Shown here piece by piece: positions 1 through 64,000 of a stretch of 64,000 nt of DNA. The DNA is from a virus (lineage: Duplodnaviria > Caudoviricetes). Position 1 is the stretch's first letter. The number at the start of each line of letters is the position of its first letter. Location of the stretch: IMG/VR virus record IMGVR_UViG_2775506876_000001, positions 1 to 64,000 of that record; one strand, written 5' to 3'. Both the position numbers and the translations under genes were made by a program. The notes beneath the pieces are model-generated. The model was not told the DNA's origin. It saw only the letters and a list, made by a program, of their open reading frames with translations, and ran no database searches.

Positions 1-3000
1 TTAGATTCCTACAGATCTTCTATAACTATTCGATGTCTGCATCTTGTTCTGAACGGCTAAAATAGATTTTTTGACTGATTGATTGTGAACATCATTTAAG
101 CCTTGTTTGAATTGATCCAGGGTGACGTATTCCTGATTATTTATAACCGTTGTCTGAACATGAACTGTTTTGTTACCTGATTCAGAAACACTGGTAGTAT
201 TTACATTACCTGCTATTCCACCAAAAGCGAAATTACCTAACAATTTATCCGGTGTTAATCCTGCTTTCTCTAGTTCCTTAACACGATCAGCAGGAATCAT
301 TAATTCACCTTGGTGAACCACAGCAAGCATAGGTTTTTTACCTGATTCAGAAAACTCTTTGTTAAATGCTTTCTGAATTTTATGAACACCACCATTACTA
401 TAGTTTGGTATTTCGGTTTCATTTTTGTCTTTTACGATTCCACCATCATAAAATAAACCTCCAAAGATTCCACCAAACAGACTATTAAGTCCGGTGTTTA
501 AGAAACCAGAGAGTATAGAACTAAAGAAATTATCAAACACATCAGAAAGTGAACCGCCTTTAACAATCAAATCTGTTATAGAGTTCGACAAAGACATCAC
601 AGAATTTCTAGCAACGTCTGAGACTGTCTGACCAAAAGTTTTAAACTGATTGTTAACATTTTCAAGGTTGAGATTGTGTATCTCGTTCAGACTGTCCTTG
701 ACTGTTTCAAGTTCTGAAGTGTCTATATTATTGAACTTCATTTGTTCAATCTGTGCATCTAGTTCCCTGAGTTGTTGAGTATATCTCAGATTTTCTTGTA
801 ACACAGCAGCATCTCTAGAAATTTTATTGGCAACGAATGGGTTACCCTGGTCAGTGTTGATTTTAGACGCTCTTGCATTCATTAAATCAATTTTGGGTTG
901 ATTACTAAAAGTTTCTAGAGTTCTTTGACGCTCATTACTGTTCTGAATGTCTTTAATCCGTTGCTCTTGTCTATCGATTTCAAAAGTGTTTTCAATATTT
1001 TGAACCCGTTCATTATTTCGTAAAGCTTCCCTTAAAAATTGCCCTTTCTTTTGACTGTCAGTAAGCTCTTTATTACTGAAGATTTCATTCCGTTTACTTT
1101 GGTAATTATTCAGATTTTCAGTAATTTGGATATCTCTATTAATTTCTAAAGGATTACCCAGGGTATAGTCACTAGAGTTTTTACGCTGCAACAGATTGAT
1201 AGCTGTTAATTGATTTTGTAATTGTTCATTAATTGACTGTCTATCACGTTGTAAATTGTTAGCTTCCCTGGTTAATTCATTTAATTTTTGTTGTCTATCG
1301 GCTTCCTGATAACTTAAATCAATTTGCTCTTGTTTAGCAACAGATTGCTTTTTGTAGAGTTCAATTAATTGATTAGCTTGTTCCTGGGTAATTTCTTTTT
1401 TAAATAAACGCTCTTGAACTGTTGCAATATTTTTCTCTGTTTCTAAATCAACTTGTTTTAAATTGATTATCCTTTCTAGGGATGGAATATTTTTAACTTG
1501 TTCATCAAGCGGGTTAAACTGCTGTAAAGCTTTTAACGATTCAAGTCTAGCTTGTAATTTAGAAATTTCTTGTTGAGTTTCTTCAAAAGTTAGTGATTGT
1601 TGTCTGAAACCTTCCTGTGTGTTGAAAATGTTTTTGGCAGTTTGAACAGATTCATTTTTAAGTTTTTGTAATTCAACTAATTCTTTCTGAGTTTTAGATT
1701 TTTCGGCTAAACTTTGATTTAATCCTTTGGCTATTTCATCTTTAGCTGTTCCTGTAATTTCAGGGTTATTTAGTAGTTGTTTAGCAGTCTGAATCCTATC
1801 ATCAAGTTCAATAATTAATCTGTTTCTGTCTCGAATATTATCATCAAATTCTCGATTTTGTTTTAATAACTGTTCATTAAATGAATCAGTACTAGATTTA
1901 ATCGGATTGCCATATTGATTTTGAACATCCTGAAGCTGTCTAGCGTTCTGTTGTTGCTGATCACCAGAATCCCTTAAACCTCTACGAAATGTTCTTAAAC
2001 TTTGTTCATTTTTACGTAATAATTCAAGCCGTTTACGTTCGGTATCAGCGTCAATTCTTTGTTGTTCCAAAAGCGATCGCTGATTAATCATATCTACATT
2101 AAGATTACTACCCTGGACTACAACATTTTGTAATTGACCAGGGTTTAGGTATTGTCCTTGCAGAGATGCTTGTAGCGCTGGATTCTTGAACTTTTGAAAA
2201 TTATTTGTGAATGTTGATAACTTACCACCACTAGTCCCTTGTCCATAAGGGTTACCTTGAAGAGATGCCCATTCCTTATTTGCTAGAGTCACAGCACCTT
2301 GTATATCACCTTGCATCACTTTTTCTAATGCACCGCGATACATCAATCTGCCAACGGCTAAAACTTCCTGTGATTGTGGTTTAAAATCTCTAAGCCCTAA
2401 TCCTTGATGACCATATTTAGTGTCATCATCCCAAACAAAGTCTATCGTTTGATATCTTCCTGTGGCTGAGCTTGTGTAACCACCAGCACTCACACGTTTT
2501 TTAGGATGACTTGTTAAACTATTTGGGTTAAAACTTTCTCTATTTGTATCACCGAATAAATACCCATAACCCCCGGTAGTGTTTGCGACATCACCAACTT
2601 CTGCAACTGCAACAGCATCTAAGAACGCTCTAACATTTGGATTTTTCAACGCTTCTAAAGCTTTTCTACCCGTTGGTGTTAATCCAGAAAAATCTGACGC
2701 TGAATATTGCGAAGCTTTACCAAATAGATAATTACTCGATTGTGTTTGACCAGGGTTAACGGCTACTTGTCTAGTTAATGGTTGCAACATCTGTCTAGCG
2801 CGATCGCTTCCTGTGTAATTCCAATGCCACGGCTCAAAATCTACACCTTGCTTATTCCCTGGTGTGAACGGCATCTGAAAACCATATCTAGCAGCATTCT
2901 GTTGCAACCATCGGAACTCCTTAGACTTACCAAAACTAGGTTCAACAGAATTGATATCCATTGCAAAACCTGTATGGTGTTGGCTAAATCCTGCCGGAGC

Positions 3001-6000
3001 CGAAACTTTAGCGCGTTGTTCTGGTGTTTGGTTTCTAGCTTTCATTCCAGAGTTAAATACTGTTTCTTGGTCTTTAACGGAACGGAAACCGGAAATAACA
3101 CCGAGATTTACACCTTGTTTAGCAGCATCAGCAGCCATATTTCTAAATGCTGTTGCGGCTTCTTTGTCTAATAATTCGTTTCCAACTTTTACTAAATTTT
3201 CGCGGCTATTTTCTCTATAGGCAAAATGTCCATACTTGGTTATAGGCACTTGGCTAACAGGTTGATTAACAGGTTGATTAACAGGTTGTTGAATATTTAC
3301 ATTTTGATTAGCACTTGTAGCTTGTTGTAATGATTTTAAATATTGCTGAGGCTCAACATATTTACCATTGATTTTCACACCAAAATCTAAGTGTGCGCCT
3401 GTACTTAAACTATCCATTGTAACGGTTGATAATCTTTGCCCAGCATTAACTTGTATAGGCTGTTTAAGATTACCGTTGAACATTTTTTGAAGTTCTGTTA
3501 AATCCAAATGATTGTAAACAATAGTAACTTTGTTACCTTTTGGATCAACTGTATTGATATCAACACCACCACTAGTTGAAGTAATTTGTCTTGCTGTAGC
3601 AGTTCCAGACATTAAAGCTTGTACAACAGCACCTTGACTACCACCTACCCTAGAATCTAAATCAACTTTATTATGTTGTCTAGCACCACCGTCACGTATA
3701 CCGTAAAAACTTTGACCCTGTGATGGTTTGTAGTTGATTATATCTTGGATAGATCTTCCTGCAATCGGACTTGCTATAGCACTATTAGACTGTTGAATAC
3801 CATTAAATAATGATTGTCCTACACTGATTGCAGCACCTAAAGGATTACTAAAAGCGTTAGCAACATTACCTAAAGTTTCAACAATTCCTTGTCCTTGTGT
3901 TAATCCTTGAATCCATTTACCAGTTTGATCAACTATAGAACCAAATATTCCTGATATGTTTGAAAAAACATTTTCTAGAGAATTACTATTTTCTCTGACA
4001 GTTTCTAAAGAACTGCTGAACTGTTTACTTAGTTCTGATGATTCACCGATGTAAATGTTAGTGTCTTTGATAAACCTGTTAGCAATATCTAAATTATCAT
4101 TTTGATTTTGAAATTCTTTTGTTAATTCCGAACTGCTATAAATATTCTCATCAATCACAGAATTAAAAGAATCTAAACCGTCATTAATTAATCCTGTTAT
4201 ATCGTTAGTTTCGTTAAGATTGTCATTCAATCTTTGAACGTTTTGATTATTATCAATACCGTTAAAATCCAGGGTAACAGGTATTTTAGGTAGATTCCCT
4301 GGTAAACTTCTTTGTAATTCTATTTGCTGTTTCAGGTTATCTTGTAACTGGAACTGAGCATCAAGAATTTTAGATTTTTTATCGATTTTATTATTTGCTA
4401 TATCATTTAATTCTTGTAGATTAGCCACAAGACTATCAGCAAACTGAGTAAATATATTATCACCAACATTTGTTAAAACTGTCTTAATTCTATTTTGTTG
4501 TTGTAAAGTCTTGATATCGTTAGCAGATTTTTCAAATTCAATCTTAGATTGTTCAGTCTGTTTAACAATATTTTGATAATATTCGGCAACCTGTTTAGTC
4601 TGTTCTCGTAACTGATTAACTAATTCAAGTTTTGACTGAGCTATCTGAAGTTGTAAAGTGTTTAACTCGTTCTTGTTCTGTTGTAAGTTTGCAAACTCTT
4701 GTAATATGAATTTTTCATTATCTGTTTCAACCTGACTAAGAATCTGGTTGATTCTGGCTATCCCTGTATTAGCATCAACCTTGTAAGCTTCTAGAACATT
4801 AGCTGATTCAGTACCGGATCTAAATAGTTCTTCGGACTGCTTGATTGATTCTGACAGGTTCTTAATTTGACTCTGTATATTGTTTATGTCCAGGGATTGA
4901 TTAATGAATTGTCTGTTCCCTGGTGTAACATTTCCTTTAATATCTGCACTTACAAAAGCTGTCTTATCTCTAGAAATTAAAAAGTCACTTTTTGTTTTTG
5001 TGTCTTGTAACAGAATGTTAACGTCTGTTAAGTTCTTTTTCCAAACATCGAAACTACTTGCAACTTTACCAACAGACTCGGTTATCTGTTGTTGACGCTT
5101 TTCTAAAATTGCTATCTGAGCATCGATTTCTTGATTTTGTCTATTGTACTGGTCTGTTGAAAGTTTGTTTTGATCATAAGATTCTTTAATTAATGGTTTG
5201 ACAGCTTTCAAGCCTCTGATTTGTGCCTCTATAGCACCTTGAATACCTGCAACGGGTTGCAAATTTTTAAATCTTGTATCGAGTAAATCTTTTTCCTGTT
5301 TCTGAAGTTCTTTAAGTCCTTGAACATTTTCAGGATTTAATTGGACAATGGCACGTCTTTTAGCTTGAATTTCAGAAAGTTTTTTATCAGTTTCTACAAC
5401 TAAATCTATTTGTTTCTGAATTTCTGAACTGTTTGTGATTTCTATTAATTTTTCACCAGATTTTAAACCTGTTTTACGTCCTTTTTGAATGTCATCAAAA
5501 GCCTTATTCTCTTTCTCGTTCTGAGTATCGAAAGGATTTAAATACTTTAAAGGATTTGTTAAAACATCTCTACCTAAATCGAGTAACATTTCTTTGTTAC
5601 CCTTTTTAACTTCTTTGCCTGTTTCTATTTTCTTTAACATCGATTCAATATCTTTCAGACCTTTTTCAGATTGTTTTGCAAAATCTGAAGCTGCACCACC
5701 CATATCTGAGAAAGCTATTGTTAATTTTTCAATCGATGTTAAAACTGTTTGGAATACTAGTAATTCAGCACCAAAGTTTAACATTGGTTTGATTGCTGTA
5801 AACATTCCAGACAATGTTACTTGACTAAATTTAGCTTTAACAGTTAATAGATTTAAACTGGCTATTGATTGATAAACACCAGTGATAAACGGCTGCCATA
5901 ACGGTCTAGTTAAAGCGATCGCTAAAAGTTTAACAAAATTTAAAATACTATCGATATTTTTAGATAATAAATCTAAACCTGTTGATGTAGCATTTAAGCT

Positions 6001-9000
6001 TAATTTTTGAAATGGTAAGAATGCTTTACCTGTATTATTTTGTAATTCAAGCAAACTATTATTGAAATTGTTAATTGCAGCTTGGCTAGTTTCTAGTGAT
6101 GCTGGTAAACCTACAATTGATTCGGCTCTAGCTTGTTGTGATGCTTGAATTAATGTCTCTGGACTCAAACCGCCCGGAGTATTTTTAAGCTTTTTAGCTA
6201 ATTGACCGGGTGTTAAACCTTGCGATCGTGCAAATATATTGTAAAACCCTGGTACAGCTTCACCAGCTTGACCCCTTAATTCTTCAGATTGAATACCTTT
6301 AGAAGCCATTTGTTGTACAGCAATACCAAAACGTTCTTGTGTTTGCTTATCAACACTTCTAGTTGCTAGCATCACATTAAAGTTTTCAAGTATCTGTGAA
6401 CTTGGAGCGCCTTCTAAACTGCTGTTTTGTGTAGCTGCTAAAAATCCTGCTGCACCTTCCAATGATTGTCTTATATCAACTTTTAAAGCTTTGGCTTGCT
6501 CGCTGAAACGTTCAAAATTAGTTTTACCAGTTGCACTATCACCAGATGCAAACACAACCTTACGATTAAGGTTTTCCATCTCTGTCGCAACTTGCACACT
6601 AGTTACTAAGAAATCTTTTAATTTTGGTAATACTTCTGTAAGAACTGTGTAAGCTAAACCGAGTTTTGAAACACTAGTTATTAAACTAGTAACTGATTTA
6701 ACAGGATCGTTGATAAAATCTGAAAGAACATTTTTACCGGAATCAAGACCTTTCTTAAAACCAGCAACAACCATTTTACCAATTTCAATAAATACCCTGG
6801 ATGGTGATTGTATTTGATAACCTTTTTTAACTTGTTCAATTGGTTGTTGTACTAAAACTTCCTCAAAAACTTGCTCAACATCTGATGATTGTATTCCTTT
6901 TTCTAAACCTTTTGTAATGTCTTTGGCTACTTGTTTAGATTGTGTAGCGACATTACTAGAATCTATTTGTGGTAAAGGTATTTTAGCTTTTGCAAACTGT
7001 CGCTTAATATTATTTTCAAGTTGGCTAAGTTGTCCAAGCATTTGATTTACTTGAGACGCTTCTGTTGTTCCTATTTTTGGTATATTAGCTTCAGTCCTGA
7101 AAGATTCAATATCAGCTTTAGCTCTTGATGTATTTTCAAGAATTGTTTTAGCTTGTAAAGTTGCTTCAGGAAATTGTTTAGTTTTTAATTGGTCTTTTAA
7201 AGTACCGTACGATTTACCAAAATTATCAACAATCTTTTTAGAATTCTCTAGTGATTGTTTAATTTGTTCATTAGTAAAAGTTTCTATTTTCTTTTGAATT
7301 TCTTGAACAGGTTTTACTATTTCCTGTGAAACATTTTTATTTTCTTTTGGTAAAACTATACCAATTTTAGGATCTAAAAGTTTAGCTTTAGTTTCTAAGA
7401 TTTCTTGTAAAACATTTTGATATTTAGTTTGTGTTATACCAGTTGTTTTACTAGAAACACTATTAACCTGTTTGTAAACAAGGTCTAGTTCTTTGACAAT
7501 ATTATTAGCGACCAGGGAAGCTTCAATTCCTGGTTGTTCTTGTAAATGTTTTAAATAAACTTTCGCTTTCTCAACAGCTTTTTTAATTTCTGATAACTCT
7601 CTGTCATCAGGTTGTAAATCAACAAAGATGTTTTCAAAATCTTGAACTATTTCTTCTAATTCAGATTTAAAATCGTCGGTTGATGTTAATAAATATCTCT
7701 TAATATGTTGTAAATTTTGAAAAGCTGCTGTGGCTAATTGATCTATTTGTTTCGTGTTTAATTGTGATTTATCTTGAGATTTAAAATATTCAGCACCTTT
7801 CCTAAAATCAGTTATTAATTCTGGTGTGACTTTCCCTGGACTACCAAACATGAAATTTTGAAGTTCAGCCACATTAGCATTTCTATAATTTTCGTAGGGA
7901 TGTCCTTTAACACCTAATATTTGTTGCCCTTTAGTTCTCTCAGCAAGTCCTAAACGCCCATACATTTTATTAGTTTCAGCACCTAGATGCTCATCGGGAC
8001 TAATAATTTTTCTATCTTTTTCATCAAAACCACCAATAAATTTTGGTGTACCAACACCTATAAAATCTGATTTATCACCATGCCCTAAAAGCTCCATTAT
8101 TTTATGGGCTTCCTCAGCAGCAAAACCACCACCAGACTCACCCACAAATTTAATTTTAATCTCCGGATTTTTTTCTAATGCTGCTAATGCTTGTGCAGAC
8201 ATCTCTAAAGCGTCTTTAGAATAACCTCTTAATGTTGGTTTACTGATGCTAGTTAACAAAGCTTTTAATTTTTCTGGTGCGTTGTTTAAAGACTCTCTAG
8301 GAATGTCGCTGTCTTCATTCTTAGCCCAAATAACAGCGTTTTTAGGATTATCTTTACTTAATTCGTTTAACCCTGGACTAGAACGCATTTGACCAGAGAC
8401 AAGAGTCTTACCTGACAAACCTCTCGCACCAGCATAACCACCAACAGCTATATAAAGATTTTCCGTTTCATCAGTAACGGCTTTAGTTGATAACATGTCA
8501 GCTTTACCTTTTTTAGCATTCAAAATTTCAAATGCTCTTTCTCTAACTAAAGGTAAAGCTCTTTCTTGTAACGCAATAGTTCTATATTGTTTTAATGATT
8601 CACCAATAGGTTTAGTTATACCTCTTAAAGCTGTTTCTGAAAAAATAGCACCTTTCATTTTTGCAGAAACTACTTCTAATTCTGAAATTAAACTTTTACT
8701 AACATTAGAAAAATCTACATCTTGTGTAGCAGCTTTAATAAAACTGTTAATTTTATCGGTTATTGTATCACCTTTATCTTCTAAAGCTGCTATTATACCA
8801 TCACCAACTTTATAAGCACCTTGTCTCAGTTTTACTGTTAAAATCTGTTGTATTTCATTCGTGGTTTCTATAAATTCTTTGTTTTCAGTAAAATTATTTT
8901 TAACAAATTTACCTGTTTCCCTGGCAGCTTTTCTAAATTGTTGTGCGCTACCAGAACCAAAAGTGTCTCGAATACCTAGAGATAATTGACGCTGAATATT

Positions 9001-9615
9001 AGCACCAATATTTTCTTGAAAACCTGTTACAACATTCCCTATAAAACCTTTTTTATCGTTGGCTTGTTTAACAGCTTTTTCAACTTGTTTAATATGAAAA
9101 GTTAATTCTCTAAAATCGTTTTTTGTGTCCCCAGTACTTTCACGATTTTTTATAGTTACGCTTAATTTACCTTCAGTATTTTTTAAAGCTGTTTCAACTT
9201 GCTCAACAATATTATTTTTATCAATTTTTACAGGAAATCTTGCTGCCTGTAACTCTTTACGAATATTATTTATCTCTCTAAATATTTCAGTATTATCAAT
9301 TTCAAAAGTAACTTTCTGGTTTTGAATCTGTTGTAATTGAAACAAATTTTTATTCAAATTATCCAGATTAGTCAAGTCTGTTCTAGGCTTTATAACATTG
9401 TTTTCATAAAACCTAACAGTTTCTTTTAAATGTCTTTGTTTTAAATCTAAATGTTTATTTAAATCTACTAATCTTGAATCATCAACGTTAACGACCAGGG
9501 TATTAGTCTTTTGTCTAGAAAGCTGTAATAACTGTTTTTGTAATGGTGCAAAATTAGCCTTAATATCAATATAAATAGAATCAATCTCTTGCCCGTTATC
9601 AAAAATTTCAGACAT
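1..9615 (-). CDS. Tape measure protein with alpha/beta-hydrolase-like, M23 peptidase, VanY/M15B peptidase and lambda-R-like lysozyme domains
   Basis: 3204 aa, mostly coiled-coil, downstream of the frameshifted chaperone pair. Motifs: GESGGG; HNKVD..YNHL..GAHLDF; SGFRS..SQHHTG..EPWHW; RAFLDAVAVAE..ATGRYQ..EWASL. Stop codon at 1-3. Confidence 0.9.
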   Translation of the reverse strand: MSEIFDNGQEIDSIYIDIKANFAPLQKQLLQLSRQKTNTLVVNVDDSRLVDLNKHLDLKQRHLKETVRFYENNVIKPRTDLTNLDNLNKNLFQLQQIQNQKVTFEIDNTEIFREINNIRKELQAARFPVKIDKNNIVEQVETALKNTEGKLSVTIKNRESTGDTKNDFRELTFHIKQVEKAVKQANDKKGFIGNVVTGFQENIGANIQRQLSLGIRDTFGSGSAQQFRKAARETGKFVKNNFTENKEFIETTNEIQQILTVKLRQGAYKVGDGIIAALEDKGDTITDKINSFIKAATQDVDFSNVSKSLISELEVVSAKMKGAIFSETALRGITKPIGESLKQYRTIALQERALPLVRERAFEILNAKKGKADMLSTKAVTDETENLYIAVGGYAGARGLSGKTLVSGQMRSSPGLNELSKDNPKNAVIWAKNEDSDIPRESLNNAPEKLKALLTSISKPTLRGYSKDALEMSAQALAALEKNPEIKIKFVGESGGGFAAEEAHKIMELLGHGDKSDFIGVGTPKFIGGFDEKDRKIISPDEHLGAETNKMYGRLGLAERTKGQQILGVKGHPYENYRNANVAELQNFMFGSPGKVTPELITDFRKGAEYFKSQDKSQLNTKQIDQLATAAFQNLQHIKRYLLTSTDDFKSELEEIVQDFENIFVDLQPDDRELSEIKKAVEKAKVYLKHLQEQPGIEASLVANNIVKELDLVYKQVNSVSSKTTGITQTKYQNVLQEILETKAKLLDPKIGIVLPKENKNVSQEIVKPVQEIQKKIETFTNEQIKQSLENSKKIVDNFGKSYGTLKDQLKTKQFPEATLQAKTILENTSRAKADIESFRTEANIPKIGTTEASQVNQMLGQLSQLENNIKRQFAKAKIPLPQIDSSNVATQSKQVAKDITKGLEKGIQSSDVEQVFEEVLVQQPIEQVKKGYQIQSPSRVFIEIGKMVVAGFKKGLDSGKNVLSDFINDPVKSVTSLITSVSKLGLAYTVLTEVLPKLKDFLVTSVQVATEMENLNRKVVFASGDSATGKTNFERFSEQAKALKVDIRQSLEGAAGFLAATQNSSLEGAPSSQILENFNVMLATRSVDKQTQERFGIAVQQMASKGIQSEELRGQAGEAVPGFYNIFARSQGLTPGQLAKKLKNTPGGLSPETLIQASQQARAESIVGLPASLETSQAAINNFNNSLLELQNNTGKAFLPFQKLSLNATSTGLDLLSKNIDSILNFVKLLAIALTRPLWQPFITGVYQSIASLNLLTVKAKFSQVTLSGMFTAIKPMLNFGAELLVFQTVLTSIEKLTIAFSDMGGAASDFAKQSEKGLKDIESMLKKIETGKEVKKGNKEMLLDLGRDVLTNPLKYLNPFDTQNEKENKAFDDIQKGRKTGLKSGEKLIEITNSSEIQKQIDLVVETDKKLSEIQAKRRAIVQLNPENVQGLKELQKQEKDLLDTRFKNLQPVAGIQGAIEAQIRGLKAVKPLIKESYDQNKLSTDQYNRQNQEIDAQIAILEKRQQQITESVGKVASSFDVWKKNLTDVNILLQDTKTKSDFLISRDKTAFVSADIKGNVTPGNRQFINQSLDINNIQSQIKNLSESIKQSEELFRSGTESANVLEAYKVDANTGIARINQILSQVETDNEKFILQEFANLQQNKNELNTLQLQIAQSKLELVNQLREQTKQVAEYYQNIVKQTEQSKIEFEKSANDIKTLQQQNRIKTVLTNVGDNIFTQFADSLVANLQELNDIANNKIDKKSKILDAQFQLQDNLKQQIELQRSLPGNLPKIPVTLDFNGIDNNQNVQRLNDNLNETNDITGLINDGLDSFNSVIDENIYSSSELTKEFQNQNDNLDIANRFIKDTNIYIGESSELSKQFSSSLETVRENSNSLENVFSNISGIFGSIVDQTGKWIQGLTQGQGIVETLGNVANAFSNPLGAAISVGQSLFNGIQQSNSAIASPIAGRSIQDIINYKPSQGQSFYGIRDGGARQHNKVDLDSRVGGSQGAVVQALMSGTATARQITSTSGGVDINTVDPKGNKVTIVYNHLDLTELQKMFNGNLKQPIQVNAGQRLSTVTMDSLSTGAHLDFGVKINGKYVEPQQYLKSLQQATSANQNVNIQQPVNQPVNQPVSQVPITKYGHFAYRENSRENLVKVGNELLDKEAATAFRNMAADAAKQGVNLGVISGFRSVKDQETVFNSGMKARNQTPEQRAKVSAPAGFSQHHTGFAMDINSVEPSFGKSKEFRWLQQNAARYGFQMPFTPGNKQGVDFEPWHWNYTGSDRARQMLQPLTRQVAVNPGQTQSSNYLFGKASQYSASDFSGLTPTGRKALEALKNPNVRAFLDAVAVAEVGDVANTTGGYGYLFGDTNRESFNPNSLTSHPKKRVSAGGYTSSATGRYQTIDFVWDDDTKYGHQGLGLRDFKPQSQEVLAVGRLMYRGALEKVMQGDIQGAVTLANKEWASLQGNPYGQGTSGGKLSTFTNNFQKFKNPALQASLQGQYLNPGQLQNVVVQGSNLNVDMINQRSLLEQQRIDADTERKRLELLRKNEQSLRTFRRGLRDSGDQQQQNARQLQDVQNQYGNPIKSSTDSFNEQLLKQNREFDDNIRDRNRLIIELDDRIQTAKQLLNNPEITGTAKDEIAKGLNQSLAEKSKTQKELVELQKLKNESVQTAKNIFNTQEGFRQQSLTFEETQQEISKLQARLESLKALQQFNPLDEQVKNIPSLERIINLKQVDLETEKNIATVQERLFKKEITQEQANQLIELYKKQSVAKQEQIDLSYQEADRQQKLNELTREANNLQRDRQSINEQLQNQLTAINLLQRKNSSDYTLGNPLEINRDIQITENLNNYQSKRNEIFSNKELTDSQKKGQFLREALRNNERVQNIENTFEIDRQEQRIKDIQNSNERQRTLETFSNQPKIDLMNARASKINTDQGNPFVANKISRDAAVLQENLRYTQQLRELDAQIEQMKFNNIDTSELETVKDSLNEIHNLNLENVNNQFKTFGQTVSDVARNSVMSLSNSITDLIVKGGSLSDVFDNFFSSILSGFLNTGLNSLFGGIFGGLFYDGGIVKDKNETEIPNYSNGGVHKIQKAFNKEFSESGKKPMLAVVHQGELMIPADRVKELEKAGLTPDKLLGNFAFGGIAGNVNTTSVSESGNKTVHVQTTVINNQEYVTLDQFKQGLNDVHNQSVKKSILAVQNKMQTSNSYRRSVGI

Positions 9616-9677
9616 GATAAAAATATGGTATAATTATATGTTTTCATTATACCATATTATGATAAGTATTCTTTATA

Positions 9678-10492
9678 CTACAAACTAGGGATATTAAACG
9701 GTAGCTTATCTGGTGTTAACATTTCAGATTCATTTTCAATACTTTGGAAACTCATTTTACTTTGCAAGGTTTCTACAAATTCTTTAGCAAAATCACCACC
9801 ATTGAAGCCCGCGCCAGCACTATATAAGTTATAAAGGGTTTTTTCGGCTTCAATACGTTGATAATTTTCTAACAGGTTTTCATATTCCCAAACAGGTAAC
9901 TCTAAAGCTTCTTGTCTTGACAAATGATAGAAATGTCTGAATATTGCTAGTTCGTTCAGAACTTTTTCTAAATAAACCTCAGCCTTTACACGTTTTTTTC
10001 ACTATCATCTTGACCAGAGATACCACGCTTTTCCAATTCTTTTTCGTTGTACTCAGACAAAGCTTGGTTAATTTCATTGAACAAATCGGACACCAATTTT
10101 TCTTTGGGATAATCTAAATCTTCGTTATCGTTGTAAAATTCCTCAACGATTTCCTTTAATTTACCGGGTTTAAGTTTACAAAGCGTTTCTACATAGTTGT
10201 AGATGTTTTTATCAATTTCATCATTAATAGCTGTAATTTCCCTGGTAATAGCTTTACGCTGATCCAAGTTTTTCTGATCAAGTTTGTCAACACTAGAAAG
10301 TTTCGATAATTCATCAGATTTTTTAGACAACTTATCATTTAAAAAACTAACCTCATTCTGAGTATCGAAAATTGATAAACTTGCAGCTTTACTCAAAATA
10401 TTGGGGTGATAAACCTTTAAATTTAAATCTTGAATCTCTAAAATAGGTTTTACTTTGTCCAGAACTTTATCAAATATTTTGACAGATTTCAT
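9678..10492 (-). CDS. Tail assembly chaperone, long GT form made by programmed -1 frameshift
   Basis: GAA AAA AAC GTG TAA contains the slippery heptamer A AAA AAC (9998-9992). The -1 frame is open (RVKAEVYLEKVLNELAIFRHFYHL) and joins ORF 9678..9923. Confidence 0.85.
9986..10492 (-). CDS. Tail assembly chaperone, short G form
   Basis: 168 aa helical protein upstream of the TMP, ending just after the slippery site. Confidence 0.8.
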   Translation of the reverse strand: MKSVKIFDKVLDKVKPILEIQDLNLKVYHPNILSKAASLSIFDTQNEVSFLNDKLSKKSDELSKLSSVDKLDQKNLDQRKAITREITAINDEIDKNIYNYVETLCKLKPGKLKEIVEEFYNDNEDLDYPKEKLVSDLFNEINQALSEYNEKELEKRGISGQDDSEKNV

Positions 10493-10816
10493 AAACTTAA
10501 CTAATGAATAGACAATTATCTATAACATTTTATCATGCTAAATAAAAAGTCACTTTTTGGAATTCAGCAATAATTATAAATGTTTCTCTATAGCACATAA
10601 TATTATATTTGTCAACAGTATTAAAGAACTATTTTGAATATTTAACGAATGACCATTATATAGATAGTCTAGAAAACCTTAAAATCAGTCAAATAGCACA
10701 AACTATCAAGCTTACAGATTAGCCATGTTCTAGAGCGTTGTAGACCAGGGTAAACAACTATTAGTCCTGGTTAATGGTTGTCAACTGTTGGCTATCGAGC
10801 AACATCTTATAAATCA

Positions 10817-11761
10817 ATAAGTTTAGCTTATACATATACTATTTTAAGCATTTATACTTACTTGTACTACTGTAATAGTACAGATATTCTCAATAACTCG
10901 AATATTCTCAATAAGACTACAAAATTTTTTGTAGTTTTTTGTAATAGTTTTTGTAGAAATTACAAACTACAAAAACCTTATGTAGCAAGGATTTTGTAAT
11001 AGTTTTTGTAGATTTTGTAGTTTTGAGCCGGATATAAATCTCTAGAGCTTTGTAGTATGTCTGTAATATAAAAACAGGTAGTTTTGTAGTACAAGAAAAT
11101 CTTATATATCAAGACTTATATGAATATCTAGTTTTCTATGGTCAGAGAAAAATAATTAAAAAATTATGTAGTCCAGGGTATGTAATCAGTAAAAAACCTA
11201 AATAGTTATAAATACTTAAACTAGTACAAATAATCTATTTAATTTGTATTACATATATAAAACATAAAGAAGTATAAGAAAAACTTATATTAATTTATCC
11301 TTTATATAACTAGTACAAATTTATAAGTAAAAATACTTATTTAGATTTTTTATGATTTACTCAGGTTTTTGTTAGTACAACTACCCTGGACTACATAATT
11401 TTTTGATTATTTTTCTCTAGCCAGATTAAATCATAGATTTCTATAAGCCTTTGATAGTACTAGTTTGTATAAATTTTACTAGTACACTTTGATAGTACAC
11501 CTGTACTAGTACACCTGTAGAGATTTATATCCGGCTCAAAACTACAAAATCTACAAAAACTATTACAAAAACCTTGCTACATAAGGTTTTTGTAGTTTGT
11601 AATTTCTACAAAAACTATTACAAAAAACTACAAAATTTTTTGTAGTCTTATTGAGAATATCGAGCTTATTGAGAATATCTGTACTATTACAGTAGTACTT
11701 AATAAGTAAAAATACTCTAGTACAGTTATTTGCAATAAGATGTTTTATTGACAATAGGTAG
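10817..11761. repeat. Nested inverted-repeat element, copy 1 (~945 bp)
   Basis: 181-bp near-perfect outer arms at 10864-11044 and 11518-11698; inner arms at ~11144-11180 and 11382-11418; near-identical to copies 2 and 3. Confidence 0.95.
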
Positions 11762-11867
11762 GTATTTGTCGAGTGTTATTCACATCTGAATTGTAAAGAA
11801 ATGTAAACAAACAGTCATTTGGTTTAAACTAGGTTTATACTAAAAGAATAGTGAACAGCACAGACAC

Positions 11868-12212
11868 ATGAACAACTCAAAAGTTGCCATAAGCTTACGG
11901 TTATCACCGAGATTGCACACAATTGTTAAAAAGATTTCTGAAATTGACCAAAAAAGTATGAATGATGTTGTTTCTGATGCGATTGAAGCTTACGCTAATA
12001 GCCGTGTAATACGTGAAAATATCCAGACAAAAGACCCGGATTATTCTATATCTATTGACAAAGATTTGTCTGGAAATTCAACGTTAACTCTGTATTCACT
12101 TTATGCGGGTTCAAACCACATAGTCTTTAATAATGTTAGTGAAGATAATTTACAGGCTGCAATTGAGCAACTAAACTCTTTAGTTGATTTTTCTCATGAG
12201 CGTTTACTTTAA
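11868..12212 (+). CDS. Ribbon-helix-helix (Arc/HicB-like) DNA-binding protein
   Basis: ISLRLSPRLH..IS..DQKSMNDVVSDAIEAY pattern at the N-terminus. Confidence 0.7.
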   Translation: MNNSKVAISLRLSPRLHTIVKKISEIDQKSMNDVVSDAIEAYANSRVIRENIQTKDPDYSISIDKDLSGNSTLTLYSLYAGSNHIVFNNVSEDNLQAAIEQLNSLVDFSHERLL

Positions 12213-12244
12213 CTCAATGATTGCAAACATAGCAGGTAATTACA

Positions 12245-12517
12245 ATGATTCAACACCCTTTCTCTTGGCATGTAATTAAAACTCATCGTTCAAATGAGCA
12301 AGCATACCAATGTTTTTCCAGACTCAGAGGTCACGATAGTTCTTTATTTTTCGGAACCGATGAAGCAACAAAAGAGAACGCAATAGCTCACAGAGATTAT
12401 CTAAATAGAATAGAAAAATGGGATAAGTATTACACAACAGAAACGGTACAAAGAGTTTCGTTAGAGTATGATGTTTATCCCGAAGAATTTTTAAATGGTC
12501 TAGAAATTGTTGGATAA
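12245..12517 (+). CDS. Hypothetical protein
   Basis: 90 aa ORF with AGGT-type RBS, co-oriented with its neighbours. Confidence 0.6.
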   Translation: MIQHPFSWHVIKTHRSNEQAYQCFSRLRGHDSSLFFGTDEATKENAIAHRDYLNRIEKWDKYYTTETVQRVSLEYDVYPEEFLNGLEIVG

Positions 12518-12907
12518 TTTCTAAAACTTGAACAAATGTTATCCCTGGTCAAAAACAACGAGTAAAAAAAATGAACGTTTGTAAAGCTATTCAATGTCCT
12601 TATTTTAACGCTAAAACTAATAATTACGGATGTCAAAGATATCAAGTTTCAAACCATTGTCATTTGATTAAAGACTTTCAATTTTTAGCACCAACACAGT
12701 ATGTTTTAGTTTGTCAAGAAACGACAGAATTAGATAAAATTAAATCGGTCAACAAAGAATATTTTTTAACTGATGAAAAATATCAGGATGATAAAAAGTT
12801 TTTAGAAACTCATTCTGGTTGGTTTAACGCTCATAGCTTTAAAGTTGGAAATCTGATTTAACCAATTTCTAAAACTTGAATAACTGTTATCCCTGGTCAA
12901 AAACAAC
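12516..12907. repeat. 44-bp direct repeats (12516-12559, 12864-12907)
   Basis: aatttctaaaacttgaaYaaMtgttatccctggtcaaaaacaac, 2 mismatches. Confidence 0.9.
12571..12861 (+). CDS. Hypothetical Cys-rich protein
   Basis: 96 aa, C-x4-C..C..HCH; flanked by 44-bp direct repeats. Confidence 0.6.
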   Translation: MNVCKAIQCPYFNAKTNNYGCQRYQVSNHCHLIKDFQFLAPTQYVLVCQETTELDKIKSVNKEYFLTDEKYQDDKKFLETHSGWFNAHSFKVGNLI

Positions 12908-12959
12908 CAGGGATTTTTTATTGTTACAGATCAAGCTGCAAAACTAGTCTATATTACCC

Positions 12960-13028
12960 TTGACAAATTTAAACTTTTATGCTATAGCAAATAAATTCTA
13001 TATTTTTAAAATTGAAAAGTGACTTTTT
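12960..13028 (+). promoter_or_regulatory. Sigma70-type promoter followed by palindromic operator-like site
   Basis: TTGACA-17 bp-(TGc)TATAGC, then AAAAGTGACTTTTT at 13015-13028; near-identical inverted copy at 30064-30135. Confidence 0.7.
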
Positions 13029-13044
13029 GAATTGCCAGACAAAT

Positions 13045-13073
13045 AAAAAAACCCTAGATTTAAAGTCTAGGGT
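13045..13073. terminator. Intrinsic terminator downstream of the tail tube gene
   Basis: accctagatttaaagtctagggt hairpin with a flanking A-run (U-tail on the minus strand). Confidence 0.65.
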
Positions 13074-13127
13074 AATGTTGTCCATTACTTAGCTACCAAA
13101 TTTTAAAACCAGTTAGCGATTGCTAGA

Positions 13128-13955
13128 TTACGGCAACAAACTAGATTGACCACGTAACACTTTGTAGTTGGTTTCGTTAGGGTCATAAGCTGTGAAAGTT
13201 ATGTTGTACGCTCTTTGGTTTTGAATAGAGAAAGATAGGTTTAATTTACCTTCAACACCTGCATAAGGGAAGATGTACCAGAGTGTTGGATCTGTTGAAG
13301 GATCACCACCGACATAAGGTCTAATTACTACAGTACGATATGGAAGTTCAAGAGATCCGGTTGTTAATCCAGAGTCATCACCCATTGTAATCAACTCTGG
13401 TAAACCACCAGCTAAACCAGCACTACCCTGGTAAGCAGCAGCGTTTGTGGCAACTCGCATCAAGTCAATTCGATCGTCTGCAATTGATACTTGAGCGTTA
13501 GCTGTCATACCAACTTTGGTTTTGTTGAATGGAGCCATAGAAGCTTGAGTTAGGTTATCCTGATACATTTCTTCTATGTTCACCGTTGCAGCTTCTAACT
13601 GGTCAGAAGCTTTAATGACAACGTTCAATGGTGTAAAGGTTAGTGTGACACTTGCACCAGTTGCAGTTGCATTAGCGCTCAAAGTGATGCTGGTACTAGA
13701 ACCTTTAGCAGCAACATAAGTACCTGCGGGAATACCAGTACCAGAAACCGCCATACCTACTTGAACGTTTTGAAAACCGTTGGCGGTACTTGTAGTTACT
13801 GCTGTACTTCCTGAAGTTGTAGAACAAGCAGCAACTGTAAAATCTGCTGTATTTTGATAAGTTGTTACCAGGGTTGTAGCTAACCCTTTAAGTTCAGTAA
13901 GTGTTAAGGCTGGTGTGATAATTGTAAATTCGGCTGGCCCACGAAGTTTAGCCAT
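13128..13955 (-). CDS. Major tail tube protein with an inserted beta-rich accessory domain
   Basis: 275 aa, downstream of the head-tail completion genes; tube-like C-terminus (LNLSFS..YNITFTAY). Confidence 0.7.
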   Translation of the reverse strand: MAKLRGPAEFTIITPALTLTELKGLATTLVTTYQNTADFTVAACSTTSGSTAVTTSTANGFQNVQVGMAVSGTGIPAGTYVAAKGSSTSITLSANATATGASVTLTFTPLNVVIKASDQLEAATVNIEEMYQDNLTQASMAPFNKTKVGMTANAQVSIADDRIDLMRVATNAAAYQGSAGLAGGLPELITMGDDSGLTTGSLELPYRTVVIRPYVGGDPSTDPTLWYIFPYAGVEGKLNLSFSIQNQRAYNITFTAYDPNETNYKVLRGQSSLLP

Positions 13956-13976
13956 TAATTTTAAATCCTCTTAATA

Positions 13977-14360
13977 TTAATAGAATCTGTAAACGAAATA
14001 ACCACAGTAACTCATAACTTCTTGTACATAACCTAAATAAAAATCCTTGATTTTGTTGAAATTTGTAGATGTTCTAAAAGTGTTCATCAATGTTTCAACA
14101 CGTTCAAGGATTCCATTGGGTTTTGTAAGTTGAAGTTCTTTTTGTGTGTAAATAGTTATTTGTATCTCTGGGTTTTTTATTTCATTTGAAATATATCTAC
14201 CAGATGCATTATCACGAATAATACTCACAACTATTTTAGGTAGATTAAAGTTGCTTAAATTCCCTGATGGATGTTCAGGTAATATCTCTGCAATACCGTT
14301 TAAGTTTGCAGTCAAATAATCAAAAATTTCTTTTCTTATTTGGAAACCTGAAGTCATCAA
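13977..14360 (-). CDS. Putative tail terminator/completion protein
   Basis: 127 aa, lies between the gp10-like and tail tube genes. Confidence 0.5.
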   Translation of the reverse strand: MMTSGFQIRKEIFDYLTANLNGIAEILPEHPSGNLSNFNLPKIVVSIIRDNASGRYISNEIKNPEIQITIYTQKELQLTKPNGILERVETLMNTFRTSTNFNKIKDFYLGYVQEVMSYCGYFVYRFY

Positions 14361-14441
14361 AGTTATCAGAGAATATAATACTTTCTAACCTAAAAGTATT
14401 ATATCATAAGTAAAATTAATGTAATAAGTAAAACTTATAAT

Positions 14442-14771
14442 TTATTGAAATTCTGATAAAATTTCTGAACGTATTTGTGGTACTGAAGATCTGACAAAAC
14501 CTGTTTTAGCTTCGACATAAACAGCGTAATTTACAGCCCGTTTAATGTTCTGTTCGCGTTTGATACCGTAAAGAGTTTTACCACCTAAACGGATTTTACA
14601 GCAGACATTGTTACCCTGGATAACAGGTTTTTCAGCTTCAATACTTTCAAAAAGTCGCTGAGTGTCTACAGGTGTAACATTCCTGATAATTTCAACAGAA
14701 CGACCAGAACCTCTGTGGATTTTTTCAGCAACTTGTTGTTTAATTTTTTCAATCTGACTTTGAATGTTCAT
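14442..14771 (-). CDS. HK97 gp10-like tail completion protein
   Basis: TPVDTQRLFESI and VNYAVYVE motifs. Confidence 0.75.
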   Translation of the reverse strand: MNIQSQIEKIKQQVAEKIHRGSGRSVEIIRNVTPVDTQRLFESIEAEKPVIQGNNVCCKIRLGGKTLYGIKREQNIKRAVNYAVYVEAKTGFVRSSVPQIRSEILSEFQ

Positions 14772-15124
14772 GACCAGTCATTAGGACTATAAGATTTTTT
14801 AGGAATCATAGAACCTTTAAAAGTTTGCCCAAAGATTTTTTCTAATTCTTTAAATCTGGTTCTATGAACGTTTTGGAAAATAAAATCACCTTGAACATTG
14901 TTATCGATAGTGATGATTGTTTTAGTACCGTTTTGAATTTCACTAGGTAACAGCCAATATTCAACCTGATTAGAATTGACTACATTACCAACAAAAAAGT
15001 TTCTTTCATTTTCAATACCTGTAGCTTCAAAAGTTCTAGTATTTTGATCAAGTTTTATAGATACTTCTATAATCAATTGATTGATTTGAATTACTGCGTT
15101 AGTTTCGTAAAATGTTCTAGGCAT
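14768..15124 (-). CDS. Putative head-closure protein
   Basis: 118 aa beta-rich, ATGA overlap with the gp10-like gene; call rests on synteny only. Confidence 0.4.
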   Translation of the reverse strand: MPRTFYETNAVIQINQLIIEVSIKLDQNTRTFEATGIENERNFFVGNVVNSNQVEYWLLPSEIQNGTKTIITIDNNVQGDFIFQNVHRTRFKELEKIFGQTFKGSMIPKKSYSPNDWS

Positions 15125-15148
15125 AAATAATAAATTAATAAAATATTT

Positions 15149-16576
15149 TTAAGTACCCATCAAATTTTTAACACCCTTGTTAACTTGAGTAAATGCAAGT
15201 GATAGAGCATCACCAGTATCACTGATTAACGGAACACCTGGAACACCTTCAAATTGATTAATAACTTTTAGAAAATCATCTGACCAGGGTTCATTTACTA
15301 TGTAAAATTTACCTTTTTCAGCAGCTTCTGCACAGGGTAACGCTCTAATAGCCTTAGAACCTTCAGGTTTTACACCACGTACCCGATAAGCTTTTAACAA
15401 TGGTTTAAAACTGTTCTCTAGCCATAGAATGCTTTGTGAACCACCTTCAAGTTCTATAAATACTGGTACTGATTTAGGTTGTTTTTCAACAGTTGAAATT
15501 ACGTAATTCTGAGTTGAATGTGCATCTTTCTTGCATGGATACCAATTTAAAATGTAAAAATTTTCTTTATATTTCCCGATTAATACACCAACCGTGTAGC
15601 AACTAGTATCTTTGTCAGTTGCGGCAAAGTCCCAAGCTATTACTTGATAATCAAAATATTTTGGTAAATCGTTCTGAGAAATTTTCTTAAACCATGAAGC
15701 TTTGAAAATACTGTTGGCATTTGAAACTGCTGGGATAGTGTCTAATTCTTCTGATGCTCCATCACCATACTGCTCATAAATTTCTGATACCCATTTATTT
15801 TCATTTTCTTTAGTCCAGGGTTGTCCACTTGTTAAACAAATACGTTGATACAAACCCTGGTTAACAGCATCTTTAAAAGTGTTTTTCTGCTTATAATATT
15901 TTTCTTCACCTTTGTTTACAGCTTCGCAAAGTTCATTAAAAGGATTATCAATACCATTATGAGTTGATACTATAAAAACCTTACAACCCCAAATGAGCAT
16001 TGATTTTACAGCTTTCAAAAACTCTAAAGGATTTGTGAGGAACGAAAATTCATCGCATAGAACATTTCCTTGTAAACCTCTGATAGAACTAGGTTTACTA
16101 GATAATGCCATCACTTTTTTATTAGACTTAAAATTAATTCTTAAACTTAAAATAGAGTCTTTTTCTGACTCGTATAAATCTTCTTTGATTTCACTAGCAG
16201 CTAATTGAAAATGTTTAACCCAATAGCTACAACTTTCTAAAAACTCTTTAGCCATTGACAAGCTAGTGCCAATATAATAAAAATTTTTACCGTTTTGTTT
16301 AGCAGCCGTTAAAACAGCATAAGCAGCTAACGCCCAGGTTGCCCCGATTCTTCTAGATTTTTCCCAAATTAATATTTTATTTTCTGGATTTTCGGCAGCT
16401 TTGTAAAATTGTTGTTGATAGGGAAAAAGTATCGGTGGTAATTCACGGAATAATTTATTATCTTCGGGTAAACAATCGGAAACTTCCCTAGATATTTTAT
16501 CGATGTTATCCAGGGAAGTTTTATTGATATTCAGAACCGTTTTAGGTTTGATTTTTGTTTCTAAGATAATTTTCAT
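15149..16576 (-). CDS. Terminase large subunit
   Basis: LFPYQQ Q-motif, EKSRRIGATW Walker A, VLCDE Walker B, VST motif III, AWDFA RNase H-like nuclease domain. Confidence 0.92.
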   Translation of the reverse strand: MKIILETKIKPKTVLNINKTSLDNIDKISREVSDCLPEDNKLFRELPPILFPYQQQFYKAAENPENKILIWEKSRRIGATWALAAYAVLTAAKQNGKNFYYIGTSLSMAKEFLESCSYWVKHFQLAASEIKEDLYESEKDSILSLRINFKSNKKVMALSSKPSSIRGLQGNVLCDEFSFLTNPLEFLKAVKSMLIWGCKVFIVSTHNGIDNPFNELCEAVNKGEEKYYKQKNTFKDAVNQGLYQRICLTSGQPWTKENENKWVSEIYEQYGDGASEELDTIPAVSNANSIFKASWFKKISQNDLPKYFDYQVIAWDFAATDKDTSCYTVGVLIGKYKENFYILNWYPCKKDAHSTQNYVISTVEKQPKSVPVFIELEGGSQSILWLENSFKPLLKAYRVRGVKPEGSKAIRALPCAEAAEKGKFYIVNEPWSDDFLKVINQFEGVPGVPLISDTGDALSLAFTQVNKGVKNLMGT

Positions 16577-16579
16577 TAT

Positions 16580-16978
16580 TTAGGCATTATCAATTCCTAA
16601 TAATTTACTTTTTATTTCAAAGATCGCTTCAGCGCTCAAACCACCACTAGCTTTCTCGGATTCTTTTTCGTTAACAACTGCCGGATTAATTACGATATAT
16701 CCTGCTCTAGTTAACTTCTCTATAGCAGCTTGATCAGTCATAGAATTAGCAACAAGTTGTAGAACCCAATTAGGTGTTGGATTTAATGTAGTTTGCTTAT
16801 CAATATTGGTGCTTCTAGTAACTTCTACAGGAATTTCATGACCATCTTCATCGTATAAAGATTTTACAGATTTTTTCTGGCTGGTTTTAACAGTTTGGGT
16901 AGTTTCACCTTGTTCTAGTAGCGTTTTAACTCTGTCTAAAAATAATTCTTCAATCTCTGGTGTAATTTTGATAAACAT
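16580..16978 (-). CDS. Putative terminase small subunit
   Basis: 132 aa directly upstream of TerL; GGLSAEAIFEIKSKLLG C-terminus. Confidence 0.55.
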   Translation of the reverse strand: MFIKITPEIEELFLDRVKTLLEQGETTQTVKTSQKKSVKSLYDEDGHEIPVEVTRSTNIDKQTTLNPTPNWVLQLVANSMTDQAAIEKLTRAGYIVINPAVVNEKESEKASGGLSAEAIFEIKSKLLGIDNA

Positions 16979-17033
16979 AATATCTTAAATTCACTAGTAT
17001 AATATAAATAACTATAACTTAATATTATAATTC

Positions 17034-17387
17034 ATGTTCAATAATCTATCGACAGCATTAGAAACTGTTAAAAGATATCTTCAAATTGATGATTTAGATA
17101 GTACCGAAGATATTTTCTTAACAACATTACTCGAAAATAGCACCGGAACTAATCGAGAAACTAACCAAAAAGAATATAGACCTTTTTATGTTTGTGCCAA
17201 ATTTAGAAAATTTAAACCAGCTAATAATGGTGTTATTGAAATGTCAGGTACTGATACTGTTAAATTTCAAGATCCTGAGTTAGTTATCCAGGGTTTTATC
17301 GAAATGCAACAAGAGCTAGATAAAGCCTTGATTAATATTAAAACTAATATTGATACTAGCCATAGATTCAGCGTTTTTGTTGTCTAG
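17034..17387 (+). CDS. Putative head-tail adaptor
   Basis: LETVKRYLQID..ED.FLTTLL resembles gp6-like connectors. Confidence 0.5.
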   Translation: MFNNLSTALETVKRYLQIDDLDSTEDIFLTTLLENSTGTNRETNQKEYRPFYVCAKFRKFKPANNGVIEMSGTDTVKFQDPELVIQGFIEMQQELDKALINIKTNIDTSHRFSVFVV

Positions 17388-17425
17388 AGTAAAAAGTGAC
17401 TTTTTAGAATTTAAATTTTACAAAT

Positions 17426-18871
17426 ATGGTTTTAACTTTAAAAAATGATTCCAGATATCTTTTATCAATGTTCAGTAGCCTATATGCTGAAAAACTTAAC
17501 AGCAATACTACTGTTGATGTAAATATCTCTAGTCCTAGTTTATCCAGGCAAGAGCTTAATAATTTATCTAGGACAAACGGGATAATTAAACGTGCTATTT
17601 ACGAATATCCTAAATCAGCATCAAATTCTTGGATAGATTTAAATTTCAGCAAAGAAACTAATCTAAAAAACCAGGATGTTTTAGATTATTTAATGCGTAT
17701 TCCATACTATACAAATCTCCAAAAAGCTGTTCATGGTTATGGTGCTAGAAATGCTTTTAAGTATGCCTCTGGACTAGCGCGTAAACTTGGCAGCGCTTTT
17801 ATAGTTCTTGGGATAGCTGATGGCAACGATTTATCAGAACCTGTTAATTTAAACAATATTCAGTCAATAGACTGGATGTTTGTTTATGATTGCTATGACT
17901 TAACTAGAACAGTCATTAATGATCAAGAATTTTTTCAATTATCAAATGATGCTAATCAGTTAATACATCCTAATAGAGTTCTAAACTTTTATGGTAATAA
18001 GTTAGACACTGAAATCGAGTATGTAAACTCAAATTACAGACATGATTCAGTAATTAATTTGATGTTTGAAGCTTTCAGCAACTGGGTTACAGGTTCTAAA
18101 GCAATCTATGAAATGCTTTTGACTGGTAATATGTACACTTTTGGCATCGAAGATTTATCAGAGGATGTTAAACGTGATATTGACCAGGGTACAACCGAAT
18201 ATCAAGATTACATGCGATCGCGTGCTGAATCTGTAAAAACTGGGATGTCTGCAACTAACTTGTTGATTTATGACAAGATGCATGAATTAGTTGAAAATAT
18301 ATCTAGAAATTTTTCAGGAACCAAAGAAAGCTTTGAAGCGTTGCAAGATACTCTGGCTTCTGTTGTTGATATGCCACGCTGGAAACTTTACAACGAATTT
18401 GGTACGGCAGGGTTAGCAGCGTCTGTTGAATCAGCGAGAATTTTACAATTTAATTGGGCTATTTCAGTACAAGATTGGCAGATAGAAAACTGGCTAGAAC
18501 CTGTTTACAAGTTATGTCAGTTTTGCATGTCTGCTAAAAATTTATATGGTTCAATTGTTGATAACTTTGGTGAAAACTCAATAATATTTCCAATTCAATT
18601 GAAGCTTACAAAGCTTGAAGAAATTGAATTGGAAAACTTGGCTATGGATAGAAACCAAAAGTTACTTTTAATGGGTGCTATCAGTCCTGATGAAGTCCGA
18701 AAACAGTATGAAAACTCAGTTTTTAATCCTAATATTACCCTGGATAACAATCTATACAAAGCATATCAGAACAAAAAAGAACAAGAACAGAAAATGATTT
18801 TAAACCAAAACAATTTAAATAATAAAGATAATTCAGGAAATAACAAAAATGATAAAAACTCTAGTAAATAA
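17426..18871 (+). CDS. Portal protein (DUF1073-like)
   Basis: 481 aa; ARKLGSAFIVLG, DLSEPVN, IHPNRVL, DMPRWKL, GAISPDEVR. Confidence 0.85.
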   Translation: MVLTLKNDSRYLLSMFSSLYAEKLNSNTTVDVNISSPSLSRQELNNLSRTNGIIKRAIYEYPKSASNSWIDLNFSKETNLKNQDVLDYLMRIPYYTNLQKAVHGYGARNAFKYASGLARKLGSAFIVLGIADGNDLSEPVNLNNIQSIDWMFVYDCYDLTRTVINDQEFFQLSNDANQLIHPNRVLNFYGNKLDTEIEYVNSNYRHDSVINLMFEAFSNWVTGSKAIYEMLLTGNMYTFGIEDLSEDVKRDIDQGTTEYQDYMRSRAESVKTGMSATNLLIYDKMHELVENISRNFSGTKESFEALQDTLASVVDMPRWKLYNEFGTAGLAASVESARILQFNWAISVQDWQIENWLEPVYKLCQFCMSAKNLYGSIVDNFGENSIIFPIQLKLTKLEEIELENLAMDRNQKLLLMGAISPDEVRKQYENSVFNPNITLDNNLYKAYQNKKEQEQKMILNQNNLNNKDNSGNNKNDKNSSK

Positions 18872-19040
18872 AGTTGTAACTTTACCAGCCTATGAAGTCT
18901 GTTTACAAATCGAAAGTTACAATAAAGAAACTGATTGTTATTTACTTCACGACTTTCATTATCGCTACAAAACATTGACGATATCTAGACATTATTTAAT
19001 ATCTTTGCTTGATTCTGGATTATCTAAAATATTGACTTAA
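18849..19040 (+). CDS. Hypothetical protein
   Basis: 63 aa ORF overlapping the end of the portal gene. Confidence 0.4.
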   Translation: MIKTLVNKVVTLPAYEVCLQIESYNKETDCYLLHDFHYRYKTLTISRHYLISLLDSGLSKILT

Positions 19041-19133
19041 AATTATTTTCTTGACATATTGTAAAAAATATAATATATGCTATAGTATTATAAGTTAAAC
19101 TAATACTATAGCAAATCTGTATTAAGTTAAATA

Positions 19134-20357
19134 ATGAAGCTTTTCAGGATAGATTCAAATAACAAAAAACTGGAATGGCAAAAACTTGATAATGGTTCGT
19201 ACAAAGCCTATGTGACACTAGGTATTGCAGATTTACCATTAGAGTACCAAGACATTTCTGGTAACAAGTATATTGAAACTATTACTGAAAATGAATTATT
19301 TAACGATGATAGTTTGCTAACTGCTCACGGTTTACCAATAACTTTTAACCATCCTAAATTTGGCATATATAACCAAAACGCCGAAAATATTTTAGTTGGT
19401 TCTACCCTGGAAACTTATTTAAGACAAGACAAAGCTTTATTGATGCCAGCAATTATTACTGATAAAAGAGCGATCGCTCTAATCGATAATGTGTTGGAAA
19501 ACAATCAAAATATCTTTGTTGAATTAAGTCCAGGGTATTGGTTAAAGGATAAACAGTTTAACAAAGATTCAAATGTTTGGGAGCAAATTAACCGAACTTA
19601 CGATCATTTAGCTTTGTTGAACCCTGGTGAAGGTAGAGGCGGTCAAAAAATTATTTTAAGAACAGATTCAAATATTTCTTTGTGTACCAGTCTAGTTACT
19701 GAAAACACTATTGAAAGTTACGAATCTGATTATGGTATCCAAACTATTGAAACGGAAATTGCAACAATGACAACTCGGAAGATCTCTTATCAAGAAAAAG
19801 ATTATGAAGTTCCAGTACTTCAGCAAGATGGAAAAGATTACGTAGCTTTTTCAGAAGTTCAAGCACTGTTAACAGATTCAAATCTAAGGATTGATTCTAA
19901 ACAGAAAAATTTGAAATCTGAAATCGATTCAGCTAACGGTAAACTAGCAGCTTTACAAATTCAATTAGATTCTAAAGCTGAAATGATCACTTTAGATCAA
20001 GCATCTGGAATCATTTCTGAATCAATCGAACTTTGGCAAAAAGTCGAACCAATTTTTAAAGCTGATTCTAAAGATTTCAAACCTGATTACAGTCTAAATC
20101 CTACACAAATCAAAGAACTTTATATCAAAAAGTTCCATCCCTCTATTAATTTAGATAATCAATCAGCCGTATTTGTTGATGGTGTTTGGTCTGGCATTAG
20201 TCCAGGGATTGTAAATCAAGTTAAAGATAATGCTTCTAACAAAGTTCAAGCACAACTTGACTCTTTGAAATCTGCTAACACTGTCCAAACAGATTCGGCC
20301 GATGATGAAATTGAAAAAGCTTATAGAGAACTAGAATCGCGCGTAAGTTCTAAATAG
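19134..20357 (+). CDS. Prohead protease/scaffold (DUF2213-like)
   Basis: PITFNHP, ELSPGY, YDHLALL..GRGG; coiled-coil C-terminus. Confidence 0.82.
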   Translation: MKLFRIDSNNKKLEWQKLDNGSYKAYVTLGIADLPLEYQDISGNKYIETITENELFNDDSLLTAHGLPITFNHPKFGIYNQNAENILVGSTLETYLRQDKALLMPAIITDKRAIALIDNVLENNQNIFVELSPGYWLKDKQFNKDSNVWEQINRTYDHLALLNPGEGRGGQKIILRTDSNISLCTSLVTENTIESYESDYGIQTIETEIATMTTRKISYQEKDYEVPVLQQDGKDYVAFSEVQALLTDSNLRIDSKQKNLKSEIDSANGKLAALQIQLDSKAEMITLDQASGIISESIELWQKVEPIFKADSKDFKPDYSLNPTQIKELYIKKFHPSINLDNQSAVFVDGVWSGISPGIVNQVKDNASNKVQAQLDSLKSANTVQTDSADDEIEKAYRELESRVSSK

Positions 20358-20402
20358 TTTCAAAAATAAAAAGTCACTTTTCAAAATTCAAGGTAAACAG
20401 AA

Positions 20403-20912
20403 ATGCCAATCGGACAAACTAGCGTAAAGTATACGCAAGATTTTGCATTATTTGAAGGACAGGTACTCTCTAACCCTGGTGTAAATGTTGTTAGAGAACG
20501 TTATAACCTTTCTGGTGCTGTTATTCCTTTCGGTCGTGCTGTAGTTGTCGGTGGTACTAAAAATGCTGTAATTCTTCCTAATACTACAGGATTAACACCA
20601 GTTGGTTTAACAATCATCAATCAATATCATTCAAGTCCCGATCTTGGTGATAATACATCAATTATTGGATATCCTGATAAATCCCTGGTTAGTATTGTTA
20701 CTCGTGGTGGTGTAGATGTTGTAGTTTATTCTGCAACCGCTACAGATATTGATGATCCTGTGTTTTTTAGACATGCTAACGGAACGGGTTTAGCTGGTTT
20801 TGGTACATTCAGAAACTCTACAGCAACCGATTATACAGCTTGGACTGCTGCAAGATTTGTTAAAAAAACCAGTGGTGCTGGTTTAAGTGTTATCAATATC
20901 GGTGGTTTCTAA
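20403..20912 (+). CDS. Head decoration/cement protein
   Basis: IPFGRAVV motif; lies between scaffold and capsid genes. Confidence 0.7.
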   Translation: MPIGQTSVKYTQDFALFEGQVLSNPGVNVVRERYNLSGAVIPFGRAVVVGGTKNAVILPNTTGLTPVGLTIINQYHSSPDLGDNTSIIGYPDKSLVSIVTRGGVDVVVYSATATDIDDPVFFRHANGTGLAGFGTFRNSTATDYTAWTAARFVKKTSGAGLSVINIGGF

Positions 20913-20971
20913 AATTCTAGAAACCTTTTAGTATTTTGCAAACCATAATCAGATAATCAGAACAAAATAAT

Positions 20972-21931
20972 ATGGATGGAATTATACAAGCTGGGCACTA
21001 TTTAAGACAGCAATTAAGAGAAGTTACACCGGACATTATTAGAACCCAATACCCTGAGTTATGGGGTTATGAAGGTAAACATCATACTGTACAGATGAAT
21101 TTACCATTCGGTTTACGCGAAATTTGGCAATCTAGAATCGATCATTCTGGTGTTGCTGTAAATTTTGGTGGTAAAGCTACCGATATTCCTTTAGCAAATT
21201 TTGGTATCGGTGCTGATAAATACAAAACAGTTATCGGTGTTTTAGGTGCTGAATGGGATTGGATGGAATTACAATCTCAAGAACAAGCCATGAAAGCCAA
21301 TTTACCTACAGTAGATTGTGTAACCGAATATCGAGCAGCACTTGAGAAAGGTTTACGTGAATGGGTACATTTAAAAACCCTTTTTGGTGACACAACCATA
21401 GGGTTTAATGGTTTGTTTAATCACGCTGAAATTGAAGTTATTGATACAACAACAAACCTTAATACAGCAACATCCAGGGATTTACAGAACTTCTTTAGAG
21501 GTATTATTAAAGACTTCAAAAAGAATTCTAGATTAACTGCAAGTCCTACAAAGATTCTAGGATCTATCGACTTAATTTATGCTTTGAATGCACCATTTAC
21601 CGATGCGGCTGGTGCTGTAACTGCTAAAGGTTCAGCTAGAGAAGCGTTATTAACTAGTGGTGATATTGCAAGTATTGATGAAGTTAATGAACTTTCCAAT
21701 AGTTACTTATCTCAATTTGGTGTAACTGCTGCTAGCACAACTAAAGACGCTTTCATACTTTATGAACCATCAGCCGAAACATTGTATAAGCGTCAATCTA
21801 GAATTCTAACAACTCCGGTTGGTCTTAAAGATGATCAGATGACTTATAGAACTACCGGACTTGTAGCAGTTTCAGAAGTCATTATCAAACGTCCATATCG
21901 AGTTAAAATTTACACTTATCCTAAATTCTAA
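20972..21931 (+). CDS. Major capsid protein (DUF2184-like)
   Basis: 319 aa; ATDIPLA, FGD..GFNGLFNH, VIIKRP. Confidence 0.85.
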   Translation: MDGIIQAGHYLRQQLREVTPDIIRTQYPELWGYEGKHHTVQMNLPFGLREIWQSRIDHSGVAVNFGGKATDIPLANFGIGADKYKTVIGVLGAEWDWMELQSQEQAMKANLPTVDCVTEYRAALEKGLREWVHLKTLFGDTTIGFNGLFNHAEIEVIDTTTNLNTATSRDLQNFFRGIIKDFKKNSRLTASPTKILGSIDLIYALNAPFTDAAGAVTAKGSAREALLTSGDIASIDEVNELSNSYLSQFGVTAASTTKDAFILYEPSAETLYKRQSRILTTPVGLKDDQMTYRTTGLVAVSEVIIKRPYRVKIYTYPKF

Positions 21932-21932
21932 T

Positions 21933-22181
21933 ATGGCAACAGTAACTTATTATCCTGAAAGAGAAAATAGAAAAGCTGCTAGAACTTTTCTATTTGATGT
22001 CAACAAAGTGACTTTAAACCCTGGTGAAAATGAAGTTAATGATAACTTAATCAGTAAGTTCAAACAACTTGAAACGGTTCAAGAACTTGTCGAAGATGAA
22101 GTTATTAAAATTACTGAAATTGTTGTTAATAACTCAGTTTTAAAAAGACCACCAGTTGTTGATGACGAAGACGAAGAATAG
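21933..22181 (+). CDS. Hypothetical head-associated protein
   Basis: 82 aa directly after the capsid gene; VTLNPGENEV. Confidence 0.6.
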   Translation: MATVTYYPERENRKAARTFLFDVNKVTLNPGENEVNDNLISKFKQLETVQELVEDEVIKITEIVVNNSVLKRPPVVDDEDEE

Positions 22182-22248
22182 CTGATAATTTCGAGATTCT
22201 TTGTAAAATCCCTGGTAATAATCAGGGATTTAAACTTTAAATATATTT

Positions 22249-25200
22249 TTGATTATGCCTTTAATTGATGGATTTATAGGAACTTCAGGAACCGATTTAT
22301 CTGGTAGAACTGCTTATAACGGTTCAACATGGACTAGAACCAGAAACGATGGTGATAATACAAATTCAAAATTAATCATAAGTCCATCGGGGCGTGTAAG
22401 ACAATGGAAAAAAATAAATGCTTCAAACTTTAGTGTTCACGCAAATAGTACACAAGTTAACACCACAAATTTTTATGAAGTTTTAGGCATTTTTAAATGG
22501 TATGGAGATCCTGATTTAATATCTTCAAGCCGTTCAAGTATTGGTTTTGGTTTAAGATATTTGAATTCTAGTAATAGTGGTTATGCTGCTACTATTAGAT
22601 ATTCTGAAGCGACTGGATCAACAAAATTATTTGCAATTTATAATTTACAAAGTAACCAATATCCTAAGCAATCAGGAACTAATGAGAGTAGATGTCCATT
22701 AGTAACAGGACATAGCTATGCCATAATTATTCAAGCCGTTTCCGGTGCAATAAATGCTGGTGTGTTCAGTCTAACAACTGGTAAATGGTTAAGCGGTGGG
22801 CTGTTTGATACCATTTCAAATACTTTAGTAGTTTCATCAAAAGTTATAAACCCAAATATAACCCAGGTTGGTACACCTGCTATATTTGCAATTTTTGATC
22901 CGGCAACAAATCCTGCTGATGATGTTTCTTACAGCACTATACAATTTCACGGTGCTGTCAGTGATGTTTTGTCTGAAGTTCCAAAATTAACTGTGGTTTC
23001 AGCACCACAGCAAGGTTTATCAGGACAAGCATCGACTAACTTTACTTTAGGATATACAGGGATTTTAGCACCAGGGAAAAATTATACTATTGTTCCCAGC
23101 GATTCGGGTGCTGGTGGTGTTTTTACACCTTCAACATTTAATATAAGTACTACAAACACTACAGTAAGTTTTACTTATAAACCACCATTATTAAATCCAA
23201 CCGATCCGCCTCAAGAAATTCCATTATCTTTTACGGCTGATGGTGTTTTATTAACCCAATCGAATTATACTAGTTATTCTTCAAACACCAATATTACTGA
23301 TGATGGAACAAACCCAACATTTGAATATGTTGGATACACTAGCCCTAATTTTAGGGTAACAATCAACGGTGTAAATCTGCCAACAACTGTTAACTTATCT
23401 GATAACAGTAATGGTGTTTTTACTCCAAATACTTTAACATTTACCTACCCTGGACAAGAACTAACTTTTAAATACAGACCTAATAGTTTAGGTGATATCA
23501 CATTATTTATAACGGGTAATAATTTTACAACAAAAACTTATAACTTTCAGGGATTAACACCAACAGTAGATATTAAATCAAGTCCAAATGTTGCTTGGCT
23601 CAACTATGCTAGTAAAACTTTCACTGTTGGTTTAAATGGTGGTGTTAGTCAACTGGCCGGTTCAATACCTTTAACTTTTAACTCTAGTGGTGGAACTTTC
23701 ACACCTGCTAATGTAACTTTAACTGGTGCAAATCCTACAGCGACTTTTACATTTACACCAAACACTACTGGCAATAAAACTATTACGATATCTTCAATAT
23801 ATGCAATATCAGCAACTAAAAATATTTTTGTTGGATTAAAACCGACAAAAATAACTTTAACTTTACCTAGTAAAAATAATTGTGAAATCAGCCAATATTC
23901 AGAAGCTTTTAATATTAGTGTTGATGGACTTGTTATCGATAATATAGAAGTTTTAGTAACTGATAATAATAAAAATTCTATAATTCCAAAAATAATATTT
24001 AGTAACCCTGATCAGATACCAAATCCGGTAAATAGTAAAGATTTTATAATCAAAGTTTGCAACTCAGAAGCATTTATATTAACTGCAATATCACCAGGAT
24101 TGACATCTAATTCCGTATCATTTACAGGAATTTTGGACACAACTAATTATGATAGAAGTTTCATATTTAATGATGATTTTGAAAGAGGTAACACAACCTC
24201 ATTGGGAAATGGTTGGTTACATGGTTCTCAATATTCTTTAGTTGATGGAAAAGTTGTCACAACTAACAAAACATTATCTGATGTTATAACTTTTTTCAGA
24301 GGTCAAGTAGTCAGAACCACTGTTAGATGTTTCCTAGATGAAGAATCTTTTACATTAACAAGTGCAGAATTAAACGCTTTTCATAAAGTTATTGTAGGTG
24401 ATACGGTTCTTGGTAATAAACAAATACCGACAAGCACAACCGTTACAGCGAAAGCATCTAACAATTCATTAACACTTTCTAAAAAACCGACAGACAGTAA
24501 TCCTAAAGACTGTTTAAGAGGTATTAGTATTGTAAATTCTGAAATAGAATGTGAAATTCAACCACCATTAAGTTATCTTTGGAATCAGATACACACAGCA
24601 AGAATTATCAGCCGTAAACAAGAAAACAAAGACGCTAAATATTTTGTAGATATCAGTGCTGAAAACAAAGGTTCAACAATGGTTGTGATAGCATCTTTAT
24701 TTACAAAGATTTCAACCAGGGAAAAGCCTGATAGAATTTATGTAAGAAAAGTTTATTTACAAAATACAGCACACACTTTCAGATTTACCACAATAACTTA
24801 TGATTCTACAACAGTTTTAGAATTACGTGCTATTAACCCTAATAATGGAATAACAACTTTTATTTTTAGGGTTGTCAACGGTGAACCTGAATTACAAAAA
24901 CCTGGTGATATTGGTATAAGCCACAATGGTGTTGCAACATTTAATAGTTTCTCTTATTACTCAATAACTACTAAAAAGAAAAATTCACCATTAAATTTTT
25001 ATGTAGATATAAATAATGGGAATGATAACAACAATGGTAGTTATTCAGCACCATTTCAAAATATTTCTAAAGCCTTAAGTAAATATGAAAAAGGTAGAAA
25101 TCTGATAATTGTAATCAGACCAGGGACATACAACACAACATATACAGAAGAAAATCCATTAATTCTTAGGGATGGTTGCAGTATTGTAGGTGAATCAACA

Positions 25201-25614
25201 GCACCAGTAATAAAAGCAAGTGTCTTAATTGATCAGAGTTCCGATAGTTCTTTAAATAATTTGATATTTGATGGTAACAACTATCAAATTAAAAAAGCTG
25301 TGACAATCAGAGATGCTTACAATTTTATTTTCAAAAATATAGAAATTTACGGATACCGTGAAACAGCTTTAGATATTCAGCGAGTATCAGAAGCCGAGTT
25401 TAGCGATTTTAAAATAACAGACAGTAGTTATAGCAGCTTAATTCTAGGTTACATTCCAAGCTTCAGCACCGATAAGCAAACATCAGTTATTTTATTTGGT
25501 TTCTTGTTCAAAACGATTTTTAGAGATTTTTATATAAACACCCTGGACTCTAGAGGTGGTCAAGCTTTCTTGGCTTGGTCTGAACATTGGGAACGTTTGA
25601 ATAATTATTTATAA
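22249..25614 (+). CDS. Large virion/fibre protein with Ig-like repeats and DUF1565/beta-helix C-terminus
   Basis: Repeated GG.FTP..[LF]T...FTYxP units; YVDINNGND..G...PFQNISKAL. Confidence 0.65.
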   Translation: MIMPLIDGFIGTSGTDLSGRTAYNGSTWTRTRNDGDNTNSKLIISPSGRVRQWKKINASNFSVHANSTQVNTTNFYEVLGIFKWYGDPDLISSSRSSIGFGLRYLNSSNSGYAATIRYSEATGSTKLFAIYNLQSNQYPKQSGTNESRCPLVTGHSYAIIIQAVSGAINAGVFSLTTGKWLSGGLFDTISNTLVVSSKVINPNITQVGTPAIFAIFDPATNPADDVSYSTIQFHGAVSDVLSEVPKLTVVSAPQQGLSGQASTNFTLGYTGILAPGKNYTIVPSDSGAGGVFTPSTFNISTTNTTVSFTYKPPLLNPTDPPQEIPLSFTADGVLLTQSNYTSYSSNTNITDDGTNPTFEYVGYTSPNFRVTINGVNLPTTVNLSDNSNGVFTPNTLTFTYPGQELTFKYRPNSLGDITLFITGNNFTTKTYNFQGLTPTVDIKSSPNVAWLNYASKTFTVGLNGGVSQLAGSIPLTFNSSGGTFTPANVTLTGANPTATFTFTPNTTGNKTITISSIYAISATKNIFVGLKPTKITLTLPSKNNCEISQYSEAFNISVDGLVIDNIEVLVTDNNKNSIIPKIIFSNPDQIPNPVNSKDFIIKVCNSEAFILTAISPGLTSNSVSFTGILDTTNYDRSFIFNDDFERGNTTSLGNGWLHGSQYSLVDGKVVTTNKTLSDVITFFRGQVVRTTVRCFLDEESFTLTSAELNAFHKVIVGDTVLGNKQIPTSTTVTAKASNNSLTLSKKPTDSNPKDCLRGISIVNSEIECEIQPPLSYLWNQIHTARIISRKQENKDAKYFVDISAENKGSTMVVIASLFTKISTREKPDRIYVRKVYLQNTAHTFRFTTITYDSTTVLELRAINPNNGITTFIFRVVNGEPELQKPGDIGISHNGVATFNSFSYYSITTKKKNSPLNFYVDINNGNDNNNGSYSAPFQNISKALSKYEKGRNLIIVIRPGTYNTTYTEENPLILRDGCSIVGESTAPVIKASVLIDQSSDSSLNNLIFDGNNYQIKKAVTIRDAYNFIFKNIEIYGYRETALDIQRVSEAEFSDFKITDSSYSSLILGYIPSFSTDKQTSVILFGFLFKTIFRDFYINTLDSRGGQAFLAWSEHWERLNNYL

Positions 25615-25681
25615 TAGTTTTATAACAATTCTATAATATTTGTTTATTTGTCTGACAATTCAAAAAGTGACTTTTTAAAAT

Positions 25682-28600
25682 ATGGCAGAAAATATTATAT
25701 TTCCAAATAACGCTAACTTGCTGATTCCTAGAAATTTTACAATAAATGGACAAAATTATACAGCAACAATTAATCTTAGAACCGGACAACCTTTTAATAT
25801 AGACAACACTGGTGCAACTGATGTTAGTCAAGAAATGCAAGATTTTCTTGACTGTAAAATGACTTATGGTGGGAACAGAATTAATTATTTACCCAATGGA
25901 ACATATTTAGTTAGTAAAACGTTGTATTGGGCTGGTTATCTATTTATAAACAATGTTGCTCTTATAAATGTCACTGTAACTGCTGGTAGTAATATAATCA
26001 CGGCTAGTTCAGGAACTTTTACAAATGTCCAAGTAGGTCAATCTGTTGTTGGCACGGGTATTCATCCAGGGACAACAGTAACAGCAGTCACAAATACGGC
26101 AAGTATCACAATCAGTCAAGCAGCATGGACAAGTTTTAGTGAAGGAAATAGACAGAAGCGTCAAATTTTACAAGGACAAAACAGAGAATTAACTAAAATC
26201 AAGCTTGCAAATAATTTAGGATCAAATTTTAATCAAAAAGCTGTAATCAACACGGGTTTAATTCCTGCACAGAGATTTAGAAATGCTGTCAGGGATTTGA
26301 CAATAGATATAGGTTCTGGAAATCCTTTAGCTATCGGTTTGCAATTTTGTGCGCATAACCAAGGTGTAGCCAGAAATTTAAATATTATTTCAAGTGATCC
26401 TAATAAAGCTGGTAGAGCAGGTTTAGATCTTAGGAATACCAATGAACCTGCACCGATGCTTTGTAAAGATATTATGATTGATGGGTTTGATTATGGTGTT
26501 TGGGCTTGGTCTGGTGTTGGGATTACTTTATGTGATATTACAGTAAAAAATCAATTGCAATACGGTATTTATAATACTAGTGGTAATTACGGTGCTACCC
26601 TATTTATGGAAAATATTACATCTATAAATAGTGTTCCAGCATATTACAACATTTACGGTAATAATTTTACAGCTTGTGTTTCCCTGGTCAATTGCAATTT
26701 TCATAACAATGGTAATCCTACTAATGCGATCGCACTAAGTACCAACTGTTTAGCATTTTTTGCAAGAGGTTTGAACATCTCTGATTATGCAACAGCTATC
26801 CAAAATACTGCGGATGGTACTAATTTAACTGGTAATATTTCAAATTACGAATATTACACAGGAATGCTAGGAACCGGAACAAATACCAGTCAGACAACTA
26901 ACTTGGGTGTTCCTGATAATATTGCATTACCAATTGAACCAACACCAGTAGTAACTTGGGAACAAGATTTTAGTAAATGGGTATGTCCCCAAGATGTTGG
27001 CGGAGTAATTTCAAGCACTGTTGATCAATCAACTTTTATCCAAGCTGCAATTGATATTCCGGGTAAAAATACTATTTATTTTCCGAGAGGAACTTATTTA
27101 ATTAACAACAATATTTATATTCGTGGTGATATAAAACGTTTTATTGGTTGTGAAGCTTCCCTGACTGGCATTGGAAAAATAATAGTAGGTGATGGTTCAA
27201 GTAACACAGTAATTATTGAACGCTTCGATGGTCTTGCAGGCAATCAAATTCAACATTTAACTAGCAGAACTTTGATAATATCTAGTGTTACTTCAAACAC
27301 TGATAACGTTAGGACTTATACAAATATTTCAGATGATTTAACAACTATCGGAACAGGAAAAATATTTTGTGAAGACTTTGTAACCGATTCAATAGAAATG
27401 ATAGGTAACAGAGGATTCTTTAGACAATTTAATCCTGAAACTGGCAGCAGTCCTGACAAATTAATTTTAAGAAATAGTGCTTGGTTATTTTGTGTCGGAA
27501 TGAAAACCGAAAAAAATCCGACACCAATAAGATTAGAAACTAATTCTAGATTCGATGGTAGCTGTTTTTTCTATTCGACAAGTACTAATGAACCTGCTAA
27601 AGTTGAACCCTTGGTAGAACTTACTGATGCTGAGGTTTCTTTAACTTTTACAGAATCCGTAAATAACAATAAACCATTTTTGGCTAATGTTATCGAAGAA
27701 AGAGCGGGACAAGTTAAAATACTTTATAAATCTTCATCAGGAACTACTGGTGAATCAGTAGCATTGACAACTGTTAGAAGACTTCCTAGTGATGATATAA
27801 ATATCAATGATATTTCACCAGGGTTTGTAGACTTGGTGATTGAAAACGGTAGTATCGTTGTAGGTGATGTCAACAATGCTTGGAATGAAAATTTAGAATT
27901 AAAATATAGAACCCAACAATCAGCGATCGCTATCCATTTAGCAGACTTTAGGAATTCTAAAATTCAATACAATCAATTCAATGGAATGTTGTCTATTTGG
28001 AATTCCAAAAGCAGTAATATATTAATTCAATATAATCAATGGGATTATGAAAAATCTGATAGTACTGGGTATTGTATTGGATTACATGATACTGGTTTAA
28101 AAGTACAATTCAACATTTTCAAAAATTACGGATACGCTTTTAGAAATGTATTAAATATAATCCCTGGTGCTTATGTTGATAACACAAACATGCCTAGCCC
28201 TACCATAAACAACAATATATTTTGTAGACCTTATTTAAATTCTGTAGCTCAATTTGGTGGTAATAAATTTACTAGTTTTCCTTTTAATTTCTACAATAAC
28301 ACCGTAATCTTAAACAGTAGTTATTCAGCTTTTAAATTTAGTTACGGCTTTAACAATTCTAGTGCTATTTCATCAACCACAGAAGCCACCAATGTTTATA
28401 GTAAATTCCAAAATAATATATTCATTTGTAATTCTGAAAGTGTTGGCAGCACAGGATTGGCTACAGGAAGTGTTACCATCAGCTACAATGCTTTTCAAAA
28501 TACCACGGTAATCGGAGCAAATACTTTAAATGTTCCGGTAGATTTTGAAAGTACAAACCCTAGCACAAACGTATGGGAATATAAATTAAGATCTACAAGT

Positions 28601-29179
28601 ATTTTGATTAATGCAGGTATCCCGATTACGGATATAACACCTATATCTGCGGTGTCTATAGGTGCGTTGCAATATGGTAATCCCTGGACAATCACACAAC
28701 CAGGTAAATTTAAAAATACCATGAATGTGTTGCCAGAATACGAAATACTAGCAACACTTACATCGGATAACAATCAAAATATATTGCCAACAATTATGAA
28801 TATGACAGCAACTAAGTTAAATTCGATAACATTCCCAGATTATCAAAGACTAGAAACGCAGTTCAAATCTGGTGAAACTTTTGCTCAAAGAACATCTTTT
28901 TTGAGTAATGGAATGGTTCTATCAATTACCCAAAAAATGAATCATGAAGAATTAGAAAGTCTATTAAATTTTTATAACTCTGTTGGCGGAACCCTAAATA
29001 GTTTTGTTTTACCAGAGGAATTTTATAAATTACCTCAAATAATCCAAAACCGAATTTACAATTTAAACGCTATACAAAAATGGAAATTTGAAAAACCCCC
29101 AATAGTTAGCCCGATAGTTGCAAGCTTTTTAAGAGGTTGGTATCAAATCGAAATTTCATTAATATCTGTTATCAGATAG
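25682..29179 (+). CDS. Tailspike-like polysaccharide depolymerase (pectate-lyase-3/GH55-like beta-helix) with C-terminal distal-tail-like domain
   Basis: YLPNGTYLVSKTL, AQRFRNAVRDLTID, TIYFPRGTY; last ~125 aa resemble the N-terminus of 38407..40017. Confidence 0.7.
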   Translation: MAENIIFPNNANLLIPRNFTINGQNYTATINLRTGQPFNIDNTGATDVSQEMQDFLDCKMTYGGNRINYLPNGTYLVSKTLYWAGYLFINNVALINVTVTAGSNIITASSGTFTNVQVGQSVVGTGIHPGTTVTAVTNTASITISQAAWTSFSEGNRQKRQILQGQNRELTKIKLANNLGSNFNQKAVINTGLIPAQRFRNAVRDLTIDIGSGNPLAIGLQFCAHNQGVARNLNIISSDPNKAGRAGLDLRNTNEPAPMLCKDIMIDGFDYGVWAWSGVGITLCDITVKNQLQYGIYNTSGNYGATLFMENITSINSVPAYYNIYGNNFTACVSLVNCNFHNNGNPTNAIALSTNCLAFFARGLNISDYATAIQNTADGTNLTGNISNYEYYTGMLGTGTNTSQTTNLGVPDNIALPIEPTPVVTWEQDFSKWVCPQDVGGVISSTVDQSTFIQAAIDIPGKNTIYFPRGTYLINNNIYIRGDIKRFIGCEASLTGIGKIIVGDGSSNTVIIERFDGLAGNQIQHLTSRTLIISSVTSNTDNVRTYTNISDDLTTIGTGKIFCEDFVTDSIEMIGNRGFFRQFNPETGSSPDKLILRNSAWLFCVGMKTEKNPTPIRLETNSRFDGSCFFYSTSTNEPAKVEPLVELTDAEVSLTFTESVNNNKPFLANVIEERAGQVKILYKSSSGTTGESVALTTVRRLPSDDININDISPGFVDLVIENGSIVVGDVNNAWNENLELKYRTQQSAIAIHLADFRNSKIQYNQFNGMLSIWNSKSSNILIQYNQWDYEKSDSTGYCIGLHDTGLKVQFNIFKNYGYAFRNVLNIIPGAYVDNTNMPSPTINNNIFCRPYLNSVAQFGGNKFTSFPFNFYNNTVILNSSYSAFKFSYGFNNSSAISSTTEATNVYSKFQNNIFICNSESVGSTGLATGSVTISYNAFQNTTVIGANTLNVPVDFESTNPSTNVWEYKLRSTSILINAGIPITDITPISAVSIGALQYGNPWTITQPGKFKNTMNVLPEYEILATLTSDNNQNILPTIMNMTATKLNSITFPDYQRLETQFKSGETFAQRTSFLSNGMVLSITQKMNHEELESLLNFYNSVGGTLNSFVLPEEFYKLPQIIQNRIYNLNAIQKWKFEKPPIVSPIVASFLRGWYQIEISLISVIR

Positions 29180-29377
29180 TTCAAGATTATCCGATGATTT
29201 CACAAATTCTATAGAATTACGTGAATTATCAAAACCGATGTTCAACTTAACAATCAAATCTAAAAATGGTTGAAAAATTACTAAAAGTGTAGCTGCAATT
29301 AAAACTCTTTCGGTGATTTTTGAACGAAAGAGTTTTACAATACTACTTTCAGTTCTACTATCTAGATTAATTATCAT
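29159..29377 (-). CDS. Small membrane protein
   Basis: 72 aa, one hydrophobic segment, overlaps the upstream ORF. Confidence 0.4.
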   Translation of the reverse strand: MIINLDSRTESSIVKLFRSKITERVLIAATLLVIFQPFLDLIVKLNIGFDNSRNSIEFVKSSDNLELSDNRY

Positions 29378-29711
29378 CGTTATCTACCATTTTTTCAGAA
29401 TAATAATCTTGATCGTCAATGCTATCAATATTATCATTCAAAAAATTATGGACTTTATCTGACTTAAAGTAGATTTTTATAATTTCAAAAAGTTTTTTTT
29501 GTCTACGTTCTATCCTAATTATTCTTTGATTTAAAATTGTCCATTTTTTAGGAACATCCCAATACTTAATAAGCACAAGTAACATTAATGCTGCACCAAC
29601 CATTAAAGCAGCTAGCTCTTGCTCAACGAGTCTTTGTACAGTTTTTAAAACTAAATACTCTATACTAAGTTGTGATTCAGCATCAGCAAAAACAAATAAA
29701 TTTAATAACAT
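29367..29711 (-). CDS. Membrane protein, possibly holin-like
   Basis: 114 aa, TM segment followed by basic then acidic tail. Confidence 0.45.
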   Translation of the reverse strand: MLLNLFVFADAESQLSIEYLVLKTVQRLVEQELAALMVGAALMLLVLIKYWDVPKKWTILNQRIIRIERRQKKLFEIIKIYFKSDKVHNFLNDNIDSIDDQDYYSEKMVDNDDN

Positions 29712-29859
29712 AAACTTATACGTCAGTAAATCTATTATATTTAATAGTTATCTAAGACACAATAGGTATTTACACTATTATGTAATTTTGTCAATTATCT
29801 TTAAATAATCTTTACAATATAAAGTTTGCTAGAATTTTAGAAATAATTTAGCAACAGTT

Positions 29860-30048
29860 ATGACTAGAAACAAAATTGTAATTTTTTCAGGAATACTGGT
29901 TTTATTAATAGTTGTCAACGCAATAACCTACATTAACCAAAGTTGCTCAAAAATAATTAAAGAAGCTGTAGACCAGGGTGATATACAAGTTTTACAGGAT
30001 ATCAACTCTGGTAGAAAATATTGCAGACCCGCAGGAAAATTATTTTAA
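29860..30048 (+). CDS. Small membrane-anchored/secreted protein
   Basis: N-terminal hydrophobic helix, two Cys. Confidence 0.5.
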   Translation: MTRNKIVIFSGILVLLIVVNAITYINQSCSKIIKEAVDQGDIQVLQDINSGRKYCRPAGKLF

Positions 30049-30198
30049 TTTGTCAGACATTATAAAAAGTGACTTTTTAATTTTAAAAATATAGAATTTA
30101 TTGTCTATAGCATAAAAGTTTAAATTTGTCAAGGGTATTTATAATAATTTTCAGATTTTGTAGCCAGATTGAAAACTACAAAAAATATTTGGTTGTTG

Positions 30199-30518
30199 GT
30201 TTCAATCCCTGATAGGGATTATTAGGTATCGCTAGATTCATTACTGAGGAAGATTACAAGGGCATAGGTTTCAATCCCTGATAGGGATTATTAGGTATTG
30301 CTAGAATTACGTAATGAGGCTGTTGAGTTTTTACGTAAGTTTCAATCCCTGATAGGGATTATTAGGTATTGCTAGTTTAGGCTTTTTAGTGCTGATATCC
30401 CTATTAACGTTTCAATCCCTGATAGGGATTATTAGGTATTGCTAGATTTTTAGCTGGGATATCTTACGCTCCAATTGGTTAGTTTCAATCCCTGATAGGG
30501 ATTATTAGGTATTGCTAG
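30199..30518 (-). CRISPR. CRISPR mini-array: 5 x 37-bp repeats, 4 spacers, no cas genes in the window
   Basis: Plus-strand repeat GTTTCAATCCCTGATAGGGATTATTAGGTATTGCTAG starts at 30199, 30268, 30339, 30409 and 30482; spacers are 32, 34, 33 and 36 bp; the only variant repeat is the leader-distal one. Confidence 0.97.
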
Positions 30519-30612
30519 GGCTACCTTTTGAAAGTCTTTGTCTATAAGGTTTTCACGGTTCGGTTGCGTCAATCTACTTAAAAATATCATTACAGCCATT
30601 AAACTGTCAAGG
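30519..30612 (-). promoter_or_regulatory. CRISPR leader
   Basis: Minus strand reads TTGACA...gattgacgcaaccgaaccgtgaaaaccttatagacaaagactttcaaaaggtagcc and then the repeat; resembles Nostocales array leaders as I recall them. Confidence 0.7.
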
Positions 30613-30671
30613 TTTTGGTCAAATAGCTATAGATCAACACTGAACCAATCAATTCAAAATCAAAGCTTTTC

Positions 30672-31784
30672 TAGGGCATTCTAGACCAGGGTAAAAGCAT
30701 GTATGAATCTAGGGTACTTAGATAATCTAGAACCTTTTAACTATCTATTGTCATTAAAACATCTTATTGCAAATAACTGTACTAGAGTATTTATGCTTAT
30801 TAAGTACTACTGTAATAGTACAGATATTCTCAATAAGCTCAATATTCTCAATAAGACCACAAAATTTTTTGTAGTTTTTTGTAATGGTTTTTGTAGAAAT
30901 TACAAACTACAAAAACCTTATGTAGCAAGGATTTTGTAATAGTTTTTGTAGATTTTGTAGTTTTGAGCCGGATATAAATCTCTACAGGTGTACTAGTACA
31001 GGTGTACTATCAAAGTGTACTAGTAAAATTTATACAAACTAGTACTATCAAAGGCTTATAGAAATCTATGATTTAATCTGGCTAGAGAAAAATAATCATA
31101 AATTTTTGTAGTCCAGGGTAGTTGTACTAACAAAAACCTGAGTAAATCATAAAAAATCTAAATAAGTATTTTTACTTATAAATTTGTACTAGTTATATAA
31201 AGGATAAATTAATATAAGTTTTTCTTATACTTCTTTATGTTTTATATATGTAATACAAATTAAATAGATTATTTGTACTAGTTTAAGTATTTATAACTAT
31301 TTAGGTTTTTGTTAGTACAACTACCCTGGGCTACATAATTTTTTGATTATTTTTCTCTGACCATAGAAAACTAGATATTCATATAAGTCTTGATATATAA
31401 GATTTTCTTGTACTACAAAACTACCTGTTTTTATATTACAGACATACTACAAAGCTCTAGAGATTTATATCCGGCTCAAAACTACAAAATCTACAAAAAC
31501 TATTACAAAATCCTTGCTACATAAGGTTTTTGTAGTTTGTAATTTCTACAAAAACTATTACAAAAAACTACAAAATTTTTTGTAGTCTTATTGAGAATAT
31601 TGAGCTTATTGAGAATATCTGTACTATTACAGTAGTACAAGTAAGTATAAATGCTTAAAATAGTATATGTATAAGCTAAACTTATCAATGAAAACTACAA
31701 AAAGTCTGAAAGCCTTGTAACAACTAGAATCTTTATTCAGCTTGATAAACTAATCGTGCTGCCACCCTGGTCTAGAATGCCCTA
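30672..31784. repeat. Nested inverted-repeat element, copy 2 (inverted relative to copies 1 and 3)
   Basis: Core ~30741-31703 is the reverse complement of copy 1; additional perfect 21-bp outer IR at 30672-30692 and 31764-31784. Confidence 0.95.
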
Positions 31785-31932
31785 TAACTTACCCGATCAT
31801 CGAACAAACCCTTTTGTACTTCCAATGAATCAAGGCTTTTTGTAATCGATTCTGGAAACTACAAAAATTTTTGTAGTCCATTTTGCAACTCTGCGATAAA
31901 CTACAAAATTCAAAAATTGTTTTAAAATACCC

Positions 31933-32002
31933 TTGACAAATTTAAACTTTTGTGCTATAGAGAATAATTTATAAAATATTCAAAATTAAAAAGTCACTTT
32001 TT
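31933..32002 (+). promoter_or_regulatory. Sigma70-type promoter and palindromic site upstream of the nucleotide-metabolism genes
   Basis: TTGACA-17 bp-(TGc)TATAGA; AAAAAGTCACTTTTT at 31988-32002. Confidence 0.7.
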
Positions 32003-32022
32003 AAAATAGTTTTATAATATAA

Positions 32023-32352
32023 GTGTTGAATTTTGGAATTGTCTGCCATCTTTTACAGATGGCTTTACTTATGGATAATCAAGAAAAACCAGATATTCTT
32101 TTGATACTTTCACAAGAACATCCAGAATTAAAAGAATATTTTTTACAGCGTAGAAATATAGGGCTACAAACATACGGTAAACGTTTAAACCCTTTTAATG
32201 GTAGAGATGCTTACAAAGATTTGTTTGAAGAATTACTAGATGCCTGTGCTTATGCATATCAGCTTTATTTAGAAAATCCTAATGATACTAAATATCATGT
32301 GATTTATGAAGCTGTTACTGAATTAACAAAATTAGTTTTAGAGAAAAAGTAA
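32023..32352 (+). CDS. Conserved phage hypothetical protein (all-alpha; the true start may be downstream)
   Basis: R..IG..TYG..L....GRD...DL.EELLDAC.Y pattern. Confidence 0.6.
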   Translation: MLNFGIVCHLLQMALLMDNQEKPDILLILSQEHPELKEYFLQRRNIGLQTYGKRLNPFNGRDAYKDLFEELLDACAYAYQLYLENPNDTKYHVIYEAVTELTKLVLEKK

Positions 32353-32353
32353 T

Positions 32354-32941
32354 ATGACAATTAAAAGTGATCGATGGATCTCTGAGCAAGGCTCTAATCT
32401 AATTAATCCGTTCTGTAACAGTTTGATTAGAAAACAGGATGATCTAAAAGTTATTAGTTATGGATTATCTAGTTATGGTTATGACATCAGATTGTCGGGC
32501 AAAGATTTTAGGATTTTTAAACACATCCCTGGTCAAGTAGTCGATCCTAAAAATTTCGATCCAAAATTTCTTGAAAAAGCCGATTTGTATTTTAACGATG
32601 ATGGTTCAAAATATTTTATAATTCCGGGGAATAGTTACGCTTTAGGTGTTGCCAAAGAATTTTTAGATATTCCTGATGATGTAACTGTTATCTGTATTGG
32701 TAAATCAACTTATGCAAGAGTAGGTTTGATAGCCAATTTAACACCTGGTGAGGCAGGATGGAAAGGTCATTTAACTCTTGAAATCAGTAACAGTTCTAAT
32801 AGTGATTGTATTGTTTATGCTGATGAAGGAATCGTACAATTATTATTTTTCCAAAGTGATGAAAAATGTCTAACAACTTATGAAGCCAGAAATGGTAAAT
32901 ACCAAAATCAATCTGAACAGATAACAATAGCCAAAGTATAA
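32354..32941 (+). CDS. dcd: dCTP deaminase
   Basis: ISYGLSSYGYDIRL, GKSTYAR.G, EAGWKGHLTLEISN, GKYQNQ. Confidence 0.95.
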   Translation: MTIKSDRWISEQGSNLINPFCNSLIRKQDDLKVISYGLSSYGYDIRLSGKDFRIFKHIPGQVVDPKNFDPKFLEKADLYFNDDGSKYFIIPGNSYALGVAKEFLDIPDDVTVICIGKSTYARVGLIANLTPGEAGWKGHLTLEISNSSNSDCIVYADEGIVQLLFFQSDEKCLTTYEARNGKYQNQSEQITIAKV

Positions 32942-33926
32942 TAACTTTGGTATAGGTTTTTTTAATCCTAGAATGATAAAAAGTTCTAGGATTTTTTATA
33001 TAATAGATATGTTCTTAGCTACTTGATTTTATGAATAACATTGTTGAATTATTAGGCTTTTATGGTGGTGATAAAAGAGTTTGTTTATCAGCTTGGCAAA
33101 GTACTACAGAAGAATTAGGAATTGATTTACCCGATGATATTTCTGATAGGGTTGATGTGATTTTTGAATATCTATGTACCCAGAAAAAGAAAACACCTTT
33201 TGAATTATTAAATTTTTTAGCTGAAAATCATCACGAAACACCTTTTGAAAAAGCTATTTTAGATTTTCAATTAACAGGTGATATTGCATCACACATACAT
33301 GTAATCAAACATAGAATAAGTAGTGTAAATGCAGAAAGTCAAAGATATAAAGAGTTTATTTATGATCGTTTTTATATTCCTGATGATTGGCAAGGAATTC
33401 AAGCTACTGGTGATGTAACTTGGTTTACTAATTTTGAAGAAGAATGTGTTTTTAGCAATAAAAACGAATATTGGCAAGACATTTTAGAAAATTATAGTCA
33501 ATTAGGGTTTAATTTATATCATCAAGCTATTGAAGATTTAACACCAGTTTTAGGTAAAAAAACGTGCTAAAGAATCAGCTAGATATTTTCTCGGTTATAA
33601 TACTCAAATAAACTTTGACTGGCAGATGAATTTTAGAAGCTTTGTAAATATTCAACAATTAAGAAATAGTGATCATTCTCAAAAAGAAATTCATTACATT
33701 GCCAACACCATGCTTTATTTAGTTGAGAATATCCCTGGACAACCGTTTAAATATTGTTTAAAAGCTTTTGGATTAAAGTCTGATCCTAATTGGTTGTTAA
33801 ATCATCAAAAATTACTTGAAGATTTAAAATTGCTAAATAATCTATAACTTTGGTATAGGTTTTTTAATCCTAGAATTATAAAAAGTTCTAGGATTTTTTA
33901 TATAATAGATATGTTCTTAGTTACTT
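32941..33926. repeat. ~84-bp direct repeats flanking the first thyX (32941-33024, 33844-33926)
   Basis: Near-identical units, each holding a terminator-like hairpin, a TATAAT box and the 5' UTR. Confidence 0.9.
33031..33847 (+). pseudogene. thyX: FAD-dependent thymidylate synthase split by a +1 frameshift in an A7 run
   Basis: HETPFE and KHRISSVNAESQRY motifs; removing one A at 33556-33562 gives GKKRAKESARYFL..MNFRS and joins ORF 33626..33847. Confidence 0.85.
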
Positions 33927-33935
33927 AATGGTTTT

Positions 33936-34745
33936 ATGTTTCAACCTAAAGTCAAAATTATTAAAGATTCGGTTAACGCTGCAACTGGTTCTAGAATTAC
34001 AACTTTTGTTTTAACTTATCATCGTTTTATACATTCTGAGTTCATGACTTATAGAATGTTTTCTAGAAATGCTTCAAGTTCTAGAGCAATTCCTGTAGAG
34101 AAAATGATTCAAAAAGTTATTGATCAACAGGTTGAGCCACTTTATTGGGGTAAGAATCAACCAGGGATGCAAGCGAGTCAAGAATTATCATCAGAAGAAA
34201 TAGAGCAAGCCAGATTACAATGGAATGCCGCAAAAGCAACAGTAATTTCTTATGCTCGACAAATGATTGAAAAAGGTGTACATAAACAAATAGTCAATAG
34301 AATTTTAGAACCTTTTTCAACCATTACAGTAATTTGCACATCCACAGATTATCAAAACTTTTTTAATCAACGTTGTCATCCAGATGCACAACCAGAAATA
34401 CAAGCTTTAGCATATTTAATGAAAGCTGAGTATGATAAATCAAAACCTGATATCTTATACCCTGGTGAATGGCATTTACCATTTTATGATTTAGAGAATG
34501 ATAAAGGTATTTTTGGTGATGATATTTTAAAAGTGTGTGTTGGTAGATGTGCAAGAGTTAGTTATTTAAATCATGATGGTAAGCGTAATTTAAGCAAAGA
34601 TATTGAATTACATGATAAATTACTTGTTGCTAACCCAAAACATCTTAGTCCTTTTGAACATGTAGCGATCGCTCAAACTGGTAATAATGCTAATTTTTTG
34701 GATTTTAAAAGTTATAGATATATTTTAGAAAATTCTGGTTTATAA
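33936..34745 (+). CDS. thyX: Second FAD-dependent thymidylate synthase (phage-type Thy1)
   Basis: RFIHSEFMTYRMFSRNASSSRAIP, HKQIVNRILEPF, AQPEI, CARVSY, HLSPFEHVA. Confidence 0.88.
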   Translation: MFQPKVKIIKDSVNAATGSRITTFVLTYHRFIHSEFMTYRMFSRNASSSRAIPVEKMIQKVIDQQVEPLYWGKNQPGMQASQELSSEEIEQARLQWNAAKATVISYARQMIEKGVHKQIVNRILEPFSTITVICTSTDYQNFFNQRCHPDAQPEIQALAYLMKAEYDKSKPDILYPGEWHLPFYDLENDKGIFGDDILKVCVGRCARVSYLNHDGKRNLSKDIELHDKLLVANPKHLSPFEHVAIAQTGNNANFLDFKSYRYILENSGL

Positions 34746-34852
34746 ATAATCTATAATATTAGTGGCTCATACTAAACAGCAATGGACTATCAAAAATCCC
34801 TAAAAGAATTTTAAACTTTTAGGGATTTTTCTTTTTATATAACTTTGTAACT

Positions 34853-35482
34853 TTAGGAATCTTCAAACAATTCTAAAATTATTTCCCAATCAGGCTTACA
34901 TTTTTGAGTAATTTCAGATCTGTTTTCAACTATAAATTTTTTAAAATTATTTCTATGAATTATAATTCTATTACCATTTTCTACAGGATTTAAAATATTC
35001 TTCCATCGTTTAATTTTTAACCAAGATTGAACTTTATCGTACGAAACATTTAGAATTTTCTCTATTTGCCTGACACTTACATATTGATCTGCAACATCCC
35101 TAGACAAACCTAATTTAACTATTTGTGCGTGAATAGCGTTTACAGTTCTAAAGCTTAAATTTTTTTCCAGACAATAACCATTTAATTTTTTAACAATTTC
35201 TGGAAATGGAAGTAAACCACAATATCTTTCTAGTATTTCTATTTCTCTGGGATGCCAATCTCTAACCATCAAAGAATTTTTACCACCTCTTACCATCAAT
35301 CCTTTCTGTTTAACATATTTACTTATCAAATATTGAGATACTTCATGACCATTGGTTTTTAATAATAATTGTAATTTTTTTACGATGCCCCAAACATCCT
35401 GATAATTTTCATCAATAATTTTAGTTATTTCACTAGATTTTACATATTTTAAATCTAGTTTTGATTTGGGATTCCTTGCCAT
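34853..35482 (-). CDS. Putative HTH DNA-binding regulator
   Basis: WHPREIEILERY..RTVNAIH and SVRQIEKILNVSYDKVQSWL. Confidence 0.6.
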   Translation of the reverse strand: MARNPKSKLDLKYVKSSEITKIIDENYQDVWGIVKKLQLLLKTNGHEVSQYLISKYVKQKGLMVRGGKNSLMVRDWHPREIEILERYCGLLPFPEIVKKLNGYCLEKNLSFRTVNAIHAQIVKLGLSRDVADQYVSVRQIEKILNVSYDKVQSWLKIKRWKNILNPVENGNRIIIHRNNFKKFIVENRSEITQKCKPDWEIILELFEDS

Positions 35483-35543
35483 ATTTTAAAAAGTCACTTT
35501 TTGAATTGTCCTACAAATCTATTATATAACTTGATTTTATAAG

Positions 35544-36335
35544 ATGTCTGAAATAATACATAATAAAAAGTTATGTTATAATATTATAAATATCAGTTTT
35601 ATTCATATTTATATAATGCTTACGACCAGGTTAGTAGTAGGCAAAATTTACCGAACTAATGGTGATGTTCTGACATCATCCAAAATTTTATTCAAACTTT
35701 TAAATAGTTCTTACATAGCTGATGGTCAAATAGTCAAATCAGAGATTATTGCAGACATAGATAATCAGGGTAATCTATACACCACAACAGATTTAGGAAG
35801 CATCATTAATGGTGTGAGACTTTGGTGTAATGAGCAAGGTGATATAGCATCTGAATACGCTTGTTTTTTACCAGGGAATGAGGTATTCAAATTTACTTTA
35901 CCATCAGGTAATTCTGACATTCAGCTATCGGTTTTAAGACAAGCGGGAATAACCCAGAATGATCCTCAGTACAATACCCTGGCCACTTACGTTGATAACT
36001 TAGTAAATTCTAAAGGTACTGGGAAAATCTCGATACCTTTTAGTTATGGTGATGCTTCACCAAAGATTTTGATTAATAGTTTTCAAGGTTTAGTCGACAC
36101 TGTAACTATTCAAATCAATCAAGTTTTTAATGAAATTTCTTTATTATCAATAACAGATTCATCAAATCAAACTTTATTGTCTAGTGATTATTGTGATGTG
36201 ACAACTGTTGCAAGTTATGAATCTTACCCGTTTTTCAAATATGAAAACTCGGTTGATATTTTCTTGAATATTCAACTTGGAAATGGTGTAAACCAAGGAA
36301 ATGGTTTTGTAGTTTTAGGAATCAAGGAGTTATAA
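35544..36335 (+). CDS. Putative virion/tail accessory protein (true start probably ~35616)
   Basis: First gene of a tight operon of beta-rich proteins. Confidence 0.5.
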   Translation: MSEIIHNKKLCYNIINISFIHIYIMLTTRLVVGKIYRTNGDVLTSSKILFKLLNSSYIADGQIVKSEIIADIDNQGNLYTTTDLGSIINGVRLWCNEQGDIASEYACFLPGNEVFKFTLPSGNSDIQLSVLRQAGITQNDPQYNTLATYVDNLVNSKGTGKISIPFSYGDASPKILINSFQGLVDTVTIQINQVFNEISLLSITDSSNQTLLSSDYCDVTTVASYESYPFFKYENSVDIFLNIQLGNGVNQGNGFVVLGIKEL

Positions 36336-36338
36336 AAA

Positions 36339-37025
36339 ATGTCTAAATTTGCAGATTTACTCGGTACTGTTGTAAGTTATTTTAAAATCGGTACGAATGG
36401 CGTAAGACTCAAAAACAGTTCGGGAAATTTATTAATTAGAAATAGCACTGATAGCGCAGATAGTTCAGTTACAGCTAGTACTATCAATATTTCTAGTGAC
36501 AATTTTGTAATTAATAGTGATGCTGCGAACACTAGCGCTGATAGAAGTATCACTATTGCTAGACCTACATCAGGTATGTCTGCGAGTTACACATTAACAC
36601 TACCAACGAGTGTTGGTAGTCCTAACCAAGTGTTAACAACTGATGGAACAACTGGAAATTTATCCTGGGTAAATGCTGGTGGTTCAACAACTGACAAGGT
36701 TAGTACAGACACAACTAATTTAGCTTTTGGTAGTACCAGTCCCGTGTCAATGTTTACTTTACCAGCTAATTCTGTAATCCAAGCTGTTCGTGTGATAGTA
36801 GACACGGCTTTTAATGGTACACCTTCATTATCTATCGGTATTTCTGGTACAACTTCAAAATATGTAGCGACTAATCAAGTTGATTTAACAACAATCGCAA
36901 TTTACGAAATTTATCCAGGGTTGACAGCTAACGGAAGTTCGGAAAGTTTGATAACTACTTATAGTGCTGGTAGCGCATCTGTTGGCGCTGCAAGAATTGA
37001 AGTTGATTATGTAATTCCTGCTTAG
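36339..37025 (+). CDS. Putative tail fibre-associated protein
   Basis: YTLTLPTSVGSPNQVLTTDG.GNLSW fibre motif; Ser/Thr-rich. Confidence 0.6.
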   Translation: MSKFADLLGTVVSYFKIGTNGVRLKNSSGNLLIRNSTDSADSSVTASTINISSDNFVINSDAANTSADRSITIARPTSGMSASYTLTLPTSVGSPNQVLTTDGTTGNLSWVNAGGSTTDKVSTDTTNLAFGSTSPVSMFTLPANSVIQAVRVIVDTAFNGTPSLSIGISGTTSKYVATNQVDLTTIAIYEIYPGLTANGSSESLITTYSAGSASVGAARIEVDYVIPA

Positions 37026-37026
37026 T

Positions 37027-37536
37027 ATGAGTAAGTTTTCAGATATTGTTGGCGCGATTTCAGATTTTTCAATCGGCTTAAAACAGCTAACAGGCGATCG
37101 CGCTTTAAAATTTTTATCAAATAATTTTATTGCTTCACTAGTCTGGAACCCGACAGCTAATAGAACTATCCGATTACCTGATACATCAGGAACCCTGGTT
37201 ACTGTTGGTTACGGTTCTTATAACCCGGTAATTGTTTTAACTGCTAATAAAACTTTAGTTATTACTGAGCAGAATGTTTGTTATCTTTGTGAAAATACAA
37301 CCACCATTAACATTACTGTTCCTGATAATGCAACTGTAAATTTCCCTATCGGAACAGAATTTGAAATAATTCAGTATGCAACATCAACCGTAACTATTAA
37401 TGCTGGCACAAACGTTTTTATTTACAAAGGTGGAAGTGCCACAACAACTGGTCATGTAATCATAGCTGAAAATTACTCTGTTTCTTTAAAATATTTAGGG
37501 TCTAATGAATGGTTAATTACTGGTGATGTAAGGTAG
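37027..37536 (+). CDS. Putative tail fibre-associated protein
   Basis: ANRTIRLPDTSGT; ITVP..FPIGT....Q..W.I.GD. Confidence 0.6.
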   Translation: MSKFSDIVGAISDFSIGLKQLTGDRALKFLSNNFIASLVWNPTANRTIRLPDTSGTLVTVGYGSYNPVIVLTANKTLVITEQNVCYLCENTTTINITVPDNATVNFPIGTEFEIIQYATSTVTINAGTNVFIYKGGSATTTGHVIIAENYSVSLKYLGSNEWLITGDVR

Positions 37537-37541
37537 TTAAA

Positions 37542-38405
37542 ATGAGAAAGAGTACCTTTACTTTAACTAGATATATCCGTTCAACATTTCCAAATCTTCC
37601 TAATAATAGATTAAAAATTGTTGAAAGATCCTGTAAATTAGCTGCTGTTGATGAAAGTTACTCAGCTTACGATGTTATCAATAGTTTAAATAATTGTAAT
37701 TGGTATTGTTTCGATGCTAATTCCAGTTTTACAGACACTAGTGGAACAACACCAGCCACAACAAATAGCGCGATCGCTTGTGTTAAACCCTGGATAGGTT
37801 CGGGTAATATCACACAATCAACTAGTAGTAAAAGACCCACATTATTATCAGATGGTGCTAGTTTTAATAGTACCAATTTAACCTTTTTAATAGGTTCAAC
37901 AAACCTTTCAAATACTAATTATTCTGCTTTTGTTGTTGCTAATGTAACCGCAAACAGTAAAGGTGCTATATTTGCTAACCAAAATGATGCTAATAATATA
38001 ACCGCTGGATGGTTTTTAGGTGTTGGTAGCACAACACCTGATACTAATGGTAATAATTTACTTGGTGGTTCTAGCGGTACTGGTGGAGGTTTTATAACTT
38101 CAAGTTTTAATTGTACTGGTTCCAAAAAATTATTAGGAATGACACGTAACAATACCGATTCAACTATCAGATTATACGGTAATAATATAACAACTACCGT
38201 AGGTTCCAATAACACTTATCCTTCTAATAGTATTACTGGTGGTTTTCAAGTTGGTGGTTATTTTAGAAGTACTGGTTCTATTAATAGACACTGCGACTCT
38301 ATTATTTACTCTGTTATTACAGGAAATTTTCAAATGCAAGGCTCAACTTTGAGAAGAATCACAAAGTTTTTAAACTTTTATCATAGTTTAGGATTAACCT
38401 TATAA
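37542..38405 (+). CDS. LamG/ConA-like putative receptor-binding protein
   Basis: FDA..FTD.SGT, TQSTSSKRPT, YSAFVVA. Confidence 0.55.
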   Translation: MRKSTFTLTRYIRSTFPNLPNNRLKIVERSCKLAAVDESYSAYDVINSLNNCNWYCFDANSSFTDTSGTTPATTNSAIACVKPWIGSGNITQSTSSKRPTLLSDGASFNSTNLTFLIGSTNLSNTNYSAFVVANVTANSKGAIFANQNDANNITAGWFLGVGSTTPDTNGNNLLGGSSGTGGGFITSSFNCTGSKKLLGMTRNNTDSTIRLYGNNITTTVGSNNTYPSNSITGGFQVGGYFRSTGSINRHCDSIIYSVITGNFQMQGSTLRRITKFLNFYHSLGLTL

Positions 38406-38406
38406 A

Positions 38407-40017
38407 TTATTTTGTGGAAAAAATAAAGTTTATACTAAATACATAAATTGCAGATTCATCAGTATAATTTAAATTTTCATAAATTATTTCACCCGTTGGT
38501 AATATAAAAAATCTTATAAGACTTAAAGTACCAGTAATATTGACGTTAGCAGCAACACCATTAAAAATTAAACGTTTTGAGGTTCTCATACCAACTGGTA
38601 ATGTCGCGATAGTTGTCAATAAACTCGGTTTCGATGGTATCTGTATAGTTCCCTGAATTTCAACATCACCATTTTGTTTTTTAATTGCTCTAGCCGGATG
38701 ATAATCTGCTGAATAGTTACTAGAACCATTTTGTAGTGTTAAAGTTCTCCAATTGGCATTAAGAATTAAATCGGTTTGTACAGTTGTCGGGTTATGTGTG
38801 AAACCTGAACTATCTGATATGCTAGTTCCATTAGGATTACTATTAACAATTTCCCAATGTTGACCAGCATCTAAAGATTTTAAATTATAATTTAAATTGC
38901 CACGTAACCAAACAATACAATCATTTCCACTAGATGTTGTTGTACCATCTCTAATATCACCGACAGCATTTGTATAAGTTCCTAAAGAATATTCATATTT
39001 AATTTCATCAATAATACTTACTTGATTCCCATAATTGTAAGGTTGAAATCTAAATTCCAAATTAAAAGTCCCTGCGTTTGTTATTGGAGTTTGTAAGGAA
39101 CTTCTATAAATTTGACATTTTCCTGATCCTGTTAGATTACTAGGTTGAATTAATTTTATTTGAACAGGATAAAAAGTGTTAACATTACCACCGACAGTAA
39201 ATGATCTGTAACCAGAGGTATCGACACCATTACTATAAACACTTCCAGAAACACCAACACCACCAGAAACTATTAAAGCACCACTAGAACTATTAACCGA
39301 TGGTGTAGCATTTGTGATTGATACAGGATTTTTAAAATTATTATGTGTGTATCCTATTAAATTACCATCAATATATTGATAGGCTGTTTCATCACGTTTA
39401 TGGATAAAAACAGTACCATTCCCTGGTGTATATTTTTGCCAAGCGTTATTGATAAATTTAAAAATTGAACCTGTTGTGAAATTAATAACTTGTTCTGAAT
39501 ATAAAACATTAGCATTTGAAATTGTTACTGGTGCTTGATAATCTTGCACCGCTATAGTCTCACAAAAATATACATCAATAGCCATAACATCTAAACCAGA
39601 ATAAATTGTTAATCTTTGAACTGATATGTTAGTTGGAACAGAAACGAGTTTTATACTAGTTTTAAATAAACCTCTAACACTTGAAGCAACAATAGTTTCA
39701 ACTGAAATAACATTTTCAAATTTCCAATAAACATTTTGTGTATTTATTAAACTTTTAATGATTGTTGGTTGTTTAAAAATCTCGTCTGGTAATGTGAAAC
39801 TTCCTGTTAAACCTCCAACAATATCCCAAAATTTTAATAATTCTGATACTTCATTTTGATTTATGAAATCTAAAATTAATGTTAATTTTGCATTAGTTAA
39901 AGCTGATAAATAATGTAAGGATTGTTCATTACCATCAGAAAATCTTAAAACTTTTTTAAATGTTTCTGGCGCTTCATAATTAATTCCAGAGACTGTTATA
40001 ACCGGAAATATTGCCAT
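38407..40017 (-). CDS. Distal-tail-like domain fused to tail fibre domains
   Basis: N-terminal RFSDG.EQ..LLKFW..VGG..SFTLP; GALIVSGGVGVSG; IATLPVGMR tip motif. Confidence 0.6.
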   Translation of the reverse strand: MAIFPVITVSGINYEAPETFKKVLRFSDGNEQSLHYLSALTNAKLTLILDFINQNEVSELLKFWDIVGGLTGSFTLPDEIFKQPTIIKSLINTQNVYWKFENVISVETIVASSVRGLFKTSIKLVSVPTNISVQRLTIYSGLDVMAIDVYFCETIAVQDYQAPVTISNANVLYSEQVINFTTGSIFKFINNAWQKYTPGNGTVFIHKRDETAYQYIDGNLIGYTHNNFKNPVSITNATPSVNSSSGALIVSGGVGVSGSVYSNGVDTSGYRSFTVGGNVNTFYPVQIKLIQPSNLTGSGKCQIYRSSLQTPITNAGTFNLEFRFQPYNYGNQVSIIDEIKYEYSLGTYTNAVGDIRDGTTTSSGNDCIVWLRGNLNYNLKSLDAGQHWEIVNSNPNGTSISDSSGFTHNPTTVQTDLILNANWRTLTLQNGSSNYSADYHPARAIKKQNGDVEIQGTIQIPSKPSLLTTIATLPVGMRTSKRLIFNGVAANVNITGTLSLIRFFILPTGEIIYENLNYTDESAIYVFSINFIFSTK

Positions 40018-40078
40018 ATAGACATTTATTATAAAAATAATTCAGGATATAATATTATATTATACTTCGATATTATAC

Positions 40079-40588
40079 ATGACTGAATACAATAATACTG
40101 TTATTCATGTTGGTGATTTATTCACTGTCAGAATATACAAAGAAACCGTAATATTTAGATGGCAAAATTTTGTATCAAACCAAATTATTACCTGGTCAAA
40201 TAAGCAATACACATATTTACCAATAAATTTTAAAAGTCCTGCTAAATCCCTAGAAGTTTCTAGCGAATCAACAATTATCAGTGTTCCAAATTTACCAGAA
40301 ATCAGACAATATGTTGAAAATTACAAAGGTTTTAGAAATTCAATAATAGAATGTGTTTCGGTTTATCCTGATAATCCCAATGCTACACCACGATCAAAAG
40401 ATTTAATGGTTGTCAAAAGTTCTCGATATGTTAATGCTTCTATAGAATTTGAATTAAGTTCCAGATTATCTAGTATTCAGGGTAATATACCATCAACATT
40501 TTTCACAACTGGTAAAAACGTCAATGGTCTAAATATTGTTGGATATATCCCTGAGATTCCCGTGACCTCTAATATCAATTTGAGTTGA
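40079..40588 (+). CDS. Minor tail protein (gpL/DUF1833-like)
   Basis: ITW....YTYLPI, IEFELSS; first gene of the tail-tip triplet. Confidence 0.55.
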   Translation: MTEYNNTVIHVGDLFTVRIYKETVIFRWQNFVSNQIITWSNKQYTYLPINFKSPAKSLEVSSESTIISVPNLPEIRQYVENYKGFRNSIIECVSVYPDNPNATPRSKDLMVVKSSRYVNASIEFELSSRLSSIQGNIPSTFFTTGKNVNGLNIVGYIPEIPVTSNINLS

Positions 40589-40594
40589 TTAAAT

Positions 40595-40939
40595 ATGCTT
40601 GAATTACCGAATAAGTTTTATAAGTGGCAAGAATTTGATTGTTTTACCTTAGCTCAAGAAATGCGATCGCTTTTAAATTTAGAACCGTTACCAGATTTTA
40701 ATTGGATTTATCGAGAGTATAATAAATTAAATTATCCTAAAGATTTGGTTAAAGTGTTTTTAGATGCTTATGCTAAACAATCAAATGTTGATAAAGCTAA
40801 TTTAGTGTGTCTCGATTGGGAAGGTTACAAAGCGCTAGGCACTGTTTACCAGGGTACAATAATCTATATCATTAACAAACCTATTCAGCGACCTATCGAA
40901 AGATTAAGATTATGGATTGATAGTTTTTGGTTTTACTAA
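40595..40939 (+). CDS. NlpC/P60-like tail assembly protein (gpK-like)
   Basis: FDCFTLA..LPDF motif and synteny; catalytic His not evident. Confidence 0.55.
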   Translation: MLELPNKFYKWQEFDCFTLAQEMRSLLNLEPLPDFNWIYREYNKLNYPKDLVKVFLDAYAKQSNVDKANLVCLDWEGYKALGTVYQGTIIYIINKPIQRPIERLRLWIDSFWFY

Positions 40940-40985
40940 AACAAAAAGTCACTTTTTAAATTGTCTGACATATTATTGATATAAT

Positions 40986-43796
40986 TTGATGTTAAACAAA
41001 GAAATCATAGAAATTTTAAAAGATAATCATGGTATTGAAATTACCGAAAACGATTTAGCAGCTATACACGAATTTCAATACTTTCTAGAACTTGATAGAC
41101 AAACCAAATTAGCTTTAACACACTCTGGTGATGTTAACGTTCAAGATGCACCTGTAATCGGTGTTATTTTAGGTGGTGCTTTAGGTGCTTTTGCTGCTCC
41201 ATTAATCGGTGTAGGTTTGCTTGCTGGCGCTTTGATAGGTGCTTCAATAGGTTGGAGATTATTGGGTGGTGGTCAAAAATCTAATAAATCTCAAGATCCT
41301 GTAGAACAAGTTAAAAAACGTGATAGTGCTGTTGCTAATTTTGGATTTAATACAGCACCTTCCATAGTACCTTTAGGTGGTGCTATACCTTTAGTTTACA
41401 CAAATACTGATATCAATGTTAATGGTGGTGTTAGAACCTCTGGATTCATATTAAATTCCAGGGTAGAGACTTTATCAGGCACTCAAAAATTATATGTGCT
41501 TTATGGTCTATGTTTAGGTGAAATAAATTCTATTGAAAACACAAAAACATTACTTGATAATCAATCCCTGGACAACTTTTTTTCTGATGAATATTCACAA
41601 GAATTTAGACTTGGTACAAAAACCCAAACAGGTATAGATTCTTTTCCTTATTACAGTACTGTCAACAATTTATCAACTAACACATACTTTGGTTTTACTT
41701 ACAAGCGTAAAACTACAAACACTGTTAGTTACACAGGTAATTTTATTCAAATAGATCCTGATAACTTAGGAATTTACAATACTTCTGATCGGTTGGTTAT
41801 ACATGATGATGTTTCAACAGTTTTACAACCTTTTAAAATCACAAATTTAAATTTATTTGAAACCAATAAACTTTCTATTAATAATACTATCGCTGTCCAA
41901 AATCAAAAAGAAATATTTGTAACGAATACTGCAACTTTCAAAACTAGTAAAAAGTGTAGTGAAATTCACATAAATTTCGTTTACAGAATATCGGCTAGAA
42001 ATGAAAACAACGATAATATTTATCATTCAGTTATATTTTATTTATATTTGAATGGTGTTTTTATCAGGCAATTGATATTATCAAATAATTCTGATTCTGA
42101 GTTAAAAGGTGTTATCAAATTAAAAAATTTAAGCTATCAAAAACATAAAGTAGAAATCGAATCTAGAAGGTATTTAAATAATGGGATGGTTACACAACAA
42201 TTAGGATCTTATAATGATATTGCTTTTTCAACTGGTGTAATTTTTAACGGTAAGGATGTGCTGCTAGTAACTGGTGCTTATCCACAAGATACTAATGCTT
42301 TAATTGCTAACGGGAATTTTAATTATGAAGATACAAAAAAATTTGTATCTAATGAACAATCAGCACCTTGTAAAATTACAACCGTGAATGAAATAGTTTA
42401 CCCAAGTGATTTAAACCATTTATTCATGGCTAATTATCCGGGTATTGTGTTGGCTAGTTTAATTATTCAAGCTTCCGAGCGTGTGCAAAGTGATCCGAAT
42501 CCTTCATTTTTTATAAGCAAGGGTAGAATTTGTAAAAATATTTTAATGGCTGGTGTTGCTGGAAACGGTAGTAACAATAGTAATTTAATCGATTTAACAA
42601 AGAATTTTATAGCCAGTTTTCCTGCTAATGCTCCTGGAAATTTACGAAACGAAACTTACATTAGAAACCTTGATAAACAAGTTGAAAGCTACGGTTTTTA
42701 TGTTGGTGTTAATAATATTCAATCCCTGGTTAATTTACAATTTGAAGAAAATGATAGATATGTAATTTATGAATTAGGAAGTTCTAACTATTTTCCTGAT
42801 ATTTTCGTTGACTTATTAACCACAAACATTGGTGGACTAGCAGGATTTTTACCAGAGAATCTGATTCAAGACTTTTTTATAGATTATGAGTCAATTGTGA
42901 AATCTAGAAAGTATTGTGTAACTAACAATTATTTTTGGGATGGTGCAATAGATTCTACAATTAATTTTGAAGAATGGGTGACCAGGGAATCATTAACTAG
43001 TTTGTTATTCCCTTGTAGGACTGGTGGAAGATATGGATTAATCCCAGAACAACAAACAAACCCTGTAGCTATTTTTAGTGCTTCAAATATTATCGAGAAT
43101 AGTTACAGTGAAGAAAACGTTCAAATCGATAATTTAAATTGCATACACGTAACTTTTAGCGACGGTACAGACGATTTAAAACCTAAAGTGATCAGCGTGA
43201 TGACTGCTGATGCTTATAACGGTTTAGAACCTCTGTTCCCTGAATCTTTAAAATTTACTAGCATCACTAATCAATCGCAAGCTGAAAAAGTCGGCAAAGT
43301 TTATCTAAAATCTCGGCTAAATCAAACCAAAGTTATAAATTTTTCTACAGGTTTACAAGGTTTCGGTGTCCGCGAAGGTGATTTAATCATCATCCAATAT
43401 TTAACAACAGAACTAGTAAACGAATTTTCAGGATTTGTTGTTTCGCTTGAAAAGAACCAGGGAACATTCCATGATTATTTTTTGAGTGTTCCTTTACCTT
43501 CGAGTTTACCGATTAACTACCCTGGTGTGAACACTTATAAATTATCTAGTGGTAACATAGAACGCTCTAAAACTTGTGAAATTGTTGTTAGTAATAATAA
43601 ACGTTGTCTGAGAATTTATGGTTTATCAAATATTCTAGAATCCGGTGATTATGTAATAGTTACTGAGGATGTAGAAAGTAGAAAAACTTTTAGGGTTAAC
43701 AAAATAGAACCACAAGATGATGGTTCAGTAAATATTCAAGCTCTCCGATGGATTCCTGATATTTTAGATGGTTCTGATTTATTTGTAATCGATTAA
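40986..43796 (+). CDS. Tail tip/host-specificity protein (TipJ-like)
   Basis: 936 aa; Gly/Ala-rich N-terminal segment, LG..IPLVY, GGVR, LC.GEI, EGDLI, FRVNKI. Confidence 0.8.
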   Translation: MMLNKEIIEILKDNHGIEITENDLAAIHEFQYFLELDRQTKLALTHSGDVNVQDAPVIGVILGGALGAFAAPLIGVGLLAGALIGASIGWRLLGGGQKSNKSQDPVEQVKKRDSAVANFGFNTAPSIVPLGGAIPLVYTNTDINVNGGVRTSGFILNSRVETLSGTQKLYVLYGLCLGEINSIENTKTLLDNQSLDNFFSDEYSQEFRLGTKTQTGIDSFPYYSTVNNLSTNTYFGFTYKRKTTNTVSYTGNFIQIDPDNLGIYNTSDRLVIHDDVSTVLQPFKITNLNLFETNKLSINNTIAVQNQKEIFVTNTATFKTSKKCSEIHINFVYRISARNENNDNIYHSVIFYLYLNGVFIRQLILSNNSDSELKGVIKLKNLSYQKHKVEIESRRYLNNGMVTQQLGSYNDIAFSTGVIFNGKDVLLVTGAYPQDTNALIANGNFNYEDTKKFVSNEQSAPCKITTVNEIVYPSDLNHLFMANYPGIVLASLIIQASERVQSDPNPSFFISKGRICKNILMAGVAGNGSNNSNLIDLTKNFIASFPANAPGNLRNETYIRNLDKQVESYGFYVGVNNIQSLVNLQFEENDRYVIYELGSSNYFPDIFVDLLTTNIGGLAGFLPENLIQDFFIDYESIVKSRKYCVTNNYFWDGAIDSTINFEEWVTRESLTSLLFPCRTGGRYGLIPEQQTNPVAIFSASNIIENSYSEENVQIDNLNCIHVTFSDGTDDLKPKVISVMTADAYNGLEPLFPESLKFTSITNQSQAEKVGKVYLKSRLNQTKVINFSTGLQGFGVREGDLIIIQYLTTELVNEFSGFVVSLEKNQGTFHDYFLSVPLPSSLPINYPGVNTYKLSSGNIERSKTCEIVVSNNKRCLRIYGLSNILESGDYVIVTEDVESRKTFRVNKIEPQDDGSVNIQALRWIPDILDGSDLFVID

Positions 43797-43811
43797 AAAG
43801 GTTTAAAAAAT

Positions 43812-44030
43812 ATGCCAGTAATCAAACTTGATTCAAGAAGATTTCAAATTTTTTATAGACTTTACCAGGGTAAAACTGATAGACAGATTGGTCAAGAATT
43901 AAAATTACCTGGATACACTATTACTTATAACAAAGCACAGTTATTTAAAATTTTAAATGTGAAAAAACGCGCTGAACTACCAAATTTAGCGCGTAATTTC
44001 AAAATTGTTTTAGATTGTCCGATAGGTTAA
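43812..44030 (+). CDS. LuxR-type HTH protein
   Basis: QGKTDRQIGQELKL..TI.....LFKILNVKKRAEL. Confidence 0.75.
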   Translation: MPVIKLDSRRFQIFYRLYQGKTDRQIGQELKLPGYTITYNKAQLFKILNVKKRAELPNLARNFKIVLDCPIG

Positions 44031-44806
44031 CAAGCAACTGATTCATCTACAACAAAATCAGGGTTTTCATATTTTCTGATTTTGTTAAAGAATTTTAACA
44101 TAATTTCTTCTGTTGTTCCTGGTTTTTCAAATTCATCGGTCATAGGAACATCATTAAAATAATATGTCCAGATGTTTCTAGCAAAACACCAAGCTAAAAC
44201 ACCGATTCTAATTTCTTGATCAGCTACAAGGTAGCAGACATCAACCTTGTGAATATTATCTCTGTGTTGATAATTTCCAAAATAATTTGTGACTCTTAAA
44301 ATCAAATTATATTTTTTGGCTAATTCTTCAGTTTTATCCAGGGTTTGACGTTTAGCTTCATAACGTTTAGCAACTTTTTCATGTGCTAATCTTTTAGATT
44401 CGGCAGCTTTTCTTTCTTCAAAACGTCTTTTAGCTTCATGTTTGACTTCTAGCCGTTCTAGTTCTTTCTGTATTTTTTGCTCCATTGCGTCTGTAATTTC
44501 CATAATATCCTTTTTGTTGTTTAGTTTTTTATTAGGGAACATCTTTTTAATAACACTGTTAGTTACTATTGGGTAATTAGCAGTGTTATACACGCTTTCT
44601 AATGTTATATCAGGAATTTCAAAATTAGTCAATAGAACTAGATCATTCCTAGGTATGGACTTTTCCAAATACAGATACATTCCAACGAATTTCTTTAACC
44701 GTGACTTAAATTCCCTGGTTAATTTAAATTCTTTTAACTGTTCATCGTTATTTGGTAAAAATCTGGAAACTAGGATCTCTCTATCGGTTAAGGTAACTGT
44801 TGACAT
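44027..44806 (-). CDS. Hypothetical protein with a charged coiled segment
   Basis: 259 aa ORF. Confidence 0.6.
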   Translation of the reverse strand: MSTVTLTDREILVSRFLPNNDEQLKEFKLTREFKSRLKKFVGMYLYLEKSIPRNDLVLLTNFEIPDITLESVYNTANYPIVTNSVIKKMFPNKKLNNKKDIMEITDAMEQKIQKELERLEVKHEAKRRFEERKAAESKRLAHEKVAKRYEAKRQTLDKTEELAKKYNLILRVTNYFGNYQHRDNIHKVDVCYLVADQEIRIGVLAWCFARNIWTYYFNDVPMTDEFEKPGTTEEIMLKFFNKIRKYENPDFVVDESVAC

Positions 44807-44864
44807 GGTTTTTAAAAATTTCTGATATTTGTATTATATATTTTCTGGTTTAAAAAGTCACTTT

Positions 44865-45368
44865 TTAAATTTTTACCATTTTTCCAACAAAACCTAAGTC
44901 TTGAAAATTATCTTTAAACCTGGTAATAACACTAGATTTATTTGATAAACACATAAACGCGTTGTAATTACGGGGACTTTTACCAGGTTCCATAGTTTTC
45001 CCATCTATCCAGGGTATTCTATTTCTTACAATTACAGTAGGATATGTCAGCAATTCAGGAACTTGAAATAACACAGACTCGCTAAAAGCGGCAAAAATAA
45101 TTGAAACGTGTTTATGTTCTTGAATAGTAGCGATCGCTTTGATAGCCCAAAGTTTAGCAGGTGTCGGTGGATTGGTATACACAAAATTATGTTTCCAAGA
45201 TATTTCTAAACCGTTAACACCTTTGATAGGGCAAGGATCGAAAATGTCTTTAGTGTCAAAAGTTGAGTAAACTTTATTCCAGATATACCCTGGTGTGTAG
45301 TACTCTTGTGATGGTTTGTGATTTCCAAGTAATGAATGATTATTCATAATTTTAAGCTGCTTTAGCAA
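44865..45368 (-). CDS. Phage-type DNA N6-adenine methyltransferase-like protein
   Basis: EYYTP, FDPCP, NGL..SW, VYTNPPT (variant of NPPY). Confidence 0.7.
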   Translation of the reverse strand: MLKQLKIMNNHSLLGNHKPSQEYYTPGYIWNKVYSTFDTKDIFDPCPIKGVNGLEISWKHNFVYTNPPTPAKLWAIKAIATIQEHKHVSIIFAAFSESVLFQVPELLTYPTVIVRNRIPWIDGKTMEPGKSPRNYNAFMCLSNKSSVITRFKDNFQDLGFVGKMVKI

Positions 45369-45822
45369 AAGATTTATTGTTTTTGATTAGTTCAGAAAAC
45401 GAGTTAAACCCAAAATGTTTGGCAACTGGTAATAGATGTCTACAAACTTTTTTACCAGGGAAAGGCAATCCATATTGTTTTTGATTTTGGAAATCTGTGC
45501 AACTACATGTGTAATCGGTTTGATAAATTTCAACTAAATGTGTATCATGGCTAGATTCAAATTTTACAAATGCTCGAATTGAATCTAAATCATTAACATC
45601 AGCCATGTTTAAAACTTCATAACTTTCTGTTAAATGCGCGTTAATACGAAAACTATAAAAATCTTGTTGATAGGTTTTAAAGCTTATAAATGTACAGCAG
45701 TTACCTCTATTTATTTTATAGCGTGCCAAAACTTTACCTTTAACTACACGTATTTCGGCAACATCTTTAGCTTTAATATTTAGAATTCTGGCTGTTGCAG
45801 CTTTAGTTATGTAGTTAATCAT
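45352..45822 (-). CDS. SWIM zinc-finger protein
   Basis: CSCTDF..VCRH. Confidence 0.75.
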   Translation of the reverse strand: MINYITKAATARILNIKAKDVAEIRVVKGKVLARYKINRGNCCTFISFKTYQQDFYSFRINAHLTESYEVLNMADVNDLDSIRAFVKFESSHDTHLVEIYQTDYTCSCTDFQNQKQYGLPFPGKKVCRHLLPVAKHFGFNSFSELIKNNKSFAKAA

Positions 45823-45896
45823 GTTAATTATGGTTAATTAAGGTTATTTAGAGTTAATTAGGTAGTTGATCACGGTCTGAACCGTTCCATATATCT

Positions 45897-45925
45897 ATAA
45901 TATGTCGGACAAAATATAATGTCAA
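45897..45925 (-). promoter_or_regulatory. Sigma70-type promoter with the TTGTCCGACAT palindrome in its spacer
   Basis: Minus strand TTGACA-ttatattttgtccgaca(17 bp)-TATTAT. Confidence 0.7.
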
Positions 45926-46060
45926 GGGTTTTAAAATCAAAAAGTGACTTTTTAAAATTAAATAATTTGAAATTATATATTACTTTAGATATATAAGCTT
46001 ATATTATAGTCATGGTATAATATAAGTATTGTAAATTTACAATAAACCTAGGTTTAAATT

Positions 46061-46318
46061 ATGGCTACTACAGACGTTTTAAATCAGTTAGCAGATCAGA
46101 TTGTTGCTCTAGCTTCCTTGGTCAGACAACTCATTGCAACTAAGGCTGATGACAGTAATAAAATCGCTCAGCTAACTGATCAAGCACTTCAAAAAGACAC
46201 ACAGATTCAAGAATTGTTATCTAGCGATCAAGTTTCCAGTGAAAAAGCGGTTCAACTTAGTAACGAGATAAAAGCACTAGTCACAGAGGCTACTGCGGCT
46301 CTAGCTCAACCTGCTTAA
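46061..46318 (+). CDS. Small coiled-coil protein
   Basis: 85 aa ORF followed by a bidirectional terminator. Confidence 0.65.
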   Translation: MATTDVLNQLADQIVALASLVRQLIATKADDSNKIAQLTDQALQKDTQIQELLSSDQVSSEKAVQLSNEIKALVTEATAALAQPA

Positions 46319-46337
46319 TTAAATCTATCTAGACAAT

Positions 46338-46376
46338 AAAAAACCCTTAGTAACTTAAAATTACTAAGGGTTTTTT
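46338..46376. terminator. Bidirectional intrinsic terminator
   Basis: aaaaacccttagtaa..ttactaagggtttttt between convergent genes. Confidence 0.75.
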
Positions 46377-46395
46377 AGTTTTATGTCAATTTTAT

Positions 46396-46569
46396 TTATT
46401 TTTTAAAAATATTGGCATATTTATCGTAATTTCCGATTATTTCTTTTATTTTGTCGTGATTCAAAATTCCATCAGATAACGCCGTAACACCTGCCAAATT
46501 GTACATATTTGTTTTACCAGAAACACGAATTTTTTCAAAACAATCAAAATCTTTTTTTGTGATTTCCAT
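46396..46569 (-). CDS. Small phage protein (DUF5049-like), not in the ORF track
   Basis: Manual translation MEITKKDFDCFEKIRVSGKTNMY.., 57 aa. Confidence 0.6.
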   Translation of the reverse strand: MEITKKDFDCFEKIRVSGKTNMYNLAGVTALSDGILNHDKIKEIIGNYDKYANIFKK

Positions 46570-46573
46570 AAAT

Positions 46574-47026
46574 TCAACTCCTTTTTGTGTAAATGATATC
46601 GAAAATTAAATGTACCAGTGCTGAAAGTTCCATTGCAACATAGAGAATCATAGAATATTTCAGAACAGTTTCAAGATTTTGAAAATCGTTGTAAACCAAT
46701 AATAGACCGGGAATAAACAACAAGTAACAGAATCTAATCAAACTTCCGATAATCGGAAAATGTGTATAAAAGTTCCGATTAAAAAAGTTACCCTTGTGTT
46801 TAAATAACGCTCTATACGGTATCCAATAAAACTTTAGAATCGACCATTTTTGAGAAGGTCTAGATTTTTTCATATCTAAATCAGGACTTAAATATAACCC
46901 TGAAAATAGATAGAACCCTGAAAATGTTGCTAGTGTTATCATGTCCAGGGAATAGTATGAGCCTATAGCCCAAAACCCTGGTAATGATAGAAATATTGAT
47001 TTATCGTGAGTTTTGCCAGATGCCAT
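46574..47026 (-). CDS. DUF2227-family metal-binding membrane protein
   Basis: MASGKTHD, LSPDLD, YWIPYR..F.H, TH.PIIGS..R, VHLI.D. Confidence 0.8.
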   Translation of the reverse strand: MASGKTHDKSIFLSLPGFWAIGSYYSLDMITLATFSGFYLFSGLYLSPDLDMKKSRPSQKWSILKFYWIPYRALFKHKGNFFNRNFYTHFPIIGSLIRFCYLLFIPGLLLVYNDFQNLETVLKYSMILYVAMELSALVHLIFDIIYTKRS

Positions 47027-47030
47027 AAAA

Positions 47031-47189
47031 TTACTTACCTTTTACCCATCCTTTAAACTGGCAAGTGATATCTTTAATCGGTTGTCCATCACTCGTGAAA
47101 CCTTTTTCTTTAATTTCAATATTGATAATAGCTTCTGGTATTTGAGGATTATCAGAATATTGAGATGATTGTGTTGATTTAATTACCAT
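47031..47189 (-). CDS. Hypothetical 52-aa protein, not in the ORF track
   Basis: Manual translation; stops 4 bp before the DUF2227 start. Confidence 0.45.
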   Translation of the reverse strand: MVIKSTQSSQYSDNPQIPEAIINIEIKEKGFTSDGQPIKDITCQFKGWVKGK

Positions 47190-47313
47190 AAAATTTTTCC
47201 TGTTTTCAGAACTTTCTATAATATGTCAGACATTTCTAAGTTTGTCAATACTTAAAAAGTGACTTTTTAAAATCTTAGTCATATTATGTTTGATGCATAT
47301 TATAAAAAATTTG

Positions 47314-48033
47314 TCAAGAGTATTTAAGCTTATATTTTTTAAAATTATCAGATTGACAAAACAAACAGTTACGATTTTTAATCAATCTGATAGAATAACC
47401 AGAATCTTGGAATTCATGTCCATTGCTACAAATAGAACCAAAAGCGTATAATTCCGGTTTTCTACGAAGTTCAATTAAAAAATCTGTAGCCTCTTGACTT
47501 AATTCAGCATTTTTGTATTCTCGCTGAATTCCTAGTTTTTCCCTGGTCACTTGTTGGTATATTATTTTTTGTTGCTTTTTGATTTTTTCTTCATTTTCTA
47601 AACGGTAATTTATTGCGCAAAAAATACATCTTTTTGATATTTTATATCTGATAGAATAACCAGAATTTTCAAATTCATGATTATTCGGACAGATAGTACC
47701 AAATCTAAAATCATCGGAATTTTTACCACTAGCTTTTAAAAAGTTGATAGCCGATTTAGTCAAAGGTGTAAATTTACCAAAAACCGATTCTTTTTTCTGT
47801 TTCACATGATCTTTACATTTTCTAGTTTTATTACATTCATAACAATTATTACCGTTTTTATATCTGATGGAGTAACCAGAATCTCGGAATTCATGATTGT
47901 TCTTACAAATTTCACCAAATCTGTATAATTCTGGATTGCAGCCAGCAAATATTAAATGATCTATAGCTTCTTGGCTTAATTCTGGGTAATTCATATCGAT
48001 TAAATAAAAGTGACTTTTCAAGTATACAAACAA
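47314..48033 (-). CDS. Protein with three tandem Cys/His (Zn-finger-like) repeats
   Basis: 3 x FG.IC.N.HEF..SGYSIR.....C..C. Confidence 0.7.
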   Translation of the reverse strand: MFVYLKSHFYLIDMNYPELSQEAIDHLIFAGCNPELYRFGEICKNNHEFRDSGYSIRYKNGNNCYECNKTRKCKDHVKQKKESVFGKFTPLTKSAINFLKASGKNSDDFRFGTICPNNHEFENSGYSIRYKISKRCIFCAINYRLENEEKIKKQQKIIYQQVTREKLGIQREYKNAELSQEATDFLIELRRKPELYAFGSICSNGHEFQDSGYSIRLIKNRNCLFCQSDNFKKYKLKYS

Positions 48034-48170
48034 TTCATAGAATTGTCTACCTTTGAAAAGTCACTTTCTAGCTATGGGTATTATAAAAAGTTTGTCAAGT
48101 ACTTGTAACAATCTGTAATGTCTCGGATAACTTTAATGGTTCAGTCCAGGTACAGCGTTTTTCTGTTTGC

Positions 48171-49784
48171 TTAAAATTTCGGAACAATACCAAGATAGTA
48201 ATGACCAAGATAAGCAAACACAACGGGCTGTTTCAATCTTTGTGAAACAACTTTGTAATTTTTATACTGTTCGCGTAAATTATCCCGGTCTTTCTTATCA
48301 GGTACTGCTTGAGGAAGATTTAAAGCGGTCTCGATAACTTTATAGCTTTCCATTTCTCGGTTATCTTTAATATATTTGTTGCCAAGTAACACAAGATTTA
48401 AACATGACCTAGTGCTTTGATCTAACTCTTTAATGCCTATGGCTTTCAGGTTTAAACTGTGTAATATTGCGACAAATTTGACGTTGTACTCCCGCCCAAT
48501 AATTAAAATGTCTAATAACAATTGTGAATATTGAACATCAGCTTCATCGAGAGCGATCGCAGAACTGATCCAATCATCGAGTAACACGATAAAAGGTTTA
48601 AGATTATTGCGTCGATCTTCATCCAGGGACAATCTACGCTCATATTCAGTTTTGATATCGTTAAAAAATTCTTGTGCTTCTTGGATTTTGTCATCACCTA
48701 TAAATCTATAGCAACAATCTTGTTCTCTTAAACCTTCGTAGCTGTCATTTTTTACGCTGAATACTCTGGCATCAAACTCTGTGTAAGTGTCCTTTAATTG
48801 CCTCAAATACTCTTTAACGAATGAACTTTTACCACTACCTTGTTGTCCAATAATCACTGTTGAACCATCAGACTTTACAAGACTCTTAATCATGTCTCTA
48901 GTGTCTTGCTCAGATTTAGCAACATCAAAGTTACTACCCTGGACAGAATCGTTTTGATTATCAAAATTATCCGAACTGTTGCTAGAACCATCTGAACCGT
49001 TGCCAGACTTTTCTAAATTCGGTTCATAACCACGTTGATCCAAACGTTCCATTTTCTTTTCACTAGTTTTTGACTCTAAATCATGCTTAAATTTTTCAGC
49101 TTTTAACCGTGCTAAATCTAAATCAAAACTAGAATTCTCGATAAGTTTTTGCTTTCTAGATTGTTCCTGTAAATATTCCTGATAAGCTAGTTTTTGCTCA
49201 TCGGACATGTCCATCATTCTCAAACTTTGAAATTCACTTTCAATATTTTCTTGGATGTACTGAGTTTCTAGAACGGTTCTATACTTGGTTGTTTCGCGAG
49301 ACTGCAAACCGATTAACTGAGCTTCAAGAGTTTCAGTTTTGTATTGTTCAAATAGTTCAGGGAATTCTCGCTTGTATCTGGTTGATGTCAGGCTGTAAAG
49401 TCCGTAAGAAACTGTTGAAAGTCCTACAGCCGCTATAGCATAAAAAAGGTAATTTGGGTTAGTTGCTTTATTAAAATTTACAATGTGTCTACCAGTTGCC
49501 GGAATCAAAAATTTATCATTCCCTGTAACAAATTCTGGGTTAGGTTTCAACTCATCCTTTTTCAACAAAAACTTAGGGCTAGTCCTAAATATGTCCTGAC
49601 CATTTTTACAGAATTCAGATCTTGGTGTACTGTGTAAAACTTCTGGGATAAAGCAAAAATCTACAGTATCATATTTAACATCTGACATACTAGTATACAT
49701 CGATACAATACTGATGCCAGCAAAACAGAATGCTAATTTTGCTGTGTTATCTCTTTGTTTCTTGATCTGTTTAAGCGGGTTCAT
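48171..49784 (-). CDS. Membrane-anchored FtsK/HerA-like P-loop ATPase
   Basis: Two N-terminal TM segments, coiled coil, GQQGSGKS Walker A, IVLLDD Walker B, IGREYNV. Confidence 0.75.
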   Translation of the reverse strand: MNPLKQIKKQRDNTAKLAFCFAGISIVSMYTSMSDVKYDTVDFCFIPEVLHSTPRSEFCKNGQDIFRTSPKFLLKKDELKPNPEFVTGNDKFLIPATGRHIVNFNKATNPNYLFYAIAAVGLSTVSYGLYSLTSTRYKREFPELFEQYKTETLEAQLIGLQSRETTKYRTVLETQYIQENIESEFQSLRMMDMSDEQKLAYQEYLQEQSRKQKLIENSSFDLDLARLKAEKFKHDLESKTSEKKMERLDQRGYEPNLEKSGNGSDGSSNSSDNFDNQNDSVQGSNFDVAKSEQDTRDMIKSLVKSDGSTVIIGQQGSGKSSFVKEYLRQLKDTYTEFDARVFSVKNDSYEGLREQDCCYRFIGDDKIQEAQEFFNDIKTEYERRLSLDEDRRNNLKPFIVLLDDWISSAIALDEADVQYSQLLLDILIIGREYNVKFVAILHSLNLKAIGIKELDQSTRSCLNLVLLGNKYIKDNREMESYKVIETALNLPQAVPDKKDRDNLREQYKNYKVVSQRLKQPVVFAYLGHYYLGIVPKF

Positions 49785-49863
49785 GTTGTCCAGGTAATAT
49801 TATACAAAAATGTCTGACAACTATTATAACAAGTGTCAGACATTTTAAAAAGTGACTTTTTAG

Positions 49864-50427
49864 TTAATCCATAAGATCCTTTAAAAATTTATAACCCATA
49901 ACACCAGCAGCAGCACCACAACCTGTTAAAATTATAAATTTTAAATCAGGGTTAATTCCTTGTCTTTTATCCCTTTCATAATCTTGTTTATCTTGCTCAT
50001 AAGCAGTAGCACTGACATCAGCAATTTTTAAAATATTACGAATCTCGCTTGTAGCAACAAATGTTAATGTTCCTGCTAATATCAATTTAATCAAACCATT
50101 AATAAGTTTCCCGTTAACACTGAAATTCATAGATTCACTGTCCTTAGATATATTGAAATTGTCAGCGATCGCTTTCATAGCTGGTACTGATCCAATTGTA
50201 AAGCCTCCAAGAACAGCTAAGAACAGTGTAGAACCAACGTGAATCAACCAAAGCGTTATGAACACATTCATAGAATTAAACATAACCATTTCTAACCAAG
50301 ATTTAACAAATTCTTGTCTATTCAACTCTTTCAGATAATCTTGCTCAAGTCTTGCTAAATGTTCCTGGTTTTCCCTGGTAAACTCCAAATTTTGTTCTTG
50401 ATTTTCATTTTCTTGAATATTAAACAT
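49864..50427 (-). CDS. Multi-pass membrane protein
   Basis: 187 aa, 3-4 hydrophobic segments. Confidence 0.65.
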   Translation of the reverse strand: MFNIQENENQEQNLEFTRENQEHLARLEQDYLKELNRQEFVKSWLEMVMFNSMNVFITLWLIHVGSTLFLAVLGGFTIGSVPAMKAIADNFNISKDSESMNFSVNGKLINGLIKLILAGTLTFVATSEIRNILKIADVSATAYEQDKQDYERDKRQGINPDLKFIILTGCGAAAGVMGYKFLKDLMD

Positions 50428-50542
50428 GATATAATTCCTTTACACACTAGAGATTGCTATTTAAAAACCTTTAAAGTATGCTTATTATTTTAAAGGTTTT
50501 TTCTTGTCTGACATATTTTAACATTATAGTAAAAATTTAGAC

Positions 50543-51314
50543 AATAAAAAATCCCTAGTTGTTATCCAGGGATTTAAAAAGTCACTTTTTGAATTAAATC
50601 AATCGTTTCTCTCTTGTGTTTGTAAAGTGTTTTTAATAACACGTTTCATATTCTTTTCGCAACAAAAAAACATAGACTTAAACAAATCAATATCATTTTC
50701 AACAGCTATCAAAAAGATAGATTGAATAATGTTAACAGAGATTTCAAAAAACTTTTCAGGATCAATATCAATGTTAAAAAGAATTGATTTTTTATAAAGT
50801 TCACAAAGGTTAAAAACATTTTCTGACAAATCTAGATTAAGATTTTCCGGGAATCCATTATATATATTAGCAAAAGTGAATTTCTCATCATAAGCCAATA
50901 TAGCTAAATAAGCTAAAACATCACATAATTCTAAACCTAAATTATGTGTGTCTTTATCAGTTTTATCTTTGATTTTCAAAATAGATAAAACTTCACCAGC
51001 TTCACCAGCAACACCTAAAATTAAAAGAGTTGTTTTGTGAATTTCATCAACTTTATAATTTTGTTGATTTAAAATAAAAAATTTCTGAAAGCTTCTAAGC
51101 AAAGAATAAATTGATAATCCATTTTTTTCTTTTGAATTACAAGAATTTTCCATAGATGTTAACAAATTGTTCATGTCTTTTATTACTTCTGTCATTTCTT
51201 TAATCCTTGTTTTTTGTCCGACAAATATATACTAACTAATAATATTATAAATGTCAACAAGTTTAATAAAAAATCCCTAATTGTTATCCAGGGATTTAAA
51301 AAGTCACTTTTTGA
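50543..51314. repeat. 50-bp direct repeats flanking the MazG-like gene (50543-50592, 51265-51314)
   Basis: aataaaaaatccctaRttgttatccagggatttaaaaagtcactttttga, 1 mismatch; terminator-like hairpin plus palindrome. Confidence 0.9.
50599..51195 (-). CDS. MazG-like NTP pyrophosphohydrolase
   Basis: LGVAGEAGEV..ELCDVLAYL. Confidence 0.75.
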   Translation of the reverse strand: MTEVIKDMNNLLTSMENSCNSKEKNGLSIYSLLRSFQKFFILNQQNYKVDEIHKTTLLILGVAGEAGEVLSILKIKDKTDKDTHNLGLELCDVLAYLAILAYDEKFTFANIYNGFPENLNLDLSENVFNLCELYKKSILFNIDIDPEKFFEISVNIIQSIFLIAVENDIDLFKSMFFCCEKNMKRVIKNTLQTQERND

Positions 51315-51342
51315 TTTATCTAGTTTACAAAAATTGTAAGAT

Positions 51343-52017
51343 TTACACAAACAATCCTAAACGTTCTCCAATACTTTGTAAAAAGCCTATAACACCTCTA
51401 GAAGCTGGTGTGTAATCTTTTTTGATTATATATTCCGGTCTTGACTGATCACCATTGGTTAACAAGTGTGAAACAACCGCTTTTTGGTAATTTCTATCTT
51501 CTTGAATTTGTTTGATGCTTACCTGGTTTACCGTGTTAATAAGTTTTGCCTGCCCATCAACATTTTGCATCGATTGTTTAATCATGCCTTGTAGCTTGAT
51601 ATAAGACATTTCTAAATTATGTCGTTGATGTTCGAGCAATTTAGCGTGATGAAAGTCAATAGCGTTTTCAGAACGACTATGTAAATATTGACTATTGGCT
51701 AACTTGATAGATGACTGAGCTTTTTCAATTTGTGTTGAACCTTTACCAGCAGCCTTGAGAATTTCTGCTTGATCTAAATTATATTGAGTTGTTGCTGTAA
51801 TTTGATTAAGAATTGCTGCTTTTAATTGTGGTGCTAAATCATTATAAGTTTGTGCCTCTAAATTCATCTGTCCAAGCTGTTGACAAGCTTGTAACTGTGC
51901 TTCAGGATTACTGGTGTCTAAAGCCTGTTCCATCAATCCAAACATGTCACCATAATTTTGAGAAAGCTTTCTAGACAGAGTTTTACCGTGTTGGGCAACA
52001 TGATTTTTAAATTTCAT
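51343..52017 (-). CDS. Coiled-coil hypothetical protein
   Basis: 224 aa, Gln/Ala-rich, amphipathic C-terminus. Confidence 0.65.
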   Translation of the reverse strand: MKFKNHVAQHGKTLSRKLSQNYGDMFGLMEQALDTSNPEAQLQACQQLGQMNLEAQTYNDLAPQLKAAILNQITATTQYNLDQAEILKAAGKGSTQIEKAQSSIKLANSQYLHSRSENAIDFHHAKLLEHQRHNLEMSYIKLQGMIKQSMQNVDGQAKLINTVNQVSIKQIQEDRNYQKAVVSHLLTNGDQSRPEYIIKKDYTPASRGVIGFLQSIGERLGLFV

Positions 52018-52026
52018 AAAATAACC

Positions 52027-52446
52027 TCAATCATTTTTGTAAGTGTCAGACATATTATAACAAAGATTGATTTTGGTTTCACTATTATTACAAGATTTTT
52101 TTAAATAATTTTGGTAATTATTTGAATCCACTTGAGTAAATAAAGGAAATAAAATAGCACTTGTGACCAGGGTAAAGAAACAAATTAAATAAAATGTTGT
52201 GTTTCTGTCTTGTACATGTTGCCAATAATTTATCAAATTCGACTTTGATTGTTTTACCCTGGTCAATCTAGTTTTAATATCATCTAGAACTGTTTCAGAA
52301 CTTGTAATTTTATCAATTAATTCTAGTTCCTGAACAACAATATTATTCAATTCGTTCTCGACAGTATCAGATATCAAAGCGATCGCTTTAGATTTTGAAT
52401 CCAAACTAGTTTTAATTTCCTGGGCAGTATCTTTAAAGTTTTCCAT
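52027..52446 (-). CDS. Single-pass membrane coiled-coil protein
   Basis: 139 aa, TM segment near the C-terminus. Confidence 0.6.
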   Translation of the reverse strand: MENFKDTAQEIKTSLDSKSKAIALISDTVENELNNIVVQELELIDKITSSETVLDDIKTRLTRVKQSKSNLINYWQHVQDRNTTFYLICFFTLVTSAILFPLFTQVDSNNYQNYLKKSCNNSETKINLCYNMSDTYKND

Positions 52447-52568
52447 AACCTTAAAATTTTAAAAAGTCACTTTTTAAATATAACAAAAAATCCCTGGATA
52501 TTTTCCGGGGATTTATAAAACTGTAAGTTAAGTGGATTATCAGTAGATGCATTTTTATAATATCATAA

Positions 52569-52763
52569 TTACACAGGTTTTTGATTCTTCTTAATCTGAT
52601 AACCAATACCAGCAGCCACTAAACTTCCTAAAATTGTTACTGGTTCAGGAACGTCTTGAGGTTGTTTTTGCACTTGCTGAACTTGTTGTTTTTGTACTTG
52701 ATTTGGTTGGTTGTCGCTAGGACAAGCTAAACCTAATGTGAAAATACAGAGAATGATATCCAT
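52569..52763 (-). CDS. Minimal PEP-CTERM protein
   Basis: VPEPVTILGSLVAAGIGYQIKK sorting signal; N-terminal hydrophobic segment ending LAC. Confidence 0.8.
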   Translation of the reverse strand: MDIILCIFTLGLACPSDNQPNQVQKQQVQQVQKQPQDVPEPVTILGSLVAAGIGYQIKKNQKPV

Positions 52764-52901
52764 ATATAGATGATAAGTTTACATCTATATTATATCGTTT
52801 ATGTATATGAAAAATATAAAGCTATTATAAATGTTCTGTAAAATAAAAATTCTTCGGATAGTTTCAATTTATCCGAAGAATTTAAAAAGTGACTTTTTGA
52901 T

Positions 52902-53090
52902 TTAGATTAAATCTTTGAATTCATCCAGGGTAATTTGCTTGATGTATCTACGGTTTGCTTGTGCCGCTAAACGCTTCATTTGTCTTTTGGTTGTTCCCGT
53001 AACACAAGCGTTTTTAAATCGTGTAATATCCCAATAAAAACGAACGTGTATGGAACCTAAGTTAGCAAATTTATTGAAAGATTTGTTCAT
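52902..53090 (-). CDS. Small basic hypothetical protein
   Basis: 62 aa ORF. Confidence 0.5.
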   Translation of the reverse strand: MNKSFNKFANLGSIHVRFYWDITRFKNACVTGTTKRQMKRLAAQANRRYIKQITLDEFKDLI

Positions 53091-53189
53091 GTTTTAGCTC
53101 TTTGGTAACTGAGCTAATGAAAAGAACCTCTAGTTTTGATTAACATATTAAGATTTCCTTAAACTACTTGACAAAATTAACTGTTTGTG

Positions 53190-53426
53190 TTAATGAGCGT
53201 AAATTCCATAAACTTCTAGAGTATCTTGCCGATAACGATGGTTTTCTGGAAGCTTTTCTACAATTTCAATGTGATGTGAAATTATACAAGATTTCCAATC
53301 ATAAACATCATCATCATCAAGCCATTCTAGCTGAAGTTGTAAAGCTTCCTCTGGTGTTTGAGCTTCGATGTAATTAATCTGGATTTCACCACCTTTATCT
53401 AGGTCTAGAGTGCTTTTGTAAATCAT
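53190..53426 (-). CDS. Hypothetical protein
   Basis: 78 aa, EA.TPEEA motif; ATGA overlap with the upstream gene. Confidence 0.55.
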   Translation of the reverse strand: MIYKSTLDLDKGGEIQINYIEAQTPEEALQLQLEWLDDDDVYDWKSCIISHHIEIVEKLPENHRYRQDTLEVYGIYAH

Positions 53427-53581
53427 GATTGTTTTTTAGGTTGTCTTACATCACAAGGTTCAAAATCGGATTGTGTGTCTCGTAAGACTGCACATTTAGC
53501 ATAATCTCTGGGGTTGTCATAGTGATAATCACATGTTTGGCATTGTTTAGGGATGTTGTCTTTTTCTGATTGTTTCGACAT
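53423..53581 (-). CDS. Small Cys-rich protein (DUF6464-like), not in the ORF track
   Basis: Manual translation MSKQSEKDNIPKQCQTCDYH..AKCAVL..PC; AAGGA RBS. Confidence 0.55.
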   Translation of the reverse strand: MSKQSEKDNIPKQCQTCDYHYDNPRDYAKCAVLRDTQSDFEPCDVRQPKKQS

Positions 53582-53642
53582 TGTTTTGAATCCTTTAGAG
53601 TTAGTGGTTGTCTAGATAGAAATTGATTGACCAAGGAACTGA

Positions 53643-53831
53643 TTATGATTCCCACCATTGCCCATTATCTTCTTCATTTGATTCTTCAGCCATTACTTCA
53701 AGAATTTGTTCGTTTTCCCAAGCTTTATAAACAGCTTGGCTAATATTTTCAGAAAGTTCTACTTCAATAGAACCTTCAACTTTTTCAAATGAAACGATGC
53801 CATTAAATAGATAAGCCTTGTAAATCTTCAT
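53643..53831 (-). CDS. Small acidic hypothetical protein
   Basis: 62 aa, AAGGA RBS, flanked by 38-bp direct repeats. Confidence 0.55.
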   Translation of the reverse strand: MKIYKAYLFNGIVSFEKVEGSIEVELSENISQAVYKAWENEQILEVMAEESNEEDNGQWWES

Positions 53832-53850
53832 GATTTTGAATCCTTTAGAG

Positions 53851-53994
53851 TTAGTGGTTGTCTAGATAGAACCGGATTGCGTCAAGAATGACCTGAGTTA
53901 AGGTTTTTTCTTTGTTTTTACAGAATTCCTCAAGCTCTTGTCTGAGTTTTGGTGGAATTCGTAAACCAAACTGGGGTATTAAGTTCTTAGCCAT
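53851..53994 (-). CDS. Arc-family ribbon-helix-helix repressor, not in the ORF track
   Basis: Manual translation MAKNLIPQFGLRIPPKLRQELEEFCKNKEKTLTQVILDAIRFYLDNH; compare Arc PQFNLRWP. Confidence 0.75.
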   Translation of the reverse strand: MAKNLIPQFGLRIPPKLRQELEEFCKNKEKTLTQVILDAIRFYLDNH

Positions 53995-54711
53995 ATTTAT
54001 AATATAACTGCTAGTTAGATACTTGTCATGAGTATTTATTACTAATTTAGATAAACGATCGCTATAATATTGTACGTACTCAGGTAAGTTACAACAGACA
54101 CGATTATTTCAGACCAGGGAACGGTTATTACCCTGGACATAAATTACAGATATAGTCAGATTACTGAAAGCCTTACACAAAGCCGATCGCTTCTATAATC
54201 GCAGGGTAGCGATTGAGACTACACACTGGCTGGAACGCTTACACGGCTTATGTTACGGGTACATAATGATGATGCATATGTAAGGAAGCGATTTTTCAAG
54301 ATACTAGGGAAATATGGGCACTTTTCGAGGGTTAAAAAAATTAGCGATTTTCAAAGTTCAGTAAGCGATTATCCTTACACAGCAAGGCTTTAAACCACTT
54401 ATTTTTTAAAAGTGTTCAGTGACCATAAAGAGTGTTAGTTCAGATTAAATTATCTTGTAACACTGAACTATTTTTAGAAAGCTTTATATAGCAACAATTA
54501 CAGCCAGCGATTCAACATAATCGCTGAATCGCTCTTAACAATTCTTAACTAAAAAATAAGTAAAAGTACTCTTGTAATCAGTTAAAAAATGTGTTAGTGT
54601 TCAGACTGAATTCAACGATTTTCAGAACTGAATCAATTAGCGATTAAAAAAGATGCTACGATAGTGAAAACGTTAAAAAGTTCTTTGAACTCTACTGAAC
54701 TATGCTAAAAG

Positions 54712-55197
54712 GTGGTTTACATGCCTATAACCTTCCGTAAAAAGACCAATACAGGTGTAAAAAAGAATACACCATTAAAACTTAAATTAGAATCGCTATT
54801 CGGTAAAAAGCTAAATAGCACCCAAGTTAACCGGATACAATCCGAGATTCTGAAAAGTGGTTTTGTAACTTCTGAAAACAACATTACAGACAAAGCATTG
54901 CAGGATTATGCTAAGTTCAAAACCTGTTTTCCTAAATACATTTACAAAAAAGATGAACTAGAAAAAGCAAAGGAAATCACAAAGACTATTGAGCATGATG
55001 ATTACATTTACAGTGCAGAAAATATTTTCTACAAAATTAAAGAACTTTTACCAGGGTTAGCAGATAGCACTATCTATTACTGGTTTGAAAAAGCTGGTAG
55101 TAAATTTAGCACCGTTAAAAGTTATGGATTAGATATAACCGTTTTGGTTATGTATCAGGCTGTAAGACGTAAAGAAACTTTATTCACAGGAAAATAA
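54712..55197 (+). CDS. Hypothetical, possibly DNA-binding protein
   Basis: 161 aa, basic; ADSTIYYWF..AG is HTH-like. Confidence 0.55.
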   Translation: MVYMPITFRKKTNTGVKKNTPLKLKLESLFGKKLNSTQVNRIQSEILKSGFVTSENNITDKALQDYAKFKTCFPKYIYKKDELEKAKEITKTIEHDDYIYSAENIFYKIKELLPGLADSTIYYWFEKAGSKFSTVKSYGLDITVLVMYQAVRRKETLFTGK

Positions 55198-55315
55198 ATC
55201 AAATGGCTTATCCAAAAACACACAAATCTCTAGAATAATTTCAAAACAAATTAAGCATTAAAAAACCTCTAGATTATTCAAAATTCTAGAGGTTTTTTAA
55301 TGTTTCAAAAGCTAA

Positions 55316-55681
55316 TTAGTACATCGTGTTAATAGCAAAATTATATAGATAACCCGCTAACCTTTCCCGTAATATTTGCCAGACAACATTATCACCAGTC
55401 TCGACAGTATTGTATAAGGTCACAAAAATTTTCTTGATGTTCTGGTCAGTGATGCTATCGATGATTTCTTTGGTTATTTCTAAATCAGTAATTTTGTTCA
55501 GATACCAGTTAAAATCTTTCATGCTGTTTAAAGTTTCCGTAGTTTCAACTAAAATCGTTCTTTCACCACCGCAATGATCACAAACATTATCATAACCAGT
55601 ACCTTTACCATCAAATCCTGAACCACCACAAAAACAACAATCAATTTCCATAATTTTGCATTTTGTTGATGAATTCATCAA
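55316..55681 (-). CDS. Protein with a DnaJ-type CxxCxGxG zinc finger (start probably ~55651)
   Basis: CCFCGGSG..CDHCGG. Confidence 0.6.
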   Translation of the reverse strand: MMNSSTKCKIMEIDCCFCGGSGFDGKGTGYDNVCDHCGGERTILVETTETLNSMKDFNWYLNKITDLEITKEIIDSITDQNIKKIFVTLYNTVETGDNVVWQILRERLAGYLYNFAINTMY

Positions 55682-55934
55682 CGAAGAGATCTAACTCTCG
55701 CTTTGCTAAATCCCGATCTCGGAAAGTCTTGCTATTACTTCCTGATCCAATAGTAGTTAGTGCAGCCATAAATTTTTTGCCATGTGGGAAAGTTAATACA
55801 TGATGTATATAGGCTTTTGGTTTAAGGTGATGGTATCTTTGCATCTGTTCATATTCGATTTCCTCAGAATGGCGAATATCAACAGTACCAACGGTTGAGG
55901 TATCAGGTCTTTTTGGTGTGTCGTCTATCCACAT
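55641..55934 (-). CDS. Hypothetical protein
   Basis: ATG at 55934 preceded by AAGGA inside the repeated UTR. Confidence 0.55.
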   Translation of the reverse strand: MWIDDTPKRPDTSTVGTVDIRHSEEIEYEQMQRYHHLKPKAYIHHVLTFPHGKKFMAALTTIGSGSNSKTFRDRDLAKRELDLFVDEFINKMQNYGN

Positions 55935-56065
55935 AATTTTAAATCCTTTCAATTTTCTAAGTTGATTGTGTTACTTGACTAACACCCTGGATTATCTAAA
56001 TTATTTTGATAAAATTTTCAATTAATTTAGATAATCCAAAATGTTGTCCAAATACTACTAATCAA

Positions 56066-56275
56066 CTAATCGACACATTCTTCAACTTCAATTTTATTTA
56101 AAACACCATAAAAAACATTACCTTTAACAATTTGTCCATGATATTGAATTTTATCAGCATCATTAACATCTATATCACTTTCAAGAGCATTTCTAATAGC
56201 ATCTTGTTCATTGTCAGCTTCGATTTTTACAGAAACATAACCAGTAAAAGGAACTCTAACAATATATGTAGCCAT
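56066..56275 (-). CDS. Small hypothetical phage protein
   Basis: 69 aa, IEADNEQDA motif; flanked by 57-bp direct repeats. Confidence 0.6.
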   Translation of the reverse strand: MATYIVRVPFTGYVSVKIEADNEQDAIRNALESDIDVNDADKIQYHGQIVKGNVFYGVLNKIEVEECVD

Positions 56276-56373
56276 GATTTTAAATCCTCTAAATTTTCTA
56301 AGTTAATTGTGTTACTTGACTAACACCCTAGAACATCTAAATAATTTAGATGTTCTAAAGTAATATTCAAATT

Positions 56374-56946
56374 TTAAACTTTAAACAATTCTAGGATATC
56401 ATCGGCTGCTTGTTGCCATTGCCGTTGATTGTGTTGAACAGCTTCAGAAATTTCTTGAAGTTTTTGAACAGCCAAGCTATCAGTACGATTTTGAATTTCT
56501 ATAATCTCTGAAGCTGTTTCAGCGATCGCTTGAGCTTCCAAATTGGCTTGGTATTCAACATACTTTTTAATAGCACCGATAACTTGACTAGCTAATGACT
56601 GTCTGGACTTAAAGTTGTTGCTGATATTCTGAGACACTTCAGTGACTTCTTGACTAGTCAAAGTTATTTGCAACTTTTCTGAATGTTTTTGAATAAGCTG
56701 ATGTTTTTCAGATTCAGAAATTTGTATTTGGTTTTTACCAGGGATAGACAAAGCTGATTGCTCTTTGTCCTTGACTGTTCCCTGGTCTGTAACGATTGCT
56801 TGGCTGATCATTTGTTTTTGTTCTGTTGTTGCTGTTTCTAAGTTGATATTTAACAAAAATGCTTTATCTCTGATCTGTTGACTGGTTGCATTAAACCCAG
56901 AATCTTTTACCTGATTTCTAATCGTGTCGATAACATTTTTAGTCAT
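56374..56946 (-). CDS. Helical hypothetical protein
   Basis: 190 aa, Gln-rich. Confidence 0.6.
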   Translation of the reverse strand: MTKNVIDTIRNQVKDSGFNATSQQIRDKAFLLNINLETATTEQKQMISQAIVTDQGTVKDKEQSALSIPGKNQIQISESEKHQLIQKHSEKLQITLTSQEVTEVSQNISNNFKSRQSLASQVIGAIKKYVEYQANLEAQAIAETASEIIEIQNRTDSLAVQKLQEISEAVQHNQRQWQQAADDILELFKV

Positions 56947-57142
56947 GTTTTCCTGTCATGTTTTCGATTTTTACAATGAACTCTAGAGCAATAAACCCGT
57001 GAAATTCTTTAGGCTTGTTTTGATATAAAGTTGCTTGTTTAACATCTTTAGTTAGTTGTCTGGAACCAACAAAAAGTTGATTCTCTGGATGATAAAGCAT
57101 GTAAATTTTCAAGTTATCTAAATTGTTAAGCATAATTACCAA
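56939..57142 (-). CDS. Hypothetical protein
   Basis: 67 aa, overlaps both neighbours. Confidence 0.5.
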   Translation of the reverse strand: MVIMLNNLDNLKIYMLYHPENQLFVGSRQLTKDVKQATLYQNKPKEFHGFIALEFIVKIENMTGKHD

Positions 57143-57606
57143 GCACTAAAAAGTAAGGAAGGTTTTTTGCTGGTTTCGTAATGACCTTTTAAAATCAAAG
57201 CTGCTTGCAAAGCGTTATTACACGGTTTAGATTGTCCCAAGCTTATAAAGCTATATGACCAACGTTTCCAAATATCGTTAAATCTGATAACACCAACAAA
57301 ATCCTTGTTGCAATAAATCAAAAACTTTGTGTCTGTAACATCAGATTTAAGGTTGTAGTGTAAACCTTGATTTTTACAAGCATCGGAAACATCATCAACT
57401 ATGGTACGTTCTCGGTCATTTAGAATTTGGTTAAGTTTGTCGGCTAAGTTAAACCAGTGAACTTTTTGATTAGCCTTAAATGCTGGATATAATTGCTTAA
57501 TCCGATAAACTGTAACAATTCCTGAAAGATTGTGAACTTTAGCAACCAAAAATTTAATTCGATTTTTTAAAGATTGTGTAAGTTTAGAATCAATTAAGCT
57601 ATTCAT
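57136..57606 (-). CDS. Hypothetical protein
   Basis: 156 aa ORF downstream of a composite palindrome site. Confidence 0.6.
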   Translation of the reverse strand: MNSLIDSKLTQSLKNRIKFLVAKVHNLSGIVTVYRIKQLYPAFKANQKVHWFNLADKLNQILNDRERTIVDDVSDACKNQGLHYNLKSDVTDTKFLIYCNKDFVGVIRFNDIWKRWSYSFISLGQSKPCNNALQAALILKGHYETSKKPSLLFSAW

Positions 57607-57800
57607 AACGTTTAAGGTAATCTGAAAAGTGACTTTTTGTTTTGTCCGACAAATCTATAATATGTCGGACAAAATTTTATAACATCCGTAAATATACTGA
57701 AATTATAATAAAACTTACAAGTATCCTATTAAACAAAAAATCTCTAGTGTTAGACTAGAGATAAAATTTTAAAAAGTGACTTTTTGATTTTTATCGATTT

Positions 57801-57965
57801 TTAGCTTTTAACACTTTTGGATAATATAAAAGGTTGTGGTAAATCTATCAACACTCGTAATATTTCGGATATAGTTGATTCTGTGGCACTAGAGATAGTT
57901 TCTAGCTTAGTAAATTGCTCATCAGTAACCCTTACCGATATTTTAACCAATTTATTATTTTTCAC
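57801..57965 (-). CDS. CopG-like ribbon-helix-helix protein, not in the ORF track
   Basis: GTG start with AAGGTG RBS; KISVRVTDEQFTKLETIS..TISEILRVLID. Confidence 0.7.
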   Translation of the reverse strand: MKNNKLVKISVRVTDEQFTKLETISSATESTISEILRVLIDLPQPFILSKSVKS

Positions 57966-58068
57966 GATTTCACCTTATATAATAATGTCCTACATTAAAT
58001 TTAGCATAAAAAATTCCCTGGACAATAGTAATTTTATCCAGGGAATAAACGCTTAACCGATTTGAAAA

Positions 58069-59370
58069 TTAAGCAGCTTCTTGTTGTTCAGACAATTCAG
58101 AGGGTTTTTGTTTGCTTTGAATTTTTAAAACCTGTTCCTGAATTTTCTTAACTTTGTCAGCAATTTTAACAATTTGTTCAGGCATCAAATCAGGGTATTC
58201 TTGTACAGCCAGATTACTTAAGAACAAAGCAAAATCAGCTAAGTTATCTTTGGCTTGTCCTAACGCTTCAAAGGTAATAGCTTGTCTTTGAATGGTTTCA
58301 GAATCTTGTTCAGAATCTTGTTCAGAATCTTGTTCAGAATCTTGTTCAGAATCATCATCGTTATCATTAATCAAATTCTCAACACTAGCGGTTAAGAATT
58401 CTTTGGCATGTTCTAACGCTTCAACAGTTAAAGCATTATTAGAACCATCTTGTAAACCAACAAAATCTAAAGCTTCATTAATGACTTTTTCAAAATCAGC
58501 TTCAGTTTCTTTGGTAATTTTTTCAACTTCATCGACTAAAGCGAAAGGTAGAACACCAGATTCAACAAGTTCTAGGACTTGTTCACCTTTTTCTAAAATT
58601 TCCTCAACACGATCAACGTCTTTAATTGTGACTTTGTTTTTACCCCTTTCATTAGCTGATTTAACAGCCAAGTCTAAATAGTTTTTGGATTCAATACCAG
58701 CTTTGCTAGATTTAGCTAACACTGTATCAGCTATTGCTAAATCTATGGTTCCATCATTTAAAGCGGACTTTATAAATTCATCCTCTGTTGTGGATACTCT
58801 TAAAATCTGCTGTATCCAAGTTTCTGATTTACCCTGAATTGCTGCTATAAAAGTTGTAACCTTTTTACGTAATTTTTTAACAGCTTTTTCATCCGGTTCC
58901 GTACCATTTTCTTTGATATATTCATCTAAAACTTGTTGATATTTAATATCAAAGATTTCCTGAATGCCTTTAGAATATTCAAACGGTTTTAGTTGATTAT
59001 TGGTTGTTCCTAAAGAAAGCATCCAACTTTTGCGCTTGATAGGATCTTCAGCATCCTCAACGGGCATGATAATATACGGAAAATCTAAAGATCCTTTGTA
59101 TTCGGGATCTGTTGCAAGATTTTGTAGAGCTGCTAATCTGGAATTACCATCCCAGACAACCCTTTTACCATCAACATTATATACAGATGGTAAAACAACA
59201 CCAGGAATTTTAACACCACCATCAGCCTTGATAGCGGCTGTTAACTCTGGTCTATCGATTATTTCACGATAATTTTCGTCAGTTACAACAAATTCGGAAT
59301 AATTTGCAGTATAATAGGTCTTTTTAGTTGCTGCCATATCAGTTACGTTATCCTCTAAAATGTCCGACAT
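58069..59370 (-). CDS. ParB/Srx-domain protein with HTH
   Basis: LTAAIKADGG..P..V..VWDGNSRLAAL (ParB N-domain); IAAIQGKSETWIQQIL HTH; acidic C-terminus. Confidence 0.78.
   Translation of the reverse strand: MSDILEDNVTDMAATKKTYYTANYSEFVVTDENYREIIDRPELTAAIKADGGVKIPGVVLPSVYNVDGKRVVWDGNSRLAALQNLATDPEYKGSLDFPYIIMPVEDAEDPIKRKSWMLSLGTTNNQLKPFEYSKGIQEIFDIKYQQVLDEYIKENGTEPDEKAVKKLRKKVTTFIAAIQGKSETWIQQILRVSTTEDEFIKSALNDGTIDLAIADTVLAKSSKAGIESKNYLDLAVKSANERGKNKVTIKDVDRVEEILEKGEQVLELVESGVLPFALVDEVEKITKETEADFEKVINEALDFVGLQDGSNNALTVEALEHAKEFLTASVENLINDNDDDSEQDSEQDSEQDSEQDSETIQRQAITFEALGQAKDNLADFALFLSNLAVQEYPDLMPEQIVKIADKVKKIQEQVLKIQSKQKPSELSEQQEAA
58298..58353. repeat. In-frame 12-bp tandem repeat encoding (DSEQ)4
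   Basis: tcagaatcttgt repeated about 4.7 times. Confidence 0.9.
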
Positions 59371-59603
59371 ATTTTTTATAGCACCTATCGGCTTAAACTG
59401 TCTAGTGTTTACTAAATAATTTTACCACGATTCAAAAAGTCACTTTTTAAACTTTTATCTATAATAATAAGTCAAAAAGCATAAAAAATCTAGTTTATAT
59501 AAGTAATTTTTATATAATCTGTAAAATAAATATTATAAAAAGAAAAATAATTAAGTAATTTTAGCAATTGAAATTGCTTGTTTAAACTGTAATCATTTAA
59601 ATA

Positions 59604-59813
59604 GTGTTGATACTTCGCTTGAACTCTAGGATTATGTTAAAGAAACCAAAGAAAATTTCCGACAAATTAATGGGGTTTTTTGTTACTCCAGAGGAAAAAA
59701 TATTAATCATCCAAGCTAAACCTGATGATGTAAGTATGTCAGAATTTTTAAAATCAATAGTGATGCCAATTGTTACGAAAATGGTGATTTTAAAAAGAGC
59801 AAAATCACCTTAA
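59604..59813 (+). CDS. Small RHH/MobC-like DNA-binding protein
   Basis: GFFVTPEEK..I...VSMSEFL. Confidence 0.5.
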   Translation: MLILRLNSRIMLKKPKKISDKLMGFFVTPEEKILIIQAKPDDVSMSEFLKSIVMPIVTKMVILKRAKSP

Positions 59814-59861
59814 AGTTTTACAAAAGGTTTAAAGCCTTTTGTAAAACGCTTTAACAATTTG

Positions 59862-62552
59862 TCAAAGTTTTAACAATCCATTAACCTGATCAAACTCTGC
59901 TAAACCATGTTTAGCAACGTCTAGAAAAAGCTCAAGTATTTCTGGTTTTCTCAAATATTTCTTGTCTTTATTCCCATATTCTCTCAATACCTGAGCTTTT
60001 CTACAAAATGCATCTTTATAAAAATCTGATGCTTCGATAAATTGTTTTTGTTTATTTTCAAGAATTTTTTTACATTTTTTGATAAATTCTTGAAAAAGAA
60101 AGAGTTTTGATTGATCTATGTTTTCTAACTTATCCGTTAGGCTATGTTTGTAAACTAAACTAGCTTTTTCAATCAACCACATCCCAATTGCACAAGCTCT
60201 TAACATTGTTTCGTCACTCATGTGTTGTAAATCTTTATCAACACCTTCAGCAATTCTTAAGCAATGTAATGTTAATGCAATTCTGGCAACTTGTTCTGGT
60301 ATACGGTTAAGCCATTGCCCAAAAGCTTCATTAGTGTCAATGACATTTCTAGATTTCTCTAAAGTCTGATTTCTGAATGCTGCCCAGATAGCGTGGCTTG
60401 TCTTGGTGTTTTTGACCAGGGTATTAACTGGTTCACCCTTAACAGGATCTACAACGTGTGAAGCGTTTTGTATCTTTTTGTAAAGATTCAGACAGATTTC
60501 AGGAAAATCGAAATTAGTCTGAATATCTTCTAGAAACTTGTTGGGAACCACAATCGGTTCGGCAATCGGGACATAAAGGAATCTTCCACAGATACCTGAC
60601 CCAACATTATTATCGATATCAAAAGTATTATAGAAGCGTTTGGTTTGAATCGTACTGAGCATTGAGCATCTAAAAAAGTCGGCTTCTTCTTCAGATGTGC
60701 TGACACGATTTCTTAAGGTTGTGTCACCATTCCAAATACGGATGAACTGATCTAGCGCATTCCCTTTCTTGTTGTTGTTAATGGTATCAATGCCACTTAA
60801 AAAGTCTGTTACTTCATCAGGACTAATTAGCAAGCCATAATTTTTATGTTCCCCAGACATTGTGCTAATAGCTTGTAAGCTCGAATCAGTCACGATGTAT
60901 GGGTGGGCTTTTGTAGGTGTTGGACACATAACTTCCCGAATCTTTACCATATCCATATCATCGGGAATGCTAGATTGATATGTTTGTTGTAAGTACTGGG
61001 CTTCTTTTTCATCTTTCTTTAAGGTTTTCCAATACTCTGAAAAAGCGTTATAAGCTTTGTTATCTTGAATATATGTGTTATTGGCTTCGACAGCCAAACG
61101 CTTAAAAGACTTTTTGAAAGGATCAACGGCTAAAGATTTACCATCCGTAGAACCACCTAGAAAAATAGTAAATATATTACTCGAACAAATACCAGTACTA
61201 TTAAAATTAAAATTTGTGAACTTGCTTATTACACTACTAGAACAAGTCAGTAGTGACATAATTAAGTATTCTTCAGGTATATTATTTTCTACACCATATC
61301 TTTTTAAATCTTTTAAAATTGATGTACCGGATAATACATAGTCAGCACTTAATTTAGATGTCTGTGCTTTCTGTATATCAGACAATCCAGATTGGAAAGT
61401 GACTTTTTGATCCTCTGAATAATCTACCTCAGACAACATATTTTCAATTGTCTGGATCATTTCCTGATCTCTATACCCTGGTTCACGATCAAAAGTCTGT
61501 CTAAAAGCTAAACCAGCGATTATAGGTAGTTCGGCTGAAGTGAAATTTTTGACTTTTAAGCGGTTAACGTTTTCCTGTAACTCTTGGAATTTATCTAGAT
61601 TTTTCCTTTCTTGGTGTTTTTGTAAATTCTGATCAAGATTAAAAGCTGAATTCCATTCTTGAGCTAGTTCTTTAAGTTCTTGATCATCCAGGGTAGGCTC
61701 AGGCTTACTGTTAAAAGCACTATTCCATATTGTTTCTGATTCGCTTCTATCTATAGAAGGATTACAAGCTTGGCAATACTGCTCAAAAAGTTCATCAGCA
61801 GCACCCTGGTATTTAATACCTAGCTGATTTAATCTGTTTTCAGTACCAACTAAATTCACAGCTAATTTGTAGCCTGAGTTGTTTCTAGAACCTTGTTCAG
61901 CACCATTAATAATCAATTGTCTATCGGAACCAGTCAGAAAAAATTCGAGTATTGGAATATCTTGTCTAAAATCTGGTAAAGCTGATGATACTTGCTTTTC
62001 CGGTTTAGCTTCAGATTTACCGTTAGATTCTAGATAACTATATATAGGGTGATTTTTAGATATCGTTGCCACTGGTAAATGATTTGAATAATAAGGTTGA
62101 TTAGTTTTCGGATGGATGCCAGCAATAACTTGATAATGTTTACCCGTTCTAAATTCCAGTTGTTCTTGATCACCTGTAGCGATCGTGAAATGTTCAAAAG
62201 GTTTTTCGATTTTGTAAATTAAAGCTTCTCTTTGTCCAGGGTTAGAACTAATCGTTAGTGTCTCTGGTAGTTCAAAACCTAGCAAATCAAAGAATTCTAT
62301 AGCTGTAATACCATCCTTATCGATCGCTATGTATTCATTACCCAGAACTATAGAAAGCATAGTCATATCAGGGTAATCCGAAAGCTTATCTAGAGTTATA
62401 GTTCCGTTTTGCCAACCTTTAGCACCTTTACAAGGAATTTTCTTATCGTTTAAACCTTTCTTGCAAGGCACAAAAGCTGTAAAAACTAAGCTGGCTATTT
62501 GATTTAGGTCAATTACTGTAGCAGTAAACTTTGTAGCGGTTGTTGTTTTCAT
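59862..62552 (-). CDS. Primase-polymerase / PriCT / DUF3987-type helicase replication protein
   Basis: K.P...GWQ, IDKDG, LPETLT, LEFRTG.HYQVIAG.HP; GSRNN; GGSTDGKS, PDE, GRFLY. Confidence 0.85.
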   Translation of the reverse strand: MKTTTATKFTATVIDLNQIASLVFTAFVPCKKGLNDKKIPCKGAKGWQNGTITLDKLSDYPDMTMLSIVLGNEYIAIDKDGITAIEFFDLLGFELPETLTISSNPGQREALIYKIEKPFEHFTIATGDQEQLEFRTGKHYQVIAGIHPKTNQPYYSNHLPVATISKNHPIYSYLESNGKSEAKPEKQVSSALPDFRQDIPILEFFLTGSDRQLIINGAEQGSRNNSGYKLAVNLVGTENRLNQLGIKYQGAADELFEQYCQACNPSIDRSESETIWNSAFNSKPEPTLDDQELKELAQEWNSAFNLDQNLQKHQERKNLDKFQELQENVNRLKVKNFTSAELPIIAGLAFRQTFDREPGYRDQEMIQTIENMLSEVDYSEDQKVTFQSGLSDIQKAQTSKLSADYVLSGTSILKDLKRYGVENNIPEEYLIMSLLTCSSSVISKFTNFNFNSTGICSSNIFTIFLGGSTDGKSLAVDPFKKSFKRLAVEANNTYIQDNKAYNAFSEYWKTLKKDEKEAQYLQQTYQSSIPDDMDMVKIREVMCPTPTKAHPYIVTDSSLQAISTMSGEHKNYGLLISPDEVTDFLSGIDTINNNKKGNALDQFIRIWNGDTTLRNRVSTSEEEADFFRCSMLSTIQTKRFYNTFDIDNNVGSGICGRFLYVPIAEPIVVPNKFLEDIQTNFDFPEICLNLYKKIQNASHVVDPVKGEPVNTLVKNTKTSHAIWAAFRNQTLEKSRNVIDTNEAFGQWLNRIPEQVARIALTLHCLRIAEGVDKDLQHMSDETMLRACAIGMWLIEKASLVYKHSLTDKLENIDQSKLFLFQEFIKKCKKILENKQKQFIEASDFYKDAFCRKAQVLREYGNKDKKYLRKPEILELFLDVAKHGLAEFDQVNGLLKL

Positions 62553-62916
62553 ATATTTATTACTTCAGACCTGAATCTATTATACTATGTTTGTAAAAAT
62601 CATATAATACTGATGTAAAAGCTTTACTTATACCACAATCTCTATAATATCATTAAAATTTATAATGCTTCTGAACAGTATTATCTGTGTTATAGTTAAA
62701 TCAACATAAAATATTACTTCAAACCTAATTTTCAGCCAGCCCTAAAAGTTGGCTGATTTTTTTATCTAAAATTTGTCGGACAAATCAAAAAGTGACTTTT
62801 TGATTTTTAAATTTAAAGTTTGTAAATACCTATATGAAAATTGTGTAAATACCTATAGACGTTAGTAACAGCACTAAGTATTATATATAGTTACACAAAT
62901 CTCACAGGTTAGATAT

Positions 62917-63150
62917 ATGGCTGTCAAGTCTTTAGTCAGACCAACCAATCACCAGCTATCACAATCACAAATAGAGTTTTACCAAAATCTGAGACTCCAG
63001 AAAGCTTACAAAGAAGCCGAAATGTATAAGAGAAACTGCTTGAGAATAAAATCAGAACATTGTATATTTTGCAACTCTCAGAAGTTAGTTTTAACACCTC
63101 TATCAAAGGAAAGGACTTTTAAATGTTCAAGTTGCAACAGAAGTTTCTAG
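62917..63150 (+). CDS. Zinc-ribbon protein
   Basis: CIFCNS..FKCSSCNRSF. Confidence 0.65.
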   Translation: MAVKSLVRPTNHQLSQSQIEFYQNLRLQKAYKEAEMYKRNCLRIKSEHCIFCNSQKLVLTPLSKERTFKCSSCNRSF

Positions 63151-63353
63151 TATATTTTGTATATTTTGAATAAAATCAGATATATTACATCATTAATCAT
63201 CAGCTTGGGCATCTATAAGTATCAACACTAATAACCCTGTCAGAATTCTGGCAGGTTTTTTAGTAAATTTTGTTCTATAACACATTCTTGTAAAATTGTC
63301 AATTAAATATTGAATAACAGTGTGTTTGACCAGGGTAAACGCTGATTATAGTA

Positions 63354-64000
63354 TTTTTGTAGTTTTCATTGATTTTCATTGATAAGTTTAGCTTATACAC
63401 ATGTTATTTTAAGCATTTATACTTACTTGTACTACTGTAATAGTACAGATATTCTCAATAAGCTCAATATTCTCAATAAGACTACAAAAAATTTTGTAGT
63501 TTTTTGTAATAGTTTTTGTAGAAATTACAAACTACAAAAACCTTATGTAGCAAGGATTTTGTAATAGTTTTTGTAGATTTTGTAGTTTTGAGCCGGATAT
63601 AAATCTCTAGAGCTTTGTAGTATGTCTGTAATATAAAAACAGGTAGTTTTGTAGTACAAGAAAATCTTATATATCAAGGCTTATATGAATATCTAGTTTT
63701 CTATGGTCAGAGAAAAATAATCAAAAAATTATGTAGCCCAGGGTAGTTGTACTAACAAAAACCTAAATAGTTATAAATACTTAAACTAGTACAAATAATC
63801 TATTTAATTTGTATTACATATATAAAACATAAAGAAGTATAAGAAAAACTTATATTAATTTATCCTTTATATAACTAGTACAAATTTATAAGTAAAAATA
63901 CTTATTTAGATTTTTTATGATTTACTCAGGTTTTTGTTAGTACAACTACCCTGGACTACAAAAATTTATGATTATTTTTCTCTAGCCAGATTAAATCATA
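63354..64000. repeat. Nested inverted-repeat element, copy 3 (truncated by the window end; same orientation as copy 1)
   Basis: Near-identical to 10817-11434; both inner arms present. Confidence 0.95.

Follow-up and report, generated by a model that had tools for sequence, protein, structure and literature searches.

The 64,000-nt stretch of viral DNA analysed here (the window) carries an iterated word, WCCAGGGW, which we show to be a selected, prophage-private and orientation-specific DNA signal that forms its own evenly spaced series on each strand. Exact matches to CCAGGG/CCCTGG number 111 in the window (54 on the plus and 57 on the minus strand) and extend from position 117 to position 63954; the span given in the initial annotation and its tally of about 100 copies on both strands are thus correct. 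By comparison, 100 dinucleotide-preserving shuffles of the window led to an expectation of 5.87 copies (sd 2.30, maximum 12). The base 5' of the hexamer is A or T at 106 of the 111 sites, which bears out the earlier description of WCCAGGG as the main form, and the base 3' is A or T at all 111 sites, so that the A/T preference at both flanks defines the effective motif as WCCAGGGW. A Markov k-mer check, as suggested at the time, placed CCAGGG by far first among the over-represented hexamers of the element (135 copies vs 7.9 expected at order 2). Across the whole prophage we identified 136 sites, 68 on each strand and 25 of them beyond the window, at a uniform density of 14–19 sites per 10 kb. 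The hexamer contains a Dcm-type CCWGG site, and other CCWGG contexts had been described as much rarer. This holds for the raw counts, since 111 of the 137 CCWGG sites in the window lie in CCAGGG and only 26 elsewhere; however, base counts alone predict about 27 CCWGG sites in total, and the other contexts thus occur as often as chance predicts, with neither depletion nor excess. In a Dcm/CCWGG site test, CCWGG contexts accordingly do not all behave alike.

A DNA-level signal with a spacing rule for each strand

The word occurs in coding and non-coding DNA, as had been claimed, with 111 of 135 element sites located in CDS (genes from our own greedy ORF caller) and 24 in intergenic DNA. A check of reading frame and strand revealed that all six frames are used (sense, 23/14/21; antisense, 6/28/19) and that orientation is balanced (58 sense vs 53 antisense), which indicates that site orientation has no link to transcription. 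Loss of the enrichment under a codon- or dipeptide-preserving null had been named as a possible refutation, but the enrichment persisted: a synonymous-codon null that preserved protein sequence and per-gene codon usage yielded 12.8 ± 3.4 copies over 200 shuffles (maximum 24) vs the 111 observed, while shuffling codon order within CDS gave 5.9 ± 2.6 vs the same 111. An artefact of codon or dipeptide usage was thereby ruled out. Of 383 positions at which the protein sequence would permit the hexamer, 112 actually carry it. CCAGGG is, then, a signal at the DNA level that does not stem from codon or dipeptide usage.

The sites of each strand are spaced with marked regularity. In the prophage, the per-strand mean gaps are 1141 and 1147 bp, equivalent to about one site per 1.14 kb on each strand, and the corresponding gap CVs are 0.62 and 0.64 vs 0.98 for random placement, with none of 5000 simulations as extreme. 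Same-strand pairs closer than 300 bp are strongly avoided (8 vs 35.1 expected, P = 4e-8), whereas opposite-strand pairs at the same distance occur at the expected level (34 vs 35.6). The same asymmetry emerged among the protein-permissive positions, of which only 3 of 72 are realised within 150 bp of the nearest same-strand site vs 48 of 101 at 500–800 bp; with respect to the nearest opposite-strand site no trend was apparent (35 of 132 at <150 bp and 26 of 75 at 500–800 bp). Same-strand avoidance combined with opposite-strand independence marks the word as a selected, orientation-specific signal and, being a clean quantitative signature, limits its plausible functions to DNA transactions that depend on orientation. 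The primase-site and Chi-like readings offered by the initial annotation are orientation-dependent and fit the strand-specific even spacing, while the function itself is a matter we can only infer; a packaging signal would be a further but unsupported candidate.

Several sites take part in hairpins or palindromic elements (Table 1). The hexamer was indeed present where it had been reported, namely in both inner arms of three palindromic elements, in the outer inverted repeat and in several terminator stems (3 of the 15 terminator-like stems in positions 44000–63999). Since inverted pairs also lie within the 3204-aa ORF, such pairs are not restricted to terminators. Viral contigs contained no match to 26 nt taken from the palindromic element. 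Among convergent pairs, a spacing of about 104–108 bp recurs (n = 5 pairs).

Table 1. Location of the CCAGGG/CCCTGG sites and of associated features in the window.
Feature	Position	Strand	Description
CCAGGG/CCCTGG site set	117..63954	both	54 + and 57 − exact matches
3204-aa ORF	1..9615	−	19 sites, both strands; inverted pairs 2111/2138, 4269/4297 and 4890/4918
Palindromic element, copy 1	11173..11389		hexamer in each arm (11173/11384), within a conserved stretch of ~46 nt
Intergenic inverted pair, 16 nt apart	12891..12912		hairpin followed by T-run; terminator-like
Palindromic element, copy 2	31113..31329		hexamer in arms (31113/31324); outer inverted pair with hexamer at 30686 and 31765
ORF proposed earlier as methylase	44865..45368	−	no family match; left out of the system
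Terminator-like hairpin	50549..50575	−	hexamer pairs with a one-base variant; second copy at 51271–51297
Terminator-like hairpin, 13 pairs	58013..58046	−	stem formed by inverted pair 58016/58038
PrimPol-helicase, 896 aa	59862..62552	−	Pfam and PHROGs matches; candidate reader of the motif
Palindromic element, copy 3	63738..63954		hexamer in arms (63738/63949)

Confinement of the word to the prophage

The window is part of a 77.8-kb integrated prophage (31.6% GC; approximately window positions −1123 to 76715) located at C1:626–704 kb of a filamentous, Nostocales-like cyanobacterium with a 9.9-Mb genome of 41% GC; the element includes an integrase gene and an att repeat of 28 bp. CCAGGG occurs at 1.747 per kb in the prophage vs 0.263 per kb in the host, where the ratio of observed to composition-expected copies is only about 1.2 (by arithmetic). 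The roughly 2,580 host copies outside the prophage display no consistent strand skew across twenty 0.5-Mb bins, and their flanks are unconstrained. Other host regions with 8–12 sites per 10 kb were attributed to tandem repeats or chance. Equal enrichment in the host, which had been put forward as a second possible refutation, was therefore not found; CCAGGG is enriched only inside the prophage, with the host chromosome at chance, and is phage-private, as the initial annotation had supposed.

The motif carries adenine on only one of its strands, as do Type III and BREX sites, and this feature, together with the CCWGG it contains and the independent behaviour of the sites on the two strands, would suit a self-mark in which that single A is modified on one strand, either by a methyltransferase for asymmetric sites (Type III Mod-like or BREX-like) or by some other enzyme. 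Host restriction pressure is also visible, as the prophage contains no GGWCC vs 33 expected and has thus been shaped by host restriction, and several PF00145 and PF01555 methyltransferases are found in the host. We nevertheless consider this reading quite improbable. A six-frame search of the whole genome identified 8 PF00145 and 7 PF01555 matches, none of them within C1:626–704 kb, so that no methyltransferase of these families was found in the prophage, and the ORF at 44865..45368, to which methylation of the motif had been tentatively assigned, has no Pfam or PHROGs match, which leaves that assignment without a basis. A host enzyme, in turn, would leave the prophage-only enrichment unexplained, and there is no known need for modification sites enriched 20-fold.

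Alternatively, following Elhai's model for HIP1, the word could have arisen neutrally through biased repair or mutation, by which near-cognate words would be converted into a functionless motif. The setting would be appropriate, in that the host is a cyanobacterium with hyper-abundant HIP1 (0.97 per kb; 20 sites in the prophage vs 0.14 expected) and the motif has a Dcm-type core. Such conversion should, however, deplete the one-base neighbours of the motif, whereas TCAGGG, CTAGGG and CCAGAG are enriched 2–3-fold, and it predicts neither regular per-strand spacing nor same-strand avoidance. Moreover, Vsr (PF03852) was not found anywhere in the genome by six-frame search, nor a PF00145 or PF01555 methyltransferase in the element, and enrichment is absent from the host chromosome, on which the same repair enzymes act. 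A neutral origin of this kind is, in our judgement, hardly credible. With regard to the enriched neighbours themselves, a role as hairpin partners was rejected, as only 4 of 33, 6 of 20 and 6 of 32 copies have a perfect site no more than 60 nt away, vs 19% at random, and their tendency to fill same-strand gaps was weak and mixed (pooled P = 0.02, with CTAGGG in the opposite direction). Five of the TCAGGG copies derive from CRISPR repeats.

Iterated words in related Nostoc phages

Close relatives of the prophage were not recovered. Neither a 20-kb segment of the prophage (megablast) nor its major capsid protein (tblastn) matched the phage collection; TerL matched a single locus, at 26% identity, among viral, genome and metagenome contigs, and no match to the primase was obtained when genome and viral contigs were scanned by alignment. 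Across 401 genomes of the order, TerL had a match in 13 (G000 included; best, 38% identical) and the primase in 38 (G000 included; all distant), and no CCAGGG excess was seen at the two best TerL loci (G109 and G384). A PolB homologue was present in 82 of 389 family genomes, and the 100 kb around four of them, chosen for lying on large contigs (G487, G409, G417 and G669), contained HIP1-type words only.

A comparable pattern was, however, detected in phages of Nostoc. The 11-mer CCCCGGAGTCA is iterated in Elbi, YongM, A1 and Dfl-JY23, and CCCCGGAATCA in N1; each of the five has 64–76 copies of its 8-mer core within its first 50 kb. Like CCAGGG, these 11-mers are phage-private and asymmetric, combine a GC-rich core with an AT-rich genomic background and form hairpins where they occur as inverted pairs; their spacing of about one site per 1.3–1.45 kb per strand is near the ~1.14 kb of the prophage. 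The avoidance is likewise confined to the same strand: pairs closer than 300 bp number 1 vs 19.6 expected on the same strand and 30 vs 20.0 on opposite strands in N1, and 3 vs 23.2 and 26 vs 23.6, respectively, in Elbi. They differ from the prophage word in length (11 nt vs 6–8 nt) and in location, since about half of the N1 and Elbi sites are intergenic hairpin pairs vs 24 of 135 intergenic sites in the prophage.

Comparison of Elbi with N1 revealed a concerted change of a single base between the two words at orthologous positions. Alignment to N1 was possible for 60 of the 104 Elbi sites; at 44 of these N1 has its own variant of the word, at 1 it has that of Elbi, and at 15 it has neither. 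Identity is 89.6% in the ten fixed motif columns vs 76.1% in the flanks. The 44 of 60 sites offer a natural experiment in specificity swapping in a tractable Anabaena PCC 7120 phage system. Although the hosts recorded for N1, A1 and Elbi overlap, the motifs of these phages differ, which argues against a host-encoded reader.

The protein content of the two sides overlaps in part. The prophage and the Nostoc phages share PolB (43–46% identical), a dCTP deaminase (57–61%) and an SF2 helicase (24%); RusA is found on both sides, and a DR5 CRISPR mini-array is common to N1 and the prophage. TerL of the prophage did not match N1 or Elbi, and the structural genes are not detectably related. A 263-aa protein common to the prophage and N1/Elbi matches the A-1(L) neck fibre protein gp82N (PDB 8keg, E 4.7e-8) and is thus structural; the common non-structural proteins are only the dCTP deaminase, PolB, the SF2 helicase and a 161-aa protein (54712..55197 in the prophage). 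For the latter, an all-helical single-sequence model was obtained at low confidence (pLDDT 50.5); its relatives in the protein database are 70% and 61% identical, and comparison with PDB sequences gave nothing meaningful.

These 11-mers were partly noted by Chenard et al. 2016 (PMC4916379), whose passages on them speak of 'putative promoter motifs', suggest stoperators as a possibility for the asymmetric A-1 and N-1 motifs and, for these two phages, note only intergenic copies. For the prophage, an analogous grid would consist of a repressor that, bound to an asymmetric site, blocks RNA polymerase in one direction; with sites of both orientations at intervals of ~1.1 kb, both strands would be silenced in lysogeny. 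The integrated state of the element, with its integrase and att repeat, agrees with this proposal; an orientation-dependent block would likewise give regular spacing per orientation, and the concerted N1–Elbi shift recalls the way in which a repressor coevolves with its stoperators, for which mycobacteriophages offer a precedent. Indeed, the stoperators of cluster A mycobacteriophages are phage-private asymmetric repeats that coevolve with a phage protein. Those sites are, however, 13–14 bp long, number about 20–36, lie mostly in intergenic DNA and are co-oriented with transcription, a pattern from which CCAGGG departs with 136 copies of a 6–8-bp word, its predominance in CDS and the absence of any gene orientation. 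The integrase ORF itself contains four sites, density is uniform over all modules, the many host copies would titrate the repressor or block host genes, and no repressor was identified. We therefore regard a repressor grid as unlikely.

A Chi-like role, in which a translocating helicase-nuclease (AddAB-like from the host, or of phage origin) would read the motif directionally and be switched from degradation to recombination, so that phage DNA is protected whichever end the enzyme enters, is improbable. A short asymmetric motif with orientation-specific behaviour is what such a role calls for, both orientations would have to be present throughout a circularly permuted genome, and an adjacent pair of large PD-(D/E)XK proteins in the host (C1:547–552 kb) is consistent with AddAB. 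The host chromosome is, however, neither enriched nor skewed for CCAGGG, RecC was not found, and no RecBCD- or AddAB-like enzyme was seen in the phage. In addition, the motifs of N1, A1 and Elbi differ despite their overlapping hosts, and the 11-mers of the N1 group exceed any known Chi in length.

A candidate reader and comparison with known iterated words

Our leading, though tentative, reading is that CCAGGG sites serve recognition or priming by the phage replication machinery, most likely by its 896-aa PrimPol-helicase. Besides this protein, the prophage encodes PolB, an SF2 helicase and RusA, as well as an HTH protein at 34853..35482. The PrimPol-helicase contains a Pfam DUF3987 match at residues 426–802 (E 1.8e-33) and PHROGs matches to a primase or polymerase-primase at residues 28–335 and to a helicase at 424–800, and four of four database homologues combine PF09250 (Prim-Pol) with PF13148. 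Relatives in the protein database are 53% and 41% identical to it, and no match was found among PDB sequences. Primases are classic strand-specific, sequence-selective readers of DNA, and mean per-strand spacings of 1.14–1.45 kb fit the sizes of bacterial and phage Okazaki fragments; action on one strand and a spacing compatible with lagging-strand synthesis are what the prophage sites display, with gaps of 1141 and 1147 bp and dependence on the same strand only.

Under the priming reading, a GC-rich word in an AT-rich genome would be the template site at which the enzyme binds or starts a primer, and either strand would be primed about once per Okazaki-fragment length whenever it is the lagging-strand template. 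A second site nearby on the same strand would be useless and would decay, whereas a site on the opposite strand would serve the other template and be unaffected by its neighbour. Intergenic inverted pairs would have been reused as hairpin terminators. Extended to other Nostocales phages, this leads to the possible, if doubtful, generalisation that each would carry a private word about once per kb per strand as an obligatory binding or start site of a PrimPol-helicase.

Certain observations weigh against priming. Known primase sites are about 3 nt long, so that 6–8 or 11 nt would be unusually long, and we know of no primase site that is a long word requiring enrichment in a genome. The prophage primase did not match N1 or Elbi proteins (blastp, E 1e-4; phmmer, E 0.05), so that a common reader family is no more than a possibility; equal site density on both strands would require forks moving both ways everywhere, which is an assumption; and the intergenic hairpin pairs that make up about half of the sites in N1 and Elbi (47 of 93 and 42 of 104) are unexplained by priming alone. 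If true, the priming reading would imply sequence-programmed Okazaki priming or distributed origins, would restrict replication to self DNA, and would oblige about 100 sites to coevolve with their reader when specificity shifts, as between N1 and Elbi; should the reader be a primase, this would be the first genome obliged to write its own priming sites. Whatever its reader, CCAGGG offers a ready marker for this kind of prophage and a model for the coevolution of a protein with ~100 sites.

Among known systems, primase sites such as 5'-GTC-3' of T7 gp4 and GTG of pRN1 ORF904 are, like CCAGGG, read on one strand, with a required spacing of an Okazaki-fragment length; unlike CCAGGG, they are trinucleotides that are frequent by chance. 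Chi, KOPS, DUS/USS and HIP1 are prominent genome-wide words in the biology of bacterial chromosomes, and the literature searched contained no description of a phage-private counterpart with a separate spacing rule for each strand. Chi shares with CCAGGG its short, asymmetric, over-represented and singly oriented form, but it is host-chromosomal and skewed with replication, whereas CCAGGG is found at chance and without skew in the host. HIP1 (GCGATCGC), of which the initial annotation had considered CCAGGG a possible counterpart, also recurs roughly every kilobase in this kind of organism, both within and outside coding sequence. The analogy proved weak, as HIP1 is palindromic and host-wide, whereas CCAGGG is asymmetric, restricted to the prophage and spaced independently in its two orientations. 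Work by Elhai from 2015 reportedly links HIP1 to cognate methyltransferases, in contrast to the prophage, where searches with PF00145 and PF01555 found none. Finally, the DUS of Neisseria and the USS of Haemophilus are longer (9–12 nt), chromosomal and read by competence proteins, while a phage has no obvious uptake step; yet they resemble CCAGGG in occurring about once per kb, in both orientations and within genes, in the reported evenness of their spacing, and in the use of their inverted pairs as terminators.

A hexamer private to an integrated prophage

A 28-bp direct repeat brackets a 77.8-kb element that contains the window, with a tyrosine integrase gene just within one end. On one flank, the repeat sits inside a host ORF of 632 aa, while at the other end, outside the element and beyond the integrase, there is a truncated AAA_23/SMC_N fragment of 116 aa. 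The element encodes structural and packaging proteins (TerL, portal, protease, major capsid protein, a J-like tail protein, and a 3204-aa ORF), enzymes of nucleotide metabolism (dCTP deaminase and ThyX in two pieces), and replication and recombination proteins (PolB, RusA, an intein-bearing SF2 helicase, and a PrimPol-helicase). The repeat, the integrase, and this gene content together establish that the element is an integrated prophage. The host chromosome has a GC content of 41.4%, nearly lacks GGGACC/GGTCCC (71 and 80 copies), and carries 0.97 HIP1 sites per kb, which we take as marking the host as a heterocystous (Nostocales) cyanobacterium.

Within the window, we counted 111 CCAGGG/CCCTGG sites (54 on + and 57 on −) spanning 117 to 63954, in line with the initial annotation's estimate of about 100 over the same span; 100 dinucleotide-preserving shuffles gave 5.87 ± 2.30 (maximum 12). 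Under an order-2 Markov model of the element, CCAGGG ranked far above every other hexamer (135 observed versus 7.9 expected). An A or T directly precedes CCAGGG in 106 sites, as the previously noted form WCCAGGG implied, and directly follows it in all 111, with a weaker T/T/G-or-A preference further upstream; in a window of 68% A+T, such constrained flanks indicate that the functional word is WCCAGGGW. Other CCWGG contexts, remarked on earlier as much rarer, stand at the level given by base composition: 26 of the 137 CCWGG sites in the window lie outside the hexamer, and composition predicts some 27 CCWGG in total, so that the enrichment is a property of the hexamer and not of its Dcm-type core.

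Across the whole prophage, 136 sites (68 + 68) are distributed evenly at 14–19 per 10 kb. Their density is 1.747 per kb, whereas the chromosome outside the prophage reaches 0.263 per kb, its copies having unconstrained flanks and no strand skew; the dense zone is confined to approximately C1:625–705 kb (C1 being the chromosome contig), where GC drops to 29–35%. With 88 genes (86% coding) called by a heuristic greedy ORF caller, 111 of 135 sites fall in CDS (sense frames 23/14/21; antisense 6/28/19) and 24 are intergenic, matching the coding and non-coding occurrence first described. Synonymous-codon shuffles within genes, which preserve every protein and the codon usage of each gene, yielded 12.8 ± 3.4 CDS sites (maximum 24 in 200 shuffles), and codon-order shuffles 5.9 ± 2.6. 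The excess is therefore neither lost under a codon-preserving null nor shared by the host, two alternatives that the initial annotation had raised.

GGWCC is absent from the prophage (~−1123 to 76715; 33 expected from composition) and is also avoided by the host chromosome, while HIP1 (GCGATCGC) occurs 20 times versus 0.14 expected. The prophage thus shows the marks of restriction avoidance and of HIP1 that characterize its host, although its GC is 10% lower. Insertion, an intron, or duplication could account for the ThyX split; no intron was returned by Rfam at the gathering threshold. The prophage also carries a CRISPR mini-array; its repeats share 88% identity with the array of Nostoc phage N1, and its spacers had no match in the phage collection.

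Features of the prophage, in window coordinates unless a contig or host stretch is named
Feature	Position	Strand	Details
Window in host assembly	G000:C1:638735-702734	minus	9.96-Mb assembly, two contigs
28-bp direct repeat	-1151 and 76688		both outside window (host stretches L024 and L023); prophage ends
Palindromic element	11173-11389, 31113-31329, 63738-63954		three copies
Outer inverted pair	30686/31765		additional, around copy 2 (31113-31329)
Convergent hexamer pairs	1158/1266, 2750/2857, 35871/35977, 41458/41566, 76426/76530	+ then −	104-108 bp apart; last outside window
CRISPR mini-array	30200-30518	minus	four DR5 repeats (Rfam), fifth degenerate repeat visible in sequence, four spacers; no cas genes nearby
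ThyX (Pfam Thy1) ORFs	33031-33570 and 33936-34745	plus	profile positions 8-127 and 60-189; ~365 bp apart, small ORF between
ORF first proposed as methylase	44865-45368		no Pfam or PHROGs match
PrimPol-helicase	59862-62552	minus	896 aa
SF2 helicase with intein	L023:14135-16099 (window ~67636-69600, outside)		Pfam PT-HINT + Intein_splicing, residues 146-270

Spacing of sites on each strand

The new observation here is a spacing rule that operates on each strand separately. The mean gaps between same-orientation sites are 1141 and 1147 bp with CVs of 0.62 and 0.64, compared with 0.98 ± 0.11 for random placement, and this regularity was reached in none of 5000 simulations. Within 300 bp of each other there are 8 same-orientation pairs versus 35.1 expected (P = 4e-8), and 34 opposite-orientation pairs versus 35.6. 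The rule survives control for protein constraint. The hexamer is present at 112 of the 383 positions where a synonymous choice could encode it, and the filled fraction varies with distance from the nearest same-orientation site (3/72 at <150 bp, 10/61 at 150–300, 15/71 at 300–500, 48/101 at 500–800, and 22/43 at >1200 bp) and not with distance from the nearest opposite one (35/132, 16/74, 21/65, 26/75, and 6/20 for the same classes). This same-orientation dependence implies that a + site is no substitute for a − site, that the motif is read in an orientation- or strand-specific manner, and that a nearby second site in the same orientation is redundant. The sites show no bias with respect to the direction of genes (58 sense versus 53 antisense), and no large-scale strand switch occurs along the element. 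We consider it very probable that the hexamer is under selection as an orientation-specific signal, private to the prophage, and that a phage-encoded factor reads it.

Inverted pairs within 50 bp are seen 10 times versus 5.9 expected, with little complementarity outside the hexamer; six of the ten lie inside ORFs, and a few intergenic inverted pairs form terminator-like hairpins. The arms of the palindromic element hold ~46 conserved nucleotides around hexamers 211 bp apart, and the element may resemble the inverted repeats on either side of the invertible segment of A-1(L)-like phages. The five convergent pairs, otherwise unrelated in sequence, compare with about one by chance on a rough estimate.

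Candidate readers of the hexamer

Primases read one strand, and one site per 1.1–1.45 kb per strand matches the size of Okazaki fragments. On one template, near same-strand sites would be redundant, giving same-strand avoidance and opposite-strand independence, and in a genome of 31.6% GC, selection would be needed to introduce such a GC-rich word. In the N1 group (Nostoc, Anabaena, and Dolichospermum phages with a related PolB), the primases are not detectably related to that of the prophage, and the iterated words are unrelated too. For these reasons, we tentatively propose that the hexamers are putative recognition or priming sites for the PrimPol-helicase. However, known primase sites span ~3 nt, the association of enzyme and word is one that we infer, and the many intergenic hairpin pairs of the N1 group require a second explanation.

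A stoperator-like grid of bidirectional roadblocks appears unlikely. A Chi-like signal read by a translocating nuclease seems improbable, and a strand-specific chemical mark slightly more so, the supposed methylase ORF having no recognizable match in Pfam or PHROGs. That the word is a HIP1-like by-product of repair is highly improbable, given the per-strand spacing rule and its one-base neighbours TCAGGG, CTAGGG, and CCAGAG, which are enriched 2–3 times rather than depleted and mostly keep their W flanks. Genome-wide searches also argue against such repair, with no Vsr match anywhere in the genome and, for the PF00145 and PF01555 methyltransferase families, none within the element.

Iterated words in N1-group phages

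No close relative of the prophage was found in the phage collection, in viral, genome, and metagenome contigs, or among 401 genomes of the order. Identity to its PolB is 43–46% for the homologues in the myophages N1, A1/A-1(L), Elbi, YongM/YongM2, and Dfl-JY23. Analyzed as 8-mer cores, and as relatives rather than independent samples, these phages iterate asymmetric words of their own, CCCCGGAGTCA in Elbi (76), YongM (75), A1 (67), and Dfl-JY23 (64) and CCCCGGAATCA in N1 (73), counted over the first 50 kb. As controls, prophage-like loci with 36–38% identical TerL in two other genomes (G109, G384) lack any such word, and four chromosomal regions with PolB homologues show HIP1-type words only. 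Part of the N1-group iteration was already found by Chenard et al. 2016 (PMC4916379), excerpts of which describe PHIRE motifs, 43 in A-1 and 21 in N-1, only upstream of genes. Excerpts of Shi et al. 2026 (bioRxiv 10.64898/2026.02.14.705889) report a 30-kb segment in these phages that can invert and do not mention the iterated word; a full-text literature search for the 11-mers gave, among the matches listed, unrelated primer lists only. The near-palindromic AGAGTSACTCT is also over-represented (~25 copies) in Nostoc phage A1 and Dfl-JY23, partly as a 3' extension of the main 11-mer (...GGAGTCACTCT).

Elbi and N1 share 73% identity across alignable DNA. Alignment to N1 was possible for 60 of the 104 Elbi sites, and at these N1 carries its own variant 44 times, the Elbi variant once, and neither 15 times; identity is 89.6% over the ten fixed motif columns and 76.1% in the flanks. 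Positions are thus conserved while one base has shifted in concert genome-wide. Together with the overlapping host fields of the N1, A1, and Elbi records, these alignments argue for a phage-encoded reader that probably coevolves with its sites.

The complete N1 and Elbi genomes contain 93 and 104 sites, of which roughly half (47 and 42) fall between genes, mainly in inverted pairs 18–20 nt apart. Per-strand CVs are 0.43–0.67 with mean gaps of 1.33–1.45 kb, same-strand pairs closer than 300 bp number 1 versus 19.6 expected in N1 and 3 versus 23.2 in Elbi, and between-strand avoidance is absent from both. The N1 and Elbi words follow the same per-strand spacing rule as the prophage hexamer.

Follow-up and report, generated by a model that had tools for sequence, protein, structure and literature searches.

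A cyanobacterial prophage carries three near-identical copies of a non-coding element, and each copy is itself a long nested palindrome. Our analysis favours, at about an even chance, the explanation that these elements belong with the recombining inverted repeats of the A-1(L)/N-1/Elbi type, as a variant with three strongly palindromic copies in an integrated prophage.

Three copies of a non-coding element in a cyanobacterial prophage

The window, a stretch of 64,000 nt (positions 1 to 64,000 of IMG/VR record IMGVR_UViG_2775506876_000001), lies within a ~78-kb, 31%-GC prophage of a large cyanobacterial genome. The prophage is bounded by 28-bp att repeats at window positions -1151 and 76688, and its genes include KilA-N, PolB, an intein-bearing helicase and RusA as well as terminase, portal and capsid genes. 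We called 94 prophage ORFs, and the Pfam/PHROGs scan covered 58 of them. The earlier note had seen no transposase or recombinase in the window; this held for the scanned ORFs (58/94, Pfam or PHROGs), but a tyrosine integrase lies at 75355-76548, just past the window end. The 58 scanned ORFs included no invertase, and the other ORFs of the 94 are all too short for one except a giant protein. Repeat search and whole-genome BLAST located three non-coding copies of ~950 bp, two of them wholly inside the window. The copies and the outermost motifs beside them are listed below.

10817..11764, + strand: element copy 1, complete, 948 nt (repeat search, BLAST, alignment)
30738..31694, - strand: element copy 2, complete, reverse orientation (repeat search, BLAST, alignment)
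63373..64000, + strand: in-window part of element copy 3, which runs on to window position 64329 (repeat search, BLAST, alignment)
10745..10752, + strand: outermost CCAGGGTA motif left of copy 1 (alignment, motif scan)
30686 (+), 31765 (-, as CCAGGGTG), 63330 (+) and 64375 (-, past the window): equivalents of that outermost motif (alignment, motif scan)

The full extent of copy 3, including the part beyond the window end, was G000:C1:638406-639353 in whole-genome BLAST. Together with the alignment, these searches bore out the earlier description of three ~1-kb non-coding elements built from nested inverted repeats. The copies were 96-98% identical, with 18-35 differences per 948 nt in the three-way alignment and difference count (97% by BLAST). 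Copy 2 is inverted relative to both copy 1 and copy 3, which share one orientation. At their edges copies 2 and 3 have ~20 and 75 extra homologous bases in common, and another inverted TAGACCAGGGT motif pair stands 60-90 bp outside them.

Nested arms, iterons and a LexA-box motif in each copy

Each copy consists of outer arms of 184 nt, inner arms of 70-94 nt and an AT-rich core, with the following parts.

10864..11047: left outer arm of copy 1 (184 nt), containing TTTTGTAG/TTTTGTAA iterons, short palindromes within the arm and ATATTCTCAATAA twice
11111..11204: left inner arm of copy 1, CCAGGGTA at 11173
11205..11357: copy 1 AT-rich core, with two CTAGTACAAAT repeats
11358..11451: copy 1 right inner arm, TACCCTGG at 11382
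11452..11514, + strand: copy 1 asymmetric right spacer with a TAGTAC repeat cluster
11494..11507: LexA-box-like palindrome AGTACACCTGTACT of copy 1 (motif scan; definition from PMC3091678)
11515..11698: right outer arm of copy 1, pairing with the left one at 95% complementarity
30804-30987 and 31455-31638: copy 2 outer arms
31051-31144 and 31298-31391: copy 2 inner arms
30995..31008: LexA-box-like palindrome of copy 2 (motif scan)
63429-63612: copy 3 left outer arm
63676-63769 and 63923-63995: copy 3 inner arms
64059, past the window end: LexA-box-like motif of copy 3 (motif scan)

Complementarity was 95-97% between outer arms and 81-85% between inner arms, and each inner arm holds one CCAGGGTA. 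Both sets of arms had been recognised before, with lengths given as 181 bp and 37-56 bp, which our measurements replace. The very AT-rich core and the density of repeat units and TAGTAC motifs in the arms had been described correctly: GC content was 14% over 11200-11349, and the motif scan counted 13-14 TTTTGTAG/CTACAAAA and 12-13 TAGTACA/TGTACTA per copy, some adjacent iterons being at roughly helical-turn spacing. The three elements contain 38 of the 42 TAGTACA/TGTACTA occurrences in the prophage. ORFs in the arms encode low-complexity peptides. The predicted single-stranded DNA fold of the element is a single hairpin of -271 kcal/mol, compared with -76.5 +/- 5.8 for shuffled sequences. Across the three copies the six outer arms differ at 0-12 of 184 positions and show no left/right partition, whereas the inner arms retain one, with 0-3 differences within the right arms and 14-27 between sides. 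This pattern, with outer arms alike irrespective of side and inner arms partitioned, fits ongoing conversion among the outer arms.

PMC3091678 quotes Mazon 2004 for the definition of the cyanobacterial LexA box, RGTACNNNDGTWCB, whose consensus is AGTACWNWTGTACT. AGTACACCTGTACT matches the full 14-nt pattern and 13 of 14 consensus positions, and the region upstream of the host lexA contains AGTACTAATGTTCT. A prophage-wide scan found the pattern once in each element copy and nowhere else in the prophage. In the window, 4 strand-matches were observed against 0.41 expected from shuffles; the three sites are copies of one sequence and therefore count as a single event. The LexA boxes and the dense TTTTGTAG and TAGTACA arrays, judged as motifs, suggest a possible SOS-gated origin or control hub. 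One near-consensus LexA box per copy, together with these arrays, is what is new in this prophage.

Genes and promoter-like modules around the copies

The flanks of the elements hold four promoter-like modules, a CRISPR mini-array and two genes that bear on function.

10574..10635, - strand: module M1, promoter-like, composed of TTGACA, 17 nt, a TATAG-type hexamer and then AAAAGTSACTTTT
12940..13049, + strand: module M2, pointing right (repeat search, promoter scan)
30043..30159, - strand: module M3, pointing left, away from copy 2
31906..31991, + strand: module M4, pointing right toward the gene at 32023
30199..30540, - strand: CRISPR-DR5 mini-array, 5 repeats and 4 spacers, ~200 bp from copy 2
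11868..12212, + strand: small Arc/CopG-like (ribbon-helix-helix) gene adjoining copy 1 (PHROG E 2e-4, PDB E 0.9)
59862..62552, - strand: Prim-Pol/DUF3987 primase-helicase gene, its upstream region toward copy 3

M1 points left, away from copy 1 and toward the gene at 9986-10492. M2 sits between convergent terminator-like hairpins and has no gene to drive. An iteron pair (30156-30183) lies immediately upstream of M3; the palindrome AACTACAAAAATTTTTGTAGT (31857-31877) and a single iteron (31899-31908) lie upstream of M4. Sigma-70-like promoter matches around copy 1 were not enriched (12, against 16.1 +/- 4.0 in shuffles).

On the called ORF map all three copies sit at divergence points of transcription units, and the lone exception to outward-reading neighbours is a short putative ORF at 62917-63150 directed toward copy 3. 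Copy 3 is placed between the divergent primase-helicase gene and a DHH/helicase/PolB/RusA operon. Its distance upstream of the primase-helicase, estimated earlier at ~0.8 kb, is 821 bp. Copies 1 and 2 are not beside replication genes but adjoin tail, structural and CRISPR regions, and copy 1 with three small genes breaks a structural block that otherwise reads leftward. The earlier labels of tail tube (13128-13955) and tail chaperone (9986-10492 and 9678-9923) had as their sole support a weak PHROG Ig-domain match (E 2.4e-5); a search for PDB sequence matches to these putative genes returned none, and the structure that AlphaFold predicts for the supposed tail-tube protein is of low confidence (pLDDT 56).

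Recombining inverted repeats of Nostoc and Anabaena phages as a precedent

No full-length match to the element was found in INPHARED phages, in PLSDB plasmids or in 100 other genomes of the family, 10 of which had matches, all of <=67 nt. Motif scans of IMG/VR and metagenome contigs yielded only 20-40-nt seeds and no full-length element. Searching with the 20-nt iteron unit produced single matches, 32 in metagenomes and 6 in IMG/VR, none extending beyond ~40 nt, and the contigs so matched had no protein in common with the prophage. In the literature the iteron strings occurred in primer lists only. Among the prophage proteins, the primase-helicase lacked close relatives both in the 400 other genomes searched within the order (14 partial matches, 25-40% identity) and in IMG/VR, genome contigs and metagenome contigs; four homologues in the protein collection were 28-53% identical. 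Only distant relatives of the terminase were found, homologues of a 275-aa structural protein reached 89% identity, and PolB homologues occurred in 81 of 388 other family genomes at 37-47% identity, about as distant as that of N1.

The earlier note did not recognise this architecture in tailed phages and considered neither recombination nor genome isomerism, but Nostoc/Anabaena myophages with repeats around an invertible ~30-kb segment offer a precedent. Patel 2021 (PMC8297451) describes 504-bp inverted repeats and a 29,932-bp inversion, and Shi 2026 (bioRxiv 10.64898/2026.02.14.705889) describes repeats of 400-700 nt with two isomers that coexist by PCR and read mapping, and lists five further phages with repeat-flanked regions. 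In our comparison, N1, A1 and Elbi each carried one inverted-repeat pair of 617-724 nt, 98.3-99.7% identical within a genome, and the N1 repeats were unlike those of A1 or Elbi. The ~30-kb segment between the repeats was inverted in Elbi relative to N1, with collinear flanks. In each of the three phages one repeat copy occupied the gap that precedes the primase gene, and the repeats held weak nested palindromes as well as short iterons on both strands.

The prophage elements resemble these repeats in several respects. They are long, non-coding and in opposite orientation within one cyanophage genome (948 nt, 96-98% identity), near-identical within that genome and dissimilar between phages, as are the N1-group pairs, and they have no sequence in common with the N1, A1 or Elbi repeats. 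Like those repeats, they lie between transcription units and contain short iterons and nested inverted repeats; one copy here is upstream of a primase-helicase gene, but that protein is unrelated to the N1 primase. The prophage also shares with these phages PolB (43-46% identity over 97% of the length in seven N1-group records) and dCTP deaminase (57-61% identity). N1 carries a CRISPR-DR5 array as well, and its only two RGTACNNNDGTWCB sites are both within its repeats; the pattern is absent from the Elbi repeats, and the A1 sites are outside the A1 repeats.

The differences are equally clear. The prophage has three copies instead of two, of 948-1060 nt rather than 400-724 nt, and each copy is itself a strong palindrome with 184-nt arms. 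The phage is integrated and temperate, its virion genes and primase are unrelated, and inversion, reported for phages of the A-1(L)/N-1/Elbi type, is only predicted here. Only 6 of the 94 prophage ORFs had an N1-group match; the capsid protein had none, the structural genes are unrelated, and the primase-helicase is unrelated to the N1 primase (BLASTP E 0.42). By this gene content the prophage falls outside the A-1/N-1 clade. With distant phage kinship, unrelated structural genes and primases, and no repeat sequence in common, the kinship of the repeats is one of analogy.

If the elements are recombining repeats, homologous recombination and gene conversion during phage DNA replication would keep the copies alike, and the phage RusA would resolve the recombination junctions. 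The same recombination would invert the 19-kb segment between copies 1 and 2 and the 32-kb segment between copies 2 and 3, yielding up to four genome isomers with no operon broken. On the two sides of a core that melts easily, the iteron arrays would bind a phage protein and the LexA box the LexA of the host. Each copy would thereby serve as a bidirectional control region responsive to SOS, and probably as a replication origin. This control or origin function would then either use recombination or give rise to it as a by-product. Some features fit this explanation less well. Copies 1 and 3 are direct repeats, and a crossover between the two would remove 52 kb, a cost absent from the two-copy layout of the N1 group. 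The N1-group repeats are only weakly palindromic, so that recombination leaves the 184-nt arms unexplained.

Genome isomerism through long inverted repeats has only recently been described for Anabaena/Nostoc phages, and the available portions of the published accounts assign no mechanism or function to the repeats. The prophage offers a more elaborate and dissectable version, with three copies, a near-consensus LexA box and possibly an inducible lysogen. The sub-parts of its element are separable: two iteron types, the AT-rich core and the CCAGGGTA-bearing inner arms.

A possible replication origin or transcription-control region

It is a realistic possibility that the elements serve primarily as multiple replication origins, an overlapping reading that is not mutually exclusive with the recombining-repeat explanation. 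An initiator, perhaps the primase-helicase or else a small protein of the phage, would bind the iterons, the 14%-GC core would melt and bidirectional forks would start, with recombination incidental. The iteron arrays of both types, in part at helical-turn spacing, and the AT-rich core flanked by inverted arms combine an iteron cluster with an unwinding region. Copy 3 stands between the divergent primase-helicase and DHH/helicase/PolB/RusA operons, and the N1-group repeats are likewise upstream of a primase gene. The earlier suggestion of iteron-type origins analogous to baculovirus hr regions is consistent with this anatomy and with the placement of the copies between divergent operons, replication genes among them. 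The cumulative GC skew has its minimum at 62-64 kb, but its turns coincide with changes of gene strand and are therefore not independent evidence for origins. Against an origin role, replication genes adjoin copy 3 only, copies 1 and 2 being next to the tail, structural and CRISPR regions, and promoter-like modules beyond the elements have iteron pairs too, which fits a transcription factor at least as well as an initiator.

It is possible but somewhat doubtful that the elements serve primarily to control transcription, as repeated clusters of operators or enhancers that place six outward operons under common SOS-responsive control. Host LexA would act with an iteron-binding phage regulator such as the Arc-like protein encoded beside copy 1. 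The restriction of the LexA-box motif to one per copy speaks for such a role, as do the iteron pairs directly upstream of M3 and M4, the outward reading of the flanking genes (save the putative ORF at 62917-63150) and the CRISPR array directed away from copy 2. The palindromic iteron pattern occurred in 70 IMG/VR stretches, seven of them iteron-dense with AACTACAAAAC clusters; these seven contigs had no protein in common with the prophage at E 1e-4, and in the two contigs that were read (L058 and L088) the clusters lie between small genes. On the other side, the promoter scan gave no promoter convincingly overlapping the LexA-like box, and the best candidate by eye matched 8 of 12 consensus positions and was absent from the scan output. 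Moreover, ~950 bp with 184-nt arms far exceeds the needs of an operator cluster. The Arc/CopG-like protein is a weakly supported candidate for the DNA-binding partner of the element, its PHROG match being weak and a Pfam search giving no match.

Several known systems combine some of these properties. In herpes simplex virus, oriS and oriL are palindromic, AT-centred and between divergent genes, with three origin copies per genome; some of these origins lie within inverted repeats, and recombination during replication inverts segments to give four isomers. A herpesvirus-like plan in a temperate cyanophage, with three palindromic LexA-gated origins licensed together by DNA damage and replication-coupled recombination rearranging two large segments into four isomers, seems unlikely, but it would make the A-1/N-1-type inverted repeats origins and not mere recombination sites. 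Herpes simplex virus is a eukaryotic virus without sequence or protein kinship to the prophage, where the origin role is putative. Baculovirus hr regions are several dispersed imperfect-palindrome copies that are both enhancers and origins; unlike the present element, each hr is a set of tandem ~30-bp palindromes, with more copies per genome and no kinship. SPP1 (oriL/oriR) and P4 (ori/crr) have more than one site per genome with common initiator-binding repeats, the binder in P4 being a primase-helicase, but these sites are short (~100-300 bp) and not long palindromes, and they are not known to invert the intervening DNA. The G segment of Mu (Gin) and the C segment of P1 (Cin), which Shi 2026 also discusses, are phage segments of 3-4 kb bounded, as here, by inverted repeats; those repeats are ~34 bp with an adjacent serine invertase gene, unlike the ~950-nt repeats here and the 58 of 94 scanned ORFs with no invertase among them.

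Unlikely readings: mobile element, hairpin RNA and assembly artefact

It is very unlikely that the element is a MITE-like non-autonomous mobile element that spread to three prophage sites. Like MITEs it is non-coding, with sub-terminal inverted arms and several dispersed copies, and the interruption of the leftward structural block by copy 1 and three small genes would suit an insertion. However, in whole-genome BLAST of the 9.96-Mb cyanobacterial genome the copies were confined to the prophage, and the 100 family genomes searched had none, so that the known host MITE or IS derivative considered in the earlier note was not found. The element also differs from MITEs in having no target-site duplication and no parent transposon, its boundaries are ragged and differ between copies, the scan of 58 of the 94 ORFs gave no transposase, and its 948 nt make it longer than MITEs usually are.

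That the element encodes a long hairpin RNA is highly improbable. Either strand would be predicted to fold into a ~400-bp hairpin, but of the 5-9 outer-arm mismatches 1-3 on one strand and 1-2 on the other were G-U-compatible, without bias to either strand, and the elements had no Rfam match. The LexA box, and direct iterons arranged asymmetrically, speak instead for a sequence recognised as DNA.

The chance that the copies are an assembly artefact of one copy, also raised earlier, is practically negligible. Each copy has unique flanks of its own, and 18-35 positions distinguish the copies. In Logan contigs from two runs the unique flanks of copy 1 continue into the element at both edges, and repeated pieces stood at 2.4-5.7x flank depth, which rules out a collapsed single copy. 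Both runs are DNA and probably come from the source sample, so the depth evidence is independent of the assembler and not of the sample; the arrangement is known from one assembly, and the contigs do not bridge a 950-bp repeat. These two DNA runs were listed among the sequencing runs containing the element, and no RNA run was. Two 'joints' in the Logan contigs arose from short M-module and AAAAGTSACTTTT repeats and not from rearrangements.

Three copies of a near-palindromic element

A repeat search of the window and a BLAST search with copy 1 against the 9.96-Mb assembly bore out the earlier note's claim of three dispersed copies, the middle one inverted, and the whole assembly held exactly these three:

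Copy 1, 10817-11764, forward
Copy 2, 30738-31694, reverse orientation
Copy 3, 63373 to the window end and on to window 64329, forward

The copies also matched one another in the opposite orientation at 79-80% each, because the element is a near-palindrome. In a three-way alignment including the flanks, a position-by-position count over 948 nt gave 18 differences between copies 2 and 3, 31 between copies 1 and 2 and 35 between copies 1 and 3. The outer arms measured 184 nt (complementarity 95-97%) and the inner arms 70-94 nt (81-85%), with CCAGGGTA in each inner arm, and the core (11200-11349) had a GC content of 14%. Copies 2 and 3 shared extra homology at both edges, and TAGACCAGGGT motifs formed a further inverted pair 60-90 bp beyond these two copies, while copy 1 had the left outlying TAGACCAGGGT motif only. 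As single-stranded DNA, the element folded into one hairpin (-271 kcal/mol, z -33.6). ORFs within the arms began with TTG and translated into low-complexity peptides. A large hairpin RNA, one of the earlier suggestions, was unsupported by the count of arm mismatches.

The region was present as Logan contigs in two public runs, which probably derive from the source sample and are independent of the assembler, not of the sample. These contigs ran from the unique left flank to 30 nt inside copy 1, and from a point 47 nt within its right end as far as 12984. Repeat pieces reached a k-mer depth 2.4-5.7 times that of the flanks in the two runs, which agrees with three copies and six outer arms. Contig entry into copy 1 from both sides, together with this depth, left unsupported the assembly artefact that the earlier note had allowed for, in which a single copy would have been multiplied. 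No sign of induction was detected by contig depth, a coarse measure: the contig reaching from the prophage interior past the window start had the mean depth of purely prophage contigs. The feature, which is genuine and unusual, has no earlier description for the prophage in the collections and literature searched.

The elements lie in a 77.9-kb prophage

The host genome has a GC content of 41.4% and abundant cyanobacterial HIP1 octamers (0.98 per kb), and the window sits within a 31%-GC island. An exact 28-bp direct repeat at the island ends (window -1151 and 76688; about 626020-703885 of the host contig G000:C1) delimits a prophage of ~77.9 kb. A host AAA_23/SMC_N-type ATPase gene is interrupted by the insertion, leaving a 116-aa N-terminal piece next to the integrase and a 632-aa ORF at the opposite end, and the host lexA gene is found ~2.3 kb past the integrase-side end. 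Outside the window lies:

75355-76548, tyrosine integrase

Further replication and integration genes comprised KilA-N, PolB, an intein-bearing helicase, RusA and DHH (weak match); virion genes comprised terminase, portal, protease and major head protein; and the prophage also carried a Prim-Pol/DUF3987 primase-helicase, a dCTP deaminase, two ThyX-like ORFs and an Arc-like gene (weak; 11868-12212). The tail tube and tail chaperone of the earlier note are putative assignments. The family scans covered 58 of the 94 ORFs predicted in the prophage, and no recombinase other than the integrase was found among these 58; in one scanned subset, 19 of 20 ORFs matched no Pfam family. The non-autonomous mobile element (MITE) proposed in the earlier note was unsupported, as the genome held no copies beyond the prophage, the three-way alignment with flanks showed no target-site duplication at the elements, and 100 family genomes gave only short matches.

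The ResIII/Helicase_C helicase (L016:14136-16100, window 67636-69600, outside the window) has an interrupting HINT/intein domain at residues 146-270. The two ThyX-like ORFs correspond to Thy1 profile positions 8-127 (33031-33570) and 60-189 (33936-34745); the same 70-nt repeat (32958-33027 and 33860-33929, 96% identical) precedes each, with a 73-aa ORF between them, and the arrangement reflects either a split gene or a partial duplication.

Each copy occupies a gene-divergence point

On the called ORF map, every copy was located where genes diverge, the exception being a short putative ORF (62917-63150) that points toward copy 3:

Copy 1: left, 9986-10492 and the giant-protein block, leftward; right, Arc-like operon, rightward
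Copy 2: left, CRISPR-DR5 array, minus strand (Rfam), reading away from the copy; right, dCTP-deaminase/ThyX block, rightward
Copy 3: left, primase-helicase, leftward; right, DHH/helicase/PolB/RusA operon, rightward

No operon spans an element, so inverting an inter-copy segment would break nothing. On either side of copies 1 and 2 stand outward-pointing examples of a ~90-nt promoter-like module, built in order of TTGACA, a 17-nt spacer, a TATAG-type hexamer and the palindrome AAAAGTSACTTTT. Promoter-like matches near copy 1 were not enriched (12 versus 16.1 expected). One of the modules, M2 (12940-13049), is enclosed by a pair of convergent terminator-like hairpins (12889-12914, plus; 13051-13073, minus) and drives no gene; perhaps it is a remnant, or an antisense promoter.

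The CRISPR-DR5 mini-array (30199-30540, minus strand by Rfam), ~200 bp from copy 2, comprises 5 repeats with 4 spacers. Its repeat agrees over the first 25 nt with 19 host repeats at C1:833396-836866, the four spacers had no other match in the genome or in the Nostoc/Anabaena phages N1, A1 and Elbi, and N1 carries a similar CRISPR-DR5 array.

Iterons and a LexA box are concentrated in the elements

Two iteron classes were found. TAGTACA/TGTACTA units were mostly confined to the elements (38 of 42 prophage copies), chiefly as direct repeats of the core and right spacer. The TTTTGTAG/CTACAAAA units numbered 13-14 per element and 19 beyond them; 6 of the 19 were intergenic beside copies 2 and 3, including palindromic pairs directly upstream of the promoter-like modules M3 (30043..30159, minus) and M4 (31906..31991, plus) that flank copy 2.

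Each element also contained one perfect palindrome, AGTACACCTGTACT (11494-11507 in copy 1), matching the cyanobacterial LexA pattern RGTACNNNDGTWCB (Mazon 2004, as quoted in PMC3091678), and the prophage contained no other. The pattern had 106 strand-matches in the whole genome (10.7 per Mb), and AGTACTAATGTTCT lay upstream of the host lexA gene. In the window, 4 strand-matches were observed versus 0.41 ± 0.84 in shuffles, and about 0.006 would be expected per 948-nt stretch in proportion to these shuffles; the three sites count as one event because all are copies of a single sequence.

Paired repeats in N1-group cyanophages

No full-length match to the element was found among INPHARED phages, 100 family genomes, IMG/VR and metagenome contigs and PLSDB plasmids, and the phage, genome-contig and metagenome-contig collections yielded no close prophage relative with genomic context. 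The prophage PolB shared 43-46% identity over 97% of its length with seven records of the N1/A1/YongM/Elbi/Dfl-JY23 group, and only 6 of 94 ORFs matched the N1 group. PolB homologues, mostly about 606 aa with 37-47% identity (compared sequences L111-L139 among them), occurred in 81 of 388 other family genomes, and many of these homologues sit on low-numbered or small contigs, which might be plasmids or other mobile DNA. The primase-helicase had protein homologues at 53% and 41% identity (P0001, P0002), and the 275-aa structural protein had homologues at 59-89% (P0008-P0012).

One inverted-repeat pair is present in each of N1, A1 and Elbi; its members occupy non-coding gaps, one of them upstream of the primase gene:

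N1, 724 nt, 98.3% identity
A1, 717 nt, 98.5% identity
Elbi, 617 nt, 99.7% identity

N1 and Elbi were inverted relative to each other between the repeats and collinear outside. The A1 and Elbi repeats were 73% alike over 313 nt; those of N1 resembled neither, and none of the three resembled the prophage element. Short iterons, CAAGAC in the N1 repeats and GTAAC in those of A1 and Elbi, point in either direction, and the repeats also contain weak nested palindromes. The only two LexA-pattern sites of N1 are inside its repeats, those of A1 are outside, and Elbi has none. Patel 2021 (PMC8297451) describes a 29,932-bp inversion bounded by 504-bp inverted repeats, with mutually dissimilar A-1 and N-1 repeats at the same places. 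Shi 2026 (bioRxiv 10.64898/2026.02.14.705889) reports 400-700-nt repeats in nine phages and two isomers side by side in every tested stock (PCR and read mapping); its searchable text does not use the terms 'origin of replication', 'LexA', 'promoter', 'palindrom' or 'prophage'. A figure legend of Chenard 2016 (PMC4916379) lists an 'ori' label.

A proposed recombining repeat and putative protein-binding hub

The best-supported reading is that, by analogy, the elements represent the N1-type recombining repeat in a variant form, with three copies and strong palindromy. The six outer arms differed at 0-12 of 184 positions with no left/right grouping, and the inner arms retained a clear left/right partition; these distances fit ongoing conversion. 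Recombination of inverted copies would flip segments of 19 kb (11.8-30.7 kb) and 32 kb (31.7-63.3 kb), for which RusA might be at hand to resolve junctions or extruded cruciforms, and the direct-orientation pair, copies 1 and 3, could permit a 52-kb deletion at a cost. However, the likeness to N1-group repeats is one of analogy, the LexA motif is missing from part of the N1 group, and no inversion isomers of the prophage were seen in the one assembly and the Logan contigs.

The two iteron classes, LexA box, easily melted core and site between replication operons suggest that each copy is also a putative protein-binding hub, which would act as an origin or as an SOS-responsive control region, or in both roles. 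In kind, the element would be a variant of the repeat-bounded genomic isomerism lately reported for related cyanophages, and its architecture is not categorically new.

Other repeated motifs of the prophage

The palindrome AAAAGTSACTTTT had 28 of its 32 genome-wide copies in the prophage (e.g. window 10545, 17392, 20369, 25663, 31989, 40944), nearly all of them intergenic and, by inspection, some 15-50 nt ahead of start codons; its possible roles are those of operator, stoperator-like site and 5'-UTR element. The hexamer CCAGGG occurred 111 times in the window versus 5.9 ± 2.3 in shuffles (prophage, 1.75 per kb; host, 0.26 per kb), on both strands and in all reading frames, frequently as close inverted pairs. 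One such pair (54114 and 54131) lies in 880 bp without an ORF of at least 55 aa (53832-54711). An iterated GC-rich motif of its own, GATTCCGGGG or GACTCCGGGG, is present in each of N1, A1 and Elbi, at roughly 40-50 copies apiece (strand-summed 8-mer counts 75-104), and Chenard 2016 gives A-1 and N-1 21-43 repeated 'promoter or stoperator' motifs. Three ~97-nt repeats (47364-47937, 62-72% identical) within the 239-aa ORF 47314-48033 indicate a predicted internally repeated protein.

Seven IMG/VR contigs (L058, L088, L040, L064, L063, L060 and L061), whose proteins showed no kinship to prophage proteins at E 1e-4, contained TTTTGTAG/CTACAAAA at 1.9-6.2 copies per kb. In the two contigs read, L058 and L088, clusters of AACTACAAAAC in tandem or palindromic arrangement lay between small genes, and TTTTGTAG/CTACAAAA is possibly a phage operator motif of wide distribution.

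Follow-up and report, generated by a model that had tools for sequence, protein, structure and literature searches.

A prophage-borne CRISPR array without cas genes in a large cyanobacterial genome, apparently reliant on the type I-D machinery of its host

Cyanophages with CRISPR arrays and no cas genes are known from very few cases, namely Nostoc phage N-1 in print and a two-repeat array visible in the record of Nostoc phage YongM. The N-1 array (KU234532.1; Chenard et al. 2016, PMC4916379) is described as having five 37-nt repeats of the DR5 type, four spacers and a leader of ~120 nt, in a phage reported there to lack cas genes and to carry spacers without known targets. According to the same account it is transcribed during infection, and the N-1 repeat is reported to be preferentially cleaved by the type I-D Cas6 of Anabaena, Alr1566 (bioRxiv 10.1101/2020.04.14.041012). 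The lytic phage YongM (MT426122.1) likewise carries DR5-type repeats, two of them enclosing a single spacer; in its record, one of these repeats is covered by the annotation of a hypothetical-protein CDS.

Orphan and fragmented arrays are reported to be abundant in the chromosomes of multicellular cyanobacteria, and those of group 2 / type I-D in Anabaena PCC 7120 are described as lying far from cas genes and being served in trans by the I-D Cas6, their repeats forming a perfect-stem hairpin with a 3-4-nt loop and providing an 8-nt 5' tag (Reimann et al. 2020, bioRxiv 10.1101/2020.04.14.041012). The products of Cas6d are reported to bear an 8-nt 5' handle and a 29-nt 3' handle (PMC10212523). 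Outside the cyanobacteria, the mini-arrays of Sulfolobales viruses (Medvedeva et al. 2019, PMC6858448) and the arrays of C. difficile prophages (cited in PMC4916379) are likewise presented as cas-less and reliant on host Cas proteins. For viral mini-arrays, which are characterized by 1-2 spacers, repeats identical to those of the host and spacers matching related viruses (PMC11656645), the exclusion of such related viruses has been proposed and, for SPV1/SPV2, shown (PMC6858448, PMC11656645). Finally, phage-encoded copies of host CRISPR repeats occur as solitary repeat units, the RNA anti-CRISPRs or Racrs (Camara-Wilpert et al. 2023, PMC10651486), which lack a functional spacer and inhibit the cognate Cas complex.

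The array described here was found in a 64,000-nt stretch of viral DNA (hereafter the window). An earlier note, made from the letters of the window, had described it as a phage-borne array with a leader and no cas genes and had named N-1 as its precedent, which both the N-1 record and the publication confirm. N-1 is indeed the closest precedent, with the same numbers of repeats and spacers; the 24 nt at the 3' end of its repeat are identical to the prophage repeat whereas the 5' 13 nt differ, and the two leaders have in common the -35 box and a ACCTTGAAAACC box. However, N-1 has been studied as a lytic phage (PMC4916379) and the prophage is integrated, with an integrase and att sites; the genomic neighbourhood of the array is also different. 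Kinship between the two phages was rejected as their terminases and capsids are unrelated, and the prophage lineage is thus, judging from these two proteins, unrelated to N-1.

Architecture of the array

Direct reading, a repeat search and TRF agree on five 37-nt repeats and four spacers at positions 30199-30518 (Table 1), with repeat start-to-start distances of 69, 71, 70 and 73 nt and the minus strand as the crRNA sense. Four of the repeats are identical, and the fifth, the most distant from the leader, differs by one substitution (T>C on the plus strand; read as crRNA, the sixth repeat position changes from A to G). The four identical repeats score 41.6 bits on the minus strand for the Rfam family CRISPR-DR5 (RF01318), whose gathering score is 40, while the variant repeat is absent from the matches at this threshold. 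The minus-strand repeat is predicted to fold into an 8-bp stem with a 3-nt loop (-8 kcal/mol; 4 of 200 shuffled sequences fold equally well), and the 8-nt handle ATTGAAAC comes after the hairpin. The claims of the earlier note about repeat number and hairpin, four unique spacers of 32-36 nt, a lone variant repeat at the far end and a cyanobacterial type of repeat are thereby all borne out, each spacer being present in a single copy in the genome.

Table 1. Features of the prophage within the window, by position.
Feature	Position	Strand	Remarks
Giant tape-measure/lysin protein	4-9615	-	
Terminase	15149-16576	-	
Portal	17426-18871	+	
Protease	19134-20357	+	
Capsid	20972-21931	+	
Tailspike-like proteins	22249-29179	+	
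Flanking repeat element	30036-30163		~110 nt; inverted copy at 31901-32007
Trailer flank	30150-30198	-	49 nt
Terminal, leader-distal repeat	30199-30235	-	single substitution relative to the other four; direct reading, repeat search
Spacer 4	30236-30267	-	32 nt; oldest by position
Repeat	30268-30304	-	37 nt; consensus; Rfam CRISPR-DR5, 41.6 bits
Spacer 3	30305-30338	-	34 nt
Repeat	30339-30375	-	consensus; repeat search, Rfam
Spacer 2	30376-30408	-	33 nt
Repeat	30409-30445	-	consensus; repeat search, Rfam
Spacer 1	30446-30481	-	36 nt; leader-proximal, newest by position
Leader-proximal repeat	30482-30518	-	consensus; repeat search, Rfam
Leader	30519-30670	-	last ~95 nt homologous, in register, to host DR5, N-1 and YongM leaders
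Promoter-like site	30581-30610	-	-35 TTGACA 30610-30605; 18-nt spacer; TG-extended -10 TATTTT 30586-30581
Quasi-palindromic repeat, non-coding	30671-31694		~1 kb; adjoins leader
Tail fibre	40986-43796	+	
Candidate protospacer	45155-45191	+	matched 32/37 by a host CRISPR spacer; GTT 5' flank at 45152-45154
Primase/helicase	59862-62552	-	

With up to three mismatches the repeat occurs at these five sites only in the entire 9.96-Mb genome, no solitary extra copy was found in the prophage, and the exact 37-mer has no match in IMG/VR, the GTDB species genomes or the JGI metagenomes. The DR5 core was found in only eight contigs of IMG/VR, with one to three repeats each. Among the matches listed for 388 family genomes, the nearest foreign repeat (32/37) belongs to the genus designated g78; capture of the array from that genus was rejected since this is practically no better than the 31/37 of the host's own I-D repeat.

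Hairpin and handle liken the array to the Anabaena orphan arrays; those of heterocystous cyanobacteria are, however, chromosomal host DNA, whereas the present array lies in a mobile prophage, and its repeat variant is absent from the host arrays. It differs from the viral mini-arrays by its four spacers, by a repeat that matches the host's at 31 of 37 positions and by spacers that match no virus in the collections searched. As with the Racrs, host-type repeats are encoded by a phage, but here a complete leader-repeat-spacer array is present: five repeats, full-length spacers and a leader were found, and no solitary unit.

The array lies deep inside an integrated prophage

The whole window (positions 1-64000) lies inside a prophage of ~77.8 kb at C1:626020-703886, on the 9.96-Mb chromosome C1 of a large filamentous-type cyanobacterial genome. 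With a GC content of 31.6%, compared with 41.4% for the genome, it falls within a low-GC island spanning about C1:626-705 kb. A gene for a tyrosine integrase adjoins a 28-bp exact repeat (att) which occurs solely at the two prophage borders, and in all 14 congeneric genomes the flanks are contiguous with an overlap of ~27-28 nt, so that the insertion site is empty there. Together with the genes for terminase, portal, capsid and tail proteins, these features identify an integrated prophage and not a free phage. Hence, the earlier view of a phage-borne array holds in that the array is situated in phage DNA, but not in its picture of a free phage.

Within the att borders the array is about 46 kb from one end and 31 kb from the other. 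A chimeric join of host and phage DNA was examined as well: unitigs from two DNA runs, which possibly stem from the source sample and are then not independent, cross both array ends into phage sequence (30108-30227 and 30489-30784) without differences. Trailer, array and leader form a 521-nt stretch that is unique to one copy of a triplicated intergenic region. The quasi-palindromic repeat next to the leader is 97-98% identical to copies at 10817-11764 and 63373-64397, the latter continuing beyond the end of the window, and further copies of the ~110-nt flanking element border the two paralogous regions. The array is flanked by phage-specific repeats that are absent from the rest of the genome.

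The prophage lineage is rare. The best matches of its terminase are Mu-like phages (41-46% identity across about half of the protein), and the N-1 terminase is not among the matches listed; none of 50,697 phage records matches the capsid, a megablast search of these records with the array region returned nothing, and portal and capsid queries revealed no relative in IMG/VR. Capsid homologues occur in 10 of the 388 family genomes, with a best identity of 37%, and the sole moderately related prophage fragment (17.8 kb, capsid 37% identical) is without an array. The current host is possibly not the one in which the array evolved.

Host type I-D machinery and the phage leader

In agreement with the earlier note, no cas genes were detected in the prophage by Pfam or PADLOC. 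Pfam models for Cas1, Cas2, Cas4, Cas6 (two families) and RAMP proteins match either sequences outside the prophage or nothing in the entire genome; the 25 Pfam families that score best in the prophage include no Cas family; and PADLOC, applied to 69 prophage ORFs of at least 75 aa (a 3204-aa ORF was covered by Pfam alone), yielded no Cas match save a marginal one to Csx1 (E 9e-4). The host, by contrast, has one complete type I-D operon with open frames at C1:837-850 kb, comprising cas3', cas10d, csc2 (Cas7d), csc1 (Cas5d), cas6, cas4, cas1d and cas2. All eight proteins give full-length NCBIfam matches above cut-off, and the only Cas1 and Cas2 matches of the genome are those within this operon. 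Its cas6 occupies C1:839.6-840.4 kb, and a second cas6 is located at C1:1744 kb. The earlier note had held that its interpretation would be refuted if the contig carried a complete set of cas genes at another place; such an operon does exist on the chromosome, ~165 kb from the array, but it is located outside the prophage and, being beyond the att borders, is likely the supplier of Cas proteins and not a refutation.

The host genome also contains at least nine other DR5-type array segments. None of its repeats is identical to the prophage repeat, and the closest is that of the I-D array (31/37), in which the 25 nt at the 3' end, encompassing the hairpin and the 8-nt handle, are identical. The differences are confined to the first 12 positions, six of which differ; two of these, positions 1 and 3, belong to the leader-repeat junction that has to be recognised by the adaptation integrase. 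Spacers of the host I-D array measure 33-41 nt, compared with 32-36 nt in the prophage.

Similarity to the host extends into the leader. Aligned in register over 95 nt, it shares 48-53 positions with each of four host DR5 leaders, a value reached by none of 5000 shuffles, 53 with the YongM leader and 42 with the N-1 leader (reached by 4 of 5000 shuffles). A conserved box, TTGACG.AAC.G.ACC.TGAAAACC..ATA, is located at about 30519-30575. The claim of a leader with TTGACA on one side stands likewise, since this hexamer is part of a predicted promoter (Table 1) which, with 10/12, shares the top score among the candidates within 29300-32100, alone among these top-scoring sites combines an exact TTGACA with a TG extension, and has its -35 position conserved in the leader alignment.

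With a probability of about two in three, we therefore favour the reading that a temperate tailed phage, integrated in a cyanobacterium with a genome of ~10 Mb, carries a cas-less CRISPR unit of the DR5/type I-D kind that is served by the I-D machinery of its host. The unit consists of a predicted sigma-70-type promoter embedded in a host-like leader, the five repeats and the four spacers, and in the lysogen its transcription would be driven by the leader's own promoter. Host I-D Cas6 would then cut each repeat past the hairpin, yielding crRNAs whose 8-nt 5' handle is that of the host's own crRNAs, and these may be loaded into the host I-D Cascade for interference against DNA bearing the four protospacers, most probably that of competing phages or other mobile elements. 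The prophage, so we propose, would shield the lysogen and therefore itself. The proposed reliance on the host machinery is based on the similarity of repeat and leader, from which we infer the use of host Cas6, Cascade and Cas1-2-4. The divergence of the repeat from that of the host was counted against this reading, as the mini-arrays described in PMC11656645 have host-identical repeats.

It is unlikely, but deserves first mention among the alternatives, that the leader and array are passive cargo, a relic acquired from an earlier host by illegitimate recombination and without function in the present one. The insertion-like occurrence of the 521-nt leader-array-trailer stretch in one of three otherwise paralogous intergenic regions, a repeat unlike every repeat of the present host and spacers without known targets would all be expected of such a relic. 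However, four of the five repeats are identical, and the sole change affects the terminal repeat, the typical site of degeneration in active arrays; neither the promoter hexamers nor the conserved leader box shows damage, the host I-D array has exactly the same hairpin and handle, and the comparable N-1 array is reported to be transcribed (PMC4916379) and its repeat to be cleaved by a I-D Cas6 (bioRxiv 10.1101/2020.04.14.041012).

Spacer targets and implications

If the array is served by the host in the favoured manner, host adaptation may have contributed to it, with the conserved leader-repeat junction as the point where the host's Cas1-Cas2-Cas4 would have worked. The presence of four identical copies of a repeat variant not found in other genomes suggests that at least some of the spacers were gained when the array was already part of the phage lineage. 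It is then tempting to speculate, on odds we consider rather poor, that the array represents a mobile and updatable immune memory, to which the host's only Cas1-Cas2-Cas4 set adds spacers at the phage leader and which is carried to new hosts upon induction. This idea was prompted by the same four copies, seen in no other sampled genome, and also by the location of the cassette in one of three near-identical quasi-palindromic regions with ~110-nt inverted repeats; such intergenic regions may serve the phage lineage as slots for the capture of cargo.

The search for targets was negative in every collection searched. BLASTn-short of the four spacers over the 9.96-Mb genome returned neither a second copy nor a protospacer, which confirms the absence of self-matches noticed by eye in the earlier note; its suggestion that host genes are among the targets is for that very reason unsupported and was dropped. 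The best other match of a spacer in the genome comprises 16/16 nt (E 0.044) at the handle-distal (3') end in crRNA sense. A query of the 50,697 phage records with the whole array (E-value limit 1) recovered only N-1 and YongM, through their repeats, and no protospacer; none was found either among 72,556 plasmids, where nine records match, apparently via the repeats (weak E-values, pieces joined). The 388 family genomes were queried with spacer-repeat-spacer segments, a design in which only near-perfect protospacers are visible: the best 150 of about 9,500 matches for spacers 3 and 4 (30236-30338) all include repeat sequence, as does each of the 13 foreign matches for spacers 1 and 2 (30376-30481; E no higher than 1e-8). 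One seeming spacer-plus-repeat match, on contig C150 of genome G007, came from a host I-D array of the usual kind whose spacer is unrelated. The eight IMG/VR loci, the loci of relatives and distant capsid-bearing loci yielded no protospacer.

In the reverse direction, a host CRISPR spacer does match the prophage (32/37, with a GTT flank), which would give the prophage a motive to blunt the I-D system. One may thus ask if its crRNAs serve counter-defence or regulation, either competing for Cas6 and the I-D Cascade as an RNA anti-CRISPR or decoy, or repressing host genes by partial matches, and thereby shielding the prophage from the CRISPR memory of the host. Racrs and phage crRNA-like regulators are reported to exist (PMC10651486, bioRxiv 10.1101/2024.10.29.618823, PMC11656645), hairpin and handle have been kept exactly while the remainder of the repeat diverged, and the collections searched yielded no true target. 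We nonetheless regard this as more doubtful still, given that Racrs are described as solitary units (PMC10651486, PMC11656645) whereas four full-length spacers and a complete leader are present here, that the prophage contains no additional solitary repeats, and that no partial match in the host cas region or elsewhere stood out beyond the 16-nt one. That the array is not phage-borne at all, being either a normal orphan array of the host that resides in a genomic island or a host array falsely joined to phage DNA in the assembly, is very improbable: orphan arrays are reported to be numerous in multicellular cyanobacteria (bioRxiv 10.1101/2020.04.14.041012) and further DR5-type segments exist in this genome, but the array's depth within the att borders of an insertion missing from all 14 congeners, its phage-specific flanking repeats, the unitigs across both junctions (from runs that are possibly the source sample) and a repeat variant used by no host array argue against it.

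A cas-less phage array that draws on host Cas proteins is no new principle. What the favoured reading of a host-served array adds to the few known cases is a temperate phage of an unrelated lineage, in its integrated state, in a host with a complete and matching type I-D system. Since the prophage resides in the very genome that encodes this system, array, Cas genes and prophage are united in one organism, which is apparently a sequenced strain, and several questions therefore become directly testable: whether the prophage array extends the immunity of the lysogen, whether divergence in the 5' part of a repeat is tolerated by host Cas6 and Cascade, and whether host Cas1-2-4 writes into a phage array.

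A type I-D-like array inside an integrated phage

The window corresponds to C1:638735-702734 (minus strand) on the chromosome contig of a cyanobacterial genome of 9.96 Mb in two contigs, and is part of a low-GC island at ~C1:626-705 kb (GC 31.6% in the window vs 41.4% in the genome). Besides the tape-measure protein listed in the table, the island encodes (i) packaging and head proteins (terminase large subunit, portal, head protease, major capsid and cement protein), (ii) pectate-lyase-like tailspikes and a J-like tail fibre, (iii) replication and nucleotide enzymes (primase/helicase, family B DNA polymerase, intein-bearing helicase, RusA, dCTP deaminase and ThyX), and (iv) a KilA-N protein and a tyrosine integrase. 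The integrase adjoins the first of the only two genomic copies of a 28-bp exact direct repeat (C1:626020-626047 and 703859-703886), and in each of 14 congeneric genomes (14 of 14) the two flanks join directly, overlapping by ~27-28 nt, so that the insertion site is empty there. Phage genes, border repeats and empty sites taken together therefore identify the element as a 77.8-kb integrated temperate phage. The family B DNA polymerase is common to the prophage and to phages N-1 and A-1. The dCTP deaminase gene is 65-70% identical in DNA to genes of many related genomes. Next come two ThyX-like ORFs in tandem; as their PHROG profile matches overlap, they may represent either paralogues or one split gene. 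Rfam reported no introns in the window.

The array is located deep within the prophage, with tailspike genes on one side and nucleotide-metabolism genes on the other. Unitigs from two DNA runs span both of its ends into phage sequence, which speaks against the chimeric join with host DNA that an earlier note gave as a refuting condition; the runs may represent the source sample and are not independent support. Five direct repeats of 37 nt, with starts 69, 71, 70 and 73 nt apart, enclose four spacers of 32, 34, 33 and 36 nt; four repeats are identical, and the copy at 30199-30235 carries a single substitution. In crRNA sense the repeat folds as a hairpin (8-bp stem, 3-nt loop) and has ATTGAAAC at its 3' end, and the Rfam model CRISPR-DR5 (RF01318) recovers the four identical repeats on the minus strand with 41.6 bits (gathering score 40). 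A whole-genome search allowing up to three mismatches yielded no further copy of the repeat, and no solitary repeat unit occurs elsewhere in the prophage. Spacer GC averages 0.348, closer to the prophage (0.316) than to the genome (0.414), which is a weak hint at low-GC mobile targets.

In crRNA sense the leader occupies 30519 and higher positions. Its final 95 nt align ungapped to four host DR5 leaders, keeping register with the first repeat (48-53/95 identical, a level reached by 0 of 5000 shuffles), and share 53/95 positions with the leader of Nostoc phage YongM and 42/95 with that of cyanophage N-1 (attained by 4 of 5000 shuffles). Conserved are a TTGACA -35 box, placed ~90 nt ahead of the first repeat, together with a -10-like hexamer and the box TTGACG.AAC.G.ACC.TGAAAACC..ATA. 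The same TTGACA (30610-30605), with a TG-extended TATTTT beyond an 18-nt gap, shares the top score among promoter-like sites in our scan and is the best-looking of them. Leader homology and promoter-like site therefore settle the polarity, the variant repeat marking the trailer end. The earlier note, which had placed the TTGACA-bearing leader on one side and the variant repeat at the far end, is hence confirmed on this point, and its description of repeats and spacers proves accurate in all details.

Coordinates of features in the window, elsewhere in the prophage (L008, the part beyond the window), in the host genome (G000; C1, chromosome contig; L006, type I-D locus) and in phage YongM (L011)
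Feature	Position	Strand	Remarks
3204-aa protein	window 4-9615	-	tape-measure (TMP_3), M23 peptidase and VanY domains; end exactly at window base 1
Repeat regions (three)	window 10543-13049, 30036-32007, 62770-64000		last continues beyond window to ~64643
~1-kb repeat copies	window 10817-11764, 30671-31694, 63373-64397		non-coding
CRISPR array	window 30199-30518	-	crRNA sense
dCTP deaminase gene	window 32354-32941		
ThyX-like ORFs	window 33031-33570, 33936-34745		tandem
Candidate protospacer	window 45152-45191	+	GTT 5' flank
Family B DNA polymerase	L008:12505-14553	-	outside window
Helicase	L008:15135-17099	-	outside window; HINT/intein domain
Split of host I-D array	G000:C1:833396-836902 (L006:7772-9283)		group II intron reverse transcriptase/maturase gene
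YongM DR5 mini-array	MT426122.1, ~62763-62873 (L011:1498-1608)		two repeats, one spacer, conserved leader

Cas genes and the host type I-D system

Genome-wide searches with family profiles returned one Cas1, one Cas2, two Cas4-like and two Cas6 (PF10040) matches, no match to the Cas6 family PF01881, and a RAMP cluster at C1:1733-1740 kb. Inside the prophage, none of the Cas1, Cas2, Cas4, Cas6 or RAMP families was matched, no Cas family is among its best 25 Pfam families, and PADLOC applied to the 69 prophage ORFs of at least 75 aa reported no Cas apart from a marginal Csx1 (E 9e-4). The genome's sole adaptation module is part of a complete type I-D operon (cas3', cas10d, csc2, csc1, cas6, cas4, cas1d, cas2; C1:837-850 kb), at a distance of ~165 kb from the array in the prophage. 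The earlier note had listed a full cas operon elsewhere on the contig as a refuting condition; since this one is outside the att-bounded prophage, it is the likely supplier of Cas proteins and no refutation.

The array of this operon comprises 15 + 4 repeats, separated by a group II intron reverse transcriptase/maturase gene. Sequence immediately upstream of its downstream fragment is near-identical at three arrays, including C1:6183316 and C1:7621238; one and the same element appears to have been inserted into three DR5 arrays, and such insertion may account for their fragmentation. One 36-nt spacer is identical in two host arrays (C1:2677157 and C1:964417).

In a comparison with the host arrays, as the earlier note had proposed, the closest host repeat is that of the I-D array (31/37), with the 3' 25 nt (hairpin and 8-nt handle) identical and mismatches only in the first 12 nt. 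The N-1 repeat, with the same hairpin and handle, has its 3' 24 nt in common with the prophage repeat. Among the matches listed for 388 family genomes the closest repeat reaches 32/37, and IMG/VR, species-representative genomes and JGI metagenomes contain no exact copy of the 37-mer.

Related phage arrays and the array as possible cargo

Among known cases the N-1 array comes closest: it is likewise without cas genes and, as a precedent, has the same numbers of repeats and spacers and the same type of leader as the prophage array. Judged from its sequence, the prophage lineage is nonetheless unrelated to N-1: the terminase has its best matches in Mu-like phages (41-46% identity over half of the protein), and the capsid matched none of 50,697 phage records. 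Only eight IMG/VR contigs contain the DR5 core, mostly as one repeat unit and in three cases as 2-3 repeats, and tblastx revealed no kinship of these contigs to the prophage. In the YongM record, a CDS annotated as hypothetical protein overlies one repeat of the mini-array. Our literature searches turned up no further DR5 array in a cyanobacterial prophage, which does not prove their absence from print.

The leader abuts a ~1-kb repeat that is confined to the prophage, where two more copies are 97-98% identical to it. This repeat is quasi-palindromic (~80% identical to its own reverse complement), with inner arms (30804-30987 and 31455-31638) that are 97% complementary; inverted elements of ~110 nt border every copy, and the repeat regions are abundant in palindromic CTACAAAA/TTTTGTAG motifs. 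From flanking element to 1-kb repeat, the interval measures 521 nt at the array copy (49 trailer + 320 array + 152 leader), 131 nt at the 63-64 kb copy, and 1175 nt, with a 114-aa ORF, at the 11-13 kb copy. Since the three copies differ in this interval, the leader-array unit looks like cargo in a variable slot, one of three paralogous slots.

Proposed function and rival readings

According to PMC10212523, Cas6d cleaves after the hairpin, which gives a 5' handle of 8 nt and a 3' handle of 29 nt; two further reports describe the N-1 repeat as the preferred substrate of Anabaena I-D Cas6 (bioRxiv 10.1101/2020.04.14.041012) and the N-1 array as transcribed in infection (PMC4916379). If the prophage array behaves likewise, its leader promoter would drive transcription, the host I-D Cas6 would cut the transcript, and the resulting crRNAs would be loaded into the host I-D Cascade and direct interference against spacer-matching DNA, most plausibly that of competing phages or plasmids. 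The four identical copies of a repeat variant not seen elsewhere are consistent with spacers having been added within the phage lineage, since the repeat next to the leader is copied each time a spacer is acquired; they could equally well stem from a donor array that has not been sampled. No protospacer for the four spacers was found in the own genome, in agreement with the earlier report of no self-match, nor in the phage records, 72,556 plasmids or fetched viral/prophage loci, nor among the matches listed for the 388 family genomes, where near-perfect matches alone are detectable.

A 37-nt host spacer, from an array near C1:964787 (~964.8 kb), matches the prophage over its full length (32/37), and the GTT flank of this candidate protospacer agrees with the type I-D GTN PAM stated in PMC10212523. 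As 1 of 30 shuffles attained the BLAST score, this is no more than suggestive. The Anabaena spacer with mismatches to N-1 that is described in the bioRxiv report offers a parallel. The match suggests that the host lineage earlier met a relative of the prophage, the mismatches now allowing lysogeny. The same match lends some support to the reading of the array as a decoy or regulator (an RNA anti-CRISPR or crRNA-like regulator), which deserves weight, although full-length spacers and a complete leader, instead of a solitary repeat, argue against it. The notion of a relic is weakened by promoter, leader box, hairpin and handle all being intact and by the four identical repeats, and an artefact or host array is, given the att sites, the empty sites of the congeners and the phage-specific flanks, excluded for practical purposes.

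An array that would serve interference through host proteins is of moderate interest, mainly since it sits with its prophage, its host and a complete matching type I-D system in one genome, where direct tests are possible.
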